NCBI GenBank assembly: GCA_027053075.1
Contig: JALUEE010000086.1
Coordinates: 1-64,000, forward strand
Direction of reading: 5' to 3'
From: a candidate division WOR-3 bacterium
GTDB lineage: Bacteria; Hydrothermota; Hydrothermia; B15-G9; WFZT01
DNA length: 64,000 nt
Part shown: piece after piece, positions 1 through 64,000 of the stretch
Numbering within the stretch: position 1 is the first letter of the stretch
How the letters are laid out: the number at the start of each line of letters is the position of its first letter
Program-made: the position numbers and the translations under genes
Notes under the pieces: model-generated
The model's input: the letters and a program-made list of their open reading frames with translations, nothing else
Databases searched by the model: none
What the model was told of the DNA's origin: nothing

Positions 1-24
1 GCGCCCTTCGGGCGCCGCCCCCCT
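1..24 (-). terminator. GC-rich hairpin downstream of the oxidoreductase gene (cut by window edge)
   Basis: GCGCCC-TTC-GGGCGC stem-loop plus G/C run 12 nt past the stop codon. Confidence 0.55.
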
Positions 25-36
25 AAATATTCTCTC

Positions 37-705
37 TTAAACCTCTACCTCTACCGCCTCTAAAACCTTCTCAAGGAACTGAGGCTCGGGTAGGGCTCCT
101 TCAAACTCAACCTTATCGTTGATCACTACCTTGGGTACTGCGTAAACACCATATTTATCCGCAAGCTGTGGAAACTCTATGGATTCAATCATATCTGCCC
201 TGATGGCCTCACTTTCAATGGCCATCTTATGTGAAAGCATTACCGCTCTCGGACAATAAGGACATGTAGGAGTGATGAAAACCTTTATGTGAACAGGCTC
301 TTTTATATTCTTTATCGCGTTCTTCGTCTTTTCAGAAAGGTCCGTTTTCCCGGTGGAAGCTCCAATTATACTCTCTATAAGTGAGGTAAACTCGTATCCT
401 GAAGGGATTCCGAAGAACCTGATTCCAAAGTCCTTCTCCTCATCTCCCTTTACTTGAAGAGGGATAATAGCCGGCACTTTATCCACACCGTATTTTTCTG
501 CAAGCTCTTTTTCAGTGGCAAAGTTATGCACATCAACTTTGATCTTGTCCGAGAGTTCCTCCACTTCTTTAAGGATCATCTCGGTGTCTGGACAATAGTC
601 ACAGTTTATATTTTGTGTGAAGAAAACGACTTTAACGTCGTTTTCCATTTTTTCGGCAAAGAGATTTTTAAGGTATTCTCTATCCTTTTCACCTAACAAC
701 GCCAT
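37..705 (-). CDS. Protein-disulfide oxidoreductase (two thioredoxin folds, AhpF N-terminal/PDO type)
   Basis: CDYC and CPYC motifs, GIPSGYEF segment; ATG at 705 preceded by GAGGTG. Confidence 0.9.
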   Translation of the reverse strand: MALLGEKDREYLKNLFAEKMENDVKVVFFTQNINCDYCPDTEMILKEVEELSDKIKVDVHNFATEKELAEKYGVDKVPAIIPLQVKGDEEKDFGIRFFGIPSGYEFTSLIESIIGASTGKTDLSEKTKNAIKNIKEPVHIKVFITPTCPYCPRAVMLSHKMAIESEAIRADMIESIEFPQLADKYGVYAVPKVVINDKVEFEGALPEPQFLEKVLEAVEVEV

Positions 706-729
706 TTTTAAATTCACCTCCTATTGAAT

Positions 730-918
730 TTAACAGGTTCTGGGAATAGTCCCGTAGCCGCAGATTTCGCATACGAGATCCCCGGTGGGACCCCGTTTTA
801 TCCTTCCAAGACCGCAGTTGGGGCAGATATCCCCTTCCTTTAGCATGATAAACATGGAAGAACTCGAAGCCTGCTTTTTAGGCTCATTATCCTTTTTCTG
901 GGACTTTTCCTTCTCCAT
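730..918 (-). CDS. Small zinc-ribbon-like protein
   Basis: CPNC...CEIC pairs; promoter upstream; co-oriented with the oxidoreductase gene. Confidence 0.65.
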   Translation of the reverse strand: MEKEKSQKKDNEPKKQASSSSMFIMLKEGDICPNCGLGRIKRGPTGDLVCEICGYGTIPRTC

Positions 919-919
919 A

Positions 920-944
920 ATAGTTGACCAATTTGGTCAATATC
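920..944. promoter_or_regulatory. Palindromic operator, Rrf2/IscR-type-1-like
   Basis: Perfect TTGACCAA-T-TTGGTCAA (924-940) within ATAG...TATC, overlapping the predicted transcription start. Confidence 0.6.
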
Positions 945-970
945 TTAACCGTGCTATGAAGTAATGTCAA
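942..970 (-). promoter_or_regulatory. Sigma70-type promoter
   Basis: TTGACA-17 nt-TAAGAT. Confidence 0.75.
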
Positions 971-980
971 TATAAAAAAA

Positions 981-1055
981 TCGGGGCGACTGGATTTGAA
1001 CCAGCGACCTCTTGGTCCCGAACCAAGCGCGCTAACCGGACTGCGCTACGCCCCG
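981..1055 (-). tRNA. tRNA-Pro(CGG)
   Basis: Cloverleaf CGGGGCG..CGCCCCGA; anticodon loop TTCGGGA; GTTCAAATC T-loop; CCA not encoded. Confidence 0.95.
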
Positions 1056-1068
1056 ATCTCTTCTTCTC

Positions 1069-1143
1069 TGGCTGGGGCGGGTGGATTCGAACCACCACTA
1101 CAGGATCCAAAATCCTGTGTCCTGCCCATTAGACGACGCCCCA
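1069..1143 (-). tRNA. tRNA-Gln(TTG)
   Basis: TGGGGCG..CGCCCCAGCCA; anticodon loop TTTTGGA; CCA encoded. Confidence 0.95.
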
Positions 1144-1155
1144 GTAGGCCTCTTA

Positions 1156-1184
1156 TTTTTACACCGGTTTCTAAACCGTGTCAA
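1156..1184 (-). promoter_or_regulatory. Promoter of the tRNA-Gln/tRNA-Pro pair
   Basis: TTGACA-17 nt-TAAAAA, 12 nt upstream of tRNA-Gln. Confidence 0.6.
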
Positions 1185-1192
1185 GGCACGTG

Positions 1193-1318
1193 AAGCCTGT
1201 TCGAAAAAATCTCAAATTCTTTGATTTTTGAGAAAAAATTTACCCCCCACCTTGTTCCTCCCCCCGCGCACAAAGTGCGTGGGGGGAGGAGAGGAGGGAG
1301 GAAATTTCGAACAAGCCC
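1193..1318. mobile_element. MITE copy A (126 bp)
   Basis: Imperfect TIRs AAGCCTGTTCGAAA / TTTCGAACAAGCCC; perfect 9-bp flanking direct repeat AGGCACGTG (1184-1192, 1319-1327); internal GC palindrome; homologous to 31640-31764 and 40297-40420. Confidence 0.85.
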
Positions 1319-1389
1319 AGGCACGTGGTGTGTTTTCGAGTTGATTTTTGAAGGTGTTATCTTTAAATTAAAAAATCAGGGAGGTGACT

Positions 1390-1803
1390 ATGGAGAAGAA
1401 AATAAAAGTTCTGATAGCCAAGCCGGGGCTTGATGGACATGATAGAGGTGCTAAAGTTGTTGCCCGTGCCTTGAGAGATGCAGGTATGGAAGTCATCTAT
1501 ACCGGTTTGCATCAAACGGCAGAGATGATTGTGGAAACCGCCCTGCAGGAAGACGTTGATGTAATTGGACTCTCCATCCTCTCAGGTGCACACATGACCT
1601 ATTTCCCAAAAGTGTTAAAACTAATGAAAGAGAAGGGGCTTGACGACGTCCTTCTCTTTGGTGGCGGTATTATCCCGGAGGAAGATGCAAGAAAATTAGA
1701 AGAAATGGGGGTTGGAAAAATATTCGGTCCCGGCACCCCCACAGAGGAGATCGTTCAGTACGTCAAAGAATGGTATGAAAAACACAGAAAAAATAAAGGT
1801 TAA
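1390..1803 (+). CDS. Cobalamin-binding subunit of methylmalonyl-CoA mutase family
   Basis: [11 protein letters not shown]12-binding motif, SILSGAH, GGII; AGGAGG SD. Confidence 0.92.
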
Positions 1804-2017
1804 AACCTACTCTGGCTACAAAGCGGATGAACGCCCTCTCTCTTTAACTATTGAAGGAAAAGAAATCCAGCTCGTTGATGTTATCCCTATCGGTACCATC
1901 AAAGATGTAACCGGCTTATCAAGGGAGGAATTTATTGCTAAAGCGAAGGATGGCCGACAATTTAAACTCATACACTGGGAAGATGATAGGTGGAGCGTTT
2001 TATGGATGAAGAATTAG
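1775..2017 (+). CDS. Small hypothetical protein ([10 protein letters not shown] motif)
   Basis: Fills the gap in an overlapping operon; start chosen at ATG 1775. Confidence 0.65.
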
Positions 2018-2403
2018 CGAAGCTTTTGATGCAGAGGGCTCGCGAGGCCCTCGGCAATTCTTATTCTCCTTATTCAAAACTAAAAGTGGGGGCTGCCCTC
2101 CTTACAGAAGATGGTAAAATTTTCACCGGTGTAAATGTTGAAAATGCCTCCTACAGTCTTACCATATGTGCTGAACGAGTTGCTGTTTTCAAAGCAGTAT
2201 CCGAAGGCTTCAGAAAATTTAAGGCAATCGCGATTACAAGTGACCGGGGGAAAATAATGCCGTGCGGGGCGTGTAGACAGGTACTCGCGGAATTTTCCCC
2301 TCACATGAAAGTAATTGTCGGAGATAAGGATAATTTTGAGATTTATGAACTCGAAGAGCTCTTACCTCACAGCTTTAATGGTAACATTGTTGCTCCTGAT
2401 TAG
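2002..2403 (+). CDS. cdd: Cytidine deaminase (homotetrameric type)
   Basis: YSPYS, NVENASY, CAER and PCGACRQ zinc motifs. Confidence 0.93.
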   Translation: MDEELAKLLMQRAREALGNSYSPYSKLKVGAALLTEDGKIFTGVNVENASYSLTICAERVAVFKAVSEGFRKFKAIAITSDRGKIMPCGACRQVLAEFSPHMKVIVGDKDNFEIYELEELLPHSFNGNIVAPD

Positions 2404-2905
2404 CTCCTGCACGAGGAAGGAACGGGTTACCACTGTTCCTGTTTCCTATCTGGCCAATCCTGTTCGTGAGAGTCTATCAAAAATCACATTCGTCACGGGC
2501 TCATTCAACCTGAAAAATGAGGACCTGAGCTATTACGGAAATTTTATAGCTAAGAGAGAGGGGAAAGTAATAAAAGTGAAAATTTATGGTCCTTTTGGAA
2601 TGAAGTCCGGAAATATAACCTTTAACGCAGACAGCATAAAGTCACCTATTTTGCGGTACGTCCTGGGCTTTTCAGATACCCTTTCCGGGATAGCCTTAAA
2701 AAAGGGGAATGAGTATGAGTTTAGTGGATTTCGTATAATTTATGATAACTCAGGAAATCTCTTGTTCGTTAGTGGCAAAGATATTAAAATTTTTCTCAAC
2801 AGCTATAAAAAAGTCGAGGGAGCAAAAGTGCCATTTAAGGTAAGGGTGTGGTATAAGGACACATCCCTGTTGGTGAAATTAAAAGAGGTGAAGATTGAGA
2901 GATGA
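2378..2905 (+). CDS. Predicted lipoprotein, possibly LolB/DUF4292-like fold
   Basis: Hydrophobic N-terminus with LISSC lipobox; IYGPFG motif; beta-rich. Confidence 0.55.
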   Translation: MVTLLLLISSCTRKERVTTVPVSYLANPVRESLSKITFVTGSFNLKNEDLSYYGNFIAKREGKVIKVKIYGPFGMKSGNITFNADSIKSPILRYVLGFSDTLSGIALKKGNEYEFSGFRIIYDNSGNLLFVSGKDIKIFLNSYKKVEGAKVPFKVRVWYKDTSLLVKLKEVKIER

Positions 2906-3420
2906 AGTACGTCTACTACACCATCATAACGATGGATGGGAGGAAGATAGCCCTCGCAAAAACTGATCGAGGGCTTGTGAAGATCAGCTTCATCAAAGAG
3001 ATATACCCATTCCTCGAGTGGATAGAAAAAAATCTACCGGACCATGTGATCCAGCGTGATGATAGAAGATTTGATAGAGAAAAACAGCAACTGCAGGAAT
3101 ATTTCGAAGGCAGAAGAAAGAGTTTTGAGCTACCCATCGAAGTGATCGCACCAGAATTTTATAAAAAGGTTTACCAGGAAGTGAGAAAGATTCCCTATGG
3201 ACGAACATCAACGTATGGTGAAATTGCCCAAAAAATCGGAAAGAAAAATGCCTCTCGTGCAGTTGGCCAGGCCCTAAACAGAAACCCCCTCCCAATCCTT
3301 ATCCCCTGCCACAGGGTTGTAGGGAAAAATGGAAGACTGGTGGGATTTTTTGCCGGTCTCGCTGTGAAAAGATGGCTACTTAACATTGAGAGAATGAATG
3401 GAAAGAGTCAGACCATTTGA
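2902..3420 (+). CDS. ogt: Methylated-DNA--protein-cysteine methyltransferase
   Basis: IPCHRV active site, RAVGQAL helix. Confidence 0.93.
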   Translation: MKYVYYTIITMDGRKIALAKTDRGLVKISFIKEIYPFLEWIEKNLPDHVIQRDDRRFDREKQQLQEYFEGRRKSFELPIEVIAPEFYKKVYQEVRKIPYGRTSTYGEIAQKIGKKNASRAVGQALNRNPLPILIPCHRVVGKNGRLVGFFAGLAVKRWLLNIERMNGKSQTI

Positions 3421-4060
3421 AGATAGATATGACAGATATGATGCCTGGTATGAAAAATTCCCCGGTGAGAGACTTTTTAAAATTGAGTTAAATTGCTTAA
3501 AAAAACTGGTCCCAGCACCTGGATTCTCCATTGAGGTCGGTGTAGGAACAGGTAGATTTGCTGAAAAACTCGGGGCTAAGTATGGTCTCGACCCTGCATT
3601 CAACCCCCTTAAAATCTCGCGGTCTCGTGGAATATCGGTGGTACAGGGAGACGGCAGGCAGACGCCTTTTCGAGACAATACCTTTGAAACACTTTTTCTT
3701 ATTGTAACAATCTGTTTTGCCGACGAACCTGAATTGCTTGTTAAAGAGGCTTTTCGTATTCTAAAACCTGGAGGCCGTATCATTCTCGGCCTCGTACCAA
3801 GAAACAGTGATTGGGGAAAATATTATTTGAAGCTTAAATCTCAAGGACACTTTTTCTACAGGTATGCTGATTTTTACACCATTTCAGAGATAAATTCGAT
3901 GCTCGAGCATTCGAAATTTGAACCTCCCTCGGGATTATCAACACTATTCGGTCCACCTCCAGACGGAAGTGATGAGGAGTTTATTGACGAAAAATTGAGG
4001 GAGGACGCAGGATTCGTCTGTATTAGTTCAAGAAAGCCACTTCATCACCGGAATTTATAG
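3398..4060 (+). CDS. Class I SAM-dependent methyltransferase
   Basis: EVGVGTGRF motif I, LKPGG. Confidence 0.88.
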   Translation: MERVRPFEDRYDRYDAWYEKFPGERLFKIELNCLKKLVPAPGFSIEVGVGTGRFAEKLGAKYGLDPAFNPLKISRSRGISVVQGDGRQTPFRDNTFETLFLIVTICFADEPELLVKEAFRILKPGGRIILGLVPRNSDWGKYYLKLKSQGHFFYRYADFYTISEINSMLEHSKFEPPSGLSTLFGPPPDGSDEEFIDEKLREDAGFVCISSRKPLHHRNL

Positions 4061-4170
4061 AAATTATTAATTTTTCAAGCGATTTAAACCTTGACAGGTC
4101 ACCACGTAGTAGATTAAAAATTAGATACTGGACAGCCAACTATAGAATAAAAAACAAGGAGGTTTGAAAC

Positions 4171-5103
4171 ATGAAGAGGATTGCAAAGATAGGAGTACTT
4201 GGAGTAATCGTACTCGCAATGGCATCCTGCGCCCCTAAAAAAGCTCCATCCTTCGGTCTCACCTACGAAGATGGAGTAAGAGTAATGGGAAAAGTGTACG
4301 ATGAGGCCAACAATAAGCCACTGGTAGCCAATGTGGTAGTTCCTATCGTACCCCTAAATATCAAAACCGATGCAGATGGTAGCTACATTATCAGGGATCT
4401 CCCGGTGGGCACATACAAGGCCACAGTTTCCGCCTGGGGCTATGAACCCAAAACAGTGACCATTTCTGTGAAAGAGGGTCAGATCACAAAGTTAGATATT
4501 GGTCTCAAGAAGATCAAAACAGAGGTAACAGGAGTTCTTTACGACGCCAAAACCCATAAGCCAATTTCAGGAACTGTGGAAGTTGACCCTGAAGGAATGG
4601 TTATAACCGCTACAAATGGGAAATACAGTCTTACACTGCCATTCGGCGTTTACATGCTCAAGGCAAAGTCAGAAAAGCACATTTTTGATGTAAAGACAGT
4701 GGTTGTCAAGAATTCAGAGCCTTTAAAGGTCAATTTTGTACTTGCAAGGTCTGCAAGCACTCAGTCCCTTGCCAACAAATTCCCAATAATTTACTTTGAC
4801 TTTGATTCTTACAAGATCAAACCTGAGTACAAGAGTGCTCTTGATCAGGTTGCAGCTTTCCTGAAGGCCAATCCTGGAATCGTTGTAGAGGTAGCTGGCC
4901 ATGCAAGCTCTGAGGGTTCATTTGATTACAATGCTGCTCTCTCCCTCAAGAGAGCGCTCGCTGTTAGAGACTATCTCATAAAGAAAGGAATTGCTCCTCA
5001 GAGATTAATTGCGAGAGGATACAGTAAGTCAAGAGTGGCTGATTTCAACTACAAGATTTCACAGAGAAAGAAGAACAGAAGGGTTGAATTTCTGGTTCGT
5101 TAA
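4171..5103 (+). CDS. OmpA-family lipoprotein with two carboxypeptidase-regulatory-like domains
   Basis: MASC lipobox; IYFDFDS, LSLKRALAVRDYL, NRRVEF; AGGAGG SD. Confidence 0.88.
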   Translation: MKRIAKIGVLGVIVLAMASCAPKKAPSFGLTYEDGVRVMGKVYDEANNKPLVANVVVPIVPLNIKTDADGSYIIRDLPVGTYKATVSAWGYEPKTVTISVKEGQITKLDIGLKKIKTEVTGVLYDAKTHKPISGTVEVDPEGMVITATNGKYSLTLPFGVYMLKAKSEKHIFDVKTVVVKNSEPLKVNFVLARSASTQSLANKFPIIYFDFDSYKIKPEYKSALDQVAAFLKANPGIVVEVAGHASSEGSFDYNAALSLKRALAVRDYLIKKGIAPQRLIARGYSKSRVADFNYKISQRKKNRRVEFLVR

Positions 5104-5513
5104 TGAGCAAAAAGTCAAAGAATATCAAGCTACTGCTTGTAAGTGTATCGTTCCTGCTACTTTTAGCATATGTAGTGGGTGCAGGTTTAAAGAAGACGTT
5201 TGTCTACTATTACACAGTTGATGAGTTAAAGGCAAACGCCAGTAAAGTTGATGGAAAGTATGTGAAAGTTTCAGGCGAGGTGGTTGCCGGCTCGGTTAAC
5301 CGAGCCGGCAACCACCTCGCCTTTACCCTCACAGAAAACGGTGACTCCGTCCACGTAGATTACACAGGTCCTATACCAGATGCCTTCTCCGAAGGCATAT
5401 CAGTTGTGGTCGAAGGAGTTTATCACAAATCCACTAACTCCCTTAAAGCCAAAAATTTGCTCACCAAGTGTCCCTCAAAATACGAGCCTGAGATAGACAG
5501 CACAAAGGCCTGA
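5103..5513 (+). CDS. ccmE: Cytochrome c maturation heme chaperone, CxxxY variant
   Basis: N-terminal anchor, VDYTGPIPDAF, VVVEG, LLTKCPSKY. Confidence 0.85.
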   Translation: MSKKSKNIKLLLVSVSFLLLLAYVVGAGLKKTFVYYYTVDELKANASKVDGKYVKVSGEVVAGSVNRAGNHLAFTLTENGDSVHVDYTGPIPDAFSEGISVVVEGVYHKSTNSLKAKNLLTKCPSKYEPEIDSTKA

Positions 5514-5752
5514 AACTCGAAAAAAATCCTCTTTAAAATCAGCAGGAAATTCCTAATAAGGTCCATTGACCTGTCTGGTCCAAAGATACAGTCATCATTG
5601 ATAAGCACCTGAAAATCCGGAAATCTTTTAACGAACCCCCTACACACAGGAAATATTCTTGAATTAACTCGAAGCCTGTTACAAATTTCGATTATATAAA
5701 CGCCCTTTCTGCTGTATAATCAAAAACTACTTTCATTGGAGGTATTCCCCTG

Positions 5753-6982
5753 ATGAATTTTATACTTGCTGCGATATTAATGGCGCAGATGCAGGTTTTC
5801 TTTGGAAGAGATAATCTTCCTCATAAGCTTGCTGTTACAATTTCGCGAGCCACATATTCACTGGACATGGCATTCCACCAGGTCTATGAGCCAGAGGTCG
5901 TTGATTCCATTCTCTCCGTCTATAACCGCGGGGTAAAGGTGAGAATAATAACCGAGCACAATTACTTTAATAGAACAGAAGCTTTGAGAAATGCCGGCAT
6001 AATTGTGGTTGATGAATTCAATGACAGGAATGCAACTGATCACATCATGCATGACAAGTTTATGGTGATAGATTACTGGGACAGCGATACCTCTAACGAT
6101 GTCGTATGGAATGGTAGCTACAACGCATCAAACTATATTCATGCCGATAATGCAGTTGTGGTTCAAAGTCACTCCCTTGCAAGAATTTTTGAAGCCGAGT
6201 TCAACCAGATGTGGGGTGATACAACCTATATGCCAGATCCGACGGACGCCCGCACAGGGCGAGACAAGCAGGATACAGCACCTTTTCACACGGTTTATGT
6301 CAACGGAACAAGGATTGATGTCTATTTCTCCCCTCAAGATTCACCAATCAATTTTCTTATAGCTCTTGCGGAAAGCTCGAGGGCTTCAATTGATTTTAAC
6401 ATATTTTATTTCACTCACATGTCGCTTGCCAGTGCAATGGCCAACAGGCTGGATAATGGTGTAAGGATACGAGGCGTCTATGAACACTCAGGTATGTACT
6501 ACAGCAGGAGGACCTTTGAGCTCCTTCAGTCCCATGGAGCACAGGTCTATGAGGATAGTACGAGGCCCCGGTACTATTACCTTCACCATAAGTTTATGGT
6601 TGTTGATGACTCCATCGTCGAGACAGGCTCGATGAACTGGACCGTGAGTGGAAACTCCAGTAACGATGAAAACATCATGATCATATATAACAGCAGGATT
6701 GCCGATGCCTATGAGGAAGAATTCATAAGAAGGTTCACAGAGGCAGGTGGTGTTGTAAGGGTAGCCGAATCATCGAGCAATCCTGACTCGCCGCTAAGTG
6801 CCTCATCTACTGTGTTTAGGGGAATCGTGAGATTTAACAGGCAGGGAGTGAAAATAGTTGATGCAACAGGCCGCCTCGTTGGAGTATCACGAAGTCTGAC
6901 GTTTAATGGCTCACACCTGTCTCCCGGTGTTTACTTCGCCATTTACGGTAACTCAAAACTAAAGATTATCAAAATTCGCTAA
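5753..6982 (+). CDS. Phospholipase D-family protein (two HKD motifs) with T9SS-like C-terminal tail
   Basis: HDKFMVID..GSYN and HHKFMVVD..GSMN; tail IVDATGRLV...LSPGVYF...KIIKIR. Confidence 0.85.
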   Translation: MNFILAAILMAQMQVFFGRDNLPHKLAVTISRATYSLDMAFHQVYEPEVVDSILSVYNRGVKVRIITEHNYFNRTEALRNAGIIVVDEFNDRNATDHIMHDKFMVIDYWDSDTSNDVVWNGSYNASNYIHADNAVVVQSHSLARIFEAEFNQMWGDTTYMPDPTDARTGRDKQDTAPFHTVYVNGTRIDVYFSPQDSPINFLIALAESSRASIDFNIFYFTHMSLASAMANRLDNGVRIRGVYEHSGMYYSRRTFELLQSHGAQVYEDSTRPRYYYLHHKFMVVDDSIVETGSMNWTVSGNSSNDENIMIIYNSRIADAYEEEFIRRFTEAGGVVRVAESSSNPDSPLSASSTVFRGIVRFNRQGVKIVDATGRLVGVSRSLTFNGSHLSPGVYFAIYGNSKLKIIKIR

Positions 6983-8553
6983 CCTTCCCAGTCGATCTTT
7001 TTCGAAGGTAAGTTTTCGGGTGGTTTGGGTGCCTTTTTCAGTCCTTCATAAACCTTTATCAGCTTTGAGCCAGGATAGTAGTGATATAAAATCTCGTCGT
7101 AACTCTTACCTGTTTCAGCCATCATGGCAGCTCCAATCTGACACATACCCACACCATGCCCCCATCCACCTCCTTTGAGAATGAACCTCTCCCCATCTTT
7201 TATCACGTAAAACATGGATGAATAAAGTGTTGATTCATGCAATGCCTGCCTGATCTTGAGCTCACCATTGATTATTCTCTCCCCTCTTTTCCCTACTACT
7301 TTAAGTTTTTTAATCCTTCCAGAATTCCCGCGCTCGAGGGGAATTAAATCCTCGATCTCACCAATATCGAGGCCCGTTTTCTTTCTAAAAATGCGGGAAA
7401 GCTCCGCTTTTGTATAGCTAACCTCCCATCTAAAAAACGGCTTTGCAAATTCAAGATACTCAGGAATATTTTTAAAGGAATTGAGATTGCAGTACCCGGC
7501 AGGCTCAGAATCAATAAACTGCCTCGCTTTCTCTTCAGTATTGACGGGAAATTCCACGTCCTCTAAGGTGTCCGCTACAGAGACAAGATAGGGTTTGCCT
7601 TCACCGCCCCATACATGCTCAAAAGCCTCTGAAATTCCACCACATATCTTTGAAAATCTCGTATCGCATACCTCATCACCATAAAAAAGGACCTCTCCCT
7701 CAGTTTCAAAAACTGCCCGGATGGAATTTTTCCGCTCCCTCCCCACACCTCTGTAATCCTGACAGTGGTCATCATGGCAGATATCGAAGGGGTCGTTGTA
7801 ATGGTGCTTTTTCATGGTGGCGAGCACCGTTCCGCGCGCAGCAACTGTCTGAGCCTTGAGAAGCTCCAGATGGGCATCGTTGGGCATCTCCGAGGAATTA
7901 ACACTGAAAAGATACTCGTCAATAGTAAGCTCGTTGACCACCACAACCTTTCCCTTTTTCCCGACGAGCACCCTCAAAATCCCTCTGAAATAAAGGTCCT
8001 GTGTGTGCTGCCAGTGATATCCAATTCCTATGGGGACATCATAGACGACTGTGAAATGGTCACTGTCACATGGATAAATCTCCACAGGTGGGGCAAGGAT
8101 AAATTTTCTTCCGTCCTCAAGTGAGAGCTCAATCTGTCCGTATGGTTTTCCAATAAATTCCTCTCTTATCCATGAATTAAAGCCTTCTGCCACAAGTCTT
8201 TCCTTCTCCCTTTCAGCATCTTCCTCATTGTCAAATTCATTCACATAGACCCAATAAGCCTTATTTGAAAAAACCACTTTGCCATTATCAATCAGGTCTC
8301 GCCCCACCTGCTGAATGCCGCACGTATCACAATTTTTAATAAATTCTCTTGCCTCTTTTTCGCTTTTAAACTCTTTTACAAAGACCTTGAATACCGATGG
8401 CAACGGTGTGGAGTTGACGGTTTTTACCTTTATTGTGTGCTTTTCCCCTCTCAGGACCACATTGTCTCCTGAAGTAATGATGAGATTCCCCGTTGCAGAA
8501 ATCTTTGCCTCGTCCAGGTTGTCAATTATTCCAACGCTGATTTTTGGGGCCAT
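6979..8553 (-). CDS. SpoIID/LytB-domain protein (peptidoglycan lytic transglycosylase family)
   Basis: SEMP..LKAQTVAAR, CQDY, GWGHGVGMCQIGA, ILYHYYPG. Confidence 0.9.
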   Translation of the reverse strand: MAPKISVGIIDNLDEAKISATGNLIITSGDNVVLRGEKHTIKVKTVNSTPLPSVFKVFVKEFKSEKEAREFIKNCDTCGIQQVGRDLIDNGKVVFSNKAYWVYVNEFDNEEDAEREKERLVAEGFNSWIREEFIGKPYGQIELSLEDGRKFILAPPVEIYPCDSDHFTVVYDVPIGIGYHWQHTQDLYFRGILRVLVGKKGKVVVVNELTIDEYLFSVNSSEMPNDAHLELLKAQTVAARGTVLATMKKHHYNDPFDICHDDHCQDYRGVGRERKNSIRAVFETEGEVLFYGDEVCDTRFSKICGGISEAFEHVWGGEGKPYLVSVADTLEDVEFPVNTEEKARQFIDSEPAGYCNLNSFKNIPEYLEFAKPFFRWEVSYTKAELSRIFRKKTGLDIGEIEDLIPLERGNSGRIKKLKVVGKRGERIINGELKIRQALHESTLYSSMFYVIKDGERFILKGGGWGHGVGMCQIGAAMMAETGKSYDEILYHYYPGSKLIKVYEGLKKAPKPPENLPSKKIDWEG

Positions 8554-8564
8554 TTTAACCTCCT

Positions 8565-10754
8565 TTAAAACTCTCTAAACTCACTGATATAGGCAGACTT
8601 GAGGTCTGCACCAATCCCATAATTCTGGAAACCATATTTTTTCGAAGATTTAGAAGGCTGAAGCCAGATTTTGTCATTACCATAAACCCCACCGCCTGTT
8701 TTGTATGTATCTTCCCCGCCGCCATCAATAAAAATTCCAAATTCTTTTGCGTGACTAATGTAAGGGCTATAACGGTTGGGTTTCCTGTAAGATTCCCTGA
8801 AGTCAGCGGCTCCAAGCTTCAGGGTTTTGTTTTTAATTTCATACGTGTCGTTGCCGGATAGGTCAATAAAGAATGCATTGGAGCGGATTTCAGCCACTCC
8901 CATAGAGATTATTTTTGCCCTGTAGGTATCGTTTCCCGAGCGGTCAAAGAGTAACGCATCAACAAAATCCCAGCCGAAGCCAAGGGCAGCCCCGGCAGTT
9001 TCATAGAGCTCGTGTCGGTCATCACCCGATTCGTCTATGAGGGCACCGATGGCATAATGAGCACCTGAGCCCTGTGTGAAGTAACAGGAGCGATAGACGT
9101 CATTTCCTTCCCCATCCCACACAATACCGATTCCGTACCAGTAGCCAACACCAAGAGTCCAGTTGCCGGAGAAATATTTATCATCACCGCTTACATCAAT
9201 GAGTGCCCCAAGACCGCCGGCATAACTATGCCCGTCTGAGCCATCTGCCCTTCTTCCACCACCGTAACCCTGTGCACCATTGGCATTGATTTTGAATTTT
9301 GAATGGTAATCTCCAAGGTCAAACACCGAGGAGAGGGGCTCAGCCACATAACGATCATTGCCGGATCGGTCAACGATCACGCCAACCCCACCTGCAATCC
9401 CGGCTCCCTGGCCCTCTCCAAAGATATAGTAGCTGTCGTTGCCTTTCCTGTCTGCCAGAATTCCGATCCCGTTTGTCCCTTCTCCCTGTGCAGCAAGCTC
9501 TGCCCTGTAGATGTCATCGCCTTTGTTGTCAAAGAGTAACCCGAGCCCATAGAGACCAAAGCCCTGGGCACCACGGGCACCTGAATAAAAGTCATTTCCG
9601 CTCCAGTCGATCAGAACGCCGTTCCCCACAATGCCACACCCCTGAGAAATGGCAGAATCTGAGATGTAACGGTCGTTTCCATCAATATCTATTGCAATGG
9701 AAACTCCGAATATCCCGGCCCCGAGAGGTCCATGAACAATATCATTTCCTCCAAGATTTACATAAATGAGGGGTGATTTTGTAAATTTGAGAGTGTCGTC
9801 CTGCCCACCAGCAAATACGACTTCTCCAATGGGTGATTGCCATCTGAAGAGAAATCTCCCCGGTGGTTTTATTTTAGAAATTGAATCGAGTTCTCGCGCC
9901 GCCTTTTCCCCGGCATCGGCAAGCTTCATGGCCGAATAGTAGAGCGAGTGCTCATCAATGGTTTTATAAACATCGTCAAATTCCGGATAATACCTGCTAT
10001 CCTGACCGTAAACAGAAGGGTCAGGGTTTTGGATGATTTTGATCACAGCATCTCTTTTGGTGTTTCTCAGAGCAATTTGCCACCATTTGTAGGCATCGAC
10101 AACGTTTAGTATCAATTTTGCAAGGGGTTCTCTGTATTCTGTGGGGATTTCCTCAAGTCCTTTGATAAAGTCAGCGCCGTAAGTGCCCCCAAAGATCAGG
10201 TCATTCATGCCCACACCGGTGACCTCACGAAGCCTCCTGAGAGCATTGTAAAGGGGTCTCTCTTTGCATACAACTGGATGAAGATTTGTGGAATAATTCC
10301 TGAAACCTGTGATTTTTCGGTCAACTCCTAAAAAATAAACGAGTCTGTGAAGGATAAAGTTTTTAGAATTGAAAAGGGTATCACTGAGGTAATCAGTGGC
10401 AACATTCCCCATGGTTCGAGCATATTCATAAATCATGAGCGGCTTTGCGAATAGGTCATCAAAAGCGGGGATTTTATTGGGGATTTGATGGGGGTTGGGG
10501 TATCTGAGCCAGTAACCTTTTGGAGAGTATCCGAGGTCTGATTTTGTGGCATTTACCTGTGAGAGTACAAAATCAAGCGCATCACTATACTGCTCGGGAA
10601 GATCGGGATTGCTCACTTTTTTGAGAGAAATCTTCCTGCTTCTCTCCTGCCCTTTTGCAGTTTGTGTGTGAAGGGAGATTGGGAATGATGCTTTATTTTC
10701 GCTCATCGCATTTTGGTTAAAGCTTAATATCAGCAACAGGACAATCAATTTCAT
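8565..10754 (-). CDS. Secreted Gly/Asp-repeat (putative beta-solenoid) protein
   Basis: Signal-peptide-like MKLIVLLLILSF; many D-x-x-G-[ND]-D-x-Y / QG-x-G repeats; paralogue of 46550-48388. Confidence 0.75.
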   Translation of the reverse strand: MKLIVLLLILSFNQNAMSENKASFPISLHTQTAKGQERSRKISLKKVSNPDLPEQYSDALDFVLSQVNATKSDLGYSPKGYWLRYPNPHQIPNKIPAFDDLFAKPLMIYEYARTMGNVATDYLSDTLFNSKNFILHRLVYFLGVDRKITGFRNYSTNLHPVVCKERPLYNALRRLREVTGVGMNDLIFGGTYGADFIKGLEEIPTEYREPLAKLILNVVDAYKWWQIALRNTKRDAVIKIIQNPDPSVYGQDSRYYPEFDDVYKTIDEHSLYYSAMKLADAGEKAARELDSISKIKPPGRFLFRWQSPIGEVVFAGGQDDTLKFTKSPLIYVNLGGNDIVHGPLGAGIFGVSIAIDIDGNDRYISDSAISQGCGIVGNGVLIDWSGNDFYSGARGAQGFGLYGLGLLFDNKGDDIYRAELAAQGEGTNGIGILADRKGNDSYYIFGEGQGAGIAGGVGVIVDRSGNDRYVAEPLSSVFDLGDYHSKFKINANGAQGYGGGRRADGSDGHSYAGGLGALIDVSGDDKYFSGNWTLGVGYWYGIGIVWDGEGNDVYRSCYFTQGSGAHYAIGALIDESGDDRHELYETAGAALGFGWDFVDALLFDRSGNDTYRAKIISMGVAEIRSNAFFIDLSGNDTYEIKNKTLKLGAADFRESYRKPNRYSPYISHAKEFGIFIDGGGEDTYKTGGGVYGNDKIWLQPSKSSKKYGFQNYGIGADLKSAYISEFREF

Positions 10755-10786
10755 GGTGAAAATTTTAAAGCCCACGTGGTGAATTT

Positions 10787-11446
10787 TTATGAAAAGTTCT
10801 GCGTAAAGTCCAGCAGTTCAAAGAGGTTGTGAATCTCCATTTCTACAAAATCTGGCTTTGGGAAACGTTTGCGGTTGAGCCAGATGGCTTGAAAGCCAGC
10901 GTTCTTGGCCCCTAAATAGTCCTCTTCAATGGAGTCCCCAACGTGAATAATGGTTGATGTCCCTGCTTTTTGGACCGCTAAATGAAAGATTCGCTCATCG
11001 GGCTTGGAAAAGCCAACATCTTCTGACTGTATGGCAAAGTCAAAAAATCTTGCAATTGGGTGCCTTTCAAACCTGGTGTTGCCGTTGGTAATAAGGCCAA
11101 TCTTATGTGATTTCTTAATCTCTTTCAAAACTGGCATCACATCGTCAAAGAGGATGATTTTCTCGTGCCTGAACCTCAGGTAATGTGAGAAAAGGTTTTC
11201 TGCAAACTCATCATCCTTGATTCCAATTCTATCGAGGGTGGTGTAAAAAGCTCTTCTTCGTATTTCGTAGAGTGAAAGGTTGCTGTATTCTCTTGCAACT
11301 CTGTCTCTATCTTCCATCATTTCTTCGACTGATATGGAAACGTGGGGATACTTTTCTCTGATAATCCGGGCAACTTTTCCAAGGGCATATTTCATGACCT
11401 TCTCAAAATCCCAGAGTGTTCCATCTCCATCAAAAGTGATAACCAT
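10787..11446 (-). CDS. HAD-superfamily hydrolase
   Basis: FDGDGTL, ITNG, KPD, HVGDS motifs. Confidence 0.9.
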   Translation of the reverse strand: MVITFDGDGTLWDFEKVMKYALGKVARIIREKYPHVSISVEEMMEDRDRVAREYSNLSLYEIRRRAFYTTLDRIGIKDDEFAENLFSHYLRFRHEKIILFDDVMPVLKEIKKSHKIGLITNGNTRFERHPIARFFDFAIQSEDVGFSKPDERIFHLAVQKAGTSTIIHVGDSIEEDYLGAKNAGFQAIWLNRKRFPKPDFVEMEIHNLFELLDFTQNFS

Positions 11447-11639
11447 GGGGAAAATTATAGGGATACCAGGACCACAGAATCCAGCGGCCAGATGCCGGAG
11501 AAATTTTTCTATAATTGATGAGGAAGCTTAAACCTATGATAGATGAAGGTGTCTGGCCAGATGTGCCTTCTCAATTCCCAAATACATTCCCACTTTCAGC
11601 AAGTATTAATGCGGAGAGAGGTTGACATAGAATGATATA

Positions 11640-12060
11640 ATTTCTGATGTTGCCTCTCCACCCGCAATCTCAAAAGACAATCCCTCCCCCGCGCTTTGCG
11701 CGGGGGAGGGTGAGGGAGGGGGCATTCCGCTTGAAATCTTAAAAAATTTAAGATGAAAAACCCTCACCCCAGCCCTCTCCCGCTTCGCGGGAGAGGGAGA
11801 TTGATGGATGTAGATTAGAAGAATTTTCAGATGTAGTCTCTCACCTTCATCCTCTCCCCGCAAATAATTTATGCGGGGAGAGGGAATTTTGTATGCGAGT
11901 CCAAATGATTTAACCTACAAGCTTTGATCTGTCACATATCTATCATTAAAATCTTACATTGGATGATGGAACACAAAATATTTCCCTTAACACAATCGAA
12001 GATTATCCCCAAAATAGCTAAAGATTACTTCCTTCCTCAGCGCTTTGCGGGGGGAGGCTT
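11640..12060. repeat. Cluster of four REP-like GC-rich palindromes
   Basis: CCCTCCCCCGCGC-TTT-GCGCGGGGGAGGG; CCCTCACCCCAGCCCTCTCCCGC-TTC-GCGGGAGAGGG; CCTCTCCCCGCA..TGCGGGGAGAGG; degenerate copy near 12030. Confidence 0.8.
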
Positions 12061-12147
12061 TAGGTGATAACGGAATCAGTCTTTCGTCAAAATTAAATCA
12101 TGCTTTGCTAAGGCTGTATAATTTAAAAGTTAAAGGAGGGTAGGACA

Positions 12148-13326
12148 ATGCGACTGAGAGTTGTGGTAATTATAATTATACTCGCACTGTCGTTTGGTGG
12201 ATGTACGGCTTTAAGAATAGCTAAAAAATTTAAAAGCGGTATTCCAGAACTTCCCGTAGAAGCAGATACTATACACTTTGAGAAAAGCCATCCTATTCTC
12301 CTCTTTGTCTCTATAAATGACTCACCTGATACTTTCAAATTTATCCTGGATACAGGTGCTCCAACGATGGTTTCACCTGAAGTGGCAAATAAACTGGGAA
12401 TTCAGAGAGGGGGAAAGCTTCCTTCAAAGGGAGTGAAGGTGCACGCATATTTATCCAGGGAACCAATTACAATCTCTATAGGAAAAGCAAAGGTGAGAAA
12501 CTTTATTCCCCTGATTTCTGAATTTCCAGATGAAGTGAAGGGAATTTCGGGCTTTATAGGTTCTGATTTCTTGAGATTTTTCAAAGTTCGGCTGGACTAT
12601 AAGACAAAAACACTGATTATTGCGAGACCCGAATATCAATTTCCATTATCAAACAGGGCTGTAAAACTCGAAATGAAGACTTCATTTCCGTTATATTTCC
12701 CGATATTTACGTGTGAAATGGATAGTATTAAGGCTAAGGCGATGGTCGATGTTGGATCTCCGTTCTCTATTGTTGTACCAATGAAATATAAAGATAAAAT
12801 TAAGGATGCTATAAAATCCAAGGGAATTATGGCCTCATGGCCAACTGAAAAATCTGTCCCAAATTATCTTGGCAGAGTGAGAAGTTTTAGAATGGGTAAT
12901 TTCGAGGTGAAAGATGCAATGGTGCTGTCTGCTTATCTTCCAATGCCCTATGTCTTGATCGGTAGAGATTTTCTGAAGAACTTCGTTGTCATTCTCGATT
13001 ATCCTGTAAGGAAAATTATTTTCGATCCTTTCGAGAAATTGAAAATAAAAACGAACGAATTTAGTTATGGTTTGAAGCTGCACAGGGAAAAAGGGAAGCT
13101 TGTCATTCAGGGAGTATGGGAAGGTTCTCCTGCAGATAGAGCCGGACTGGAACCGGGCGATGAAATATTGAAAATCAATGGCATACAGGTTGATAGTATG
13201 GATATGAAAGAAATTGAGGATTTACTGGATAGGACCAGAAGTCTGGAGTTGTCAGTATTGAAGCCCGTTAACAATCGGGAGATCTTGGTAATTTTGAAGA
13301 AAGACTGGTTATTGCCGAGACTCTGA
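12148..13326 (+). CDS. Lipoprotein with tandem retropepsin-like aspartyl protease domains and C-terminal PDZ
   Basis: FGGC lipobox; LDTGA and VDVGS; IGSDFL/IGRDFL; SPADRAGLEPGDEILKING. Confidence 0.85.
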   Translation: MRLRVVVIIIILALSFGGCTALRIAKKFKSGIPELPVEADTIHFEKSHPILLFVSINDSPDTFKFILDTGAPTMVSPEVANKLGIQRGGKLPSKGVKVHAYLSREPITISIGKAKVRNFIPLISEFPDEVKGISGFIGSDFLRFFKVRLDYKTKTLIIARPEYQFPLSNRAVKLEMKTSFPLYFPIFTCEMDSIKAKAMVDVGSPFSIVVPMKYKDKIKDAIKSKGIMASWPTEKSVPNYLGRVRSFRMGNFEVKDAMVLSAYLPMPYVLIGRDFLKNFVVILDYPVRKIIFDPFEKLKIKTNEFSYGLKLHREKGKLVIQGVWEGSPADRAGLEPGDEILKINGIQVDSMDMKEIEDLLDRTRSLELSVLKPVNNREILVILKKDWLLPRL

Positions 13327-13364
13327 GTTAAATAGCGATTTTCTTGATATTCTACGAGAAATCC

Positions 13365-13381
13365 CCTCGAAAGAGGTTTTT
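13365..13381 (+). terminator. Short intrinsic terminator
   Basis: CCTC-GAAA-GAGG followed by T5. Confidence 0.45.
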
Positions 13382-13495
13382 AAGCGGGTACAATACATTG
13401 TCACTGGGAATTAGGAAGTAAATTTGTGATCCCCGACTAATAGATTTTTAATCGAAAATAGATTTTTCGCACCCCACGGAGAGGCTACATGTCTT

Positions 13496-13524
13496 TTGAC
13501 AAGGGTGGGGTGAGCTTATATAAT
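13496..13524 (+). promoter_or_regulatory. Consensus sigma70 promoter of ilvE
   Basis: Perfect TTGACA-17 nt-TATAAT. Confidence 0.9.
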
Positions 13525-13585
13525 TTAAATTGATGTGTTTTTTGACCTTCCTGTCTAAAGAAACCCCGAGAAACAAGGAGGAATT

Positions 13586-14515
13586 ATGGCAAGACTAAAA
13601 GAGGCCAAGTATATTTGGATGAACGGGAAGCTTGTTCCCTGGAATGAAGCGAAGGTCCATGTTTTAACCCATGCGTTTCATTACGCATCGGGTGTGTTCG
13701 AAGGCATCAGAGCGTACAAAACAGAGAAGCTCGGTACAGCGGTTTTCAGACTTGATGAGCATGTGGAAAGATTGATAAATTCCGCAAAAATTTACAGGAT
13801 GGAGCTCCAATTTTCACATGAAGAGATTAAGAAGGCCATTATTGAGACTATTAGAGCCAATGAGCACGAGGCCTGCTACATTAGACCGATAGTCTACAGA
13901 GGCTATCACAGTCTTGGTGTTAATCCATTTGAATGCCCTGTTGAAATAGCCATAGCGACGTGGGAGTGGGGAAAATATCTTGGACCGGAGGCCCTGCTTA
14001 AGGGTGTGGATGTAATGGTTTCATCCTGGAATAAATTTGGCCCCAATACACTGCCTGCAATGGCAAAGGCAACTGCCAACTATGCCAATTCACAGCTTGT
14101 TAAAATGGAGGCCGTACTTAATGGGTATGCAGAGGGGATTCTTTTGAATCCTGATGGAACAATATCCGAAGGGTCGGGTGAAAACATCTTTATCGTCTAC
14201 AAAGGTGTAGTTTATACGCCACCACTTGCATCATCTATTCTGCCGGGAATTACAAGGGATACAGTGATCACCATCCTTAAAGATCTGGGGTATGAAGTGA
14301 AGGAACAGCCGATACCGAGAGAATTTCTCTACATTGCTGATGAGGTTTTCTTTACAGGGACTGCTGCTGAGATTACGCCTATCAGGTCAGTGGATAAGGT
14401 CAATGTGGGGAATGGGGATTTCCCAGTGGTGCGTAAAGTACAGCAGATGTTCTTTGACCTTGTGGATGGAAAGATCGAGAAATACAGGCACTGGCTCACA
14501 CCCGTGTATGAATAG
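13586..14515 (+). CDS. ilvE: Branched-chain amino acid aminotransferase
   Basis: HYASGVFEGIRAY, AKATANY PLP lysine, EGSGENIF, LPGITR. Confidence 0.95.
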   Translation: MARLKEAKYIWMNGKLVPWNEAKVHVLTHAFHYASGVFEGIRAYKTEKLGTAVFRLDEHVERLINSAKIYRMELQFSHEEIKKAIIETIRANEHEACYIRPIVYRGYHSLGVNPFECPVEIAIATWEWGKYLGPEALLKGVDVMVSSWNKFGPNTLPAMAKATANYANSQLVKMEAVLNGYAEGILLNPDGTISEGSGENIFIVYKGVVYTPPLASSILPGITRDTVITILKDLGYEVKEQPIPREFLYIADEVFFTGTAAEITPIRSVDKVNVGNGDFPVVRKVQQMFFDLVDGKIEKYRHWLTPVYE

Positions 14516-14524
14516 GATTTGAAA

Positions 14525-14560
14525 GGGGGCGCGAAGCTTCGCTTCGCGCCCCCACCTTTT
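14525..14560 (+). terminator. Intrinsic terminator of ilvE
   Basis: 13-bp GC stem, TTC loop, downstream T tract. Confidence 0.8.
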
Positions 14561-14755
14561 ACTATACTGAAAAGCCTTATCTTATCCGATTTCTAACTCC
14601 TGTGATTCGGTCCATCAAGCTCGTTCCTTATCCCTTCTATAAGGTAATTTATGGAGGAGATGAAATTTTTGAGCAAGGTATAAAAATTTGCAGACCAAAC
14701 CCATTATACTCACTCAATGAATCTTTCTTGTGCAAATGAAATAAGCTATAACGTG

Positions 14756-14810
14756 GCCCCTCACCTTAATCCTCTCCCCGCAAGTATTTATGCGGGGAGA
14801 GGAAGTTTTT
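14756..14810. repeat. REP-like palindrome
   Basis: GCCCCTCACCTTAATCCTCTCCCCGCA..TGCGGGGAGAGG, near-identical to 11840, 19990 and (reverse) 40795. Confidence 0.85.
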
Positions 14811-15084
14811 TGAAGGCCAGCTTAAATTATTGAACATACAATTTGTGCCAGTAGGCTAAGTGGTCACACAACTCTTAAATCACAACTTTTGTGTTCAGAA
14901 TACTAAGACAAGCGAAGCTTGTACTTCCACATTTAACAATAAACTTTCCTACCCCAAGCTTCGCTTGTTGGGGCTTTCCTCTTGAATCTTGAAAATATAG
15001 ATGTTGCCTTCACTCGCAAAGGCCAATTTTGACAGTGGATATCCTCAGAATGTTCACATATTCCCGGGAATCTCCAAATTTTTT

Positions 15085-15822
15085 TCAATAATCTACCTTC
15101 ACAAGGGTGAGGCCCTGGGGTGGGGCAATCCAGAAAATTTCGGGTCTTTTGCCTGAGAGTGCCTTTTTTAATGCCTCGGGACTCTCTCTCCCAACCGCTA
15201 TTGCAACGGTAAAACCCACAAGAATTCTCACCATTTTGTAGAAGAAACGATTCCCTTCGATGTAGAAATGAACCTCGTCTTCATGCTCCACCACATCGGC
15301 ACGGGTGATGGTACTCTCGTAATTTTCTTTTTTATCCCCTACAGAGAGCCCCTCAAAATTTATGGTTCCTTTAATTGACGGGAAAATTTCTTTTGCCACA
15401 CCTATCGAAAATCCTGTTACCCCGTCCCATGTGTAGTTTCTCCTTATAGGGGATTTCTTCTCTGGAATAACTCTGTACCGGTATAGCTTGGAGCGGGCAT
15501 GAAACCGCGCGTTGAACTTTTTATCCATCTCGACCAGTTCATGGATGTAGATATCGGATGGAAGAAGTGCATTGAGGGCCTTTTTTAATTCCCCGGCACT
15601 GAATTTTGTCTTTTCAACGTGCAGGCTTGCCACCTGTCCTTCAGCATGAACACCTCGATCAGTCCGCGATGCTCCTATCAGCCTGAAATTTCCTTCGATC
15701 AGATTTTTTAAAGTTTTTAGAAGCTCACCCTGCACAGTTCTCACATCTGGCTGAACCTGCCAGCCCCAGAATCCACTCCCATCGTATTCAATGGTCAACT
15801 TAAATGTCTTCTCAACTCTCAC
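15085..15822 (-). CDS. truA: tRNA pseudouridine(38-40) synthase
   Basis: YDGSGFWGWQ, SRTDRGVHA, FNARF, MVRILVG. Confidence 0.93.
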   Translation of the reverse strand: MRVEKTFKLTIEYDGSGFWGWQVQPDVRTVQGELLKTLKNLIEGNFRLIGASRTDRGVHAEGQVASLHVEKTKFSAGELKKALNALLPSDIYIHELVEMDKKFNARFHARSKLYRYRVIPEKKSPIRRNYTWDGVTGFSIGVAKEIFPSIKGTINFEGLSVGDKKENYESTITRADVVEHEDEVHFYIEGNRFFYKMVRILVGFTVAIAVGRESPEALKKALSGKRPEIFWIAPPQGLTLVKVDY

Positions 15823-15937
15823 TTTGAGGCTTCCTATGTGGATGTATAAGACAAAACAGGGGAATGGCTAAATTTTCCATAGGCTATTTTTGATTCACCA
15901 TCTCAGCAGAACAATCAACCCTCAGACTTCATCAGCG

Positions 15938-17014
15938 TTATCCACGATACTCTTTTGGCTTCTCTTCTCCTCTCAATACGCGCAGGGCACCTGAGGCAAG
16001 GGCAATCATCTCATTTTCACCGGGATAGACTCTTATTGGTGCAATCCATGAGATATACTGCTTCAGATTCTCCACAAGCATCTCTGAGTGTGCCATGCCT
16101 CCAGTTATTATGATGTAGTCAACCTTTCCTTTGAGGGCGGCTGCCATGGCCCCGATTTCCTTCGCTATCTGGTAAATCATGGCATGATAAACAAGCTCTG
16201 CATACTTGCCACCTTTCGAAATCCGTCTTTCCACCTCCTCCAGATCGTCCGTTCCAAGGTAATCAATGAGTCCACCCTCTTTGATGGTTTTCTTGAGAAG
16301 TTCCTTCTTTGAATACTTACCCGAGAAAGAAAGTTCTATTAGTCCCGTTGTGGGAAGTGAGCCTGTTCGCTGGGGGGAAAATGGTCCCCCGTCGTTTGCG
16401 TTGTTGACATCAAACATGCGGCCGTTTCTGTGTGGAGATATTGAAATTCCTGTGCCGAGATGGGCAACGATAAGGTTCAGGTCCTCGTACTTTCTGCCCA
16501 TCTCCTTTGCCAGCTTTTTGGCCACATATTTTGTGTTTAAAGCGTGTGAAAGACTTTTCCTCGGCAGTTCCTTTAGACCGGATAATCTTGAAGTGTCGTC
16601 AAATTCATCGACAGAGACGGGATCGACAAAATAGCCCGGAATTTCCGTATTTTTAATCAGCTCATAAGCGATGAGTACTCCAAGATTCGAGGCATGGTCG
16701 GTCTGAACCCGTCCATTTCGCACATCTTCGATGAGTTTTTCGTTGATGAGATATGTCCCGGATTCAAGTGGTAGAAAAGCACCACCGCGGGAGACAACTG
16801 CGTCGAAATCCTCCACCCGGTAGCCCGATTTTTCGATAAATTCCCTTACAAGATTTGTCCTGTAATCGAGCTGATCAAGGGTGGTATCAAATTTTTTGAG
16901 CTCTTCAGGTGCATGCCTTATGGTCTCGGATACGACTTCTGTCTCATTTTCAAAAATTGCTACCTTTGTAGAGCCACCACCGGGGTTGATTATGAGTAAT
17001 CTGAATTTTTTCAT
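15938..17014 (-). CDS. buk: Butyrate kinase
   Basis: [33 protein letters not shown]. Confidence 0.93.
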
Positions 17015-17385
17015 CTTTTTGCAATTACCTCAATTTCGACAAGGGCTCCTTTGGGGAGTGACTTAACGGCAACGGTGGAACGGGCAGGGTAGGGCTTCTC
17101 AAAGTAGCTCCCATAAATCTCATTCACCTTTCCGAAGTCTTCCATGTTTGCAAGGTAAATTGTGGTTTTAACAACATTTTCAAATCCGAGGCCGGCTTCC
17201 TGAAGGACGGCTTTGATGTTTTCCATAACCTGCCTTGCCTGGGCTTCAATGCCAGAAACGAGTTCTCCTTTTTCAGGATCAATGCCGATCTGCCCGGCAA
17301 GGAATACAAAATCACCAGTGTCAATGGCCTGTGAATAGGGGCCGATTGCAGCCGGTGCTTTTGAAGTGCTGATCTCTTTTTTCAT
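17011..17385 (-). CDS. ridA: RidA-family imine deaminase
   Basis: [25 protein letters not shown]. Confidence 0.92.
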
Positions 17386-17415
17386 GTTTAACCTCCTGTT
17401 TTTAAGAATTTAATG

Positions 17416-17446
17416 GGGGGCGGGAAAGCGAAGCTTTCCCGCCCCC
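17416..17446. terminator. Intra-operon hairpin (terminator or mRNA stabiliser)
   Basis: 14-bp perfect stem with GAA loop; weak U tract. Confidence 0.55.
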
Positions 17447-17455
17447 TAATTAAAA

Positions 17456-18304
17456 TCACACTCTCGAAACGAGTACGGGTACATGTGAAAATCTAACAAT
17501 CTTCTCTGTAACACTTCCAAGGAGTATCTTCTCGAGTCCACTTCTTCCATGTGTCGCCATCACAATGACGTCATACCCGTTTTCTTTTGCGTAATCCATG
17601 ATCACCTGCGGTGTGGGTGCTCCCACTTCCACCATATGCTCGTCTGCCTCTTTAAATTTGTCCTTCAGGTTTTTTAAAGCTACATTCTCAAGTTCCTTCA
17701 CGTCAAGAAGTGGAATTCCGCCAATCATTGATTCATCGAAGTAACCAGAGATGGGCTCTACAACGTGAAAAGCAGTGAGCCTGGCCCCGAATTTCTCTTT
17801 GAGAAGCAGGGCGCAGGGGAAAGCCTCTTCAGCTTTTTCAGAAAGGTCAGTGGTGAAGAGGATTTTCTCAATTTTTGGCTCATGGTTTTTGTAAACGAGT
17901 ACAGGTACAGATGCTTTTCTCGTAATTTTATGTGCCTGGGTACCTATCTCTTCACCGGGTTTTCCGCCATTAACCACCACAAAGTCTATTTTTTCTTTTT
18001 CGACGAATTCAACGATTTTCGCATAAGGTGATCCCACGTCGAATGCATATGCAAATCCGTATTTATCGGCCAGCTCCTGAAGAGCGCTTTCCACACTTGA
18101 TTTTAGGGTCTCAACCGTCTTTTCTAATTCTTCAAAGACAATATCGTAAGGGATGTAACCCCCTAAAATATCCGGCATTACATGCATTAAAATCCCCTTA
18201 GCCTTAAGGCCATTTACCACGAATTTTGAGTAGTTTAAAAACTCATCATTCTGTGCTGAGAGGTCCACGGGTATGAGTACTTTCTTGATTTCTCTCATGT
18301 TCAC
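17456..18304 (-). CDS. Tandem universal stress protein
   Basis: VLIPVDLS, ILFTTDLS, MATHGRSG..LLGSVTEKIVR. Confidence 0.9.
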   Translation of the reverse strand: MNMREIKKVLIPVDLSAQNDEFLNYSKFVVNGLKAKGILMHVMPDILGGYIPYDIVFEELEKTVETLKSSVESALQELADKYGFAYAFDVGSPYAKIVEFVEKEKIDFVVVNGGKPGEEIGTQAHKITRKASVPVLVYKNHEPKIEKILFTTDLSEKAEEAFPCALLLKEKFGARLTAFHVVEPISGYFDESMIGGIPLLDVKELENVALKNLKDKFKEADEHMVEVGAPTPQVIMDYAKENGYDVIVMATHGRSGLEKILLGSVTEKIVRFSHVPVLVSRV

Positions 18305-19506
18305 GCTCCAAACTTTTTAAGTTTTCCTGCATTGGCAAGTAATACAGGCATGAGGTCCATTGCTTTCATAATTCCAAGGTAGCCTTTTGAGCAGTCTCTT
18401 TCGGTAAATTTCGCTTCGGGATTAAATATTCCAGCTCTCTTTGAGTAGATAAGCAGAGGATTGGGATGCCACGAATGACCACCTATGTAAGAAGGTGTAG
18501 AGTGATCGCCGGTAACCACAAACACATCTGGCTTTAGGTTCAGCAATCTGGGAATAAAGGTGTCAAGCTTTTCGAGCACCTTGACCTTTTTCTCGAAGTT
18601 GGCATCCTCACCGGCCTTATCGGTGTCCTTGTAGTGAAGATAGATGAAGTCGTAGTCATTCCAGAGTTCTTCAACCTTTGCCACTTCTGACTCGAAATTA
18701 TCCCCTGCGTCAGGGGTGTCAAATCCAAGGAGTCTCGTTAATCCCTTATACATCGGATAAGCAGCGATGGAAAGTGCACGAAGCTGGAATCTTTGGGGGA
18801 ATGGTTCAAGATCAGGAACTTTGGCAAATCCGCGGAGCAGGATGCCGTTGGCTCTGGGTTCATCTTTTATAATTTCAAGTGCCTTTTTGATGAATTTCTT
18901 GATAACCTCGGCCGTGAACTTTGCAGATTCATCGAGTGGTTCTGGATCAAGCATTTTCAATCCTTCGTGCTGGGGGTCTGTGTCCGTGATTTTATCTGAT
19001 AATCCATCTCCTCGCAGAATAAGGACAAATCTGTGTTCTTTTCCGGGCTTGAGGATGATCTCCACACCGTCAATTTCTTTTATGTGTTCCTGAAGTTTTT
19101 CCACAATTTTTCTTGATTCCTCAGTAGGGATTCTGCCAGCACGTCTGTCAACGATAGTGCCATCGGGCTTGATGGTGGCGAAATTTCCTCTTGCCGCTAC
19201 GTCTCTCTTGGTCATGTGAAATCCTATTCCGAGGGCTTCAAGGACACCGCGACCGATTTCATGTTTGATGGGGTCATATCCAAATAATGATAGGTGAGCG
19301 GGCCCGCTCCCCGGGGTTATGCCTGGCTCAACAGGGATGGTGAGGCCGAGGGCACTCTTTGATGCGAGCTCGTCGAGGTTCGGGATGTTTGCAACCTGCA
19401 GTTCAGTTTTATACCCATAATCAGGGTGTGGTATTCCGCCAAGACCATCTGCAACGAGTAGTAGTATCTTTGATTCATTCTTTTCGAGAATTTCTTTCAG
19501 GTCCAT
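18301..19506 (-). CDS. apgM: 2,3-BPG-independent phosphoglycerate mutase, archaeal type
   Basis: ADGLGG, TPGSGPAHLSLFGYDP, DRRAGR, GDHSTP. Confidence 0.92.
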   Translation of the reverse strand: MDLKEILEKNESKILLLVADGLGGIPHPDYGYKTELQVANIPNLDELASKSALGLTIPVEPGITPGSGPAHLSLFGYDPIKHEIGRGVLEALGIGFHMTKRDVAARGNFATIKPDGTIVDRRAGRIPTEESRKIVEKLQEHIKEIDGVEIILKPGKEHRFVLILRGDGLSDKITDTDPQHEGLKMLDPEPLDESAKFTAEVIKKFIKKALEIIKDEPRANGILLRGFAKVPDLEPFPQRFQLRALSIAAYPMYKGLTRLLGFDTPDAGDNFESEVAKVEELWNDYDFIYLHYKDTDKAGEDANFEKKVKVLEKLDTFIPRLLNLKPDVFVVTGDHSTPSYIGGHSWHPNPLLIYSKRAGIFNPEAKFTERDCSKGYLGIMKAMDLMPVLLANAGKLKKFGA

Positions 19507-19571
19507 ATTTATCCTCCATTTTGATTATAATTCAAAAATGCAATAACAGCCCGGCAAAGTCAAGTCGGAGA

Positions 19572-19812
19572 GAAAAATTCGAAAAATCCTAAATTCAACG
19601 CTCTTTAAAAATCCAGGGAAACGATGTTCCTGTATGTACTTGCATACTTTCGTTAAATTAATTTTTTCTATTCCACCCCTCCCTCCCTTCCAAAGGAAGG
19701 GAGGGAGTTTCGCTATTTATCATGCTTGGGTAAACTTGTTTAAATTCACTTTTCTGCTCGTTATATTCACTTGTAGCTACGAAATAATCAGGGAACATTT
19801 TCGAACAGTCTC
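19572..19812. mobile_element. MITE copy D (241 bp, different internal sequence)
   Basis: Ends ..TTCGAAAAATCCTAAATTC and TTTTCGAACAGTCTC match the family; flanks AGTCGGAGA / AGTCGAAGA (8/9); internal CTCCCTCCCTTCC-AAA-GGAAGGGAGGGAG hairpin. Confidence 0.7.
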
Positions 19813-19982
19813 AGTCGAAGAGAGGTGCGAAATTTATTCTCTATTAACTACATCTGAAAAACAACTGGGTCTGAATTTCCCTTTCCCCGATTGCTTTGCA
19901 AGTGAGGATGTGGATATTATGCTTGAAGATTAGAGATGGAGACTTTTTACTGGGTTGGGAAGTAAGTTTGATCATTTGTGAT

Positions 19983-20032
19983 AGATGTTGCCTCTCTCCT
20001 CGCAAGTATTTATGCGGGGGAGAGGAATTTTT
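19983..20032. repeat. REP-like palindrome (degenerate)
   Basis: AGATGTTGCC..CGCAAGTATTTATGCGGGGAGAGG. Confidence 0.75.
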
Positions 20033-20112
20033 GCGTTTGGGAATATTTAGACACACTCAGAGATAGAGAGTGTGTAATTTTTGTCGAAGGGAATTTTAGA
20101 CTGTCCCGATGT

Positions 20113-21270
20113 CTATTTCTGGCTGAAAAACTCGGAAACGATTTTTACTATTCTCTCCGCGGCACGGCCGTCACCGTAGGGATTGATAGCTTTTGCCATA
20201 CTTTCGTATGCCTTTTTATCCCGCAGTAATCGGGATGCTTCGTTGAATATCTTTCCCCGGTCAGTTCCTACAAGTTTTGCAATTCCTGCATCAACCCCTT
20301 CCATTCGTTCTGTAACCTCTCTCATGACCAGAACAGGTTTGCCGAAGGATGGAGCTTCCTCCTGAATTCCACCGGAGTCAGTTAGCACCAGGTAAGATTT
20401 CTCTAAAAGGTATATCAGCGTCGGGTAATCTACAGGATCGATGAGGTGGAGGTTATCCAGATTCCCAAGAATCTCGAATACGGGTTTTCTTACGTTGGGA
20501 TTGAGGTGAACAGGATAGACGATTTCTACCTCGTCTTTGAAGGTAAGAGCGATGTCCTTTAATGCCAGGCAGAGATTTTCAAATGGCTTTCCAAAGCTCT
20601 CCCTTCGGTGGGCAGTAACTAAAATAAGCTTTTTACCGGATTTGATTTTCTCAATAAGGCCGGGTGCTACATTCTCAAGGGACTGCTCTATTTCTCTGTC
20701 GAGCCCTCTGTTTTTAATAATTTCTATGGCCTGAAGATTTGCATCGACCACGGTGTTGCCTGTAACAAAAATCATTTCATCGGGTATCCCCTCATTAAGC
20801 AGGTTTTTTCGGGCGGTTTCAGTAGGCGCGAAATGAAGGTCGGTGAGTCTACCAACGAGTACCCTGTTTATCTCCTCTGGAAACGGAGAGTATTTGTTGT
20901 GACTTCTAAGCCCCGCTTCCACATGTCCAACCGGAATTTTGTAATAGAAGGCGGAAAGGGCACCTGTAAAGGCGGTGGTTGTGTCACCCTGGACGATTAA
21001 AAGGTCGGGTTTCATTTCTTTAAGGGCCTTTTCGTAACCCCTTACGCTGTCCACAGTAATGTCGAAAAGAGTCTGGTTAGGTCTCATTATCTGCATATCG
21101 CAATGTGGCTTAATGCCAAAAAAATTGACGGGCTGGTATAGCATCTCCTGATGCTGTCCGGTGAGGCAGACAACAGTTTCAAACTCCGGATGCTTTTCAA
21201 ATTCCCTTATGACAGGGGCAAGTTTGATTGCTTCTGGTCTTGTCCCAAAAGTTATAAAAATTCTTTTCAT
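20113..21270 (-). CDS. wecB: UDP-N-acetylglucosamine 2-epimerase (non-hydrolysing)
   Basis: FGTRPEAIKLAP, QGDTTT, HVEAGLRS, TDSGGIQEEAP, NPYGDG. Confidence 0.96.
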   Translation of the reverse strand: MKRIFITFGTRPEAIKLAPVIREFEKHPEFETVVCLTGQHQEMLYQPVNFFGIKPHCDMQIMRPNQTLFDITVDSVRGYEKALKEMKPDLLIVQGDTTTAFTGALSAFYYKIPVGHVEAGLRSHNKYSPFPEEINRVLVGRLTDLHFAPTETARKNLLNEGIPDEMIFVTGNTVVDANLQAIEIIKNRGLDREIEQSLENVAPGLIEKIKSGKKLILVTAHRRESFGKPFENLCLALKDIALTFKDEVEIVYPVHLNPNVRKPVFEILGNLDNLHLIDPVDYPTLIYLLEKSYLVLTDSGGIQEEAPSFGKPVLVMREVTERMEGVDAGIAKLVGTDRGKIFNEASRLLRDKKAYESMAKAINPYGDGRAAERIVKIVSEFFSQK

Positions 21271-22847
21271 CGCGAGAAATATTCCTTGAGTTCAGGGAGG
21301 TCCACAGGACTGACAAATGTATACCCCATAGCCTGCAATCCCCTTATTACCTTTTTTAACGATTCTATCCCGTAAAAATGTTCAGCATCGGTGTAGTCTG
21401 CCAGTGAGGGGTGCCAGAAGAATGAGGCAATGCCATCTCTCACTGCGAGAAGGTATCTGGCATGAGCTATCACGCTGTCCGGTGGTCTCACATCATTTAG
21501 ATAATTACTGATGTATCCAAGGTTTTCCGGGATCAGGGTTTCCCCATAAATGTCCCAGTAAATTACATAAGGAAAGAACTGATTTTCGTACATAACTTCG
21601 TCCGGGGATTCCATGTATAAGGCCGGTCTGTGGTAGTTTAGATTAAACATTTTCCCAAATATAAAAAAGTCCATCCTCGAGGCCGCGTAGTGTGGAACTT
21701 CAAAGCCGGACACCGGCAGACCGGCGAGCTGAAACTCCTTTAGGCCCTTCTTTATCCTCTGGTAAACCCACATCATGTTGTCGCCGGGAACAGGTATTTT
21801 TGTGTCAAAGTCAAAATACTCGTAGGCGAGAGCCGAGATATTGTACTTTTGCCATGTTGTTATATCCTGCTGATGCGACGTACCATGCATAAAAATATAT
21901 CCCCCGTGGTTTACAGCATATTTTAAAACTTCTACAAGGCCTTTAGCCTCATGGAGATAAACAACTTTGTCGTTATAGGGATTTTTGTAAATGGGGATTA
22001 CTGCCATGGCAAAGGGAATATTATGAGAATATAGGTACTTAACGACTTTTCTTAACTTTGAGGGTTCAAGGGTAGGATCAATGTCTTCGAGTCTCACAAG
22101 GGCTCTGGGTGGATAAGAATGTTGTTGATTGAGCATATCATGGAGTAAATCGCAAAAAATGGTGTATGGAGTATAAGTTGCAATAAAAGACATAGGGTCA
22201 CCTGCAACGTACCAGAAATTGTTTACCCGTATGATGTAAGGTATCTCGTCCCTCCTGGGCCTTCCATATCCCCACCATTTTATAGTTGCAATAACCTCTG
22301 CTTTTGAAGAGTCGAGAATATGGGTGACAGCTACTTCAGGGTCCCACTCCGGCTCTTTCTTTCCCGGGTAAACCTTAAACCACTTCTGGAAATTTACACC
22401 TTTATATGTGACATTTCTGTAGAAGCCGGCTTTACCATTGACAAAGTAACCGATAGACAGGGAATCCATTACGAAACCGAATCGATCCCGCATATTGGCT
22501 CCAACTTCAAAAGAGAAGTTGTTTATATTCTTTTTAAACCACACCACAGGTTTTTTATATCTAAGCAGGTCCTTTAAGAAATCTGGATTTATGTAAGAGT
22601 TATCCACTTCTCCCATGTAAAAGACAGCATCAAAATTAAAGATATCACCCTTTGTGTACTCATTTGTAGGCTCATGATAGTATATGAATTTAAAGTGGCC
22701 AAGTAGATTCTCCAGCTCATACAGATCGAGTACATAGTAGGAGTACTCTGACTTGGGGGATGCAATCGGATCGAAGAGAATTAGTGCATTCCCTTTAATC
22801 TGTGACGGTTTGATTACGCTAAAAAGAATAAGTAAAAGTTTAAACAT
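21267..22847 (-). CDS. DUF2334-type polysaccharide deacetylase-like protein, exported
   Basis: RLEDIDP, MHGTSHQ, FEVPHY, SFFWHP motifs; N-terminal signal-like segment. Confidence 0.78.
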   Translation of the reverse strand: MFKLLLILFSVIKPSQIKGNALILFDPIASPKSEYSYYVLDLYELENLLGHFKFIYYHEPTNEYTKGDIFNFDAVFYMGEVDNSYINPDFLKDLLRYKKPVVWFKKNINNFSFEVGANMRDRFGFVMDSLSIGYFVNGKAGFYRNVTYKGVNFQKWFKVYPGKKEPEWDPEVAVTHILDSSKAEVIATIKWWGYGRPRRDEIPYIIRVNNFWYVAGDPMSFIATYTPYTIFCDLLHDMLNQQHSYPPRALVRLEDIDPTLEPSKLRKVVKYLYSHNIPFAMAVIPIYKNPYNDKVVYLHEAKGLVEVLKYAVNHGGYIFMHGTSHQQDITTWQKYNISALAYEYFDFDTKIPVPGDNMMWVYQRIKKGLKEFQLAGLPVSGFEVPHYAASRMDFFIFGKMFNLNYHRPALYMESPDEVMYENQFFPYVIYWDIYGETLIPENLGYISNYLNDVRPPDSVIAHARYLLAVRDGIASFFWHPSLADYTDAEHFYGIESLKKVIRGLQAMGYTFVSPVDLPELKEYFSR

Positions 22848-22851
22848 TTTA

Positions 22852-24042
22852 TCACCTCGCTATATAAAACCCAAATCTAAAGTCCCAGTAGGAATTGGAA
22901 TTGTATGGATTTGGTTCGCCTGATTCAATACCTGCATAGTAGCCCCTGACGAGTTTAGTAAAAAATACCAGCCAGTAAACATATGTCAAATCAATTTCGG
23001 GACCGATTTCGGAGAGGTTGTTGTAGTATAATTTCCTCCTGTCTCTTAAGAACTTAAAGTAAATTGAGGGCTCGAGGGTGAATTTCCCGAATTTTTTCTG
23101 ATAACCAGTATTAGTCTCTATGTCGAGGGTGACGTTGTTATCCACACGTTTTTCATAATTTACCTCTGAATAGAGGGAGAAAATGAGGTTTCCTAATTTG
23201 CCCATAGAGTGAATCCAATCTTTGCTCAGGAAAGCCAGAAGCTGGTAATTTGTTCCTTCCATCACGGGCTTCCATATTTTCACCCTTTTGTAGTAACCAT
23301 AATAGGCGAATACGGATATAAGATAGCGCCAGCTCCAGGCAAGTCCCAGGTAGGTGAAGATATGGTCGTCTTCGTAAACATTTGTTCTTCCAGACCTCGA
23401 GTCGTATAAAAACCGAACACCCGCAAGAGGTTTTATCCCCCAGAGATTACCCAGATAAATGTTGAGCCTTGTATCTGAATCGACGAAATTTTCACGTGCG
23501 GTGTAGTAGGTGCCCCAGTAAAAACTGTATGTAAATGGTGTGTAGTGGGTGGTTTCAAGGTAATGGGTCATCACCTGACGAATGCTATCATTCAAGGTCA
23601 CCTTTAGCACCCTTTCCGCTATTTTGCGTTTTTCCTTAACATTGTCCTCGTAGAGGTCGAAAAGGGTTAGCAGAAGGTCCTCATTGTAGGGAAATTTTTT
23701 CAGCACTTTTTTAAACATCTTTATGGCCTTGCCGGTTTTACCGATCTCGAGCAGAAAATAGCCATAATCCGTGTAGTAGTAGGCAGCTGCAGGCTTGAAT
23801 TTCATCAGCTTTTCGAAGAAGTATTTTGCTTTTTTATAGTACTTCCTATTCCAATAGTAGTAGGCTGAGTCTCCATAGATACTGACAGAATCAGGATTTG
23901 AGGCAGCTTTGAAAAGTTTTTTATAAATCCTCACTGGGGGACGCCTTAAATGAACGTTTTTATAGTACTGGGGCGGTGGAACCTCCTTCAATGGCTGTGG
24001 GGTTTGAGAAAATATTAAAATAGAAATGAAAAATCCTGTCAT
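22852..24042 (-). CDS. TPR + outer-membrane beta-barrel protein (NfrA/YaiO-like export role)
   Basis: Signal peptide, TPR-like helices, alternating aromatic strands in C-terminal half; operon position. Confidence 0.6.
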   Translation of the reverse strand: MTGFFISILIFSQTPQPLKEVPPPQYYKNVHLRRPPVRIYKKLFKAASNPDSVSIYGDSAYYYWNRKYYKKAKYFFEKLMKFKPAAAYYYTDYGYFLLEIGKTGKAIKMFKKVLKKFPYNEDLLLTLFDLYEDNVKEKRKIAERVLKVTLNDSIRQVMTHYLETTHYTPFTYSFYWGTYYTARENFVDSDTRLNIYLGNLWGIKPLAGVRFLYDSRSGRTNVYEDDHIFTYLGLAWSWRYLISVFAYYGYYKRVKIWKPVMEGTNYQLLAFLSKDWIHSMGKLGNLIFSLYSEVNYEKRVDNNVTLDIETNTGYQKKFGKFTLEPSIYFKFLRDRRKLYYNNLSEIGPEIDLTYVYWLVFFTKLVRGYYAGIESGEPNPYNSNSYWDFRFGFYIAR

Positions 24043-26135
24043 TTTTTAATTTTTTTAAGTGATTTCCTTTTTTGTCGAGAAGGAAAACCTGGTTTCTCGG
24101 GGTTAATTTGTGATCCTGGAGTAATGGTCTTTAAACGTTTTCTCGATCTTATAATTTTTTTAAAGCCAATGACGATGAAACGCAAAAGTGTGAGTGCAAT
24201 GAAAATACCTATTAGAACAAGCGGGATTATGATCAGGAGTTTATAGTAATTCTGCAGGAAGAAATACCTCATATCGAACTTGGCTTTTTGCGGTCCCCAG
24301 TAACTGGTGCGCCTCGTCAATTTGCAATTCGTTATGTCACCCTCCGTATTCAAAGTTGCAAGATTTCCATAGGCTGCATTTAATTTTTCCGGAGATCTAA
24401 AAAGTTTAACAAATACTGATGCATTTTCTGGAGTGCTATAAGAGAGATAAAGGTAAGCATTTCTTTCTTTGCCAACATCTTCGTAAATGAAGGGTTGGGG
24501 GGCTTTGGCAGGATGGAAATTCCCTATCATTACGGCATTTTGTGATAGTTGTCTTATCCCATTGAGCGTTTCTTCTGTGAGGAGAGGAACCTCTGGAAAA
24601 ACCTGCTTAGACCCTATAAATCTGAGGAATTCAAGATAAATCTTAAAATTATTCTGGTTTAACTTATCCAGCACAATATAAGTTTTCTTTTTGTAAGGAG
24701 AATAGCCAAAGGGAAAGGCATAATATTTCAAATAAGCTAAATTAGGCATTTCGATTATCCACTTACGCGTCATTTTGAAAAGAGTTTTAGGCAGGATTTC
24801 TACCCATAGTAAAGATGAGTCTTCAAGGGGTACTTTGGGGACGGTTTTAAATTCAAACTTGATTCTGTTCTCAGGTTTTAGGCTCTGCCAGGGAATAACC
24901 ACTTCTTTTCCTGAATCTGAGCAAGGACCAATATAACTTTCGTCAAAGAGCAATTCCCCATCTATCGTGATTTTTAATTTACTCTTTCGAAGATTTACGA
25001 ATTGGGAAGTTTTCATATAAAGTCTCATAATCTGAGAGTATGGGAGAAAATTCATACCTGGGAGAAATCGAAGCGGTAAATAAAATGTATTTTTCCCCCC
25101 GTAGAATTTAGCAGAGCCTTTATATACGTCAGAAAAGTAAAAATATTCGGGATCCTGTCCAAGAATGATGGGTTTTCTATTGAATTTTATAAATCCGGGT
25201 TCTATAAGCTCTAAATTCGTGACGAAGTCTTTACCCCTTTCAATGAGGGCAATAGCTGCATTCAAAACCGCATTGTCTGAGTTTCCAGTGATAATAAGTA
25301 CCGGGTAACCATTCGCGTTATTGGAAGTGATGATTATCCCCATATCATCCGGAATCTTTGCCCCGTTACTTTGAGCCCAGTAGTAGCTTGTATCACTTTG
25401 TTTCAGGATTAACTGTGAGGATAGCCTTATCACTTCCTGGAGAGTTGGATCAAAATACTGCTCATCTGGCGTACCAACAATTATACTTATACCTTTACGG
25501 ATACTCCCCACGTCGTTTGTGATATCTATAATGGGGAAATCTTTCTCAGTGCGTGAGGCAAGGTCCTCAAGAATGTATGATAAGCCGACAGACGTTACAG
25601 GACTAAGTTTTTCTGGCAGCTGGAAATATACAATTCTGTCCGGGTTGTAGTCTTCACTAAGTATAAACTCTGGATATCTACTAATTATGTAAGGGGTGGC
25701 AAGGTAATTTATCAACCCCTTTATGTACATGTTGTTAATGTCAATATAACCGATGCAGTTTGTAGCAAGTGATTTTAAAGAGACAGATATTTCGATAACG
25801 GTCAAACTTTTTAGCAAATACGTAGGAATTGGCACAGTAAGTTCACCACCATGAGTGTCAAGGTTGAAAAAACCGATAAAATCTCCATTAACGGCGAGTC
25901 CTAATTTAAGAGGGACTTCGCAGTTAAGTACACTGTAATCGATAACAAGGTAGGCCTTACTGAATGATTCTGCTGAATAAGTCAAATGGAAGCTCCGCTT
26001 GGCATAGTCATTGGGTAAATTCAATCTAATAAGAGATTTCGTACCCTTTTTATAGAGAGTAAAATCACGCCATGCAAACTGAGCATGTACTACACTTGAG
26101 GATAATATTAAAAGTAAAAAAAATCTAAATTTCAG
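24039..26135 (-). CDS. BcsB-like co-polymerase subunit; probable CTG start
   Basis: PNLAYLKYYAFPF, PVLIITGNS, C-terminal TM plus basic tail; frame stays open upstream of 26024 to CTG at 26135 adding a signal peptide. Confidence 0.7.
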   Translation of the reverse strand: MKFRFFLLLILSSSVVHAQFAWRDFTLYKKGTKSLIRLNLPNDYAKRSFHLTYSAESFSKAYLVIDYSVLNCEVPLKLGLAVNGDFIGFFNLDTHGGELTVPIPTYLLKSLTVIEISVSLKSLATNCIGYIDINNMYIKGLINYLATPYIISRYPEFILSEDYNPDRIVYFQLPEKLSPVTSVGLSYILEDLASRTEKDFPIIDITNDVGSIRKGISIIVGTPDEQYFDPTLQEVIRLSSQLILKQSDTSYYWAQSNGAKIPDDMGIIITSNNANGYPVLIITGNSDNAVLNAAIALIERGKDFVTNLELIEPGFIKFNRKPIILGQDPEYFYFSDVYKGSAKFYGGKNTFYLPLRFLPGMNFLPYSQIMRLYMKTSQFVNLRKSKLKITIDGELLFDESYIGPCSDSGKEVVIPWQSLKPENRIKFEFKTVPKVPLEDSSLLWVEILPKTLFKMTRKWIIEMPNLAYLKYYAFPFGYSPYKKKTYIVLDKLNQNNFKIYLEFLRFIGSKQVFPEVPLLTEETLNGIRQLSQNAVMIGNFHPAKAPQPFIYEDVGKERNAYLYLSYSTPENASVFVKLFRSPEKLNAAYGNLATLNTEGDITNCKLTRRTSYWGPQKAKFDMRYFFLQNYYKLLIIIPLVLIGIFIALTLLRFIVIGFKKIIRSRKRLKTITPGSQINPEKPGFPSRQKRKSLKKIKK

Positions 26136-28195
26136 ATTCTCCTCCTTGTGAGTTTTTTCCCGATTTTTTTGAAATGAGGAGTAACGGAAGTGCCAAAGAT
26201 TTCGTCCATCACATCTTTAAATGATATATTGGATAGGTCGTCAAAATTGAGATTTTCTAACTCTTGCCATAGGCCATTATTTTGTTCTACCTCAAATTCA
26301 TCAAGGCCACTATCTTTTAATTTCTTTGTTAATACCAGAAGCTTGGGTTCCGCAAAAGATTCTACAAAGTATCTAAATTCTGATTTTGAAATAATTGTGG
26401 GCACAACAACTTTGCCCAGTTTTTCCGAAACTTCTTTTATCAGCTTATCTGATGGAGGTTCAACAAATCCCACTTCTATAAAGTTTTCAGTCTCCCTCAG
26501 AGGCAATAAGTGATTCTGGGAGATGAATTCCCCACCAAGTTTCTCAATTAAATGCTGAGGCAGGTCATCTGGTAATTCTTCAATAAATTCAAGTCCCTGC
26601 TGAATGGCGAGAAATTTTGAAATCTGGTCCTCAGACAGTAGGCCCATTTCAACGAGGATTTCCCCAAGCTTCCTTTTTGACTTTTTCTGAATATTAAGAG
26701 CGTGCTCAAGATGCTCCTTTGTGATAACCTTCTGCTCAAGTAAGAGTTCACCAAGACGTTTCTTGTAAGCTGTAAGCTGCTCCGTCCTCGGGAATTGATG
26801 GGTTGTTTTAGCCCATGTAAGTGGTTTATTGAACACTTTATAGGCGATATACCTAACGAGCGCGTTGTAAACAGCAAGGAAATTTATGAGATTAAGCCAT
26901 GGAACTCGTAATACACTGTATAGCCCTTGCTTGAATCCATAGATCACAGTAACGGCATAAACTTTCATAAGCAGGCGCTCGAATAACATTACGGTGTTGA
27001 AAAATATAACCCACCAAATGAAACCTTCGCCAGGAATGAATCTTGATAAGTTCCACCCTGTATGAAGGAGTTTCCCAAGTAAAACGTAAGTCCATCCAGA
27101 TATAAATAAGACATTGGTCAAAAAACTAATTATAGATGACCATACACCCTTACGGTCTTTATAAAGGTAGAATTTGTCTATTGCTTTGCCACGCCATTTG
27201 ATTTTCTCAGTTCCCTGAAAGATTATTCCCAACATCCACCTTGTTTTCTGCCTAATAGCTGCCGAAAACTTAAACGGGAAGTATTCTCTTGTTGCAATAA
27301 AATCATTTTTGTACTCAAAATGTTTACGCAAAAATCCAGGTAAAATTTTTATCCATTTTGAGTGTCGTTTTACCCGAATCACACGTTTGAGTAGGACCTG
27401 TTTGCCGCCGATATCTTTGATATGTTTGCCTACTACATAGTCTTCAGTAAGCGAATCAGTATCAAAAAGCAGATTGTTTTTCTCCTTCGCAAGCCTTTCG
27501 AGAATTCTGCGTGAAAAAGCTGTTCCGACACCAGCCGATGGAACAAATCCACCAAGAACATACCTTACATAAATTTCTTTTAAATGGTGCTCTGCAAATT
27601 CATCCATATAGGTGCCAGCAGTGAAGTTCCTGAAAGGTACCTCGAGAGAGAAAACAGGAATTTGAATCATGTCATACTCATCGGCAAGATAGTTGACAAG
27701 TTTTAGCGATAAAGGATGAATAATGTCTTCTGCATCGTGCATGAGGACAACATCAAACTTTTTACCGGTATTTTGCTCGTATTTGAGCATATTCTGATAT
27801 ATCCAGTTTAGATTATCTGCCTTATTTGTCGGTCCGTCGTGTGGTACCAGTGCCATGTGGACATTGGGATAAATTCTTTCGACTTTGGCCACCTTCATCT
27901 TAGTATCGAAATCGTTGGGATAGACACCAATGAATATGTGGTAATTCGTGTAGGCGATGGAACTTACATTGTGTTTGATCATGTCTTCTATAACTTCTGC
28001 TTCACGCCACGCAGGAAGAAAAATGGATATGGATTTTTCCGGTACATTACCAAGTTCCTCCAGATCAATCTTTATTTTTTCACCATTGATGGTTCTTAAA
28101 ATGAAATACAATATATCTGAAAAGAGGTCATCTAATCCTCCAATAAAAACGCCCCAAATTGTGATATACACGAGTGCGAAGATTATTCCATGCAT
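26132..28195 (-). CDS. nfrB: NfrB-like GT2 polysaccharide synthase with tandem MshEN c-di-GMP-binding motifs
   Basis: PAWRE, HDGPTNKADNLN, HDAED, PSAGVG, SLTEDY, QKTRW, WAKTTH; RLGELLL..ALNIQ and KLGEILV..LAIQ. Confidence 0.9.
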   Translation of the reverse strand: MHGIIFALVYITIWGVFIGGLDDLFSDILYFILRTINGEKIKIDLEELGNVPEKSISIFLPAWREAEVIEDMIKHNVSSIAYTNYHIFIGVYPNDFDTKMKVAKVERIYPNVHMALVPHDGPTNKADNLNWIYQNMLKYEQNTGKKFDVVLMHDAEDIIHPLSLKLVNYLADEYDMIQIPVFSLEVPFRNFTAGTYMDEFAEHHLKEIYVRYVLGGFVPSAGVGTAFSRRILERLAKEKNNLLFDTDSLTEDYVVGKHIKDIGGKQVLLKRVIRVKRHSKWIKILPGFLRKHFEYKNDFIATREYFPFKFSAAIRQKTRWMLGIIFQGTEKIKWRGKAIDKFYLYKDRKGVWSSIISFLTNVLFISGWTYVLLGKLLHTGWNLSRFIPGEGFIWWVIFFNTVMLFERLLMKVYAVTVIYGFKQGLYSVLRVPWLNLINFLAVYNALVRYIAYKVFNKPLTWAKTTHQFPRTEQLTAYKKRLGELLLEQKVITKEHLEHALNIQKKSKRKLGEILVEMGLLSEDQISKFLAIQQGLEFIEELPDDLPQHLIEKLGGEFISQNHLLPLRETENFIEVGFVEPPSDKLIKEVSEKLGKVVVPTIISKSEFRYFVESFAEPKLLVLTKKLKDSGLDEFEVEQNNGLWQELENLNFDDLSNISFKDVMDEIFGTSVTPHFKKIGKKLTRRRI

Positions 28196-28199
28196 GATA

Positions 28200-28580
28200 T
28201 TATAAATTTACCTCAATTTTACCATTTTTAACAATGTAGTCAAGCCTTTTAAGATTTTTTCTTGCGGGACCGTGGATGACGGTTCCATTAATAGTAAACT
28301 CACTACCGTGGCAAGGGCATTTAAAGATACCTGCTTCTCGATCATATTTCAGTATACACCCAAGATGCGTGCAATGTGAGCTATAAACCCAGTAAGTATC
28401 ATTTTCACGCCATACAATAACGCCATCTATTACTGAGGGCTTTGTGCTCACCTGAGCCATAGGAATACTCAATTTCTGGCGCTTTTTCAGCGAGAATGAA
28501 ATAAAATCCCAGATGAGTTTTCCACTTATTAAAAAAATTAAGAAACCAAATATGCGGGATAAAAAATCACGTCGATTCAT
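28200..28580 (-). CDS. Small Tat-exported Rieske [2Fe-2S] protein
   Basis: MNRRDFL twin-arginine motif, TM helix, CTHLGC and CPCHGS. Confidence 0.9.
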   Translation of the reverse strand: MNRRDFLSRIFGFLIFLISGKLIWDFISFSLKKRQKLSIPMAQVSTKPSVIDGVIVWRENDTYWVYSSHCTHLGCILKYDREAGIFKCPCHGSEFTINGTVIHGPARKNLKRLDYIVKNGKIEVNL

Positions 28581-28863
28581 TCTTTACAATCTTTTTATTC
28601 CTAAATCATTCTAATCAGGAAAAGTGTGAATCTTTCACCTATATTGGAGTACCGACCAGAAAAATCTTCGAAATTATATACGTTAGCCCTCCGAAAAATC
28701 TATGTTTGTGCTGGAGAACAAATATTTGTTAATAACACAAAAAATTAGAAATTGGCCTGTTGATAAATACAAACTAAGATACTTATGAAACCCATGGAAT
28801 TTCCACAATAAAGGTCAAATACACCTCTTCTTATTGCCCATGTTTACAAAAATTCTGATTTAT

Positions 28864-29571
28864 CTATTTCATGAAAATGATTTTTCGCCTTAAAACAATT
28901 TTCCCTTTGTGTGTAATAGATAGAACATGTATTCCCAGAGACAAATTTTTGATTGTTATAGAACTACTTCGGGTGTGAATCTTCTTTTCAAGTCTTCCAT
29001 CAATACTATAAATATTTGCTGTGAATCCATCAGTAAAATTTGAGGACACGGTTACCTCATGCCCTATGTTTTGGCGAAGAGTTACTATTGGGAGGCTGGT
29101 TTGCTCTTCTATGCCAACAGGGGTTACGGTAATTGAGCCCGAATCCACTGTTAAAGGGATCGAGTCTGATACTGGATCAAGTAGATAGCATCTATCTATG
29201 TAAATGTTTACTACGGTAGTGGTATCGGGATTGCCCACCAGAAATTTTATATAAAAAAGAACTCCACTCCCCACTGGAATTGATCCACCCCACATAGAAA
29301 TATTGATCGTCAAATTTGTAGAGTCATAGGTGAAAGCTACGCCCCAGTCACTTATGAGGTCACCGGGAACAACTTGAATAGGATGTATTAATGGAACAGT
29401 TATAGATATCCAGAAATGGCCTGCAGTAACAGAGTCTGAAGCATTTATGTTGCTCACGAATACCGGATAGTTTAAAGTATCTCCTCCAGATGCTGTCATC
29501 TCAGGTAAAGATATATTTATTGTGGCAAACAGGGGTAGCGAAATAATAAGAGGTAGAAGTAATTTTTTCAT
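28864..29571 (-). CDS. Secreted cohesin-like domain protein with T9SS-like tail
   Basis: Signal peptide; ISLPEMTASGGDTLNYPVFV..GSGVLFYIKF..GSITV; tail IYSIDGRL...GIHVL...RKIIFMK. Confidence 0.6.
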   Translation of the reverse strand: MKKLLLPLIISLPLFATINISLPEMTASGGDTLNYPVFVSNINASDSVTAGHFWISITVPLIHPIQVVPGDLISDWGVAFTYDSTNLTINISMWGGSIPVGSGVLFYIKFLVGNPDTTTVVNIYIDRCYLLDPVSDSIPLTVDSGSITVTPVGIEEQTSLPIVTLRQNIGHEVTVSSNFTDGFTANIYSIDGRLEKKIHTRSSSITIKNLSLGIHVLSITHKGKIVLRRKIIFMK

Positions 29572-29589
29572 GATTGTCTCCTGTTTTAA

Positions 29590-29628
29590 AACGGGGCGGG
29601 GAGTGATGAAATCACTCCCCGCCCCGTT
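29590..29628 (-). terminator. Hairpin between the two T9SS-tailed genes
   Basis: 18-bp perfect stem, GAA loop, T tracts on both sides. Confidence 0.7.
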
Positions 29629-29649
29629 CTCTTTTAATAAAACACACCC

Positions 29650-31353
29650 TTACCTCAGGATAACCAGCTTTGTGAGTAAGTTCGCCTCGGAAGATTTAAC
29701 CCGTACAAAATAAACTCCCATTGGAAGGTTACCGACATGTAACCTACTTAATGTTCCATTCACTTCTTTCGCCACTAACCTTCTTCCATCGATAGAATAC
29801 AACTCCACCATGAAACTTCCCATTATCCTGGAATTAAAGTACAGAGAGCCTTCACGATAGTTAACTCTCAAGTTGTTTATATTTGTATTGTAAACGTAGT
29901 ATGTATTATCGAACCCCGCTTTTTTGATCAAAGGCCTCGCTTCATAATCGGATTTATAGTGAATGTCAAAAATGTGGCCATTTATTTTGCCATTTACCGT
30001 TACAGCTGCAATTTTAATCACTCCTTTTCCAATACTATAGTCGTAAATTAAGTCCGCAGGAGCACCCGAAGCCTTAGTTATTCCCGTGATTGTTACAGAT
30101 GGATTATATTTTATTTCTACCGTAAATCCGTGAGCTAAACTTTTCACGTATACTTTGGAAACGGTTCTTCCAGGGGTAAAGTCTTCTACTTTCACAACGG
30201 GTGCTTCACTGGAATTTCCTTTCTTGGCGTAGTTCCCATCCACATCTCCCAATAAGTAACCGGTGAAATCTGCATTCGTTACATTAGAAGTAAGATCATT
30301 GTAATCTTTCCAGTATGGATAGAAGAACCAAAATCCTGTGTAATTATCGGCAACGTGGTCAGGTCTTCCAACAAGGTATGCAAGAATCGATCTTACATCA
30401 TTTTCGTTCAGGTTGTTTTCACCCACTCCCTGATTAGGGACATCATAAGGACTGTGAGCAAAATGACTGTCCCCCTGCTGTGTATTTGCTACTCTTTTCT
30501 GATTGTCACTTAAAGAACCACCGCCCGCCAGAGTGTGAGCTACAAGATACGCGTCGTAAACGCTTATAGCAGAGTTAAAAAGACCACTGTCTTTTTCGAC
30601 ATAAACAGTATAGTCGTACCCCTGATTCAATCCAGAAAATAAAAATGTTCCATCACTTTCAGTGGTATCTACCGCAGAACCTATATTGCCACCTTCGAGA
30701 TAAACATACGCCTCAGCAATGTGGTGCCCATTCCATGTATCCACATGTCCCAATAATGATACTGGTTGAGGACTCTGGACATGAATTGTCTTAGTAAGAT
30801 CAGAACTTCCTAACAGTTGACCGTTATTATCGTATGCTTTTACACGGATGTGTAGATTTGTCTGTACCCCATCTGTCCATCCGAGCTGAAGGAAAAAGTA
30901 AACTACCAATGGGTTGGCATCATTGGTACCAGAAGAGAAACTACCGCCTGTAACTGCATAAACACGCGCATCTACTGGTGGAAATCCGCCAAGATTTCCA
31001 AATTGATCCCAGAAAGATGTGTCCACATACGCACCAGCAGCAGGGAACATCCACCTATTTGGATCTGAAGGAATTAGATTATCGTACCAGTCCCGTGCCT
31101 GACCATGCCACATGATATGCGGATAATCTTCACCGTTATAAAAATAAGCAACATCTCCGTCATCGACGTACAGCGAGCAAACAACCGATACGACGTTGTC
31201 ACTGGAGTTAAGTCCTGTCCAGATAATGGAGTCCACCATCACAGAGCCAGGAGGCCCTGTTATGTCCCCGGAGGAAATTGTTCCGGGGAATGCACCATAC
31301 ATTGTCCCCAGTAAGAATACCAGGGATGCAACCACCACTTTGTTGGCCTTCAT
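29650..31353 (-). CDS. Secreted multidomain protein with dockerin-like helices and T9SS-like tail
   Basis: Signal peptide; TTESDGTFLFSGL Ig-like module; ISVYDAYLVAHTLAG and LNENDVRSILAYLVG; LLGDVDGN; LYSIDGRRL...LPMGVYFVRV...KLVILR. Confidence 0.65.
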   Translation of the reverse strand: MKANKVVVASLVFLLGTMYGAFPGTISSGDITGPPGSVMVDSIIWTGLNSSDNVVSVVCSLYVDDGDVAYFYNGEDYPHIMWHGQARDWYDNLIPSDPNRWMFPAAGAYVDTSFWDQFGNLGGFPPVDARVYAVTGGSFSSGTNDANPLVVYFFLQLGWTDGVQTNLHIRVKAYDNNGQLLGSSDLTKTIHVQSPQPVSLLGHVDTWNGHHIAEAYVYLEGGNIGSAVDTTESDGTFLFSGLNQGYDYTVYVEKDSGLFNSAISVYDAYLVAHTLAGGGSLSDNQKRVANTQQGDSHFAHSPYDVPNQGVGENNLNENDVRSILAYLVGRPDHVADNYTGFWFFYPYWKDYNDLTSNVTNADFTGYLLGDVDGNYAKKGNSSEAPVVKVEDFTPGRTVSKVYVKSLAHGFTVEIKYNPSVTITGITKASGAPADLIYDYSIGKGVIKIAAVTVNGKINGHIFDIHYKSDYEARPLIKKAGFDNTYYVYNTNINNLRVNYREGSLYFNSRIMGSFMVELYSIDGRRLVAKEVNGTLSRLHVGNLPMGVYFVRVKSSEANLLTKLVILR

Positions 31354-31639
31354 TTTTACCCCCTTTTTGTCCTTTCGGGCAGTTTATTTTCGATATTTTT
31401 AACTTATAATTCTTCAACCGTTAAATGTCAAGTACTTTTAGCCTTCGTTCAAAAATGTTTAAATCACTGTATTTTCCAGGGGAAATTTTCCACATTTGTT
31501 AGACCGTGGACTAAATTTTACCGTATAAAAAACGGCCCTAATGACTGACTATTTCCATTTTTAAAAAGTCATAGTAAGGTGAGAGGGGTTCCGTTTAAAG
31601 CTAATAATTTGAGGTTTTCCAAACATGCTTTGAGGTACT

Positions 31640-31764
31640 GAGCCTGTTCTAAAAATCTCAAATCCATTAATTTTTGTTGAAAAATTTGCCCCCCACCTAT
31701 TTCCTCCCCCCACGCACTTTGTGCGTGGGGGGAGGTTAGGAAGGGGGAATTTTCGAATACACTC
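31640..31764. mobile_element. MITE copy B (125 bp)
   Basis: GAGCCTGTTC...GAATACACTC TIRs; flanks TGAGGTACT / TGAGGCACT (8/9); colinear with copy A. Confidence 0.85.
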
Positions 31765-31772
31765 TGAGGCAC

Positions 31773-31801
31773 TTGATTATGAGTAGTTGCTAAATTAAAC
31801 T
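31773..31801 (+). promoter_or_regulatory. Sigma70-type promoter
   Basis: TTGATT-17 nt-TAAACT, 8 nt before ATG 31810. Confidence 0.55.
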
Positions 31802-31809
31802 GTTTCAGC

Positions 31810-34380
31810 ATGTTTTTCTTCATTCTTATCCTCACTGCCCTCAACTCTCAAAATGGCTGGTATTATCTCTACACCATTGAACCAGATTCTACAGAGCAGA
31901 GCGTATATAATCCGGAAATTGATAGCAGTCAGATTAAATTATATGGTGAGAAAAGAATTTCTGTGAGCACCAGCTCTGACGGTGGCTTCAAGGTCTATCA
32001 GGACCTGAGCCTCTCCATTGGTGGAAAATTGGGGAAATACGGTGAAATAAACGGAATCATCAATGACAACAGTGACACCCACCTGGGGTTTGTATCCAAG
32101 AACCTTGCGGGATACAGTGAGGTTTATCTCAAATACACCTATAAAAATTTCACATCCAGATTTGGAAGGCTTGAATTTGACGCACCTGGGATCTCAACTC
32201 CTTTGCTTGGTGGAGCGATTTCGCTGGGAGTGAAGGGTGTGGCCGGGGATTTCGCCGCAGGCGAAATCCCCGGCCACACAAAATCCGTTTCCTTCACCGA
32301 TATCACCAACCCCAATATCCCCCTCAAAATTACCTCGAAAGGCGAGTATATCGTCGAAAACACCGAAAGGGTCTTCCTCAATTCGCGTTCCCTCAAACGA
32401 GGTGAGGATTATAGCATTGATTACACAGCCGGAATAATTTACCTCCTGCCCGGACTCACCATCACACCTGAAGATGTGCTAAGGGTTCAATTCATTTCCA
32501 CAGGCTCTCTTGGTAAGAGGACGCTAAAAAACGCAGGAATCAGATTTTCTGCATCGGGGCTCCGCGGGCGTATGCTTTTTACGGAAACTTCAGATGATGC
32601 CCTATACTGGGAGCGTGTGCTGGGCAGGGATGCCCTCTCAATATTGAAAAATTCAACTGGTCTTGCAAAGATTCCCGGATGGAAATACGTGGGGAGTGGA
32701 AACGGAGACTATACCCGCGAGGACAGCATTTTCGTATATGAAGGGCATAATCAGGGGGATTACACTGTCAACTTTTCCTTTGTCGGAAATGGAAAAGGTG
32801 AATACGAATTCAACGATGCGGGCGGTTACTTTGAATTTGTCGGGACAGGTGGAAGCTACACACCCTATATTTTCATTGAGACACCTGCGAGAGAAAGAAG
32901 GTTTTACGGTGAACTCAGGGCAGAGAAAAATGGATTTTTTACTGAGAATGTGCTCCGGGCTTCAGAAAATACTCCAAACATTTTTAACTCATCTGGATTA
33001 AAGAGAGACTTTAGTGGAATATGGAGTGCTGGCTTTAAAAATTCATGGTTTTATGCGGATTTTAGGTATTTCAGAGAAATTGATTCCCTCTGGATGTTCA
33101 ACCGGGATAATCTCCACGGTGATGGATATTCAATCGGGGCAAAATTTGGAAGATTAGGAGCGATTAAACCTGAATTTTTCTACGCTCGTATGGGTGAAAA
33201 TTTTCTTGGAAGATTAAGAATCTCGGGCACTTTTATTACTGATTACTCTCTTTCAGTGTGTGTGACCGATACGGATAAAATCTACAATGGCGAGGTGGGC
33301 TATGAAATTGGGACAGGCAGGATTTCTCTTGGCTATGAAAAATACGAGGGCAGGTCCCGGAGTTATCAGGAGATTAAAAGTGGATTTTCCTATCAAAATT
33401 TCTTTCAACTGGATTTCAGCGAGAGGCTGAGGAGTGGGGGGACAGACAACATCCTGTCCATTGGCTTAGAGCGCGGCAACACGAGCCTCTCGTACCGAAT
33501 GGTCAGAGTAGGGGAGAGGGACAGAGATTCGCTTTACCACGCACTTTATTTCACGAGTGAGGGAATTAATCAGGGAGTTTCGTACTCGCTGAGATTACTT
33601 TACAGGGATGACAGGTATCAGAGTCTGAGCTACCGATTTGTCTATGTAGGGGATGGCAACGGGAGCTTCTCCTACGATTCGACAACGGGCAGTTTTTACA
33701 GAGACCCGCTCGGGAGCTATGAACGGGAAGTTTTGCCCTATTCCACTTCAAAACCCGTGAAGAGCGTCTCGGCTTCCTTTTCCCTGGGATACGGTGTGAT
33801 TAGCGTTGACCTATCGGGTGATTCGAGATTTTCAGATATGCGAAACCCTTTGATTTTTAGGGGAAATTTTAACCTTCGGGCGAGTCCGGGCAGATGGTTT
33901 TTAATCTATTCACGAAATGAAAACCTCTGGTCAGATGGGCGGGAGAGTTACCAGATGGCGGATATTTCGCGGAAAATGAAGATCACAGTGGGAGCCTCGT
34001 ACGAGGACTCAAAGGAATTTATAGGATTTATCCGCAGGCGATACAGGATTTATACGAAGTCGGGGCTCGGAAAAGACCTTTTGCTCACCACAGGTGTTTT
34101 TTACCGCAATCTGATTTTTAAAAAGATTTACAGCTCACCTGGCTTTAACCTTGACCTTGAATTCAAAAAGGGCATCGGAGACCTTGAGCTTGGGCTCAAC
34201 GCTGGCATTTCTTATTCAAAAAAATCGCCTCTTGTAGAAAGTGGGATGATAGGAAATTATCGGCTGGTACTTTCGCGGGAGATTTCCTCAAAAACCATCC
34301 TGAGTGGTGAGATTTATGGTAGAGTTTCAGAGGGCAGAAACGTTTACAATGCCAGGGCCACGGTTTCATTTGAGTTTTGA
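31810..34380 (+). CDS. Large hypothetical outer-membrane protein
   Basis: Hydrophobic N-terminus, amphipathic strands, terminal Phe; repeated [YF]VG-x-G-x-G-x-[YF] units. Confidence 0.65.
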   Translation: MFFFILILTALNSQNGWYYLYTIEPDSTEQSVYNPEIDSSQIKLYGEKRISVSTSSDGGFKVYQDLSLSIGGKLGKYGEINGIINDNSDTHLGFVSKNLAGYSEVYLKYTYKNFTSRFGRLEFDAPGISTPLLGGAISLGVKGVAGDFAAGEIPGHTKSVSFTDITNPNIPLKITSKGEYIVENTERVFLNSRSLKRGEDYSIDYTAGIIYLLPGLTITPEDVLRVQFISTGSLGKRTLKNAGIRFSASGLRGRMLFTETSDDALYWERVLGRDALSILKNSTGLAKIPGWKYVGSGNGDYTREDSIFVYEGHNQGDYTVNFSFVGNGKGEYEFNDAGGYFEFVGTGGSYTPYIFIETPARERRFYGELRAEKNGFFTENVLRASENTPNIFNSSGLKRDFSGIWSAGFKNSWFYADFRYFREIDSLWMFNRDNLHGDGYSIGAKFGRLGAIKPEFFYARMGENFLGRLRISGTFITDYSLSVCVTDTDKIYNGEVGYEIGTGRISLGYEKYEGRSRSYQEIKSGFSYQNFFQLDFSERLRSGGTDNILSIGLERGNTSLSYRMVRVGERDRDSLYHALYFTSEGINQGVSYSLRLLYRDDRYQSLSYRFVYVGDGNGSFSYDSTTGSFYRDPLGSYEREVLPYSTSKPVKSVSASFSLGYGVISVDLSGDSRFSDMRNPLIFRGNFNLRASPGRWFLIYSRNENLWSDGRESYQMADISRKMKITVGASYEDSKEFIGFIRRRYRIYTKSGLGKDLLLTTGVFYRNLIFKKIYSSPGFNLDLEFKKGIGDLELGLNAGISYSKKSPLVESGMIGNYRLVLSREISSKTILSGEIYGRVSEGRNVYNARATVSFEF

Positions 34381-35379
34381 TAGAAATTCTTTAAATTTCA
34401 CGAAAACCTCTCTTGCCCCGAGTTTATGTATGCAATCAAAAGTGCCCAGTGGGCATTTTTTCTTCCAGCAGGGCTGGCATGGTAGGCCTTTCCATGCGTA
34501 AGCGTGTTTTTCACCTGGTGGAGTCCAGGCCTCCGGCAGTTCTGTGAAAAAGAGGCTGAAGGTTGGTGTTCCCTGGCTTATCGCAATATGCTTGGGACCT
34601 GAATCTGAGCCAAAAAATACACCGGCAAGACGCATTAGTGCCCCGAGCTCAAATAGGTTCCTCGTTTGCGGGGCAAGTTTTACATCACCACAATCTAAGA
34701 GATTCTGGAGCTCAGGTGTGGGTCTGCCATCGTTTACGAGTAGCATGGGAAAAGAACATTTTTTGTGAAGGAGCCTAAAAAATTCGCAGAATTTTTCAGG
34801 CTCCCATCTGCGATGCGGCAGGTCAAATCTTATGTGTGAAACCATGAAAAACCCGCTGATCCCTATGGATTTTAATTTTCTCTCCATATCCTCAACAAAA
34901 TGCTCCGGGAAGGGAAACTCCAAGTCTATTGACTGTTTCATGGGGTCAATGCCAAAGGGTCTTAAAAACTCCAGCCTGTGATAGACGGTATAGTGAATCT
35001 TACCAAAGGGAGGAAAGACATGGACGTTGTAAAACTTGGCCCTTTTCTTTTTGTAGATTCCCAGCCGGTATTTTGCTCCTGTTAATCTGGCGGATATTAC
35101 GCTCACGGCGTTGCCCTTCAGGTCTATGAAAACCTCAGGAGAGAGTTTCCTGATTTTTAAAATTTCTCTGAGGGAAAAGTTCGTCTCACTGACCCTTTCA
35201 TTATATCTGAGTATCTGGATTGCAGGCTCCCTTGAGATGTAGATGATTTTAGATTCCGGGTAATGCTCGTTGAGTGACCGTATAAGCGGGGTATCGAGTA
35301 GAGTGTCCCCGATGGCACCGGGCCTGAAAATTACGATAGTTTTTAGAAAAACCTTTTCCAGTTCTTGATAAGATTCCAC
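34366..35379 (-). CDS. Glycosyltransferase family 9 (heptosyltransferase-like)
   Basis: RPGAIGD, DSGPKHIA, C-terminal CQPC..CP..C; start uncertain. Confidence 0.85.
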   Translation of the reverse strand: MESYQELEKVFLKTIVIFRPGAIGDTLLDTPLIRSLNEHYPESKIIYISREPAIQILRYNERVSETNFSLREILKIRKLSPEVFIDLKGNAVSVISARLTGAKYRLGIYKKKRAKFYNVHVFPPFGKIHYTVYHRLEFLRPFGIDPMKQSIDLEFPFPEHFVEDMERKLKSIGISGFFMVSHIRFDLPHRRWEPEKFCEFFRLLHKKCSFPMLLVNDGRPTPELQNLLDCGDVKLAPQTRNLFELGALMRLAGVFFGSDSGPKHIAISQGTPTFSLFFTELPEAWTPPGEKHAYAWKGLPCQPCWKKKCPLGTFDCIHKLGAREVFVKFKEFLSKLK

Positions 35380-36971
35380 AGTGAAGTTGTCTTTTTCAGC
35401 CTGCCAAAGTAAGGCAGGAGTTTCAGCAAATATTTGATTTTTCCGCTTCCGTACATAGCGCGGACAGCGACTCTGGATATATCAAAGACCTCTTTCTCGT
35501 AAGGATACCACCATAGCTGGGAATCTCTTGAATTGAAATCCTCACTCACAAATTTTATGTTGGTGAGCTCGAGCAGGCCAAATCTGCCATGAGTTCTTCC
35601 AATCCCTGAATATTTCACACCTCCCCATGCTCCTTCTGGCTCTCCGAAGCTGAAAACGTGGTCGTTTATGGTGACAGTGCCGGTTTCAATCTTACGCGCG
35701 ATCTCTCTTGCGAGGGATTCGTTTCGAGTCCAGATTGATGCAGTCAGGCCGTATTTCGAGTCGTTAGCAAGCTTAACAGACTCGTCAATTTCTTTAAATT
35801 TCATGATGGGTAACAACGGCCCGAAAGTTTCATCACGCATGGCAAGCATCTCATGGTTTACATTGGTGAGGATTGTCGGCTGTAAGAAGAATCCTTTTTC
35901 ACCGACTCTTTCCCCTCCGTAAACAATTTGAGCCCCTTTCTCCCGGGCGTCTTCAAGGTGAGCTTCCACAAGCATTCTCTGGCCGGATGTTGTCATGGGG
36001 CCGATACTTGTGTCAAATTCCATGGGATTTCCCACCTTTAGGCCCTTTGTGAATTCGACAACACCATCTAAGAAGATGTCATAGATGTCTTCGTGAACAT
36101 AGACACGCTCGATGGATGCGCAGGTCTGGCCCGCGTTCATAAAGGCTCCCCACGCGATTCCCCTGATTGCACGCTCCAGATTCACATCAGGAAGCACAAT
36201 TGCGGGGTCCTTTCCACCGAGCTCGAGGATAACCTTCTTGATCCCCTCTGATGCGAGGGCCATCACCCGTTTACCTGTTTCAACCGAGCCTGTGAAGAGA
36301 ATACCTCTGGTTTGGGGATGTTTTATGATCATTTCACCTATAGATGCCCTGCCTGTGAGTACATTGAGAAGGCCCGCAGGTGCCCCTGCTTCGTGAAATA
36401 GGTTTGCTATGGTCAATCCAATGGCAGGTGTGGTGGATGATGGCTTTAGAACCACTGTATTTCCGACAAAGACTGAGGCGACGACATCAAGAAAGGGGAT
36501 GATAAATGGGTAGTTCCACGGGGAGATTACGGCCATCACTCCAAGTGGTTCAAATGTGTAGTATCCCTTTTTGTCGCGGAAAAGAGCCTGCCAGTATTTG
36601 ATTTTAAAATCTTCTAAATAGACCCTGCCGCGATTTATGTAAAAATCCAGTGCGTCAATTGAGGGAAAGACTTCCACGGTAAATGCTTCGGCAAGGGGCT
36701 TTCCCTGCTCCTGTGCTATTACTTTTGCCACCTCTTCGCTATTTTTGAGAAGGACGCCCTTGACGCGTGATAGAAGCTCGATTCTCTCATCAATTGTAGT
36801 TTCTCTCCAGGATTCGAATGCCTTTGAGGCAGCTAAAAAGGCCTCCTCAACATGGTTCCCATTAACTTCCTGTATTTCCAGGAAAACCTCACCGGTTGCT
36901 GGATTCAGGGATTTGAAGGTTTTCCCGGTTGTAATCCATTTTCCATTTATGTATGGCTGTGTGAGTATCAT
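35343..36971 (-). CDS. Aldehyde dehydrogenase
   Basis: SPWNYP, FTGS, ELGGKD, GQTC, ETFGP. Confidence 0.93.
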   Translation of the reverse strand: MILTQPYINGKWITTGKTFKSLNPATGEVFLEIQEVNGNHVEEAFLAASKAFESWRETTIDERIELLSRVKGVLLKNSEEVAKVIAQEQGKPLAEAFTVEVFPSIDALDFYINRGRVYLEDFKIKYWQALFRDKKGYYTFEPLGVMAVISPWNYPFIIPFLDVVASVFVGNTVVLKPSSTTPAIGLTIANLFHEAGAPAGLLNVLTGRASIGEMIIKHPQTRGILFTGSVETGKRVMALASEGIKKVILELGGKDPAIVLPDVNLERAIRGIAWGAFMNAGQTCASIERVYVHEDIYDIFLDGVVEFTKGLKVGNPMEFDTSIGPMTTSGQRMLVEAHLEDAREKGAQIVYGGERVGEKGFFLQPTILTNVNHEMLAMRDETFGPLLPIMKFKEIDESVKLANDSKYGLTASIWTRNESLAREIARKIETGTVTINDHVFSFGEPEGAWGGVKYSGIGRTHGRFGLLELTNIKFVSEDFNSRDSQLWWYPYEKEVFDISRVAVRAMYGSGKIKYLLKLLPYFGRLKKTTSLWNLIKNWKRFF

Positions 36972-36972
36972 T

Positions 36973-38025
36973 TTAAAAAGTCCTCAAAGCTGGATTTTTG
37001 TAATTTTCAAGGAAAAATTTGACAATGTTGTCAACGTAGGAGGTAAGTGGTGGAACTGTTATACCCAGAGGGCCAAGGTCCTGCTGGGTGTTTGTGGAAT
37101 CGTAGTGTACCTTGTGAATAAAATATGGTGTTGCCTCGTAGGGAACACCAAAGGCCCTTGCAAGTGGTTTAATTTTCAGGAAAGCCTGGACGATGGGGAG
37201 TGGAATTTCACCCACCGGCTCTTTTCCGCGAATCTTAATTGAAAATAGACGGTAGAGCTCGCGGGCTGTGAAGGGGGATGGGTCGGTCAGGTGGTAGGTT
37301 TTGCCGACTGATTTTTCCAGTCCGGTGAGTGCAACTGTGGCTTTGATGATGAAATCCACAGGGACAAGGTTCACCTCGGCCTCTCCTTTCCCAAGGTAGG
37401 GGAGTGGGATAAATCGAGGAACCTTTTTGAAGAATATCATCACGTAGTAGGGGCCATCAAATTTGTCGGTTTCACCGGTTTGAGAGTCTCCGATAACGAT
37501 GCCCGGTCGAACGACAACCGTGGGAATCTGGTCCTTATTCTTCTGGACAATCAGCTCTGCAAGAAACTTAGTGTGCTCGTAGTGATTTTTAAAGGATTGC
37601 TTTTTGTCGAGCTCATCCTCATATACTGTCCCTCGTCTTGTTCCTGATACATAAGCTGTGGAAAAATAGACAAACTTTTCAAGGCCGCTGAGCTTTTTGG
37701 CAAATTCCACAACATTTTTTGTGCCCTCAACGTTTACTCTGTAGGCTGGGTCAAAGGGGACGGTGAGGTCATATATGGCGGCAAGGTGGAAAAGGTGGGT
37801 TATGTCGGATTTGATATCCTTTTTTATTCCGAGGTTTTCCTGTGTAATGTCACCGGGGATGATTTCAAAACGGCTGTCAAAGTTCTCGATCTCTCTTCGG
37901 GCACGCTCGAGCATGCGGGGCTCAACCAGGAGATAGACCCGCTCATAATCAAATTCCTTGACGAGGGCTTTTATCAATCTTTTCCCGATAAACCCCGGAA
38001 AGCCGGTAAAGAACAACGCACCCAT
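36973..38025 (-). CDS. Extended SDR, male-sterility/thioester-reductase type
   Basis: TGFPGFIG, HLAA, STAYV, YEHTK. Confidence 0.85.
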   Translation of the reverse strand: MGALFFTGFPGFIGKRLIKALVKEFDYERVYLLVEPRMLERARREIENFDSRFEIIPGDITQENLGIKKDIKSDITHLFHLAAIYDLTVPFDPAYRVNVEGTKNVVEFAKKLSGLEKFVYFSTAYVSGTRRGTVYEDELDKKQSFKNHYEHTKFLAELIVQKNKDQIPTVVVRPGIVIGDSQTGETDKFDGPYYVMIFFKKVPRFIPLPYLGKGEAEVNLVPVDFIIKATVALTGLEKSVGKTYHLTDPSPFTARELYRLFSIKIRGKEPVGEIPLPIVQAFLKIKPLARAFGVPYEATPYFIHKVHYDSTNTQQDLGPLGITVPPLTSYVDNIVKFFLENYKNPALRTF

Positions 38026-38059
38026 GCTTTTATTATAGGGGTAAGTCAGGGATTTTCCA

Positions 38060-38881
38060 TTATTCTTTCAGCCCACTTCGCGAATAGCTCTCCACAATTT
38101 GCTTCTGGGCTATGAAGAAGAGGATTAGGAGTGGCAGGATCGTAATGGTAGAAGCTGCCATGAGGGCGGGATAGTTTGTGGTCTCACCCTGCGCAAAGTA
38201 CGCGAGTCCCACCTGTATGGGCCTCATTTTATCTGAGTTTGTAACCATCAGGGGCCACATAAAGGCATTCCACGAGCCAATTACATCAAAGATAGCTATG
38301 GTAACGATAGCCGGTCTAACAAGTGGTATCACAACTGAAAATAAAAACCTCAGCTTTGAGCAACCATCTATGATGGCCGCGTCATAAAGGTCTCGCGGGA
38401 TACTTCGCATGTGCTGCCTCAGCAGGAAGATTCCAAAAATATTAACTGTCCAGGGAACGATAAGGGCGTAGAATGTGTCAATCCAACCTAACTTTTGCAC
38501 AATGATGTAGAGGGGGACGACATACACAGGAATTGGAACCATCATCAGGCTGAGCATGGCCAAAAACATCTGCTCTCGACCGGGAAATTCATACCAGGAA
38601 AAGGCGTATGCAGCAAGGAGTGAAGTGATTAAAACCCCGAGTAGTGTGAAAAGAGAGACGATAGTGGAAACATAAATGTACTGTGGGAAGTGAACCTTCT
38701 CCCACACGATTTTAAAGGGCATGGTGGTAAAATGCTGTGGAATCCAGGTCGGTGGCATTCTCAGGGCTTCAGCCTGGGTTTTAAATGAAGTCGAGAGCAT
38801 CCAGAGGAAGGGCAAGAGCATCCATATGGCACCGAAGATGAGAACCGTGTATATGATAGCTTTCTGAAGCTTATACCTCAT
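38060..38881 (-). CDS. Carbohydrate ABC transporter permease (MalG-like)
   Basis: DLYDAAIIDGC EAA loop, WNAFMWP. Confidence 0.92.
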   Translation of the reverse strand: MRYKLQKAIIYTVLIFGAIWMLLPFLWMLSTSFKTQAEALRMPPTWIPQHFTTMPFKIVWEKVHFPQYIYVSTIVSLFTLLGVLITSLLAAYAFSWYEFPGREQMFLAMLSLMMVPIPVYVVPLYIIVQKLGWIDTFYALIVPWTVNIFGIFLLRQHMRSIPRDLYDAAIIDGCSKLRFLFSVVIPLVRPAIVTIAIFDVIGSWNAFMWPLMVTNSDKMRPIQVGLAYFAQGETTNYPALMAASTITILPLLILFFIAQKQIVESYSRSGLKE

Positions 38882-39815
38882 AATACACCTTCTTCTCTAA
38901 ATAGAGTTTCTGGAACAGTGTTATTGCGAGAATCATGAGGAAGAAGACAAAGGCGATGGCCGAGCCGTATCCAACCTGATACTCTTCGAATCCTTTCTGG
39001 TAGAGGTAATATACGATCACGGAGGTGGTGCCAAGTGGCCCTCCCGGTGGTGGGCCTGTCATCGTCCACACAGGGGCAAATACCTGGAAGGAAATGATGG
39101 TTGACATAATCATGACGTAGAAGGTGGTGGGGGAGAGCAGGGGAATGGTCACATTCCTGAAGGTTTGCCACATTCCAGCACCGTCAATTCGCGCTGCCTC
39201 ATAATATACGTCGGGAATATTTTTAAGTCCTGCAAGGAAAATCACCACGTTGTAACCGAGACTCTTCCACACACTCATCAAAACAAGGGAGAAGAGGGCA
39301 AGTGACGGACCTCTGAGGATGTACGGGAGATGAACACCGAAGATCATCTCAAATATTCCCCGTGGCTCTTCAAGCCATTTCAGGGGATGAAACCCCGCAA
39401 GGGTTAGAAAATAGTTGAAGAGCCCGCGATTGGGATCATAAAGCCATTTCCATACAACGGATACGGCGACGATTGATGTAATCACAGGCAGGAAATAAAT
39501 TGTTCTGAAAAGCCCAATAGCCTTAATTCCTCTGTTAAGAAGATAGGCAATGAGGAGAGATATGATGATATTAAGTGGCACTGCGAAGATGGTGTAATAG
39601 ATGGTGTTTATAACAGACTGCCAGAAGAAGGGGTCTTTCAAAAGATAGTAATAATTTTTCAGGCCCACAAATCCTTTGATACCGGCGATTCCCCAGTCGT
39701 AAAAGCTCAGTCTGAAGGCAAAGATGATGGGAAGAACTTTAAAGACGAAGAGAATAATGAAGGCAGGAGAGAGGAGAATAAGTGGAGGTATAAGTTTTTT
39801 AAGAAAACTTTTCAT
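38871..39815 (-). CDS. Carbohydrate ABC transporter permease (MalF-like)
   Basis: FVGLKNY, YYEAARIDGA. Confidence 0.92.
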   Translation of the reverse strand: MKSFLKKLIPPLILLSPAFIILFVFKVLPIIFAFRLSFYDWGIAGIKGFVGLKNYYYLLKDPFFWQSVINTIYYTIFAVPLNIIISLLIAYLLNRGIKAIGLFRTIYFLPVITSIVAVSVVWKWLYDPNRGLFNYFLTLAGFHPLKWLEEPRGIFEMIFGVHLPYILRGPSLALFSLVLMSVWKSLGYNVVIFLAGLKNIPDVYYEAARIDGAGMWQTFRNVTIPLLSPTTFYVMIMSTIISFQVFAPVWTMTGPPPGGPLGTTSVIVYYLYQKGFEEYQVGYGSAIAFVFFLMILAITLFQKLYLEKKVYYEV

Positions 39816-40075
39816 AGCCGATAAAAGACGTACAGGGCTATGATTATAAAGATTACGGTGAGGAGGTTAAAAGCGAAGCTCAGACCGATGGTAAATTTTA
39901 AGACGATAAGGTCAAAGGTGACAGGTGAGAAGCCGATGTGAACAGTATTGAGGACGAGGTCTTTAACAGGGCTATCCGGTAGGGTCTTCATCAGGATATA
40001 TCCGATGATATCGCCTGATACGATTCCAATTATGAGCCCCCATGTTAAGAGGGTATAGCTTTTTCTCCAGACCAT
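39812..40075 (-). CDS. Small membrane protein (DUF4321-like)
   Basis: Real start ATG 40075 (upstream part of the listed ORF overlaps tRNAs); two hydrophobic segments, DLIVLKFTIGL. Confidence 0.7.
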   Translation of the reverse strand: MVWRKSYTLLTWGLIIGIVSGDIIGYILMKTLPDSPVKDLVLNTVHIGFSPVTFDLIVLKFTIGLSFAFNLLTVIFIIIALYVFYRL

Positions 40076-40085
40076 GGTTAATGAA

Positions 40086-40168
40086 TGCCGGGGGCGGGAC
40101 TCGAACCCGCACGGGGAAACCCCAGGGGATTTTAAGTCCCCTGCGTCTGCCACTTCCGCCACCCCGGC
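40086..40168 (-). tRNA. tRNA-Leu(TAA)
   Basis: Anticodon loop CTTAAAA, long variable arm, GTTCGAGTC. Confidence 0.95.
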
Positions 40169-40176
40169 AAAAAATA

Positions 40177-40251
40177 TGGAGGCGGCACCCGGATTCGAAC
40201 CGGGGAATAGCGGATTTGCAATCCGCCGCCTTGCCACTTGGCTATGCCGCC
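40177..40251 (-). tRNA. tRNA-Cys(GCA)
   Basis: Anticodon loop TTGCAAA, U discriminator, CCA encoded. Confidence 0.95.
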
Positions 40252-40264
40252 GTTTCCCTATTTA

Positions 40265-40293
40265 TTATTAACAATCCGCCACCCCCATGTCAA
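40265..40293 (-). promoter_or_regulatory. Promoter of tRNA-Cys/Leu operon
   Basis: TTGACA-17 nt-TAATAA with TG extension. Confidence 0.65.
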
Positions 40294-40296
40294 CAT

Positions 40297-40420
40297 CAGG
40301 TGTTCGAAAATTCCCCCCTCCTATCCTCCCCCCCACGCACGAAGTGCGTGGGGGGAGGAATAAGGTGGGGGGAAATTTTTCATTAAAATTCAAAGGTTTT
40401 GAAATTTTTCGAACACGCTC
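40297..40420. mobile_element. MITE copy C (reverse orientation)
   Basis: Colinear with copies A/B in reverse; ends ..GTGTTCGAAAA and TTTTTCGAACACGCTC; flanks ACATCAGG / AGATCAGG; left boundary uncertain. Confidence 0.8.
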
Positions 40421-40425
40421 AGATC

Positions 40426-40723
40426 AGGGGTGTTCGGAAATTCCAGATTTTAGTTGCCCCCGACGGATACTCGAAACCACAGTGACGATCGCTCAGTCAA
40501 TAGATTTCCCTACTTCCTTTGGAAAGGAGGAGAATGGGAATGGGAAAATAAATGAATCCAATGTTTTGCCGACTATAATTTCCCCGTTCCACCCCGGCCC
40601 TTCTTCCCCAAGGAAGAGAGGAAGTTTCTCTTCTTATTATGCCCAAACTTGAATCACTTATTTAACGCCGCTTTTCCCTACTCCACTCACGCTGCACAAA
40701 AGATGATATCTTCTAACAGGCTC
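40426..40723. mobile_element. MITE-like element E (about 300 bp) abutting copy C
   Basis: Ends AGGGGTGTTCGGAAA and TTCTAACAGGCTC; two degenerate internal REP-like hairpins; no clear TSD. Confidence 0.5.
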
Positions 40724-40789
40724 GGGTTAAGGTTTTTGTAAATGCCCGCAGACAGAGTTTCCAGAATGTTTATTTGAGCTCGATTCCCA

Positions 40790-40857
40790 AAAACTTCCTC
40801 TCCCCGCGTAAATTATTTGCGGGGAGAGGATTGAGGTGAGGGGCAACATCTGAAAAA
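40790..40857. repeat. REP-like palindrome (reverse copy)
   Basis: CCTCTCCCCGCG..TGCGGGGAGAGGATTGAGGTGAGGGGCAACATCTG. Confidence 0.85.
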
Positions 40858-40964
40858 TCTTTTCGTGCTCTCATACCTTGCGGCTGATAAACTGGTGCTC
40901 CAGTGATTGCATTTCTCAAGAACGGGGGAGGTGTAGACTTATGTAAAAGAATCTTAAAAAATTT

Positions 40965-41005
40965 GTGTGGGGGGGTGGGGCGCCGCAGGCGCCCCACCCC
41001 CACAC
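40965..41005 (-). terminator. Hairpin downstream of cstA
   Basis: GGGGGTGGGGCGCC-GCA-GGCGCCCCACCCCC, T tract on minus strand. Confidence 0.7.
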
Positions 41006-41026
41006 TCTGTCCCCTTACTCCTCCCT

Positions 41027-42748
41027 CTACGCTATCTCTTCTTCCTCGGCAGCCGGCGCAGAGAGGTATTTCCCAAGGGCTATTATTGCTTCAATTATCA
41101 TCCAGATCTCAAGCAGGAATACGATGACTCCAATTGTGAGAAGCAGTGTATTGTGAGTTCTCGCAAACTTCTCGATATTCAGTATCATTGCCCATCCAGT
41201 CATAAAGATCATAAAGATCATGGGCAGCGCAGCGAACCAGATGGGTTTCTTGAGCCTTGCAAGATAAACCGTTGCCACCAGCAAGGCAAGACCGGCAAGG
41301 AGCTGGTTGACCGTTCCAAAGAGCGGCCAGAGGATGAGTGCTCCTTTACCGTTCTTCTGCACAAATGCCAGCAGGAATGCAGTGAAAACAGCGAGGAATG
41401 TTGCCACCCATCTGTTGGCAAGGGCGGGTATACCAAGATCATTGAAGAACTCACCAATCACATATCTCTGAATACGTGTAGCAGTATCCAGTGTGGTTCC
41501 CGCAAAAGATACAAGGAACACGGCCATGATAGTTGTTCCAATTGCGAGAGGAATTCCAAAAGAATGCATGAGATTTGCGGAGCCGATGATCACGGCATTT
41601 AGCTTTGAACCAAGCCCGGCAGCAGCCTTCCAGCTCGCGTAATGATGTGCCCATGCAGCATATCCTGTGAGCACCTGACCGTTCTTAAGGACATAATGCA
41701 TTCCAATTGCTGCTGTGGTTGCCACAATTACCAGTACTGAGAGTGACCCTTCCATGAGCATGCCACCATATCCCACAAAGAGTGCATCTGGCTCTTTGTC
41801 AATCTGCTTTGAGGATGTTCCAGAACTCACAAGAGAATGGAAACCGGATATCGCTCCACAAGCAATGACGACAAAAAGGAATGGCCAGAGAGGCGGTGCA
41901 CCCGTGGCATGGATATTTGTTGCGGGAGCAACGATTTTAGGGTGGGCAACAATTGTTCCGATGAACAAAAGACCCATGGCGATAAGCAACTCGTGAGCGT
42001 TGATGTAATCCCTTGGTTGAAGCAATGTCCAGACAGGCAACGTGGACGCAAAGAAAGCGTAAATCAAGAGGATAATGAGCCATGTGGCAACCGGTGTCAG
42101 TCCGAAGAGACCAGGCAGTTTAAGAGGCCAGTATGCACCGATGATAACGGTGATGTACATCAACACGACAGCTATGAGAGATATGGTGGTAAGATTCCCA
42201 CCTTTTTTGTAAATGGCATATCCTGCCCATACAGCAATTGGTATTTCCATCCAGACCGGGAATACGGATTGAGGGAACATATGGAACAAAATACCCATAA
42301 CCAGGGCGAAGATAGCGATCACGATCCACAGCTCAAAGAAGATGATGAGCAAGAAGAGGTATCTTGTTCTGGAATTCACCAGATTTGCGGTGAGCTCTCC
42401 GATGGACACTCCTTTGTTTCTCATAGAAGCCACGAGAGCGGAGAAATCATGCACTCCACCAAGAAAGATTGGACCGAGTGCCACCCAGAGAGCTGCTGGT
42501 AGCCAACCCCAGATCACGGCTATTGCGGGACCAACGATGGGACCAAGCCCTGCGATTGAGGTGAAGTGGTGCCCAAAGAGCACCTCCTTCTTTGCAGGCA
42601 TGTAGTCAATATCGTCCCTTAGCTCGTGAGCCGGGGTTACTCTATTGGGATCCAGTTTGAAGATCTTATTGGCCAGATACTTACCATAAGTATGGTAAGC
42701 CAGTAGATAGGCCGCGAATACTATTACTGCTAAGAGTAAGGAGTTCAT
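41027..42748 (-). CDS. cstA: Carbon starvation protein A family transporter
   Basis: FGHHFTSIAG, LLQPRDY, IACGAISGFH, TTLDTATR, LWPLFG. Confidence 0.95.
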   Translation of the reverse strand: MNSLLLAVIVFAAYLLAYHTYGKYLANKIFKLDPNRVTPAHELRDDIDYMPAKKEVLFGHHFTSIAGLGPIVGPAIAVIWGWLPAALWVALGPIFLGGVHDFSALVASMRNKGVSIGELTANLVNSRTRYLFLLIIFFELWIVIAIFALVMGILFHMFPQSVFPVWMEIPIAVWAGYAIYKKGGNLTTISLIAVVLMYITVIIGAYWPLKLPGLFGLTPVATWLIILLIYAFFASTLPVWTLLQPRDYINAHELLIAMGLLFIGTIVAHPKIVAPATNIHATGAPPLWPFLFVVIACGAISGFHSLVSSGTSSKQIDKEPDALFVGYGGMLMEGSLSVLVIVATTAAIGMHYVLKNGQVLTGYAAWAHHYASWKAAAGLGSKLNAVIIGSANLMHSFGIPLAIGTTIMAVFLVSFAGTTLDTATRIQRYVIGEFFNDLGIPALANRWVATFLAVFTAFLLAFVQKNGKGALILWPLFGTVNQLLAGLALLVATVYLARLKKPIWFAALPMIFMIFMTGWAMILNIEKFARTHNTLLLTIGVIVFLLEIWMIIEAIIALGKYLSAPAAEEEEIA

Positions 42749-42786
42749 CATCAAACCTCCTTTTTATTTAAATAGCCCTACCCATC

Positions 42787-43116
42787 CTAACACGGGTCCT
42801 GCGACAATGATCGATCTGCCACCTCCTCCAGCTTTTTCACGCCGACCTTCTTATCTGGAGCTTCAAGCTCCCTTTTGAGGTTTTCGGCATGCTGCCTTGG
42901 ATTGTTTGAAATTATGATTTCGACACTATTTTTGTCGGCTTCAGCGTAAACCTTCTCGGTGGGTTTTTTCTTAACAACTGCTATTGCCCTCTCCAGGTCA
43001 AACTTTTTCTTTAGTTTCCCAAACTCCCACACATCAAAAATACCCAGCTGGTCTCCATAAGCGATCAGGATTTTGTGATCGCTCAGGCTTTTACCTTTTT
43101 TCTTAAAGAGTCCCAT
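42787..43116 (-). CDS. Hypothetical protein ending in DPC; paralogue of upstream gene
   Basis: Aligns along its length with 43168-43515. Confidence 0.75.
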   Translation of the reverse strand: MGLFKKKGKSLSDHKILIAYGDQLGIFDVWEFGKLKKKFDLERAIAVVKKKPTEKVYAEADKNSVEIIISNNPRQHAENLKRELEAPDKKVGVKKLEEVADRSLSQDPC

Positions 43117-43167
43117 TTTATCACCGCCCTTATTCTAAAAATTCTATCATAGTTATGTCAAGTTTTA

Positions 43168-43515
43168 TTACATAGGGTCCATTGTAAAATTGCGTTCAGT
43201 TATATCTTCAATGCTTTTAATAAAGCAAGGAATGCCTTTCTTCTCATAGGATTCCCTGACTGATTTTGCTTCTTTTTTGGGGTTGCTCACAACCTTTACG
43301 GGTACATCTCTTAAGATGGCTTGCTTTTCAACGTTGGGTGAAAGTGGTCTTTGGGTGAGCACCAATACATCTCTGAGTCCCCATTTCTTTCTCAGTTTTT
43401 GAATGTCCCAGATGTCCCTGACACCTACACGATCTGCATAAATAATCACTACACTGTTCTGGTAGTTATAGGCTCTTTTCTTTTTAAATCTCGGAATATG
43501 GATGAAAATCTCCAT
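43168..43515 (-). CDS. Hypothetical protein ending in DPM; paralogue of downstream gene
   Basis: Start reassigned to ATG 43515 by similarity to its neighbour. Confidence 0.7.
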   Translation of the reverse strand: MEIFIHIPRFKKKRAYNYQNSVVIIYADRVGVRDIWDIQKLRKKWGLRDVLVLTQRPLSPNVEKQAILRDVPVKVVSNPKKEAKSVRESYEKKGIPCFIKSIEDITERNFTMDPM

Positions 43516-43646
43516 CGGTATAATTATTAAAAGGAGGTGATTAAATTTCAAGTGTCTCTGTGATATTTTGACATCAAAAATTTCGCCACGAATTGTTCGA
43601 TGAATAATAGCTTTTTTAGACTGGATTTGATGAACAAAACTATCTG

Positions 43647-43735
43647 GAGATTGCTCGAAAGGTGAATCCATTTTAGTGGGGCTGCCACGCACGATGTGCG
43701 TGGCAGCCCCACTCGCAACATTTTCGAACATCCTA
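43647..43735. mobile_element. Short MITE-like element F (89 bp)
   Basis: Ends GAGATTGCTCGAAA / TTTTCGAACATCCTA; central palindrome shares the CACGCAC-NNN-GTGCGTG core; no TSD seen. Confidence 0.55.
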
Positions 43736-43896
43736 CATCATTTGTGAAGTTCAGTTATTCGGATATCTCCCAAATACCCGATCAAGTTACTGTGGATTCC
43801 CCAAATGAATATATTCAAATGTCAGAATCTGGCTATCGACGGTTTTACCCCCAACCTGTCATTAAAAAATTTGATCCTGTCCGTATTTAAAAATTA

Positions 43897-43925
43897 TTGA
43901 CCGGTGGGGTGTGGATGGTTATATT
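43897..43925 (+). promoter_or_regulatory. Sigma70-type promoter
   Basis: TTGACC-17 nt-TATATT. Confidence 0.65.
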
Positions 43926-43953
43926 AAAGAACCATCAAAAAGGAGGTTGACTG

Positions 43954-44322
43954 ATGATACGGGGTTTGAGTGACGAAGAGATCCTTGGAATCTGGGAAAG
44001 TGTTACAGATTTCACAGAAGGATGGTACGAAGCAATTGGTGAGCTTCTCTCAAGGGCAGATGACCTGAAGATGGAGATTGACGACGCAGGACTTAAAACC
44101 AAGCTTGAGAAGATTCAGAGAAAACTCCTTAGACTGAGGCAGGATATTGAGGATACAGTTGAATCAGCAAGGAGCGGTGAGATCAGTTCCAACGACCTTG
44201 AAAACTTTTTCAGGGATTACGGGGAAACACTTTCATCCCTTGAGGCTGAGCTTCTGGAACTTGAGCTTGAGCCCGAGGATTATGATGATTATTACGACGA
44301 ATTTGAGGAAGAAGAGTATTAG
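43954..44322 (+). CDS. Highly acidic helical hypothetical protein
   Basis: Promoter, AGGAGG SD, D/E-rich tail. Confidence 0.8.
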   Translation: MIRGLSDEEILGIWESVTDFTEGWYEAIGELLSRADDLKMEIDDAGLKTKLEKIQRKLLRLRQDIEDTVESARSGEISSNDLENFFRDYGETLSSLEAELLELELEPEDYDDYYDEFEEEEY

Positions 44323-44984
44323 TTAAACCCATACTTTCCTCTTAGAGGGACAAAAGCACAGGGGAAAAGCTCTTCTTTGAGGATTTTCCCATTTTTCTTT
44401 ATTCCTTTTACAAGTATTTGCCCACCAATATCCCCAATGGGAATAACAATGATTCCACCTCCTTTTAGCTGCTCTTCTAAGGGCTCGGGGATATCCGGAG
44501 CTGCGGCTGTCACAATAATTCGATCATAAGGAGCATGTTCCGGCCAGCCTTCAGAGCCATCACCAACTTTGAAATGAACATTGGTAATGCCCAATTTTCG
44601 AAGAATCCTTTGCGCCCTTTGTGAGAGCTCTGGAATTCTTTCGACTGTATAGACTTCCTTTGCGAGCTTGGCAAGAATAGCAGTCTGGTATCCAGAGCCG
44701 GTGCCTATTTCGAGAACTTTATTGTCATCCTGAACCTCAAGTAATTCTGTCATAACAGCAACCATGTATGGCTGAGAAATGGTCTGACCGGCACCAATTG
44801 GCAGAGGATAGTCGTTGTACGCCTGGTCAATGTATTCTGGTGGGACGAAGGCATGACGAGGAACTTCAAGTATGGCTTTGATAACCCGTGGGTCTTTTAC
44901 TCCGCGTGCAATAATTTGGGATTCGACCATTTCCCTGCGGAGTTCAGAAAGATAATTCCCACTGGAGCCGTTTGAGTTCATCAT
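44319..44984 (-). CDS. pcm: Protein-L-isoaspartate O-methyltransferase
   Basis: QTISQPY, VLEIGTGSGY, APYDRIIVTAA, FVPL. Confidence 0.95.
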   Translation of the reverse strand: MMNSNGSSGNYLSELRREMVESQIIARGVKDPRVIKAILEVPRHAFVPPEYIDQAYNDYPLPIGAGQTISQPYMVAVMTELLEVQDDNKVLEIGTGSGYQTAILAKLAKEVYTVERIPELSQRAQRILRKLGITNVHFKVGDGSEGWPEHAPYDRIIVTAAAPDIPEPLEEQLKGGGIIVIPIGDIGGQILVKGIKKNGKILKEELFPCAFVPLRGKYGFN

Positions 44985-45684
44985 AGTTGGTTAAGTCAAT
45001 GTTTAAAGGCGTTAAGGCCACAAAGTCATCAGAAACGGCCTTGAGATCGGTGCCTGGCTCTTTACTCCAAAGGGGCTCACCGCCGATGTAGTACGTATCA
45101 TCCTCCCTTTTCTCGACGGGGTCGCGGTAGGCCCGGCGTCCGAGCCTGACAATCCTGATTCCCCTGATCTCCTTAATTGGCTTATTGGGTATATTTACAT
45201 TTAAAAGCTCAAAGTCAAGCCTGAGTTTTTCTATTTCGTCAATGATGAGCCTTGTAAAATGCATCCCCGTTTCCCAGTAGTACTCATTGGTTGGGGAATT
45301 ACCCAGTGATATGGCAATAGCTGGAATGTTGTAAATCGCCCCTTCACGGGCAGCAGCTACAGTTCCTGAATAAAATACGTCTTCTCCGAGATTGTAACCT
45401 TTGTTGATTCCCGAAAGAACAAGGTCAGGTCTCCGTGGAAGAAGCTCGAATATCCCAAGAAGGATGCAGTCTGCCGGGGTTCCAGTGATAGCAAAGACTC
45501 TCTCGTCTACCTTTTTAACCTTTATTGGCTTTCGAAGTGTGATAGAGTGGCTCGCACCGCTTCTTTCTTTATCAGGCACAACAATGTAAACATCACCAAG
45601 ATGTGAGACGGCTTCACGAAGTCTGTAAATACCTTCACTTTCCACACCGTCGTCGTTGGATATCAAAATTAGCTTTTTACTCAT
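44944..45684 (-). CDS. surE: 5'/3'-nucleotidase SurE
   Basis: SNDDG, GTPADC, SGIN..YSGTVAAA. Confidence 0.95.
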   Translation of the reverse strand: MSKKLILISNDDGVESEGIYRLREAVSHLGDVYIVVPDKERSGASHSITLRKPIKVKKVDERVFAITGTPADCILLGIFELLPRRPDLVLSGINKGYNLGEDVFYSGTVAAAREGAIYNIPAIAISLGNSPTNEYYWETGMHFTRLIIDEIEKLRLDFELLNVNIPNKPIKEIRGIRIVRLGRRAYRDPVEKREDDTYYIGGEPLWSKEPGTDLKAVSDDFVALTPLNIDLTNYDELKRLQWELSF

Positions 45685-46346
45685 CTCCAGAGGAATTTTA
45701 ACGCCAGTTTGATGAATCTCAAAGTATCGCGAACCTTATCCACTGAGCTGATCCCGGTCCCATAGATGACCTTTATCGGTACACCGCAGACTTTGAAGCC
45801 AGCAACAGCAATTTTAAACACTACTTCTGATTCAAAATCGTATCGGGATTGGGTGAATTTGAGTCTTAGAACACGTCGTGAATAGAGACGATAGCCACTT
45901 TGCGTATCCGGGAGGCGTGTCCCGGCAAGGAGTGAGAGAATCATCGTGGTAATGCGGTTTGAAATATAGTTCAGGAAAGGCATTTTATAGAGCTCGTGCC
46001 AACGTGTGCCTATAACAAGGTCACAGCCCTCATTTTTAAATTTTGCAATGAATTTGGGAAGGTCTGAAGGATCGTGCTGGAGATCAGCGTCCATGGTAAT
46101 GACTGCATCAAATCCGTGATCAAGTGCATATTTAAAGGCTTTTTTGATGGATTCACCCTTACCGAGATTGGGTGAATTTTTGATGACTTTTACACCGAAG
46201 GATTTAGCCTCTTCATACGTTCTGTCAGCTGAACCGTCATCAATCACGAGTATGTTTTCTTTTGGGTATTTTTTAACGAGTATATCGAGGAGTTTTGAGA
46301 TTCTACCCTCTTCGTTGTAGGCGGGAATAGCGATCAGGACATTCAT
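45681..46346 (-). CDS. GT2 glycosyltransferase (polyprenol-phosphate glycosyltransferase-like)
   Basis: PAYNE, DDGS, MDADLQH, DTQSGYR. Confidence 0.88.
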   Translation of the reverse strand: MNVLIAIPAYNEEGRISKLLDILVKKYPKENILVIDDGSADRTYEEAKSFGVKVIKNSPNLGKGESIKKAFKYALDHGFDAVITMDADLQHDPSDLPKFIAKFKNEGCDLVIGTRWHELYKMPFLNYISNRITTMILSLLAGTRLPDTQSGYRLYSRRVLRLKFTQSRYDFESEVVFKIAVAGFKVCGVPIKVIYGTGISSVDKVRDTLRFIKLALKFLWR

Positions 46347-46357
46347 AAGAAGAAAAA

Positions 46358-46435
46358 TGGTCGGGGCGAGTGGATTTGAACCACCGACCCCCAGCCCCCC
46401 ATGCTGGTGCGCTAACCGGGCTGCGCTACGCCCCG
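46358..46435 (-). tRNA. tRNA-Pro(GGG)
   Basis: Anticodon loop ATGGGGG, CCA encoded; promoter TTGACT-17-TAACAT at 46449-46477. Confidence 0.95.
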
Positions 46436-46481
46436 ACCAATCGCTATTATGTTAACTAAAACCACCGGTTCAGTCAACCAT

Positions 46482-46509
46482 CCCCCACACGCTTTGTGCG
46501 TGGGCGCTC
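46482..46509. repeat. Remnant of the MITE central palindrome
   Basis: CCCACACGC-TTT-GTGCGTGGG then CGCTC, between two back-to-back -35 boxes. Confidence 0.5.
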
Positions 46510-46549
46510 ACTGCTTGATAGGTTCTCGTGGCTTTGTTAAGCTTTATGT

Positions 46550-48388
46550 ATGCTCCTTACTATTCTTATCGCATTTTCTCTAACTATTTCTGACGTTGAA
46601 AACAGGTACATAAACGAGGCACTGCAGATTTTAAACGTTACGAGAGAAGACCTTAAGTATGAAAAGATCTGGGTGAAAAAGGATCCGTTTCGACTGAAAA
46701 TCGTGGAAAAATTCCTGAATGACCCACTTTCCATGCCTTATGTGGCTGACTCCATTGAGGATTCCATCAAATCCCTCAAAAATGATTCACCTGCACTGGT
46801 GAGCTACCTTTCTTCATTAATTGATGAGCCAGCTTACGATTACCCGGTGGACTCCGAGGGCCTAAAATTTCCGGATACTTTAAATCCCAGGTTGAGTGAA
46901 TTGATAAAATCCCTTTATGCAGCTTCAAAGCTATCTCAAAAAACATTTTCAAAATTGTCTGGGGGCGAGATTGATACGCTACTTTCAGATGGAATTTACT
47001 GGTGGACCGATGAGGATGATTCTCTTGATGACACCCTGAGAGGGGTAATTTTGCGAGAATTTGGAAAAGAAACACCGTTCCCTTACGGTGATACGACGTC
47101 TGTCCCTCTCGACTCCCTCTCGATGATTCTAAAGAAGGTTGAACTCAAATACATGCTTTCTGCCTTTCATGATGTTCTTGAGGCTGTAAAAGCTTTTGTT
47201 AGCAACGCTCCTCAGGTTAGCGATTCATTCCAGTATGAATTTAATACACCACTTGGGGAAGTCGCTGTCGGGGGAGTGGGCAAAAACATTTACCGTGGCG
47301 ATTATGCATTGATTGTGGATTTTGGAGGGGATGATGAGTATTACGGGCGGCTTGGAGCTGGGATTGGTATTCTGAGTCATCCCGTTGGTGTAATCATTGA
47401 TTTTGGTGGAGATGATGTCTATCGCTCAAATAGAGTTGTTTCCTTTGGCAGTGGATACTTTGGGATTGGAGTCCTTTACGATGGTGAAGGAAACGATTAC
47501 TACTACTCATCACATGTTTCCCTTGGTGCTGGCATTCTTGGTTGTGGCGCTTTGATTGATGTGGATGGAAACGATGCTTACCGTGCTGGATTTTTCACTG
47601 AGGGAAGTGGCAATTTTGGTCTGGGCATACTTGAAGATTTAAAAGGTGACGATGATTATCAGGCCTATGACTGGGCCCAGGGATTTGGCTCGGTTAAGGG
47701 ATTGGGATTGCTCTTTGATGATGCAGGAAATGATCGATACTACGCTGGTGGATACTATATCCATCATCCCTTGTTACCTCACAATTACCGCTCATTTGCC
47801 CAGGGGTTTGCCATGGGTTGGAGGCCGGACATTTCCGGTGGGATAGGTATCCTTGTTGATACGAGAGGGAACGATTCGTACTACGTGGAAGTCTATGGAC
47901 AGGGGGCAAGCTACTGGATTTCTGCTGGTCTGCTTTTGGATGACGCAGGTGATGACACCTATCATGGGGTCGAATATGTTCAGGGGGCGGGTATTCACCT
48001 TTCTACCGGCATTCTGGTGGATCGTGGTGGTGACGATTCATATTATTCAAGATATGGTCCGTCTCAGGGAGAAGGACATGACCTCTCTGTGGGCTGGCTT
48101 GTGGATAAATCCGGTGATGACAACTACTATGTCTCCGGTGGTCAGGGAGCTGGTATCTACAATTCTGTAGGATTTTTCATCGATTCAAAAGGTAATGACA
48201 CTTACATGACAAGGGAGAAGAATGCAGGCCAGGGCTGGGCAAATTGGGGGCGAAACTCGGCCGCTGTTGGTGTCTTTCTTGATCTTGGTGGAAAAGATGT
48301 TTATAGAAAAGGACTGCCAGGCCGTGACAATAAAATCTGGCTACTTGGCACTTATGGAGTTGGCATCGATACGGAGACAGGGAAATGA
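46550..48388 (+). CDS. Secreted Gly/Asp-repeat (putative beta-solenoid) protein
   Basis: About a dozen D-x-x-G-[ND]-D-x-Y repeats; signal-like N-terminus; promoter TTGATA-17-TAAGCT. Confidence 0.78.
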   Translation: MLLTILIAFSLTISDVENRYINEALQILNVTREDLKYEKIWVKKDPFRLKIVEKFLNDPLSMPYVADSIEDSIKSLKNDSPALVSYLSSLIDEPAYDYPVDSEGLKFPDTLNPRLSELIKSLYAASKLSQKTFSKLSGGEIDTLLSDGIYWWTDEDDSLDDTLRGVILREFGKETPFPYGDTTSVPLDSLSMILKKVELKYMLSAFHDVLEAVKAFVSNAPQVSDSFQYEFNTPLGEVAVGGVGKNIYRGDYALIVDFGGDDEYYGRLGAGIGILSHPVGVIIDFGGDDVYRSNRVVSFGSGYFGIGVLYDGEGNDYYYSSHVSLGAGILGCGALIDVDGNDAYRAGFFTEGSGNFGLGILEDLKGDDDYQAYDWAQGFGSVKGLGLLFDDAGNDRYYAGGYYIHHPLLPHNYRSFAQGFAMGWRPDISGGIGILVDTRGNDSYYVEVYGQGASYWISAGLLLDDAGDDTYHGVEYVQGAGIHLSTGILVDRGGDDSYYSRYGPSQGEGHDLSVGWLVDKSGDDNYYVSGGQGAGIYNSVGFFIDSKGNDTYMTREKNAGQGWANWGRNSAAVGVFLDLGGKDVYRKGLPGRDNKIWLLGTYGVGIDTETGK

Positions 48389-49455
48389 TTCAGGTCTTGC
48401 TATCAATTTTTCTCGTTACCAATGCCAATGTTGAGAAGCTATTTGAAAAGGCTTCAAAGTGGCGGGTGCGGGAGGCCATTTCAGAGGTGGATTCTGCAAG
48501 AAAGGAGCTTGTAAAGCTTGGGGATGTTTCCCTTGAGTATATTTTCACCCAAAAGATTAAAACCACATCAACCCTCGAGTACCGTGCTATCCGATATGTT
48601 GTGAAGCATCTAAGAGAAAAGTCACGTCCATACATTTACAAAGGTCTCCACTCAGACAATGACACTATCAGGATAAACTGTATACGACTACTTGGAGATT
48701 TAAAAGACACAATGTCTCTTGACACCCTCATTGCCCTTTTGAAATCTGAGAAGAAAAAGAAGGTAAAGAGGGCAATAATTGCAGCACTTGGGGATATTGG
48801 AGTCAAGAGGGCTGCTACGGAGATTATTCCGTATTTGAAGGATAAAGATATGAGAATGCGACTTGTTGCGTGTGTGGCGCTCGGGAAGCTCAAGAATCCC
48901 GAGTCTGTGGAGCCTCTCTTTGACGCAATGGAAGACAAAAGTTATCTTGTGAGAAGCACAGCTCTCTGGGCACTTGAGAAAATCGGAAATGAAGAGGTCC
49001 TGGAAGGTGCTTTAAAAAGGCTAAAGAAAAGATTCTGGGAAAATTATGTGGGGCAGGCTGTAAATACTGCCGGAGCCGGACTGGAGATTTTGGGAAATCC
49101 TGATATAGTTGGAATTGCAGCTATTGAGGCGGGTAGAGCCTCATTGCCCGGACTCACTCAGAAAAAATTTGATGAATTGATGTGCTGGAAAAGAATTAAA
49201 TACATCCGATTGATCGGTCGGGTGGCCCCTTCAATTTATGAAAAACATCCCGATGACACTCTTGTAATTCTTGCGAGGAAAAGGCTCATTAAGCTCTTAG
49301 ATTCCCCGTGCTATCTTGCAAGGGGCTACGCTGTGCGCGCACTCTCAAAGTTCAAAGATGATAGAATCAAAAGGTTACTTGAGTCAAAATCCTTAACGGA
49401 AACCAACCTCTTTGTCCGCTCTCAATATGAGGAAGCCTTGCAACAGCAGGATTGA
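48385..49455 (+). CDS. Exported HEAT-repeat protein
   Basis: Repeats such as VRSTALWALEKIG, MRLVACVALGKL; ATGA overlap with upstream gene. Confidence 0.8.
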   Translation: MIQVLLSIFLVTNANVEKLFEKASKWRVREAISEVDSARKELVKLGDVSLEYIFTQKIKTTSTLEYRAIRYVVKHLREKSRPYIYKGLHSDNDTIRINCIRLLGDLKDTMSLDTLIALLKSEKKKKVKRAIIAALGDIGVKRAATEIIPYLKDKDMRMRLVACVALGKLKNPESVEPLFDAMEDKSYLVRSTALWALEKIGNEEVLEGALKRLKKRFWENYVGQAVNTAGAGLEILGNPDIVGIAAIEAGRASLPGLTQKKFDELMCWKRIKYIRLIGRVAPSIYEKHPDDTLVILARKRLIKLLDSPCYLARGYAVRALSKFKDDRIKRLLESKSLTETNLFVRSQYEEALQQQD

Positions 49456-49480
49456 AGGCTCCCCCCTCCTATTGCAACTC

Positions 49481-49969
49481 TTACTTCATTACCTCAAGGT
49501 CTTCTAAAAGGGCCTGGAGGTCTTCTTCGTGCTCAACCTCGTCGGTTAAAATCTGAAGGACGATGTTGTAGGTAACCGGGTCTATGTCGCGGGTGAACTT
49601 CAGGAGGGAATTGTAAACCTCGATAGCGCACTGCTCACCCTTTATATTTTGCTCAAGGACTTTTTTAACAACAGGGTCATCGGGTTTATCGTATCCGCAG
49701 TTTGTAATCTTGAGCCATTCTTCAGGTGAAAGGACAGGGGTTCCACCGAGCTCTAAAATTCTTGCCACAAGCATGTCTGCGTGTCTCAGCTCATCGGTGG
49801 CATGCTGAACAAGCTCGGCAATTACGGCATCTTTCATCGGCCCTTTTACCACTTTCGAGCCAATCCAGTACTGATAGTAAGCGAGCCATTCGTCCGAAAG
49901 GGCTTTATTTAGAAGCTCAATAATTTTATCCGCATGCTCGCCAACTAAGGCTCTTCCTTTTGTACCCAT
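49481..49969 (-). CDS. Ferritin-like protein (Dps-like/bacterioferritin-related)
   Basis: DEWLAYYQYW, ELRH, EQCAI, EVEHE di-iron ligands; GGAGG SD. Confidence 0.88.
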   Translation of the reverse strand: MGTKGRALVGEHADKIIELLNKALSDEWLAYYQYWIGSKVVKGPMKDAVIAELVQHATDELRHADMLVARILELGGTPVLSPEEWLKITNCGYDKPDDPVVKKVLEQNIKGEQCAIEVYNSLLKFTRDIDPVTYNIVLQILTDEVEHEEDLQALLEDLEVMK

Positions 49970-49982
49970 TTTAACACCTCCT

Positions 49983-51590
49983 TTACATTCTGAATACACC
50001 GAATTTATGGTCAGGTATAGGTGCATTTAAAGACATGGAAATTCCAAGGGCAAGAACAGTCCTTGTGTCCAGGGGATCAATTATTCCATCATCCCATAGT
50101 CTGGCAGTGCTGTAGTAGGCACTGGATTCTTCTTCGTATTTTTTGAGGACTGGCTCTCTAATCTTTCTCTCCTCTTCTGCTGAGAGCTCCAGTCCCTTTC
50201 TTCTGAGTTGGTCCCTTTTAACTGTCACAAGCACGTCAGCTGCCTGCTCACCACCCATCACAGCAATTCTTGCGTTGGGCCACATGAATAGCAGCCTCGG
50301 ATTGTACCCGCGTCCTGCCATTGCATAGTTACCCGCTCCAAAGGAATTGCCGATTATCACCGTGAATTTTGGCACCTGGGCTGTGGCAACTGCATGGACC
50401 ATCTTTGCCCCGTCTTTTGCAATTCCACCATGCTCGTACTGTTTGCCAACAATGAAACCGGTAATATTTTGAAGGAAGACAATGGGAATTTTCCTCACAG
50501 AGCACATAGAGATGAAATGGGCTCCCTTCTGGGCGGCTTCTGAGAAAAGAACTCCGTTGTTTGCCACAATGCAGACCGGATATCCCATTATTCTTGCAAA
50601 TCCGGTTACGAGGGTTGTACCGTATCTCGCTTTAAACTCGTGGAATCTTGAGCCATCCACTATTCTCGCGATTATTTCTTTTGCATCGAAAGGCTTTTTC
50701 ATATCTTTTGGAATAATGCCATAAATCTCTTCTGGGTCATAATAGGGGTCTTCTGGCTCAGAAATATCGAGGTAGAATTTTTCCGGCCTGTTGAGGTTCT
50801 CAATGATGTTTCTTGCAATTTGAATGGCATGTCTATCATCAACGGCAAAGTGGTCAGCTACCCCGGAGATGCGGGTGTGAACATCGGCACCACCAAGTTC
50901 CTCGGCTGTAACCTCGACACCTGTGGCAGCTTTCACAAGGGGTGGGCCTCCAATAAATATCGTGCCTTCCTCTTTGACGATAACGGTTTCATCAGACATG
51001 GCAGGAACATAGGCACCACCTGCTGTACACGAGCCCATAACGAGTGATATCTGGGGAATGTTATTTGCAGACATCCGTGCCTGATTGTAGAAAATGCGTC
51101 CAAAATGCTCCTTGTCAGGGAACACCTCTGCTTGAAGTGGCAAAAATACACCCCCAGAGTCCACCATGTAAACACACGGGAGGTGGTTTTCCATGGCAAT
51201 TTCCTGGGCCCTTATGTGCTTCTTTATGGTCTCAGGGAAGTAGGTTCCACCCTTCACTGTCGCGTCATTGGCAACTATGCAGACCTCCCTTCCGTGAACC
51301 ACACCTATTCCTGTAATAATGCCTGCGGCCGGGACCTGGTTGTCGTACATCCCCCATGCTGCGAGGGGTGAAAGTTCAAGGAATGGGGTATTTTTATCGA
51401 GCAGAAGTTCAACTCTTTCACGAACCAGGAGTTTTCCGCGCTCTTTGTGTCGTTTTCTCGCCTCAGGTGGTCCGCCCTGCTTTACCTGTTCCAGTCGCTC
51501 ACGGAGCTGCTTCACAAGCTCCTTGTTGTGTTTCATGTTTTCTATAAATTCCGGGCTATTGGTTTTTACCCTGGACTCAATTCTAAACAT
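49983..51590 (-). CDS. Methylcrotonyl-CoA carboxylase beta (carboxyltransferase) subunit
   Basis: [42 protein letters not shown]. Confidence 0.9.
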
Positions 51591-51704
51591 GTGCCACTCC
51601 TTTTTAATCGAAAATAAAGCACAGTCAGAAAATTTTCAACAGATGGGGTCTGCCAGAATAAATCTTGCCGAAGATTCCACGTGTAAGATGAAATATACTC
51701 CCCG

Positions 51705-51882
51705 CCTGAAATTTTTAAAATTTAAGATGTAAATCCATACCCCATTCCACCCCAGCCCTCCCTTCCCGGAGGGAAGGGAGGGAGTTCCATTAGCGCTTAA
51801 ACCAGCAAGACAGTTTGAAACTTTTGCCAGAAAGCCCAGGTTCCCCTCCTTCCTTGAGGAAGGAGGGGTTAGGGGAGAATGG
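51705..51882. repeat. REP-like palindrome cluster
   Basis: CCCTCCCTTCCC..GGGAAGGGAGGG and CCCCTCCTTCC-TTGA-GGAAGGAGGGG; linker AAATTTAAGATG shared with about 11745. Confidence 0.75.
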
Positions 51883-52163
51883 TGAAAAAGCTCAAATCAT
51901 CAGAGAATGGCGCCCAGGTTTGAATTTTCTAAAGAATTTCTTGATTCACCACTTGAAATTACTTGCGAAGCGACCGTTAGCAAACACTTTTATCTTCCTC
52001 AGACATTGCCTGTCGATGGAAAATTCCAGATATTTCCACCCTTCGCTTCGCGGGTAGGAAAGGAAAGTGTCCCGATCCGCAGTTTTTCTGTCCGTACAGC
52101 ACGACCTGAACTTAAAAACCTTCCCCAACACATTAATCAAGGCAAATTGGCCCGTTTTTGAGC

Positions 52164-54062
52164 TCACTCAAACTTTTTTTTCAACCTCCCAAGCAGTGTG
52201 GTTTTTGACACCTCAAACTCCTTTCCACCAAATTCTTCCGCAAGATAAACCCTTGTGATTTCTTCCAGAATTTCCCCGACTTCCGGATGGCTCTCCCTAA
52301 CTCTCTTCAAAAATTCCGTAGGAGTTTCACCGGGCTTCTTTGGGATACCCTTCTTTTCAAGTATCCTGAGCGCTTCTTCATAAAATCCGAAAGCCCCCTT
52401 CCTTCTCATCCTAACGGCAAAAAATACGCCGAGGAGCAATATGAGAGCGCCGAGTCCCCACCTGTAATTCACAGGACCTCTGGGATTTATTCTACCACCT
52501 CTCCTTGAGACCACAGGTGTAAACCTCGAAACACTGCTCAGGATTCTAAACTGTGAATAAATGTCATAATTAATCACGTGCTCATACCAGAGAAGCCTCA
52601 GATAATCGATGTAGAGACCGGGGTTAAAATGCTTTTTTCTGAATCTTGCAGGAGGTGATGGGTCATACCTCTTCCATCCGACTCCATCGATATAGACCTC
52701 AACCCATGTGTGGGCGTCGTTTTCCCTCACAATGTAATAATTTCCAAGTTTATTGTAAATCCCACCAAGATAACCGCCCACGAGTCGCGCAGGAACTCCA
52801 AAGCTTCTCAAAATCAACGCCATGGACGTGGCAAAAAGCTCGCAATGACCGGATTTTGACCTGGTTAAAAAATAGAGCACTGGATTTTCCCCACGAGGGG
52901 CTTCGAACGACAGCGAATACCGGAATCTGCTCCGGAAGTAAAGAACAAGCTTTTCTGCCATTATTTCAGGACTCCCATTTATAAAGCTAAACAGCTTTCT
53001 CAGCGTGTCCTTTAGAGTCTGCGGAACATAGGTATATCCAGACCATATCCGGGAATAACTTTCAGGCAAAACCCTCGAGTTTATAGAAACCACTCGATAT
53101 TTTACCCTTCCTCGTGTCTCCCCGGAAATAATCAAATCAGATGAGACATAAGCCCTGAATGGAAACAGGCCGCCGATTGGCTTATCAATCGCATAAAGAT
53201 ACCTGTGTTGTCCCGGCTCAAGGTTGATTTCCTGGACCACAGTGTCGCCTTTTAAATTTATTTTTCTAAACCACACAGGATAATTTATAGGGATGGCACC
53301 AACCGCCTGCCTTCTGTGAAACCATGCCCCTTTTCTGTAAATATCATAAGTCAATCCCCTCCAGTAAGGGAAATGCCCGGCATTGCCCCGCAAAATCCTT
53401 GCCCTGAAGGCAACCTTTCCACTTTTTAAGAGTTTCTCTACGTTGTTTATGTCTATTGTCTCGGTGAATCCAATCCTGCCTGCGCCTCCTGGCCCACCCA
53501 AAAAATACGCACTTCCACTCCTTGGTAGCATATAGAAAAATAGAATGGCCATAGGAATTGAAACTGCAAACATCTTAGCGCTGAATTTGAACATCGAGCT
53601 TTTTACATCCCCGCCAAATGACTCGTATAAATTAATGTTGACAGCAAAATTAATGGCAACTGCAATAAAGAGGAGTAGCATCACGAGATAAGTTATTTCA
53701 ATTGTGAATGAAGCCACACCTGCAACGATGAGAAAGTTCAAAAGCAGTATCTGGATGAAATCCCTCGGCTTCTTCTCCCCTGCAAGTTTTATTGCATTGA
53801 GTGACAAAAGGAGATACTCGAGGGGTCTTACTAAGTTGCTGAGCCGAACCTGACTCAGGAAGAATATGGACAGAAGAATCGCGAGGAAATTCAGAAGTTT
53901 CCCGTGTGCAACAGATTCGCCTTCAAAAGACCTGTAGAGGAAAAACAGATAAATGAGACCAAAAAAGGCTGAGGCATAAAAGGGAATGTAAGGGAAAAGT
54001 GCAATGAGACTTAGAAAACTTATCAGCCCAGTTTCTATTAAAAGAAGCCTGAATACATTCAT
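52164..54062 (-). CDS. DUF3488 + transglutaminase-like membrane protein (TgpA-like)
   Basis: YWRG, GHCELFA, AHTWVEVY, WKRYDPSP. Confidence 0.9.
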   Translation of the reverse strand: MNVFRLLLIETGLISFLSLIALFPYIPFYASAFFGLIYLFFLYRSFEGESVAHGKLLNFLAILLSIFFLSQVRLSNLVRPLEYLLLSLNAIKLAGEKKPRDFIQILLLNFLIVAGVASFTIEITYLVMLLLFIAVAINFAVNINLYESFGGDVKSSMFKFSAKMFAVSIPMAILFFYMLPRSGSAYFLGGPGGAGRIGFTETIDINNVEKLLKSGKVAFRARILRGNAGHFPYWRGLTYDIYRKGAWFHRRQAVGAIPINYPVWFRKINLKGDTVVQEINLEPGQHRYLYAIDKPIGGLFPFRAYVSSDLIISGETRGRVKYRVVSINSRVLPESYSRIWSGYTYVPQTLKDTLRKLFSFINGSPEIMAEKLVLYFRSRFRYSLSFEAPRGENPVLYFLTRSKSGHCELFATSMALILRSFGVPARLVGGYLGGIYNKLGNYYIVRENDAHTWVEVYIDGVGWKRYDPSPPARFRKKHFNPGLYIDYLRLLWYEHVINYDIYSQFRILSSVSRFTPVVSRRGGRINPRGPVNYRWGLGALILLLGVFFAVRMRRKGAFGFYEEALRILEKKGIPKKPGETPTEFLKRVRESHPEVGEILEEITRVYLAEEFGGKEFEVSKTTLLGRLKKKFE

Positions 54063-54940
54063 AATAGCGCAAGACTCCTCAAAATTTTTATCCTCTGTGC
54101 CTCACCATAATCAGGTCTGATCTTCAAATCACCATACTCGATGCCCACTGCGAAGCCAGACTTGAGGAAATGCTCAGCAAGGGAGGCAAGCTCATCTATT
54201 CGGCTCTCAGGATCAGATTCTTTGAGGTCACGCTCTGTCAATACGATTTCACCTGTTCCGGGACCCGAGAAAACCTTTGTGTAGAGTTCATCATCGTGCC
54301 TTGAAGCCTTCCAGTGAATTTGACTTATGGGCTCACCCTCCTGGTACTCCCGCAGTCGCAGGAAATCCCCACCAGTTCCCGGCTTTTTACTCTCAAAACT
54401 ACCGCTGGATTTCATCTCCAAAATCTCAAACACTCTGCTTTTAACGTCATAAATCCGTGGAAATACGAGGACTTCCAGATTCAGAGGGAAAATCTCTTCA
54501 CGGGTGAAAAAGCCAAATGGGAATGAGGAGTAAACTTTCAGCTCTTCAATCCGTGCTATCCCTCGCTTTTCAAAAATTAGGGGGATGTGAAAGTCGGTCA
54601 TTCCTTCGATTTTTGGAGTGCCAGAGACCTTATCCTTGAGCTTCACGAAAATATTATAGCCACTTTTTGAATAAATCTTTACGGTAAAATAGGCCTTTTT
54701 GCCCTTGTAAATCTCGAGGGGAGGGTGAATCTCAAACCTGATATTTCGCAGATTCCTTCGCGCATAAATGCCGGATAGACCCATAAGCGCAAGTAACATG
54801 GATAGGACTAAGTAAAGCAGGTTGTTCATGGTATTTGTAGCAGCGAATCCCACAGCAATGGTCAAAAGAATATAGAGGGTTCCCCGTGAATTTACCTTGA
54901 TGTATGAGGTTCTGTCATCAAACTGGAACCGAAATCTCAT
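54059..54940 (-). CDS. DUF58 protein
   Basis: NNLLY, FPFGF, LREYQEGE..IHWKAS. Confidence 0.88.
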   Translation of the reverse strand: MRFRFQFDDRTSYIKVNSRGTLYILLTIAVGFAATNTMNNLLYLVLSMLLALMGLSGIYARRNLRNIRFEIHPPLEIYKGKKAYFTVKIYSKSGYNIFVKLKDKVSGTPKIEGMTDFHIPLIFEKRGIARIEELKVYSSFPFGFFTREEIFPLNLEVLVFPRIYDVKSRVFEILEMKSSGSFESKKPGTGGDFLRLREYQEGEPISQIHWKASRHDDELYTKVFSGPGTGEIVLTERDLKESDPESRIDELASLAEHFLKSGFAVGIEYGDLKIRPDYGEAQRIKILRSLALL

Positions 54941-55826
54941 TGAGCAGTTCTTCGAAGATCAGGCTTCTTGTTCTGAAATCAGGGGTTTCCTGCATAAGAA
55001 GCCTGTGTGGAGCAACGTATCGAGCCATGGTTTTGACATCATCCGGCACCACATAATCCCTGCCCCTGATGAATGCATAGGCCTTTGAAGCTTTGACAAG
55101 GTCCAGGGCCGCCCTTGTGGACATGCCAATAATAAACCTGTCTCGCGTGGCAAGCACAATTCTCATAACGTATTCGAGGATTTTTTCTGCTGTCTTGATA
55201 TTTTCAACAAATTCCTGCGCCTTTAAAATTTCTGACCTTGAAACCACAGGCTCAAGATTCCTCGCCTTCTCGTGAAGGTTTCCATTTTTGAGAATATCTT
55301 TCTCTGTTTCCTCGTCCGGATAGCCCATGTCAAACCTGAGCATGAACCTATCAAGCTGTGATTCAGGCAGTGGAAACGTGCCAAAGTGCTCAACTGGATT
55401 TTGAGTTGCTATGACTAAAAAAGGCTCTGGAAGCCGGTAGGTGACTCCTTCAACCGATACCTGACCTTCTCCCATTGCTTCAAGAAGGGCTGACTGGGTT
55501 TTGGGTGTGGCTCTATTTATTTCATCGGCAAGAATGATATTCTTAAAGATTGGACCTTTCCTGAACTCAAACTCATCGGTCTTTCTGTTGAAGACCACTG
55601 CGCCAATGATGTCGGCAGGCAGAAGGTCGCTTGTAAACTGAATCCGGGTAAATTCGAGACCTGTGGCCCGGGCAAATGCAAGTGCGAGGGTGGTCTTACC
55701 TATCCCCGGAATATCTTCAATCAACACATGTCCCTTTGCGAGCAGGGCAACGAGCGTGAGCTCCACCTGCCTTCTTTTGCCTTTTATAACGGTTTCAACC
55801 TGATTTATGATTCTTCCTGGTTCCAT
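54918..55826 (-). CDS. moxR: MoxR-family AAA+ ATPase
   Basis: PGIGKT, RIQFTSDLLPAD, DEINRA, LPESQLDRF. Confidence 0.93.
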   Translation of the reverse strand: MEPGRIINQVETVIKGKRRQVELTLVALLAKGHVLIEDIPGIGKTTLALAFARATGLEFTRIQFTSDLLPADIIGAVVFNRKTDEFEFRKGPIFKNIILADEINRATPKTQSALLEAMGEGQVSVEGVTYRLPEPFLVIATQNPVEHFGTFPLPESQLDRFMLRFDMGYPDEETEKDILKNGNLHEKARNLEPVVSRSEILKAQEFVENIKTAEKILEYVMRIVLATRDRFIIGMSTRAALDLVKASKAYAFIRGRDYVVPDDVKTMARYVAPHRLLMQETPDFRTRSLIFEELLNEISVPV

Positions 55827-56836
55827 ACTCCCTCTATTTTTTCTCCGCAGTACGGACATTTACCGTCTTTAATATGATTCTCGAGCACCTCAAAACCCCA
55901 GCGTCTTATGAGCAATCTGCCACATTTTGGACAGTACGTATTCTCTGACTCGTCGCCGGGCACATTTCCAAGATAAACAAATCTAAGTCCCTCTTCTTTA
56001 CCAATGCGATACGCCATTTTGAGGGTTTCAATGGGAGTGGGTGGGTAATCTCTCATCTTGTATGCAGGGTGGAATCTTGAGATGTGCCAGGGAGTCTCCG
56101 GGCCGACTTCATCCCTGATGAATCTTGCTATTTCCCTGATCTGATCTTCGGTGTCATTCCATCCGGGAACAATAAGAGTTGTAAGCTCAACCCAAATCCC
56201 TAATTTTTTGTGAAGTTTAATTGAATCAAGCACCTCGGAAAGCCTGGCTCCTATAATCTTGCGGTAATACTCTTCACTCCACCCTTTAAGGTCAATATTA
56301 ACAGCATGCAGGTAAGGTCTTATCATTTCAAGTGCCTGAGGTGAAATATACCCATTGGTCACAAAGACATTCTTTATACCGTATTGTGATGAAATTTTTG
56401 CTATATCGTAGGCATAATCAAAGAAGATGCTTGGTTCAGTGTAGGTGTGGGCAATAACTTCTGCGCGGTATTTGAGGGCAAGCTGAACCATCTCTTCTGC
56501 CGAGACATCGTAACCTTTTATCCTGTGGTGCCTGTCACGGGGCATCTGCGAAATATCCCAGTTCTGGCAAAAGAGACATTTGAAATTACATCCCACGGTC
56601 GCATAAGAAAGGGCACTTGAGCCGGGAAGGAAGTGAAAAAGTGGTTTTTTCTCAATGGGGTCAAGGTTAATTGCAATAGGTTTACCATAGTTTAGCGAAT
56701 ATAGCTTGTTGTCGATATTTTTCTTGACACCACAGACCCCGTATCGGTCCTTTTTTATAATGCAGTAATGCCTGCATTCGAGACACCTTACCCGCTCATC
56801 GTCGTATTTTTCGTAAAGATAAGCTTCCTTGAGCAT
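55805..56836 (-). CDS. amrS: AmmeMemoRadiSam system radical SAM enzyme
   Basis: DPIEKKPLFHF, CNFKCLFCQN, YTEP, C-terminal CPKC/CPYC. Confidence 0.92.
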   Translation of the reverse strand: MLKEAYLYEKYDDERVRCLECRHYCIIKKDRYGVCGVKKNIDNKLYSLNYGKPIAINLDPIEKKPLFHFLPGSSALSYATVGCNFKCLFCQNWDISQMPRDRHHRIKGYDVSAEEMVQLALKYRAEVIAHTYTEPSIFFDYAYDIAKISSQYGIKNVFVTNGYISPQALEMIRPYLHAVNIDLKGWSEEYYRKIIGARLSEVLDSIKLHKKLGIWVELTTLIVPGWNDTEDQIREIARFIRDEVGPETPWHISRFHPAYKMRDYPPTPIETLKMAYRIGKEEGLRFVYLGNVPGDESENTYCPKCGRLLIRRWGFEVLENHIKDGKCPYCGEKIEGVWNQEES

Positions 56837-56925
56837 ATTCTAAATAATAACAGCCGCCCGATGGAGAGACAAACCCCAGGTGTAATCGGAATGTGGTTGG
56901 GTGCTTTGAAGAAGTTGAGAGCAAT

Positions 56926-56968
56926 TTTAGATGGGGGCCCCGCGCTTCGCGCGGGGCCCCCATCTAAA
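56926..56968. terminator. 20-bp perfect hairpin after enoyl-CoA hydratase
   Basis: TTTAGATGGGGGCCCCGCGC-TTC-GCGCGGGGCCCCCATCTAAA. Confidence 0.65.
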
Positions 56969-56976
56969 TCTACTGT

Positions 56977-57720
56977 TTACTTCTTTAAAAATTTTGCCAG
57001 GGATTCGCGGGCAAATTGGGAATTGGCAAGAAATACCAGCTCACCAGAAGCCTCCCCAAAGAACACCATGTTCCTCTGACGGGCAATCCATTTTTTGGCA
57101 ACCTTTACAGCAAGGGGGTCAGAGTTGGCTATTTTTTCTGCAATTTCATGGACCCTGTCCATCAATTCCTCTGGTTTTACAATAAAATCTACTATTCCCA
57201 TTTTAAAGGCCTCTTCTGCAGTTATGGGCTCACCGAGTAAGGTGAGTTTGGCGGCTTTCTTCAGTCCTATTAGTGAAGGGTTGATGGTGAGACCTGCAGG
57301 GGGTATGAGACCAATTTTTAATTCGGGAAAAGCAAATTTTGCAGCCTTTGACGACACAACAAGGTCAAACATCAATGTCATTTCAAAGCCTCCACCATAG
57401 GCAAGTCCGTTTATTGCTCCAATAGTGGGTACTGGAAACTCTGAAATAGCTCGTAAAACTCTGGCGAATCCATTGCTGAAAAATTCGTACAGGTTCTCAG
57501 TTCTGGTCAATTTATCCATTTCATAGATGTCATTACCGGCAGAAAAGGCCCTGCCTTTACCTGTGATAATCAAAACCCTCAGATTATCATTTCCCTTCTC
57601 CTGATCCAGGATGTTGTAGAGCTCCTGCCACATCTCCCGGTTGAATGAGTTGAGCTTATCCTCCCGCGTAAAAGTTATGATACCGATACCATCTTTAAGC
57701 TCATAACTCATGTACTTCAT
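56977..57720 (-). CDS. Enoyl-CoA hydratase/isomerase family protein
   Basis: FSAGND, GGGFE, FPELKIG; start ATG 57720 with GGAGG SD. Confidence 0.9.
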   Translation of the reverse strand: MKYMSYELKDGIGIITFTREDKLNSFNREMWQELYNILDQEKGNDNLRVLIITGKGRAFSAGNDIYEMDKLTRTENLYEFFSNGFARVLRAISEFPVPTIGAINGLAYGGGFEMTLMFDLVVSSKAAKFAFPELKIGLIPPAGLTINPSLIGLKKAAKLTLLGEPITAEEAFKMGIVDFIVKPEELMDRVHEIAEKIANSDPLAVKVAKKWIARQRNMVFFGEASGELVFLANSQFARESLAKFLKK

Positions 57721-57784
57721 AATATGCCTCCTTTCCCTTAGGTTACCACAAATTGGACGAACATTCAGCCTTAAAATTGAAAGT

Positions 57785-58612
57785 ATGGAATACAGATCAC
57801 CGCACGGCAGAATTGTAGATTTTAATAAAAAACCTCTGATCATGGGGATTTTGAATGTAACTCCGGATTCTTTTTATGCCGGTAGTCGTGTGATGGGAGA
57901 GGTGGAACAGGTTGCGCGGGCAATGATAGACGAAGGAGCGGATATCCTTGACATTGGGGGTGAATCCACAAGGCCGGGAGCCGAAGCTGTGCCACATGAA
58001 GAGGAATTGAGGAGAGTGGTACCGGCTATTAAAGCTATCAGAAAATTTTCAGAGATACCCATTTCAATTGATACTTACAAATCAGTGGTGGCAGATGAAG
58101 CAATAAAGGCAGGCGCTGATATTGTTAACGATATCTCGGGTTTTTCCTTTGACCCTGAGATTGTGAATGTGGTGCAAAGATACAGGGCTCCTTATGTCCT
58201 GATGCATATCAAAGGAACTCCACGGGATATGCAAAAAAATGCTTTTTATGACGATGTGGTTGAAGAAGTCAAGGCTTATTCCAAAGAAAAAATAGATTAT
58301 CTCAAGACCCGCGGAATAGAGCAGATTATCCTTGACCCTGGTATCGGCTTTGGGAAAAGGTTTGAGGACAATATTGAATTGCTGAAAAACATTGATAAAT
58401 TCAAGTCGTTCAGCATCCCAATACTTGTTGGTCATTCAAGAAAATCTTTTATCGGGTGGATTCTTGGGGAGAGTGAGCCTGAGAAGAGGTTGTATGGTAC
58501 TCTCGGCATCACCGCATATCTAACACTTCAGGGGGTGGACATTATCCGTGTCCATGATGTAAAGGCCAATAGAGATGTGGTCGAGACTGTTAATAGATTA
58601 ATGGCCCCGTAA
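57785..58612 (+). CDS. folP: Dihydropteroate synthase
   Basis: GILNVTPDSF, GGESTRPG, DPGIGFGK, SRKS, RVHDV. Confidence 0.95.
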   Translation: MEYRSPHGRIVDFNKKPLIMGILNVTPDSFYAGSRVMGEVEQVARAMIDEGADILDIGGESTRPGAEAVPHEEELRRVVPAIKAIRKFSEIPISIDTYKSVVADEAIKAGADIVNDISGFSFDPEIVNVVQRYRAPYVLMHIKGTPRDMQKNAFYDDVVEEVKAYSKEKIDYLKTRGIEQIILDPGIGFGKRFEDNIELLKNIDKFKSFSIPILVGHSRKSFIGWILGESEPEKRLYGTLGITAYLTLQGVDIIRVHDVKANRDVVETVNRLMAP

Positions 58613-58673
58613 TTAACTGTTCCATCCTTTCCTTGAGATGTAGATTTGGAGTCTCACGGTGAATTGGAAGTAT

Positions 58674-58725
58674 TTAGTGGTAGTCCCGATTTGGGAATTT
58701 ATTCCCAAATCGGGACTACCACTAA
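58674..58725. repeat. Perfect 25-bp-arm inverted repeat with GTAG...CTAC (REP doublet-like)
   Basis: TTAGTGGTAGTCCCGATTTGGGAAT-TT-ATTCCCAAATCGGGACTACCACTAA. Confidence 0.85.
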
Positions 58726-58862
58726 CCCTATCGTTGTAAATTCCTCGTGTAATAACTAAGTCCAGGGAATACGGATTTTTTCTGCAATTCCTCATTTTCC
58801 ACAGTCTGAACTCTGAATACGGAATGATAATTGCCTGAAATAGCAGAAAAAGGAGGTGCATA

Positions 58863-59378
58863 ATGCGGAGTATAAAATTTGCTGCAGTGATTGCAATACT
58901 GGTCTGGGCATTTGGCGTGGCCCATGCTCAGAGTGATGATGAAGGCTACTATACCAATATTTATGACATAAAAAACGGTGATATCGTGTATTTTGAAGGT
59001 GAGCAACCTATCAATTACGATTACGGTGATTTTACCTATTTCCATCACGATAGAAGGAAGACCTTCAGGATACGGGTGAAATACTACAAGAGGGTTGTAG
59101 ATGTTAATTCGGAATTCTTCGGTATGGAGGGTGAGGAGTACCCAGTAATAAAGGTTGAGAAGGTCTATGAACCTGATTGTGAAATTCCTTCTGTCATGCT
59201 GGGACCCTGGACACTTAGGCCTACTAAGAAGGAAATTACTTACACGCGTACACGTGAAGTTAACCGTGTTGCAGTTTATCCTGCATATAAAAAGAAAAAG
59301 AAGAAGGTAAAAACCGTCTGGTACTGGCAGAGAGGTGAAAAGCCCATCGGTATTCTCAAAAAATACTCAGGACAGTAA
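58863..59378 (+). CDS. Secreted hypothetical protein
   Basis: Signal peptide ending AHA; AGGAGG SD. Confidence 0.75.
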   Translation: MRSIKFAAVIAILVWAFGVAHAQSDDEGYYTNIYDIKNGDIVYFEGEQPINYDYGDFTYFHHDRRKTFRIRVKYYKRVVDVNSEFFGMEGEEYPVIKVEKVYEPDCEIPSVMLGPWTLRPTKKEITYTRTREVNRVAVYPAYKKKKKKVKTVWYWQRGEKPIGILKKYSGQ

Positions 59379-59380
59379 AA

Positions 59381-60469
59381 ATGAGATTTGTAAGCCTTCT
59401 GTTCCTTTTTATAACTTTACTGCAGGCAGAAGGGCCAAAGGTGATTGACCTCTCTCGACTGAGATTTCGATATTTTGTTCCCCAAAGTGTCATAGACTCT
59501 CTGAACTATGAGGATATTTCTGAAATAGATTCAAAGTGGACGCATGTAAATGAGCAACGTTTTACCTGGCATAAGGTGCAATTTGTTGATGGATGGTACA
59601 ATTCTGGTATTAATGCCGGGATATTTATCGGGTTCCAGGCTCCGTTACACAAACTCATGGATGACGAGTATATTACTAACTGGATGGTCTCTCTTCAGGA
59701 ATCGGGTGGAGATGAAATAATCTATAAAGGTGAAACGCGTATTTTCAGCCAGCTACAGTGGAGAGTCTACGAAATTCAATCAGATATTGGAGATGGCCTT
59801 TTTGTGACAGGAGGGTCAATTCCTACTGTTATGTTCCTTGCGATCACTCAGCTTGAACCACCACCCTCATCTCACATACATCCCCTAATTGTTGTTTATG
59901 GTGGGGCCCCAGAAGAGAGCAGAACACAGTTGTTCTCAACTTTAACTAAGTTTCTCAAAACTGTCTCAATTGTAAAGGTTGCCCGGGAAACAAAGACTGT
60001 AGCCTTGGGAAGCATGGAAAATCCTGATACAGTTTCCAAGCCCGATTCTGAGGTGGAAGTTTCCTACATAAAGGTAGAGCAACGCCGAACTGCTGGGGTT
60101 GGTTACACACGATATCCATCAGGTTTCCAGGGGGTTAGTTTCAAATTTTTGAAAGGAATAAAAACTGAGCTGTCCATTGGTGGGCTTGTCGACGGGAAAG
60201 GTAAAGATGATTATGAATACCATCTGGATGCATGCTTTGAGCCCTTTGAACTGAAGATTAAATCCCCTGTTTATATTGGAATAGTCTTTGGTGGCCGCTA
60301 TTACAGAGATAGAACGAGAGTCTATAACCTTTCAATTCCAATAAAAGCTTACTTGAAAGTCGGTGGAATTGCTGCAATGGTACCGATGTTCGGCATCTCT
60401 TATACATACAATGAAAAATTAAGGAGGCACACGATGGCAGGAGGGTGGGGGTTACAGATAATATTTTGA
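59381..60469 (+). CDS. Secreted hypothetical protein with probable C-terminal small beta-barrel
   Basis: Signal peptide; alternating strands ending GGWGLQIIF. Confidence 0.65.
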   Translation: MRFVSLLFLFITLLQAEGPKVIDLSRLRFRYFVPQSVIDSLNYEDISEIDSKWTHVNEQRFTWHKVQFVDGWYNSGINAGIFIGFQAPLHKLMDDEYITNWMVSLQESGGDEIIYKGETRIFSQLQWRVYEIQSDIGDGLFVTGGSIPTVMFLAITQLEPPPSSHIHPLIVVYGGAPEESRTQLFSTLTKFLKTVSIVKVARETKTVALGSMENPDTVSKPDSEVEVSYIKVEQRRTAGVGYTRYPSGFQGVSFKFLKGIKTELSIGGLVDGKGKDDYEYHLDACFEPFELKIKSPVYIGIVFGGRYYRDRTRVYNLSIPIKAYLKVGGIAAMVPMFGISYTYNEKLRRHTMAGGWGLQIIF

Positions 60470-60475
60470 AAAAGA

Positions 60476-60503
60476 GTGGGGGGATGCCTTCGGCATCCCC
60501 CAC
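60476..60503 (+). terminator. Hairpin after 59381-60469
   Basis: GGGGGATGCC-TTC-GGCATCCCCC. Confidence 0.6.
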
Positions 60504-60691
60504 CTACCAACAATTTTATTAATGAGATTTTCCAATCCGGAATGGATTTGGTTATTTCTTTATCACTTTTGAGCGTCTTATTGGAGGGATATTTCACCAT
60601 ATAAGACTTTTTGAAAATTACCACAGACCTTATATTTGAAGAATTTGTGACTAAGGAGGTTGACCTATTTTGAATGGATAAAAGGGGATAA

Positions 60692-60731
60692 AAAAGAGGG
60701 GGGCGGCCCGAAGGGCCGCCCCACCTCTTTT
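60692..60731. terminator. Bidirectional intrinsic terminator
   Basis: A tract, GGGGCGGCCC-GAA-GGGCCGCCCC, T tract. Confidence 0.8.
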
Positions 60732-60748
60732 ATCAAATAAAATTCCTC

Positions 60749-61858
60749 TTACTTCCAGTCGTACTGGAGGTGAACACCAAAGAGCGTCTGGGAAACTTTG
60801 GCGTTGTCGTTGTCTCCAACCTTGCTGCTGAACAGTGCAAATTCAGGCTGGATGTAGAAGCTCTTTGTGAGGTTGAGCTTGTAGTTAGCAAACAGGACCA
60901 TCTTTGTGGCCTTGTCGGTCTTTGTGCTATCGCCAGCAGCCCATACATCTTTCTCGGGCTCTGTGGCAATGTCCATACCGAGACCGGCGGTGAAGAGACC
61001 TTTACCCGCCTTGGCCATGACCTGTGCAAATCCGCCCATACCTGTTGTGTTCTTAACTGTTCCTGTGCTGTCAACGTAAGGTGCATGATATGCGCCCTCA
61101 CAGCAGAAGGTGTAGAGGTTCTGACCGAACCAACCATTTACGAGTACCTTGGCAGGCCCGAGTGGGAGGCCAGCGAAAGCGGCCAATGCAAATGTATTTA
61201 TTGTAGCGGTATCAGCTCCTTCCTCTTTGAAGGAATTATAGGAGAAACTTACATTGGCAGGACCAAATGCAAAGGACGCTTCTATTTTAGGAAGTTTTAC
61301 TTCTGTAGAATGATATGAAGTATCTGTAACTGCAGCTTTGGGCTCAACAAATGCGACCTTGGCTGGCCCTTTGCAGAACACTACTTCCCAAACCCTACCG
61401 CCGTAAAGGTTACCATAGCCGATTGCAGCGAGGTCATGGTTCAGTCTCTGGTTCGCAAACACGAAGTCAAGCACAGACCATGTGTGCCCAAATTTCACCT
61501 TACCCATTGGGGTATTGATCAATGCATAGGCATGGCGCAGCTTTAATACTCTCGTAGGAAATGTTCCACTTGAGGTATCGTGGTCAAATGAAAACCAGCC
61601 ATTTTCATGCCACATTTTATAAGGAACACCTGCTTCAAAATACAGGTAGCTTCCATCATCCATTGTTCCCTTTAGTCTAAACCTTGAGTTACCAGGGTCG
61701 ACAATAGCAAAGTTTGTCACGGCTGCTGATGTTCCTACTGTTGTGGATGAGAATGTCGGATCCACCCTGAAGCTGCCGCTAAATGACCATTTCATGGCCA
61801 GCGCAGGGCCTACTGCCAATATGGCTCCAAGTACTACACCCAGTACATACTTCCTCAT
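60749..61858 (-). CDS. Outer-membrane porin-like beta-barrel
   Basis: Signal peptide ALA; NSRFRLKG, LRHAY, FGHTWS; ends GVHLQYDWK; AGGAGG SD. Confidence 0.8.
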   Translation of the reverse strand: MRKYVLGVVLGAILAVGPALAMKWSFSGSFRVDPTFSSTTVGTSAAVTNFAIVDPGNSRFRLKGTMDDGSYLYFEAGVPYKMWHENGWFSFDHDTSSGTFPTRVLKLRHAYALINTPMGKVKFGHTWSVLDFVFANQRLNHDLAAIGYGNLYGGRVWEVVFCKGPAKVAFVEPKAAVTDTSYHSTEVKLPKIEASFAFGPANVSFSYNSFKEEGADTATINTFALAAFAGLPLGPAKVLVNGWFGQNLYTFCCEGAYHAPYVDSTGTVKNTTGMGGFAQVMAKAGKGLFTAGLGMDIATEPEKDVWAAGDSTKTDKATKMVLFANYKLNLTKSFYIQPEFALFSSKVGDNDNAKVSQTLFGVHLQYDWK

Positions 61859-61887
61859 ATCTCTTACCTCCTTTTGAGTTTTTTTCT

Positions 61888-62817
61888 TCATTTAAACCTT
61901 GTTTTTCCAACCCTCTCTCCCCTCACAACAAGCACCGACTGCCTGGATTTCCTTATAACTTTTTCCGTTACAGACCCCATCAACACCCTTTTCAATCCTG
62001 ATACCCCCCTCGTTGCCATTACAATTAAATCCACATTTTCATCGTCTGCATACTCGAGGATTTTGGGAACCGGCTCTCCTGAATCAACAAAGACACTTGT
62101 CACGACACAGCATTCATCCTGCATAATCTGCCTTGTAAGTGCTTCAAGCTGGTATTTTTCCCTCTCTCCTTCGGTAGAGATGAATTTATCAACTTTCCAC
62201 TTCAATGTATCCGGAAGATTTTCTCTGTCGATTTTAGGTGTCTCAAGAACATAGAGGAGAGAGAGTTTGGCTTTGAATTTTTCGCTAATTTGAACCGCAA
62301 TCTCAAGGGATTTCTTCGATCTCTCACTAAAGTCCACGGGAGCCAAAACACTTTTAATTTTAAACTGTTCTTTTTCTTTCACGATGTAGACATGAGATGG
62401 AGCGTGGCGGGCGATTTTTTCTGTGACTGCTCCGAGCTCGGCGATAATTCCAGGAACCTTCCTGTGATAGCCTATGACAATCAGATCAGCCTGGATTTCC
62501 TCGATAAATTCAAGAATCTGGTTTACCGGGTGCCCCTGCCTGACCGCGATTGTGGGCTCTCGCCCCACGATTGTTTTTGCCCTTTCAGCGTATTTTAAAA
62601 GCTCCTGCTGGGCAAATTCACTGAGGCTTGAATAGATATCTTCCAGCTCTTCTGGCTGAGCAAATGTCCCCTCTAAGTCCTTTGGAAAAACTTTCTTTTC
62701 CAGTACATGGAGGAGGTACAATTCAGCACCAAATTTTCCCGCAATATTAGCCGCAGCCTCAAGTACCGTTGGTGAGTATTCTGAGAGGTCAAGAGAGGCC
62801 GCTATCTTTTTAAACAC
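61888..62817 (-). CDS. Tandem universal stress protein
   Basis: IAASLDLS, VLAPVDFS, MATRG..LMGSVTEKVIR. Confidence 0.9.
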   Translation of the reverse strand: MFKKIAASLDLSEYSPTVLEAAANIAGKFGAELYLLHVLEKKVFPKDLEGTFAQPEELEDIYSSLSEFAQQELLKYAERAKTIVGREPTIAVRQGHPVNQILEFIEEIQADLIVIGYHRKVPGIIAELGAVTEKIARHAPSHVYIVKEKEQFKIKSVLAPVDFSERSKKSLEIAVQISEKFKAKLSLLYVLETPKIDRENLPDTLKWKVDKFISTEGEREKYQLEALTRQIMQDECCVVTSVFVDSGEPVPKILEYADDENVDLIVMATRGVSGLKRVLMGSVTEKVIRKSRQSVLVVRGERVGKTRFK

Positions 62818-62873
62818 TTTTTACCTCCATTTTCATGGCTTATTTTATTAGTGGTCTACCGAAATTTCAAGAT

Positions 62874-64000
62874 TTAATCGCATCTAAAAGCCTCTATTCC
62901 AGTTATGTCTCGACCCACTATTAAGGTTTGCATCTCATGTGTCCCCTCATAAGTATAGACAGCTTCAAGATTTGCAGCATGTCTCATGCAGTTGAATTCG
63001 ATGCTGATACCGTTGGCGCCGAGTACACTTCTTGCCCTTCTACAGATATTTAGTGCCATCCTTACGTTGTTCATTTTTGCCAGAGAAACCTGGGGATATC
63101 TCATTTTGCCGGAATTTTTAAGCTGACCAAGGCGATAAACGAGTAGCTGTGCCTTTGTTATCTCGTTAAGCATCTCAACCAGGTACATCTGGATGAGCTG
63201 ATAGCGGGCAATTGGCTTCCCAAACTGTATCCTTTCTTTGGCGTACTGGAGAGCTTCTTCAAAGCAGGCCATGGCCGCACCGACTGCCCCCCATGCAATG
63301 CCGTATCTTGCCTGTGTGAGGCACATAAGAGGGTGCCTCAGGCTGTCTACTCCGGGCAGCCTGTTGGCCTCGGGTACCCTTACATCTTCAAGAACAATCT
63401 CGCCCGTAGCGGATGCTCTAAGGCTAAGCTTTCCAGTAATTTCCGGAAAGCTTACACCTTTCATATCTCTTTCAACGATAAAACCCAAAATTTTTCCACT
63501 ATCTTTGTCTCTTGCGTAAACAACGGCAAAATCCGCGATATTCGCATTTGTTATCCACATCTTTGCACCGTTCAATACCCATTCATTGCCGTCTTTTTTC
63601 GCGTATGTACGCATTGAGCCAGGATCAGAGCCGGCGTCAGGCTCAGTAAGACCATAGCACCCGATTAGCTCTCCTGATGTCAGCTTGGGGAGGTACTTCT
63701 TCTTCTGCTCCTCTGAGCCAAATGTGAATATAGGATAGGCTACCAGCCCTGATGTCACAGAGACGAAGCTTCTCATCGCTGAATCTCCGCGCTCCAGCTC
63801 CATATTTATCAAGCCATAGGCGATTGCATCAATTTCAGAGCCGCCGTAATCTGCAGGTAGCCAGGGGGCGAGGAGCCCCAGCTCAGCCATCATAGGCACG
63901 AGGTGTTTTGGGAACTCCCCCTTCATGTAGTACTCACCAATTATGGGTATAACTTCTTTGTCAACAAAATCCCTTACAGTATCCCGGATGATTTTTTGTT
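62874..64000 (-). CDS. Acyl-CoA dehydrogenase, glutaryl-CoA dehydrogenase-like (5' end outside window)
   Basis: ELERGDS, GLTEPDAGSDP, SLRASATG, TYEGT; frame open to window edge. Confidence 0.88.
   Translation of the reverse strand, partial: QKIIRDTVRDFVDKEVIPIIGEYYMKGEFPKHLVPMMAELGLLAPWLPADYGGSEIDAIAYGLINMELERGDSAMRSFVSVTSGLVAYPIFTFGSEEQKKKYLPKLTSGELIGCYGLTEPDAGSDPGSMRTYAKKDGNEWVLNGAKMWITNANIADFAVVYARDKDSGKILGFIVERDMKGVSFPEITGKLSLRASATGEIVLEDVRVPEANRLPGVDSLRHPLMCLTQARYGIAWGAVGAAMACFEEALQYAKERIQFGKPIARYQLIQMYLVEMLNEITKAQLLVYRLGQLKNSGKMRYPQVSLAKMNNVRMALNICRRARSVLGANGISIEFNCMRHAANLEAVYTYEGTHEMQTLIVGRDITGIEAFRCD

Follow-up and report, generated by a model that had tools for sequence, protein, structure and literature searches.

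Transposition directed at bacterial promoters has been described for Mutator-type enzymes. The TnGBS ICEs, ISLre2 (p-MULT 3) and the ISKra4 group (p-MULT 4) insert 15-17 bp from the -35 box, and they have been proposed to touch the polymerase complex that initiates transcription, a proposal for which that paper gives sequence support only (PMC3942029). Targeting of promoter -35 boxes was found in print only for this transposase family, which is unrelated to the one considered here and acts at another distance. No promoter targeting by IS5-family elements was found in the freely available papers searched. For IS903, the target motif WTTYA-N9-TRAAW is listed (PMC2577343 Table 1).

Here we describe a family of MITEs in a candidate division WOR-3 bacterium, four copies of which lie in a 64,000-nucleotide stretch of contig JALUEE010000086.1 (the window). 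The same ends bound an insertion sequence (IS) of the IS5 family, similar to ISAae1, whose transposase likely moves the MITEs. The outer base of their 9-10-bp duplication falls on the first T of a sigma70 -35 box, a placement probably set by the RNA polymerase holoenzyme.

Results

Four copies abut -35 boxes in the window

Copy A (1193..1318; 126 bp) contains an internal GC hairpin (z -8.3 as RNA) and is flanked by AGGCACGTG at 1184..1192 and again at 1319..1327. Base 1184 is the first T of a minus-strand -35 box (TTGACA 1184-1179) in the tRNA-Gln/tRNA-Pro cluster promoter (1156..1184, minus strand; TTGACA-17-TAAAAA(T); tRNAs 1143-1069 and 1056-980). The copy is also present in the sister genome G004, and G001 and G005 retain both boxes but have no MITE. 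Copy B (31640..31764; 125 bp) lies between duplications at 31631..31639 (TGAGGTACT) and 31765..31773 (TGAGGCACT) that differ at one base (TGAGG[T/C]ACT). The last base of the right duplication, 31773, opens the TTGATT (31773-31778) of a plus-strand promoter (31773..31801; TTGATT-17-TAAACT) before an 856-aa ORF (31810-34380) for which no Pfam match was found. Behind copy B, with its 9-bp duplication in between, lies an older decayed element end (31615..31630; PWM 12.9).

The remaining two loci show repeat insertions on the same base. Copy D (19572..19812; 241 bp) has a left end that is eroded in the source genome and intact in G004, and its duplications at 19563..19571 (AGTCGGAGA) and 19813..19821 (AGTCGAAGA) differ at one base (AGTCG[G/A]AGA). 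Base 19563 is the first T of a minus-strand TTGACT (19558..19563) in front of the gene for phosphoglycerate mutase (19506-18301). This site was targeted twice despite a weak -10 (CATTTT at 17): one of the G004 alleles (L206 vs L211) carries a further MITE, which copied the left duplication once more. Copy C (40301..40420) inserted second, at a promoter that already carried an element, that of the tRNA-Cys/tRNA-Leu cluster (40265..40293, minus strand; TTGACA-17-TAATAA; tRNAs 40251-40177 and 40169-40085), which is conserved in four congeners that have no MITE at this locus. Its left end is eroded by about 6 bases; the left duplication (40293..40300, ACATCAGG) has lost its last base together with the first bases of the element, and the right duplication (40421..40429) reads AGATCAGGG. 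Stacked behind it is an older family member of about 295 bp (40430..40723, left boundary approximate; end PWM scores 10.3 and 17.9). In G004 this older element alone occupies the locus, copy C is absent and a single ACATCAGGG is found.

A sequence-only reading of the window had given these coordinates, TIRs and 9-bp repeats for copies A, B and D. It had placed the outer repeat base of each on the first T of its TTGA(C/T) hexamer, fitted copy C to the TTGACA starting at 40293 in spite of its eroded left end, and remarked on the weak -10 beside copy D; every one of these points held.

The copies are MITEs with true target duplications

The family, with ends GAGCCTGTTCGAAAA, comprises short, non-coding, TIR-bounded elements in many copies. 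Duplications flank 54 paired copies among 185 end pairs, and 53 of the 54 measure 93-489 bp. Among 47 strict copies the duplication is 9 bp in 35 and 10 bp in 10. The 35 elements of G004 comprised 8 with empty sites, 4 shared, 7 otherwise rearranged and 16 without an orthologous pair. Each of the 8 empty sites carries a single target copy, exact in length at 6, which together with loci C and D identifies the repeats as true target duplications. The search for empty sites also covered G001-G003 and G005, where the promoters of copies A and C are conserved without a MITE and the flanks of B and D are too diverged. A promoter carried by the element itself was ruled out, as the flanks all differ and the boxes are present at empty sites.

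The outer duplicated base is fixed on the -35 box genome-wide

Element ends were defined by a PWM score of at least 14 in a genome-wide scan, which returned 286 ends in the genome and 24 in a shuffled control; promoters were called from sequence throughout. As the sequence-only reading had predicted, -35 motifs peak at a set offset: TTGA occurs at +9 (n=51) or +10 (n=30) in 81 of the 286 ends, compared with 0-9 ends at any other offset from +1 to +60. A -10 box lies 17 bp beyond TTGA in 47 of these 81 (7.6 expected), and TAnnnT peaks genome-wide at +32 (43 ends) and +33 (29 ends). The enrichment of promoter geometry is thus far above chance. A different element in the same genome, used as a control, has TTGA at +9/+10 in 0 of 53 ends.

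A fixed position 8 bp upstream of the -35 box had been claimed. A fixed point does exist, but it lies at the outer base of the duplication, which coincides with the first T of the -35, and not at the element end: the gap from element to box is 8 or 9 bases, with duplications of 9 or 10 and rarely 8, 11 or 12. When flanks were registered on the outer duplicated base, at least 4/6 matches to TTGACA fell at offset 0 in 39 of 94 flanks (47 elements) and at offset 1 in none, whereas registration on the element end gave 28 and 9 flanks. A -35 of this quality stands at the expected base in 29 of 35 G004 elements, which share insertions with the source genome and are not independent of it; it is lacking in 8 of 47 elements of the source genome and in 6 of 35 of G004. 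Either end can face the promoter, as had been proposed, with no bias (10 vs 9), a count that also rules out orientation-dependent insulation by the hairpin. At a relaxed threshold, 12 of 31 tRNA-cluster promoters have an element end.

The shared ends belong to an IS5-family element

An IS of 1,061 bp (L024) has the TIRs of the MITEs and is flanked by an exact duplication of 10 bp, the last base of which is the T of TTGACA; the L024 site is empty in the source genome. The single ORF of this IS encodes a DDE transposase of 309 aa. IS5 profiles score best against this protein, the top one (NF033579) at 104 bits, below its cut-off of 140, and PF01609 (DDE_Tnp_1) matches at 43 bits (cut-off 23). 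A Y(2)R(3)E(6)K motif is a hallmark of the IS4/IS5 group; here Y239-R242-E246-K253, along with the triad D112/D188/E246, is conserved in 37-42 of 42 homologs. The closest fold is Tn5 (Z 15.6, rmsd 4.6, 262 aligned; VIA-align), a sequence search of solved structures returned none that was informative, and a homolog with 40% identity is labelled IS5-like ISAae1 family. On these features, the element that carries the MITE ends encodes an IS5-family (ISAae1-like) enzyme and not a Mutator-like one.

The proposal that the short copies are non-autonomous is borne out by the ends that they share with this autonomous IS. No intact transposase of the family was found in the source genome, which holds decayed copies with MITE ends; deletion derivatives occur there and in G004. 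It is likely that an L024-type transposase moves the MITEs in trans. Two other candidates were rejected: the remaining transposases of the source genome (five PF01609 matches and one PF00872) lack MITE ends, and a seemingly autonomous 1,868-bp element on C14 proved to be an IS110 inside a MITE.

Occupied sites resemble sigma70 promoters

Among non-coding TTGA sites with 4, 5 and 6 matches to the -35, those with a -10 are occupied in 8/167, 26/185 and 22/125 cases, and those without in 8/2191, 7/1584 and 7/215. Presence of a -10 therefore raises occupancy 5- to 30-fold, and does so only at spacers of 17-18 (among 78, 17 in 45, 18 in 10 and 16 in 1). Insertion thus calls for a -35 and a -10 at the spacing of the holoenzyme, and this sequence profile favours RNA-polymerase guidance; we infer that the sigma70 enzyme would be the guide.

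The strongest alternative, which we regard as unlikely, is that the IS5 transposase reads DNA alone through an IS903-type half-site that has drifted to T|TGA(C/A), the -10 signal reflecting DNA shape or accessibility. IS903 likewise makes 9-bp duplications, and the TRAAW half-site of its motif stands in the register of the TGACA that follows the duplication here (PMC2577343). Direct reading would also fit the strong conservation of TGA at targets (40, 37 and 39 of 46), the absence of an insertion peak where a strong -10 accompanies a weak -35, and the double targeting of site D, and it would avoid a steric conflict with polymerase. However, the motif given for IS903 is a palindrome in which nothing corresponds to a -10 (PMC2577343), whereas the target here is one-sided and sigma70-profiled: the far side of the duplication has TRA in only 1 of 38 cases, and TRAAW half-sites without a -10 are occupied at 9 of 7075. 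The base preferences also argue against it. The third base is G in 94% of 52 occupied versus 27% of 1,338 unoccupied TT-N21-TAnnnT sites, TTAx targets are almost unused (1/228) and position 5 prefers C. These constraints, and the gain confined to two spacers, are better accounted for by guidance through polymerase.

Near-random insertion followed by selection for copies that spare genes and promoters is very improbable. It would explain why nearly all copies are intergenic (2/38 inside ORFs), but not a base-exact register, with 48 of the 57 ends that lie up to 40 bp from a full promoter showing a gap of 8 or 9, nor the 11 of 16 neighbouring end pairs that lie 8-12 bp apart as stacks sharing one duplication, nor the way loci C and D each took a second insertion at a base already used. 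Least probable of all is the link to IS256/Mutator elements suggested by the sequence-only reading, in which an IS256-, ISLre2- or ISKra4-type transposase moves the MITEs: 9-bp duplications, insertion in either orientation as in the ISKra4 group and the promoter targeting known for that superfamily (PMC3942029) speak for it, but the sole Mutator-family gene found with the PF00872 profile has other ends, the enzyme encoded by full-length elements with MITE ends is of IS5 type (none of 42 homologs has C/D(2)H at 11-19 residues past D2, and D2 and E lie 53-63 residues apart), and no gap of 13-17 bp occurs where 15-17 bp would be expected.

Relatives show the same geometry

At transposase-bearing loci of metagenomic relatives, 14 of 37 ends have promoter geometry, as do 16 of 40 in one Syntrophobacterales genome; the -10 peak of the latter is weak (10/40 ends at +32 to +34), and no intact transposase was found in it. 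Among the matches listed, an exact-TIR scan of genome contigs gave at least 111 stretches, mostly chance, barring one Syntrophobacterales genome. No homologs were found in annotated phages or viral contigs. A Thermus homolog (25%) has other TIRs and a 9-bp duplication, with no -35 at +9 in its one copy.

Discussion

Our preferred model is that the transposase would be positioned at the promoter by the RNA polymerase holoenzyme and would make the usual 5' staggered cut. On the template strand, the promoter-side nick would be fixed between bases 1 and 2 of the -35, and the far nick would slip by a base or more to yield duplications of 8-12. A one-sided guide, either sigma region 4 or holoenzyme-bent DNA, perhaps aided by IS903-type reading of the TGA immediately beyond the duplication, would set the fixed nick, which likely accounts for the alignment of the duplication's outer base with the first -35 T. 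A nick inside the -35 edge would fall on the margin of the footprint of sigma region 4, which places the steric fit of transposase and polymerase in question. The core promoter and gene would stay whole, with only DNA further upstream replaced. Replacement of UP elements, as earlier proposed, agrees with this beyond the 8-9 bases next to the -35 but fails for those bases, which are kept in the duplication.

There may be an even chance that the 309-aa IS5-family transposase, independently of Mutator-type elements, docks on sigma70 RNA polymerase and nicks inside the -35 edge with one active site locked and the other slipping, and hence represents a base-precise promoter-homing integrase present in several phyla. 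If so, it would be a minimal integrase usable for promoter mapping or safe-harbour insertion, and the IS5 case would be a second origin of bacterial promoter targeting. The small single-gene enzyme, the cultured, named member ISAae1 and the base-exact, one-sided register make the long-standing proposal of polymerase contact easy to test. Such elements would also mark real promoters in uncultured genomes, and they repeatedly overwrite upstream regulatory DNA while leaving genes unbroken.

Like TnGBS, ISLre2 and ISKra4, the family keeps a set distance from sigma70/sigmaA -35 boxes, on their upstream side, and like the ISKra4 group, in which this goes with nearly perfect TIRs, it inserts in both orientations. 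It differs from them in its enzyme (IS5-type rather than C/D(2)H with a long insert), in its duplication, which includes the first T of the -35 where theirs misses the box, and in its gap of 8-9 rather than 15-17 bp (PMC3942029), a shorter spacing that the sequence-only reading had anticipated. MITEAba12 is likewise a small MITE (about 113 bp, 16-bp TIRs, 9-bp duplications) with a co-resident IS driver, ISAba12. MITEAba12 is reported to favour AT-rich sites, no trend in sequence being described, and has its promoters inside the element (PMC6382973), whereas the promoters here belong to the host and lie outside it. A named relative is ISAae1 of Aquifex aeolicus (IS5 family by RefSeq label); in the literature searched, no paper mentioning it by name and no description of its target choice was found. 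Its transposase is 40% identical over 291 residues, its ends are of the same type as those of the MITEs, and its one copy is flanked by a duplication of 9 bp, the outer T of which opens TTTACA-16-TATACT.

Copies in the window

All four MITE copies were found where the sequence-only reading had placed them. Copies A (1193-1318), B (31640-31764) and D (19572-19812) carry the related ends it described, about GAGCCTGTTCGAAAA, and in each the outer base of one 9-bp repeat is the first T of an outward-facing TTGA hexamer; copy C spans 40301-40420 and is eroded at its left end, as suspected. A and C both stand at promoters of tRNA clusters, B precedes an 856-aa ORF with no Pfam match, and a phosphoglycerate mutase gene lies downstream of D. 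Positions 43647-43735 may hold a short old copy (right end PWM 13.7) at which a clear duplication or -35 box is absent. A solitary GC hairpin of the MITE-family type, lacking a TIR (46477-46506), immediately precedes the TTGACT box in the promoter of tRNA-Pro (46435-46358) and is possibly a MITE remnant left after an adjacent deletion. A related hairpin repeat without MITE ends, CTCTCCCCGCA...TGCGGGGAGAG, occurs at 11591-11891, 14753-14827, 19994-20032 and 40772-40861.

Genome-wide geometry

A weight matrix (score at least 14) called 286 MITE ends in the source genome, compared with 24 in a shuffled genome. The expected TTGA peak was recovered, with TTGA starting at +9 from 51 ends and at +10 from 30 (0-9 at each other offset), and TAnnnT was maximal at +32 and +33. 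Duplications were found for 54 of 185 end pairs; the 47 elements with at most one mismatch had duplications of 9 bp (n=35), 10 bp (n=10), 8 bp (n=1) and 12 bp (n=1), seven weaker 10-bp calls being left out of later counts. When the outer duplicated base served as reference, TTGACA matched at 4/6 or better in 39 of 94 flanks at offset 0 and in none at offset 1; referenced to the element end, the signal divided 28/9. Because the first alignment gives one offset and the second two, the fixed point is the duplication edge that faces the promoter. At this base 8 of the 47 elements had no -35 box of at least 4/6. Either end can face the promoter (10 versus 9), as had been proposed, and 2 of 38 sites fell within ORFs.

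The target extends to the whole promoter. TAnnnT at a 17-bp spacer accompanied 47 of 81 TTGA-flanked ends (7.6 expected from intergenic TTGA sites), and occupancy of non-coding TTGA sites was 5-18% with a -10 versus 0.4-3% without. Spacers among 78 occupied sites were 17 bp in 45, 18 bp in 10 and 16 bp in 1, and 48 of the 57 ends near full promoters lay 8 or 9 bases from the -35. Weak -35 boxes with a strong -10 showed no peak of MITE ends. With the threshold relaxed, 12 of 31 tRNA-cluster promoters, defined by location before a tRNA and drawn from 33 clusters, had a MITE end lying 7-9 bp upstream. TTGA was found at +9/+10 in 0 of 53 ends of a different element in this genome.

Empty sites and repeated insertion

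The MITE is abundant in a closely related sister genome (G004) and was not found in four other congeners searched. In G004, 67 loci yielded 35 elements with duplications (9 bp, 21; 10 bp, 11; 11 bp, 2; 12 bp, 1), 29 of them with the -35 at the outer duplicated base. The search for empty sites suggested by the sequence-only reading succeeded: eight of the 35 match source-genome sites with a single target copy, 4 are common to both genomes, 7 are otherwise rearranged and 16 have no orthologous pair. Since the two genomes are close kin, their insertion counts are not independent. Locus D has two alleles in G004 (contigs C255 and C367; extracted loci L206 and L211): in one, D is the sole insertion, and in the other a further MITE has entered at that very base, duplicating the 9-mer; this assembly therefore mixes strains or carries a duplication. 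Locus C in G004 has one ACATCAGGG and the older element alone. In the source genome, 11 of 16 adjacent end pairs are spaced 8-12 bp, the signature of stacks. Congeners without the MITE retain the promoters of loci A and C. The locus A ortholog in G001 (L194, contig C63) lacks the MITE and has a degenerate end-like motif some 13 bases before that tRNA promoter, perhaps an older relative.

Other mobile elements share this genome. An IS110-family element (PF01548, PF02371) at C14:7052-8919 (L007) and about a dozen further sites targets pyrimidine-rich arms of GC hairpins, several within these MITEs; all of its 14 left and 12 right junctions lie in such a context, and it resembles the REP-targeting IS110 elements. 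Insertions of another MITE, about 228 bp long with CTGAC(A/G)TCACCC ends and a roughly 10-bp duplication, lie next to these hairpins as well and extend 122-bp copies to 350 bp; this MITE has 53 ends genome-wide (e.g. C29:12345-12694) and carries the end motif of the first family in its interior. At C46:490-1770, amid other transposase remnants, lies an IS256-family gene whose reading frame holds an internal stop.

A candidate transposase

MITE ends were absent from every DDE or Mutator gene found in the source genome. The Mutator-type source first envisaged is not supported: the Mutator gene there has other ends, and the IS with MITE ends encodes an IS5-family enzyme. This 1,061-bp element of G004 has a 309-aa ORF and is flanked by a perfect 10-bp duplication whose last base is the T of TTGACA; the corresponding source-genome site is empty, and only decayed derivatives are retained there. 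The protein matches PF01609, scores best against NF033579 (IS5) at 104 bits, below the cut-off of 140, and is 40% identical to the transposase of the Aquifex element ISAae1. Its homologs conserve the DDE triad and the Y(2)R(3)E(6)K motif, and 42 of 42 sequences lack the C/D(2)H signature of Mutator enzymes. The predicted model (pLDDT 87.5) is nearest in fold to Tn5 (Z 15.6, rmsd 4.6, 262 aligned); ISCth4 gave Z 11.2. Common ends, duplication length and target suggest that this enzyme moves the MITEs.

The geometry recurs in related elements. The transposase-bearing loci compared numbered 30: 23 from metagenomes, six in related genomes, and ISAae1. TTGACA at 5/6 or better flanked 14 of their 37 distinct ends (+9, n=12; +10, n=2; other offsets 0-2); no element can have both ends facing a promoter, and the flanks of several metagenomic loci are unmatched. 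The outer T of the ISAae1 duplication, AACCAAGGT, begins TTTACA-16-TATACT. Once the duplication is collapsed, the ISAae1 target is palindromic, TGTAAACC-AA-GGTTTACA, and lies between divergent genes (L192:659-677, Aquifex plasmid ece1). In a Syntrophobacterales genome, 30 loci were taken from 89 pattern matches; of their 40 ends, 16 had at least 5/6 TTGACA at +9/+10, and the -10 peak was weaker. The transposase profile retrieved 255 clusters at E<=1e-10; the geometry was absent at the one copy of a Thermus homolog with 25% identity and different ends. An IS5-family clade and its MITEs do target promoters with single-base precision.

Positioning of the insertion

DDE enzymes usually make a 5' staggered cut. 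With such a cut, the fixed duplication edge would mark the template-strand nick, between the first and second base of the -35, and the opposite nick would slip. We consider it probable, on sequence evidence, that the sigma70 holoenzyme positions the insertion, through contact or imposed DNA shape, because the target is one-sided (TRA on the far side in 1 of 38), requires G as its third base and favours C as its fifth, and half-sites on their own are scarcely occupied (9 of 7,075). These features speak against the transposase reading naked DNA itself, which seems rather unlikely. Two points count against holoenzyme positioning: the nick would fall close to the sigma region 4 footprint, and the weak promoter at D was hit twice. 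The IS903 target is the palindromic WTTYA-N9-TRAAW (PMC2577343); its TRA shares register with the TGA at MITE targets, so recognition may be partly direct.

Comparison with known systems

Promoter targeting by IS5 elements was not found in the literature searched, and the portions available of PMC9208149 and PMC11708052 hold nothing further on it. MITEAba12 is similar in build, with no target trend reported in the accessible text (PMC6382973). The TnGBS, ISLre2 and ISKra4 elements use Mutator-type enzymes and insert 15-17 bp upstream of the -35, with polymerase contact as a proposal, according to the sections available of PMC3942029. Although not a member of these groups as described there, the present family resembles them in its way of working.

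Follow-up and report, generated by a model that had tools for sequence, protein, structure and literature searches.

A six-gene NfrB-family cluster with a predicted DUF2334 de-N-acetylase and a leading Rieske gene

The window (the whole 64,000-nucleotide stretch of DNA analysed) holds a run of six open reading frames, all on the minus strand between positions 20113 and 28580. Taken jointly, we read them with moderate confidence as an NfrB-family, c-di-GMP-gated export operon for a partly de-N-acetylated ManNAc polymer, with a Rieske gene as passenger. The earlier note had proposed a ManNAc-containing, partly de-N-acetylated and c-di-GMP-gated product, which we too infer to be likely. It had also described the cluster as a new hybrid system; the components are as it named them, but the novelty was overstated, because nfrB with wecB, and nfrB with BcsB, a pore and wecB, are already in print. 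The architecture is thus mostly known, and its unstudied parts are the predicted de-N-acetylase and the leading Rieske gene. The features are as follows:

20113..21270, minus strand: wecB, non-hydrolysing UDP-GlcNAc 2-epimerase, which makes UDP-ManNAc (TIGR00236, 490 bits, cut-off 210)
21267..22847, minus strand: DUF2334 protein of 526 aa, a predicted metal-dependent de-N-acetylase resembling Agd3, NDST1 and PelA (PF10096)
22852..24042, minus strand: compact TPR and predicted outer-membrane beta-barrel exporter, 396 aa, distantly NfrA/PgaA-like (HHalign, Atlas)
24039..26135, minus strand: BcsB-like periplasmic protein, 698 aa (PF03170, above cut-off)
26132..28195, minus strand: NfrB-family processive GT2 synthase of 687 aa, carrying an MshEN domain at its C-terminus (NF012033, NF053729)
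26600..26758, minus strand: tandem MshEN motifs, residues 480-503 and 509-532, predicted to bind c-di-GMP (motif match)
28200..28580, minus strand: small Rieske [2Fe-2S] protein of 126 aa, whose gene opens the run (PF00355, 3.7e-12)
28216..28243, minus strand: sigma70-like promoter candidate, TTGACT-16 nt-TAAAAT, inside the last Rieske codons (consensus match)

The coordinates, strands and junctions reported earlier for six co-oriented genes with 4-nt overlaps or gaps were borne out: from Rieske to wecB the junctions are +4, -4, -4, +4 and -4 nt, and 606 nt separate the run from the next gene. The gene identities agree with the profile matches (PF00355, PF13641, PF05157, PF03170, PF10096 and TIGR00236), and a family profile search of the six proteins gave no glycoside hydrolase or GGDEF match, as the earlier note had said of hydrolase and diguanylate cyclase genes. 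The claim that the cluster is self-contained nevertheless fails, since it depends on a cyclase encoded outside it; the genome has 6 GGDEF matches, none of them in the cluster. None of PilZ-bearing BcsA, GH8 BcsZ and the BcsC pore lies within the cluster, and a complete Bcs set is found separately, on another contig. The cluster was present in 6 of the 272 genomes of the phylum, all 6 belonging to one genus of uncultured bacteria, and its gene order was kept in each. Recent transfer into the genome was rejected, since the orthologues are 43-96% identical across the genus and low GC3 (percentiles 2-8) is limited to the Rieske, synthase and BcsB-like genes.

The DUF2334 protein matched PF10096 at 1.8e-43. 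Its model (pLDDT 77.6) matched NDST1 (2.6e-12), Agd3 (4.9e-11) and PelA (2.7e-8) in Foldseek, and the de-N-acetylase fold is assigned from these matches; a PDB sequence search gave nothing significant (best profile E 0.014). The catalytic and metal residues E254/D255, H321xxxH325, P385, R407 and H479 are all present, as assigned by sequence and secondary structure with the motif definitions of PMC13254593. The predicted base is Glu254, unlike in Agd3 (CE18), PelA (CE21), PelA-DA (CE26) and NDST1; the enzymes described in PMC13254593 use Asp at this position. The N-deacetylase domains of these four are 10-14% identical to the DUF2334 protein, with TM-scores of 0.36-0.42 to the query. Its substrate would probably be ManNAc, and not GalNAc or GlcNAc as in the Agd3/PelA/NDST1 group.

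Could the main role of this protein instead be binding or scaffolding in the periplasm, or does it act on another substrate, so that the polymer exits fully acetylated? Verrucomicrobial copies have lost the HxxxH and RxED motifs and the gene is retained there, which leaves room for a non-catalytic role; the Glu in place of the usual Asp, and the scaffold vacancy that the absence of YbcH leaves in the genus, point the same way. We nonetheless consider this unlikely. The metal triad and the acid His are intact here and, among the matches listed, in 30 of 32 outside nfrB-linked DUF2334 copies (all three motifs tested), and the fold resembles active de-N-acetylases by Foldseek. Moreover, DUF2334 is not simply a YbcH substitute, because each of the 6 outside genome loci that carry DUF2334 also has YbcH (best 80 of at least 594 matches); the proposal that DUF2334 replaces YbcH was rejected on this co-occurrence. 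Partial de-N-acetylation remains our preferred reading of the gene.

The neighbourhoods of NfrB homologues were surveyed for the best 80 of at least 594 outside genome matches, with up to 10 kb and often less on each side. Among 78 outside loci in these best 80, a BcsB-like gene was found in 35, wecB in 50 and DUF2334 in 6; wecB, the BcsB-like gene, nfrB and a pore shared one operon in 32. YbcH/DUF4434, a partial contributor in E. coli, was found in 0/6 genus genomes and was missing within the DNA examined from 38 of the same 78 loci. DUF2334 was found in none of the 35 BcsB-bearing loci of these best 80 within the DNA examined (at most 10 kb each side), and when five of the 78 outside genomes were searched throughout, a DUF2334 match occurred somewhere in three. 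Within the DNA examined around NfrB loci, this genus alone combined an intact DUF2334 copy with BcsB. A second survey covered the best 80 of 326 DUF2334 metagenome matches: nfrB was present in 26/47 single-domain DUF2334 loci, and in 15/20 of those having 5 kb on both sides. Over the two surveys DUF2334 recurs beside nfrB in many phyla. We found no publication on a DUF2334 gene beside nfrB.

An origin of the parts from Pss or Yda systems, as the earlier note had suggested, is not required: Gram-negative nfr loci of several phyla hold DUF2334 relatives with 27-35% full-length identity, and the BcsB-like protein clusters with a stand-alone paralog of the same genus (quick tree). The B. subtilis control genome does match both PF03170 and PF10096, which is consistent with YdaN and YdaL. 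Bacillus Yda has no NfrB/MshEN and no outer-membrane pore, and Listeria Pss is not known to have either. Yda differs from the cluster also in its receptor YdaK, a protein apart from the synthase, and in the putative hydrolase YdaJ (PMC13274460); a separate GGDEF-type receptor and a hydrolase of Yda/Pss type are absent among the six cluster genes.

By gene description the cluster resembles Acinetobacter PGR (NfrB homolog PgrC, BcsB homolog PgrD, pore PgrG, WecB PgrF), where this combination has been tested genetically, PgrD is required for the NfrB-type glycan and a ManNAc polymer is proposed (PMC12507263). In contrast to the cluster, PGR includes PgrE, which is YbcH/PgaB-C-like, and PgrA, a cyclase that is degenerate, whereas the cluster has DUF2334 and Rieske and no YbcH or GGDEF; the term 'deacetylase' is absent from the main text on PGR (PMC12507263). 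With E. coli NGR (NfrB-NfrA-YbcH plus WecB, the phage N4 glycan receptor) the cluster shares the GT2 DxD/TED/QxxRW motifs with MshEN, an exporter predicted to be a TPR-barrel and, judging from gene presence, WecB dependence. It differs from NGR in an exporter of 396 instead of 990 aa from a different barrel subfamily, in a synthase under the NF008411 cut-off, in lacking YbcH, and in having BcsB-like, DUF2334 and linked wecB genes. According to PMC8669469, wecB is usually linked in such systems. The nfr clusters of Achromobacter, Pseudomonas and Burkholderia likewise hold wecB, BcsB-like, nfrB and pore genes in one operon, the Achromobacter set being already in print (PMC8669472); there the polymer is modified by AlgF/AlgX-type acetylation (O-acetyltransferases), and the BcsB proteins form a clade apart from ours (quick tree). 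Inheritance of the cluster's BcsB together with the proteobacterial nfr BcsB was rejected on these separate clades, seen in the quick tree only. Verrucomicrobial loci carry all five components (BcsB, DUF2334-like, short TPR barrel, NfrB and wecB) with the same barrel type, at weak profile scores, and the combination is accordingly not unique to the lineage. They differ in gene order, in a degenerate DUF2334 below Pfam detection, in a longer synthase and in having no Rieske gene; we found no published description of them.

By its sequence the synthase is assigned to the NfrB family. It scored 540.6 bits against NF012033 (cut-off 537) and 504 against the E. coli equivalog NF008411 (cut-off 1170), matched PF13641 (GT2) at 8.8e-37 and also PF05157 (MshEN), and is 36% identical to E. 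coli NfrB over 597 aa. The GT2 motifs are D154xxD157, T250-E-D252 and Q316-K-T-R-W320, and residues D169/D267/W330 and L490/G491/L518/G519 of E. coli NfrB, mutated in PMC8669469 and PMC8669472, have aligned counterparts in the protein. Its MshEN region scored 69.8 bits against NF053729 (cut-off 38), with PilF/MshE c-di-GMP domains as best PDB sequence matches. The earlier assignment of a GT2 synthase with QxxRW (residues 316-320) and two MshEN motifs (480-503 and 509-532) is confirmed.

A polymer that is not ManNAc-based, or not c-di-GMP-gated, with wecB serving another glycan or the MshEN motifs being vestigial, seems to us quite improbable. MshEN motif 1 does lack its second Gly and motif 2 begins with Lys, yet the E. 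coli NfrB motif is equally imperfect and that protein binds c-di-GMP with a Kd of about 1 uM (PMC8669469). The NGR and PGR polymers are chemically uncharacterised as far as PMC8669469, PMC8669472 and PMC12507263 go, and a second, more distant epimerase-like gene lies on another contig; against this, wecB and the DUF2334 gene share a 4-nt overlap, and wecB comes second of the two in 6/6 genomes.

The identification of 24039-26135 as BcsB-like holds: it scored 50.3 bits against PF03170 (cut-off 21), and its family profile, which includes canonical-like homologues, matched solved BcsB at 3.5e-61. Hydropathy indicates a signal-like N-terminus and a C-terminal TM anchor at 633-651. The gene has no ATG, and its start is most likely CTG 26135, which overlaps the synthase stop (CTGA), has AGGAGG 5 nt upstream and coincides with the ATG start in relatives. 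A complex prediction of synthase 1-475 with BcsB-like 330-665 scored 0.50 (runs 0.59, 0.50 and 0.19), against 0.00 for the best of three controls, with at least 69% of contacts agreeing between runs and partner pLDDT of at least 75. This lends weak support to a contact, as in calibration only 18/157 solved complexes passed with scores of at most 0.60, as did both passing mismatches (2/215), and BcsA-BcsB structures already exist.

As for 22852-24042, claimed to be a TPR-barrel protein, the TPR part is borne out by confident helices in a single-sequence AlphaFold2 model, while the barrel part was modelled in it at low confidence (mean pLDDT 43.5) and is predicted from profile comparison and look-alikes. 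A Pfam search gave weak TPR matches only and no PF13283 (NfrA_C) match; alignment to the NfrA family gave HHalign 97.3% (E 2.4e-11, 289 columns), E. coli NfrA alone being matched only across the TPR part. Atlas (language-model look-alikes) placed NfrA_C first (0.93, 141 shared features) and also returned the PgaA barrel (0.90). We therefore predict an outer-membrane beta-barrel exporter.

In the mechanism that we propose, WecB, an epimerase by family, would supply UDP-ManNAc to the synthase, whose GT2 domain would become active once the tandem MshEN, by analogy with E. coli NfrB, binds c-di-GMP produced by unlinked cyclases. Docked on the synthase, a weakly predicted contact, the BcsB-like protein would steer the chain in the periplasm, where the DUF2334 protein, given its fold and motifs, may strip some N-acetyl groups before the short TPR-barrel takes the chain through the outer membrane. 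The Rieske gene would be a passenger whose product pairs with an unlinked cytochrome b and whose 3' end likely holds the operon promoter. Nfr/PGR polymers are phage receptors of uncharacterised chemistry, and the recurrent DUF2334 module suggests a chitosan-like, positively charged ManNAc polymer in many such systems, as another option besides the O-acetylated forms described before. DUF2334 gains a testable function as a putative de-N-acetylase, and the compact operon with its own epimerase may be expressible as a single cassette. The locus itself contributes one lineage and one gene combination, and no new principle.

The Rieske gene, which had been counted as part of the polymer system, probably does not encode a subunit of it: Rieske was found in 0/78 outside NfrB loci (best 80 of at least 594 matches) and 0/78 outside DUF2334 loci (best 80 of 326). 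Its product, with a twin-arginine-like N-terminus and one hydrophobic helix, is likely the partner of an unlinked cytochrome b; each genus genome has one Rieske match, and cytochrome b adjoins the Rieske gene in 16/24 non-genus Rieske loci. The Rieske gene adjoins the synthase and leads the cluster in 6/6 genus genomes across two upstream contexts, likely because the promoter candidate sits inside its 3' end. This candidate lies 20 nt ahead of the synthase ATG and matches 9-10/12 consensus positions at the aligned position in 6/6 genomes, which are kin. No second site of this kind occurs across 11,712 aligned positions, and a comparable site upstream of the Rieske gene occurs in at most 1/6. 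Under synonymous recoding P was 0.16-0.46 per genome, the protein sequence itself favouring the site, and the region shows no excess of sigma70-like sites (17 found, 24.3 expected). The last two findings, and the kinship of the genomes, count against an operon promoter at this position, which we still regard as likely.

A functional role of the Rieske protein in the system, sensing or relaying redox with the unlinked cytochrome b while an adjoining cyclase signals to the synthase, appears to us doubtful to much the same degree as a different polymer. It would fit the leading position kept despite two upstream contexts, the invariant cofactor ligands (C70, H72, C88 and H91, 6/6 genomes), the cytochrome b-like gene tail-to-tail with a GGDEF gene in 6/6, and the co-distribution of Rieske, cytochrome b, adjoining cyclase and synthase, all in the genus and none in the order's other families searched. 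However, with one genus only the shared order may be inheritance, the outside loci of both surveys have no Rieske gene, tail-to-tail orientation is weak evidence for shared function, and the embedded promoter candidate accounts for the linkage without function. Least probable of all is the extended proposal that a Rieske/cytochrome b pair, with one gene in a c-di-GMP effector operon and the other at a cyclase locus, couples membrane redox to production of a cationic, partly de-N-acetylated poly-ManNAc, with DUF2334 as the first member of a family of ManNAc-polymer de-N-acetylases. As a separate observation, the 4-nt gap between the Rieske and synthase genes resembles translational coupling, which counts against the passenger reading.

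Re-reading of the sequence confirmed the coordinates given in the earlier note for the six minus-strand open reading frames of the cluster (20113..28580). Their junctions are +4, -4, -4, +4 and -4 nt; past wecB, 606 nt separate the cluster from the next gene. Close to the beginning of the BcsB-like frame there is no ATG. The stop codon of the synthase is overlapped there by a CTG (26135) that has AGGAGG 5 nt upstream, and relatives of the protein have a Met start at the matching position. Pfam and NCBIfam bore out the gene identities (Rieske, GT2 with MshEN, BcsB, DUF2334 and wecB, with TPR weak) and showed neither a glycoside hydrolase nor a GGDEF domain among the six genes, as had been claimed. 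Searches of 272 genomes of the phylum with the synthase, with PF03170 and with the DUF2334 profile all matched one set of six genomes, which belong to a single genus. The order Rieske-synthase-BcsB-TPR-DUF2334-wecB lies on a single contig in the genome that holds the window and in G036 and G039, and is broken across contig ends in G035, G037 and G038; the DUF2334 gene is present in two copies in G036 and in G038. The flanks of the cluster vary among the genus genomes. Genes near the cluster for a GT9 heptosyltransferase and for proteins with T9SS-type sorting domains are consistent with a diderm cell envelope. Between the Rieske gene and an 856-aa open reading frame lie two genes for secreted-type proteins (window 28864-31353, minus strand), in which cohesin-like and T9SS sorting domains occur; this pair is missing from the corresponding place in G035, G037 and G039. 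The 856-aa protein (window 31810-34380, plus strand) has no Pfam match and a weak SprA-like stretch, and it adjoins the cluster in four genomes.

The synthase scored 540.6 bits against NF012033 (cut-off 537) and 504 against the E. coli equivalog NF008411 (below its cut-off of 1170), and it is 36% identical to E. coli NfrB across 597 aa. In the alignment, the catalytic residues D154, D252 and W320 correspond to D169, D267 and W330 of NfrB, and the MshEN residues L481/G482 and L510/G511 to L490/G491 and L518/G519; these NfrB residues were mutated in work described in the texts of PMC8669469 and PMC8669472. Both MshEN motifs are imperfect, yet not more so than those of E. coli NfrB, for which the text of PMC8669469 gives c-di-GMP binding at about 1 μM.

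In a quick tree the BcsB-like protein was placed with cellulose-type BcsB, as sister to a stand-alone paralog, and the proteobacterial nfr-linked BcsB proteins formed a clade apart; the cluster protein was therefore probably recruited independently of them. The paralog (L138:9264-11168; G000:C4:31263-33167, minus strand) has no synthase nearby, and the remaining genus genomes have similar third BcsB-type matches. The genome that holds the window also carries a separate complete cellulose-type locus (L160:3952-15445), whose canonical BcsB has matches confined, within the phylum, to this genus:

G000:C33:41951-53444, cellulose-type locus: BcsQ-like ATPase, PilZ-bearing BcsA, canonical BcsB, GH8 (opposite strand), BcsC

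Binding between the cluster BcsB-like protein and the synthase was predicted with a score of 0.50, while none of 3 controls exceeded 0.00. The runs gave 0.59, 0.50 and 0.19, with at least 69% of contacts in common and a partner pLDDT of at least 75; in the benchmark, passes at scores of at most 0.60 comprised 18 of 157 solved complexes, and the mismatched pairs that passed (2 of 215) both scored at most 0.60. The predicted complex hints that the two proteins touch, and resemblance to BcsA-BcsB may account for the predicted contact.

The TPR-barrel protein of the earlier note, the putative exporter, found support in a profile comparison with an NfrA-family alignment (97.3%, 289 columns, spanning TPR and barrel) and in the Atlas ranking of look-alikes, where NfrA_C came first (0.93, 141 shared features) and the PgaA barrel scored 0.90; structure prediction gave no fold for the barrel, and against E. 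coli NfrA alone the match was restricted to the TPR part. The DUF2334 protein was modelled with a pLDDT of 77.6 and a pTM of 0.82 (10-row alignment), and the predicted fold matched NDST1, Agd3, PelA and CE4 enzymes. Its motif residues are E254/D255, H321xxxH325, P385, R407 and H479, with Glu at the base position; corresponding motifs are reported for PelA-DA, Agd3 and PgdA in the text of PMC13254593. The three motifs tested were kept in 30 of 32 nfrB-linked DUF2334 copies from outside the genus.

We compared the neighbourhoods of NfrB homologues with profiles made in this analysis. Among the best 80 of at least 594 confirmed loci in GTDB genomes, less two from the genus, the 78 outside loci contained wecB in 50, an NfrA-type pore in 53, YbcH in 40, a BcsB-like gene in 35, DUF2334 in 6 and the short barrel type in 6 (two of them weak); a Rieske gene, or BcsB together with DUF2334, occurred in none of the 78. 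In a synthase tree (FastTree) the DUF2334-bearing loci fell into several separate clades, and E. coli NfrB was sister to one of these. A survey from DUF2334 itself covered the best 80 of 326 metagenome loci, two genus-level ones being removed. Here 47 outside loci scored as having a single-domain DUF2334, with nfrB in 26 (in 15 of the 20 loci flanked by 5 kb at both ends) and BcsB or Rieske in none of the 47. The other 31 were mostly long fusions, with wecB in 7; in those examined, DUF2334 is next to a GT2 of another kind or forms one protein with it. Five loci (L206, L211, L225, L231 and L232) encode DUF2334 proteins of 960-1430 aa beside or fused to a non-NfrB GT2, often with wecB, an architecture that is possibly another ManNAc polymer system. 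The DUF2334 protein was matched by 136 Ralstonia plasmid records, and the one examined, a megaplasmid, reads nfrB-nfrA-wecB-DUF2334 (L258:3163-10608). Across 251 genomes of Verrucomicrobiia, the class of G272 and its locus L099, three of four further NfrB loci have, in this order, BcsB, a degenerate DUF2334, a short TPR barrel, NfrB and wecB; the five-part mix is therefore present in a second phylum. BcsB with an intact deacetylase-type DUF2334 in one locus was seen, among the loci surveyed, in this genus only. Two betaproteobacterial loci have small open reading frames with no Pfam match between nfrB and DUF2334 (L067:9681-10058 and L081:3309-3638). An Elusimicrobiota locus (L052:11878-19592) has, besides NfrB with a short barrel and wecB, another GT2 gene and a TPR protein whose fusion partner is a CE4 deacetylase domain; here a deacetylase of another type stands in an Nfr setting.

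The combination of components, presented in the earlier note as a hybrid, is largely in print already. The text of PMC8669469 gives the linkage of nfrB with wecB as general, that of PMC8669472 describes Achromobacter nfrA, nfrB and wecB together with a BcsB homolog and O-acetyltransferases, and that of PMC12507263 describes an Acinetobacter PGR locus in which NfrB, a pore and WecB are joined by BcsB, which is required, as shown with complementation, and by a degenerate cyclase and a YbcH/PgaB-like protein. The word 'deacetylase' does not occur in the main text of PMC12507263. No polysaccharide paper appeared among the titles and abstract openings found for DUF2334, and a text-based search, in which subscription journals were little covered, turned up no report of an Nfr locus with a deacetylase gene; Fig. 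7B of PMC8669469 and Fig. S5 of PMC8669472 might show such a gene. With a synthase of the NfrB family, the cluster would work in the manner of the Nfr and PGR systems; its lack of YbcH and its divergent pore set it apart from a canonical NfrBA-YbcH operon.

Gene identities, motifs, conservation and co-occurrence are established by this analysis. We infer a mechanism in which the synthase would use ManNAc as its substrate and be gated by c-di-GMP from cyclases encoded outside the cluster (GGDEF has 6 matches in the genome). The BcsB-like protein would dock to the synthase, and the polymer would be de-N-acetylated and exported via the short barrel, with the Rieske gene presumably riding along as a passenger.

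Rieske has a single match in each genus genome; the 6 genomes from the two remaining families of the order gave none. A contig other than that of the cluster encodes a short cytochrome b-like protein whose four histidines are invariant; its gene stands tail-to-tail with a GGDEF gene in all six genus genomes, and within the order this cyclase, too, is confined to the genus (6 of 12 genomes). Outside the genus, cytochrome b is adjacent in 16 of 24 Rieske loci. In the genome that holds the window, the GGDEF product has a periplasmic-type N-terminus and the cytochrome b-like gene encodes 284 aa (L139:1831-4100, on G000:C16). A promoter candidate, TTGA(C/T)T-16-TA(A/T)AAT, lies within the last Rieske codons, 20-28 nt upstream of the synthase ATG, and scores 9-10 of 12 in six of six genomes, also where the encoded peptide changes. 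Five gene sets, together 11,712 aligned positions, contain no other site common to the six genomes; in the first sequence, 8 sites reached a score of 9 or more. Synonymous recoding gave a probability of 0.16-0.46 per genome for the candidate, and the product for G035, G036, G038 and G039, kin genomes that are not independent, is about 0.006, or about 0.04 allowing for the 8 candidates. A comparable promoter-like site stands upstream of the Rieske gene in one of the six genomes. The pattern is suggestive of a promoter in the Rieske 3' end, which would be a simple reason for the linkage of this gene to the cluster.
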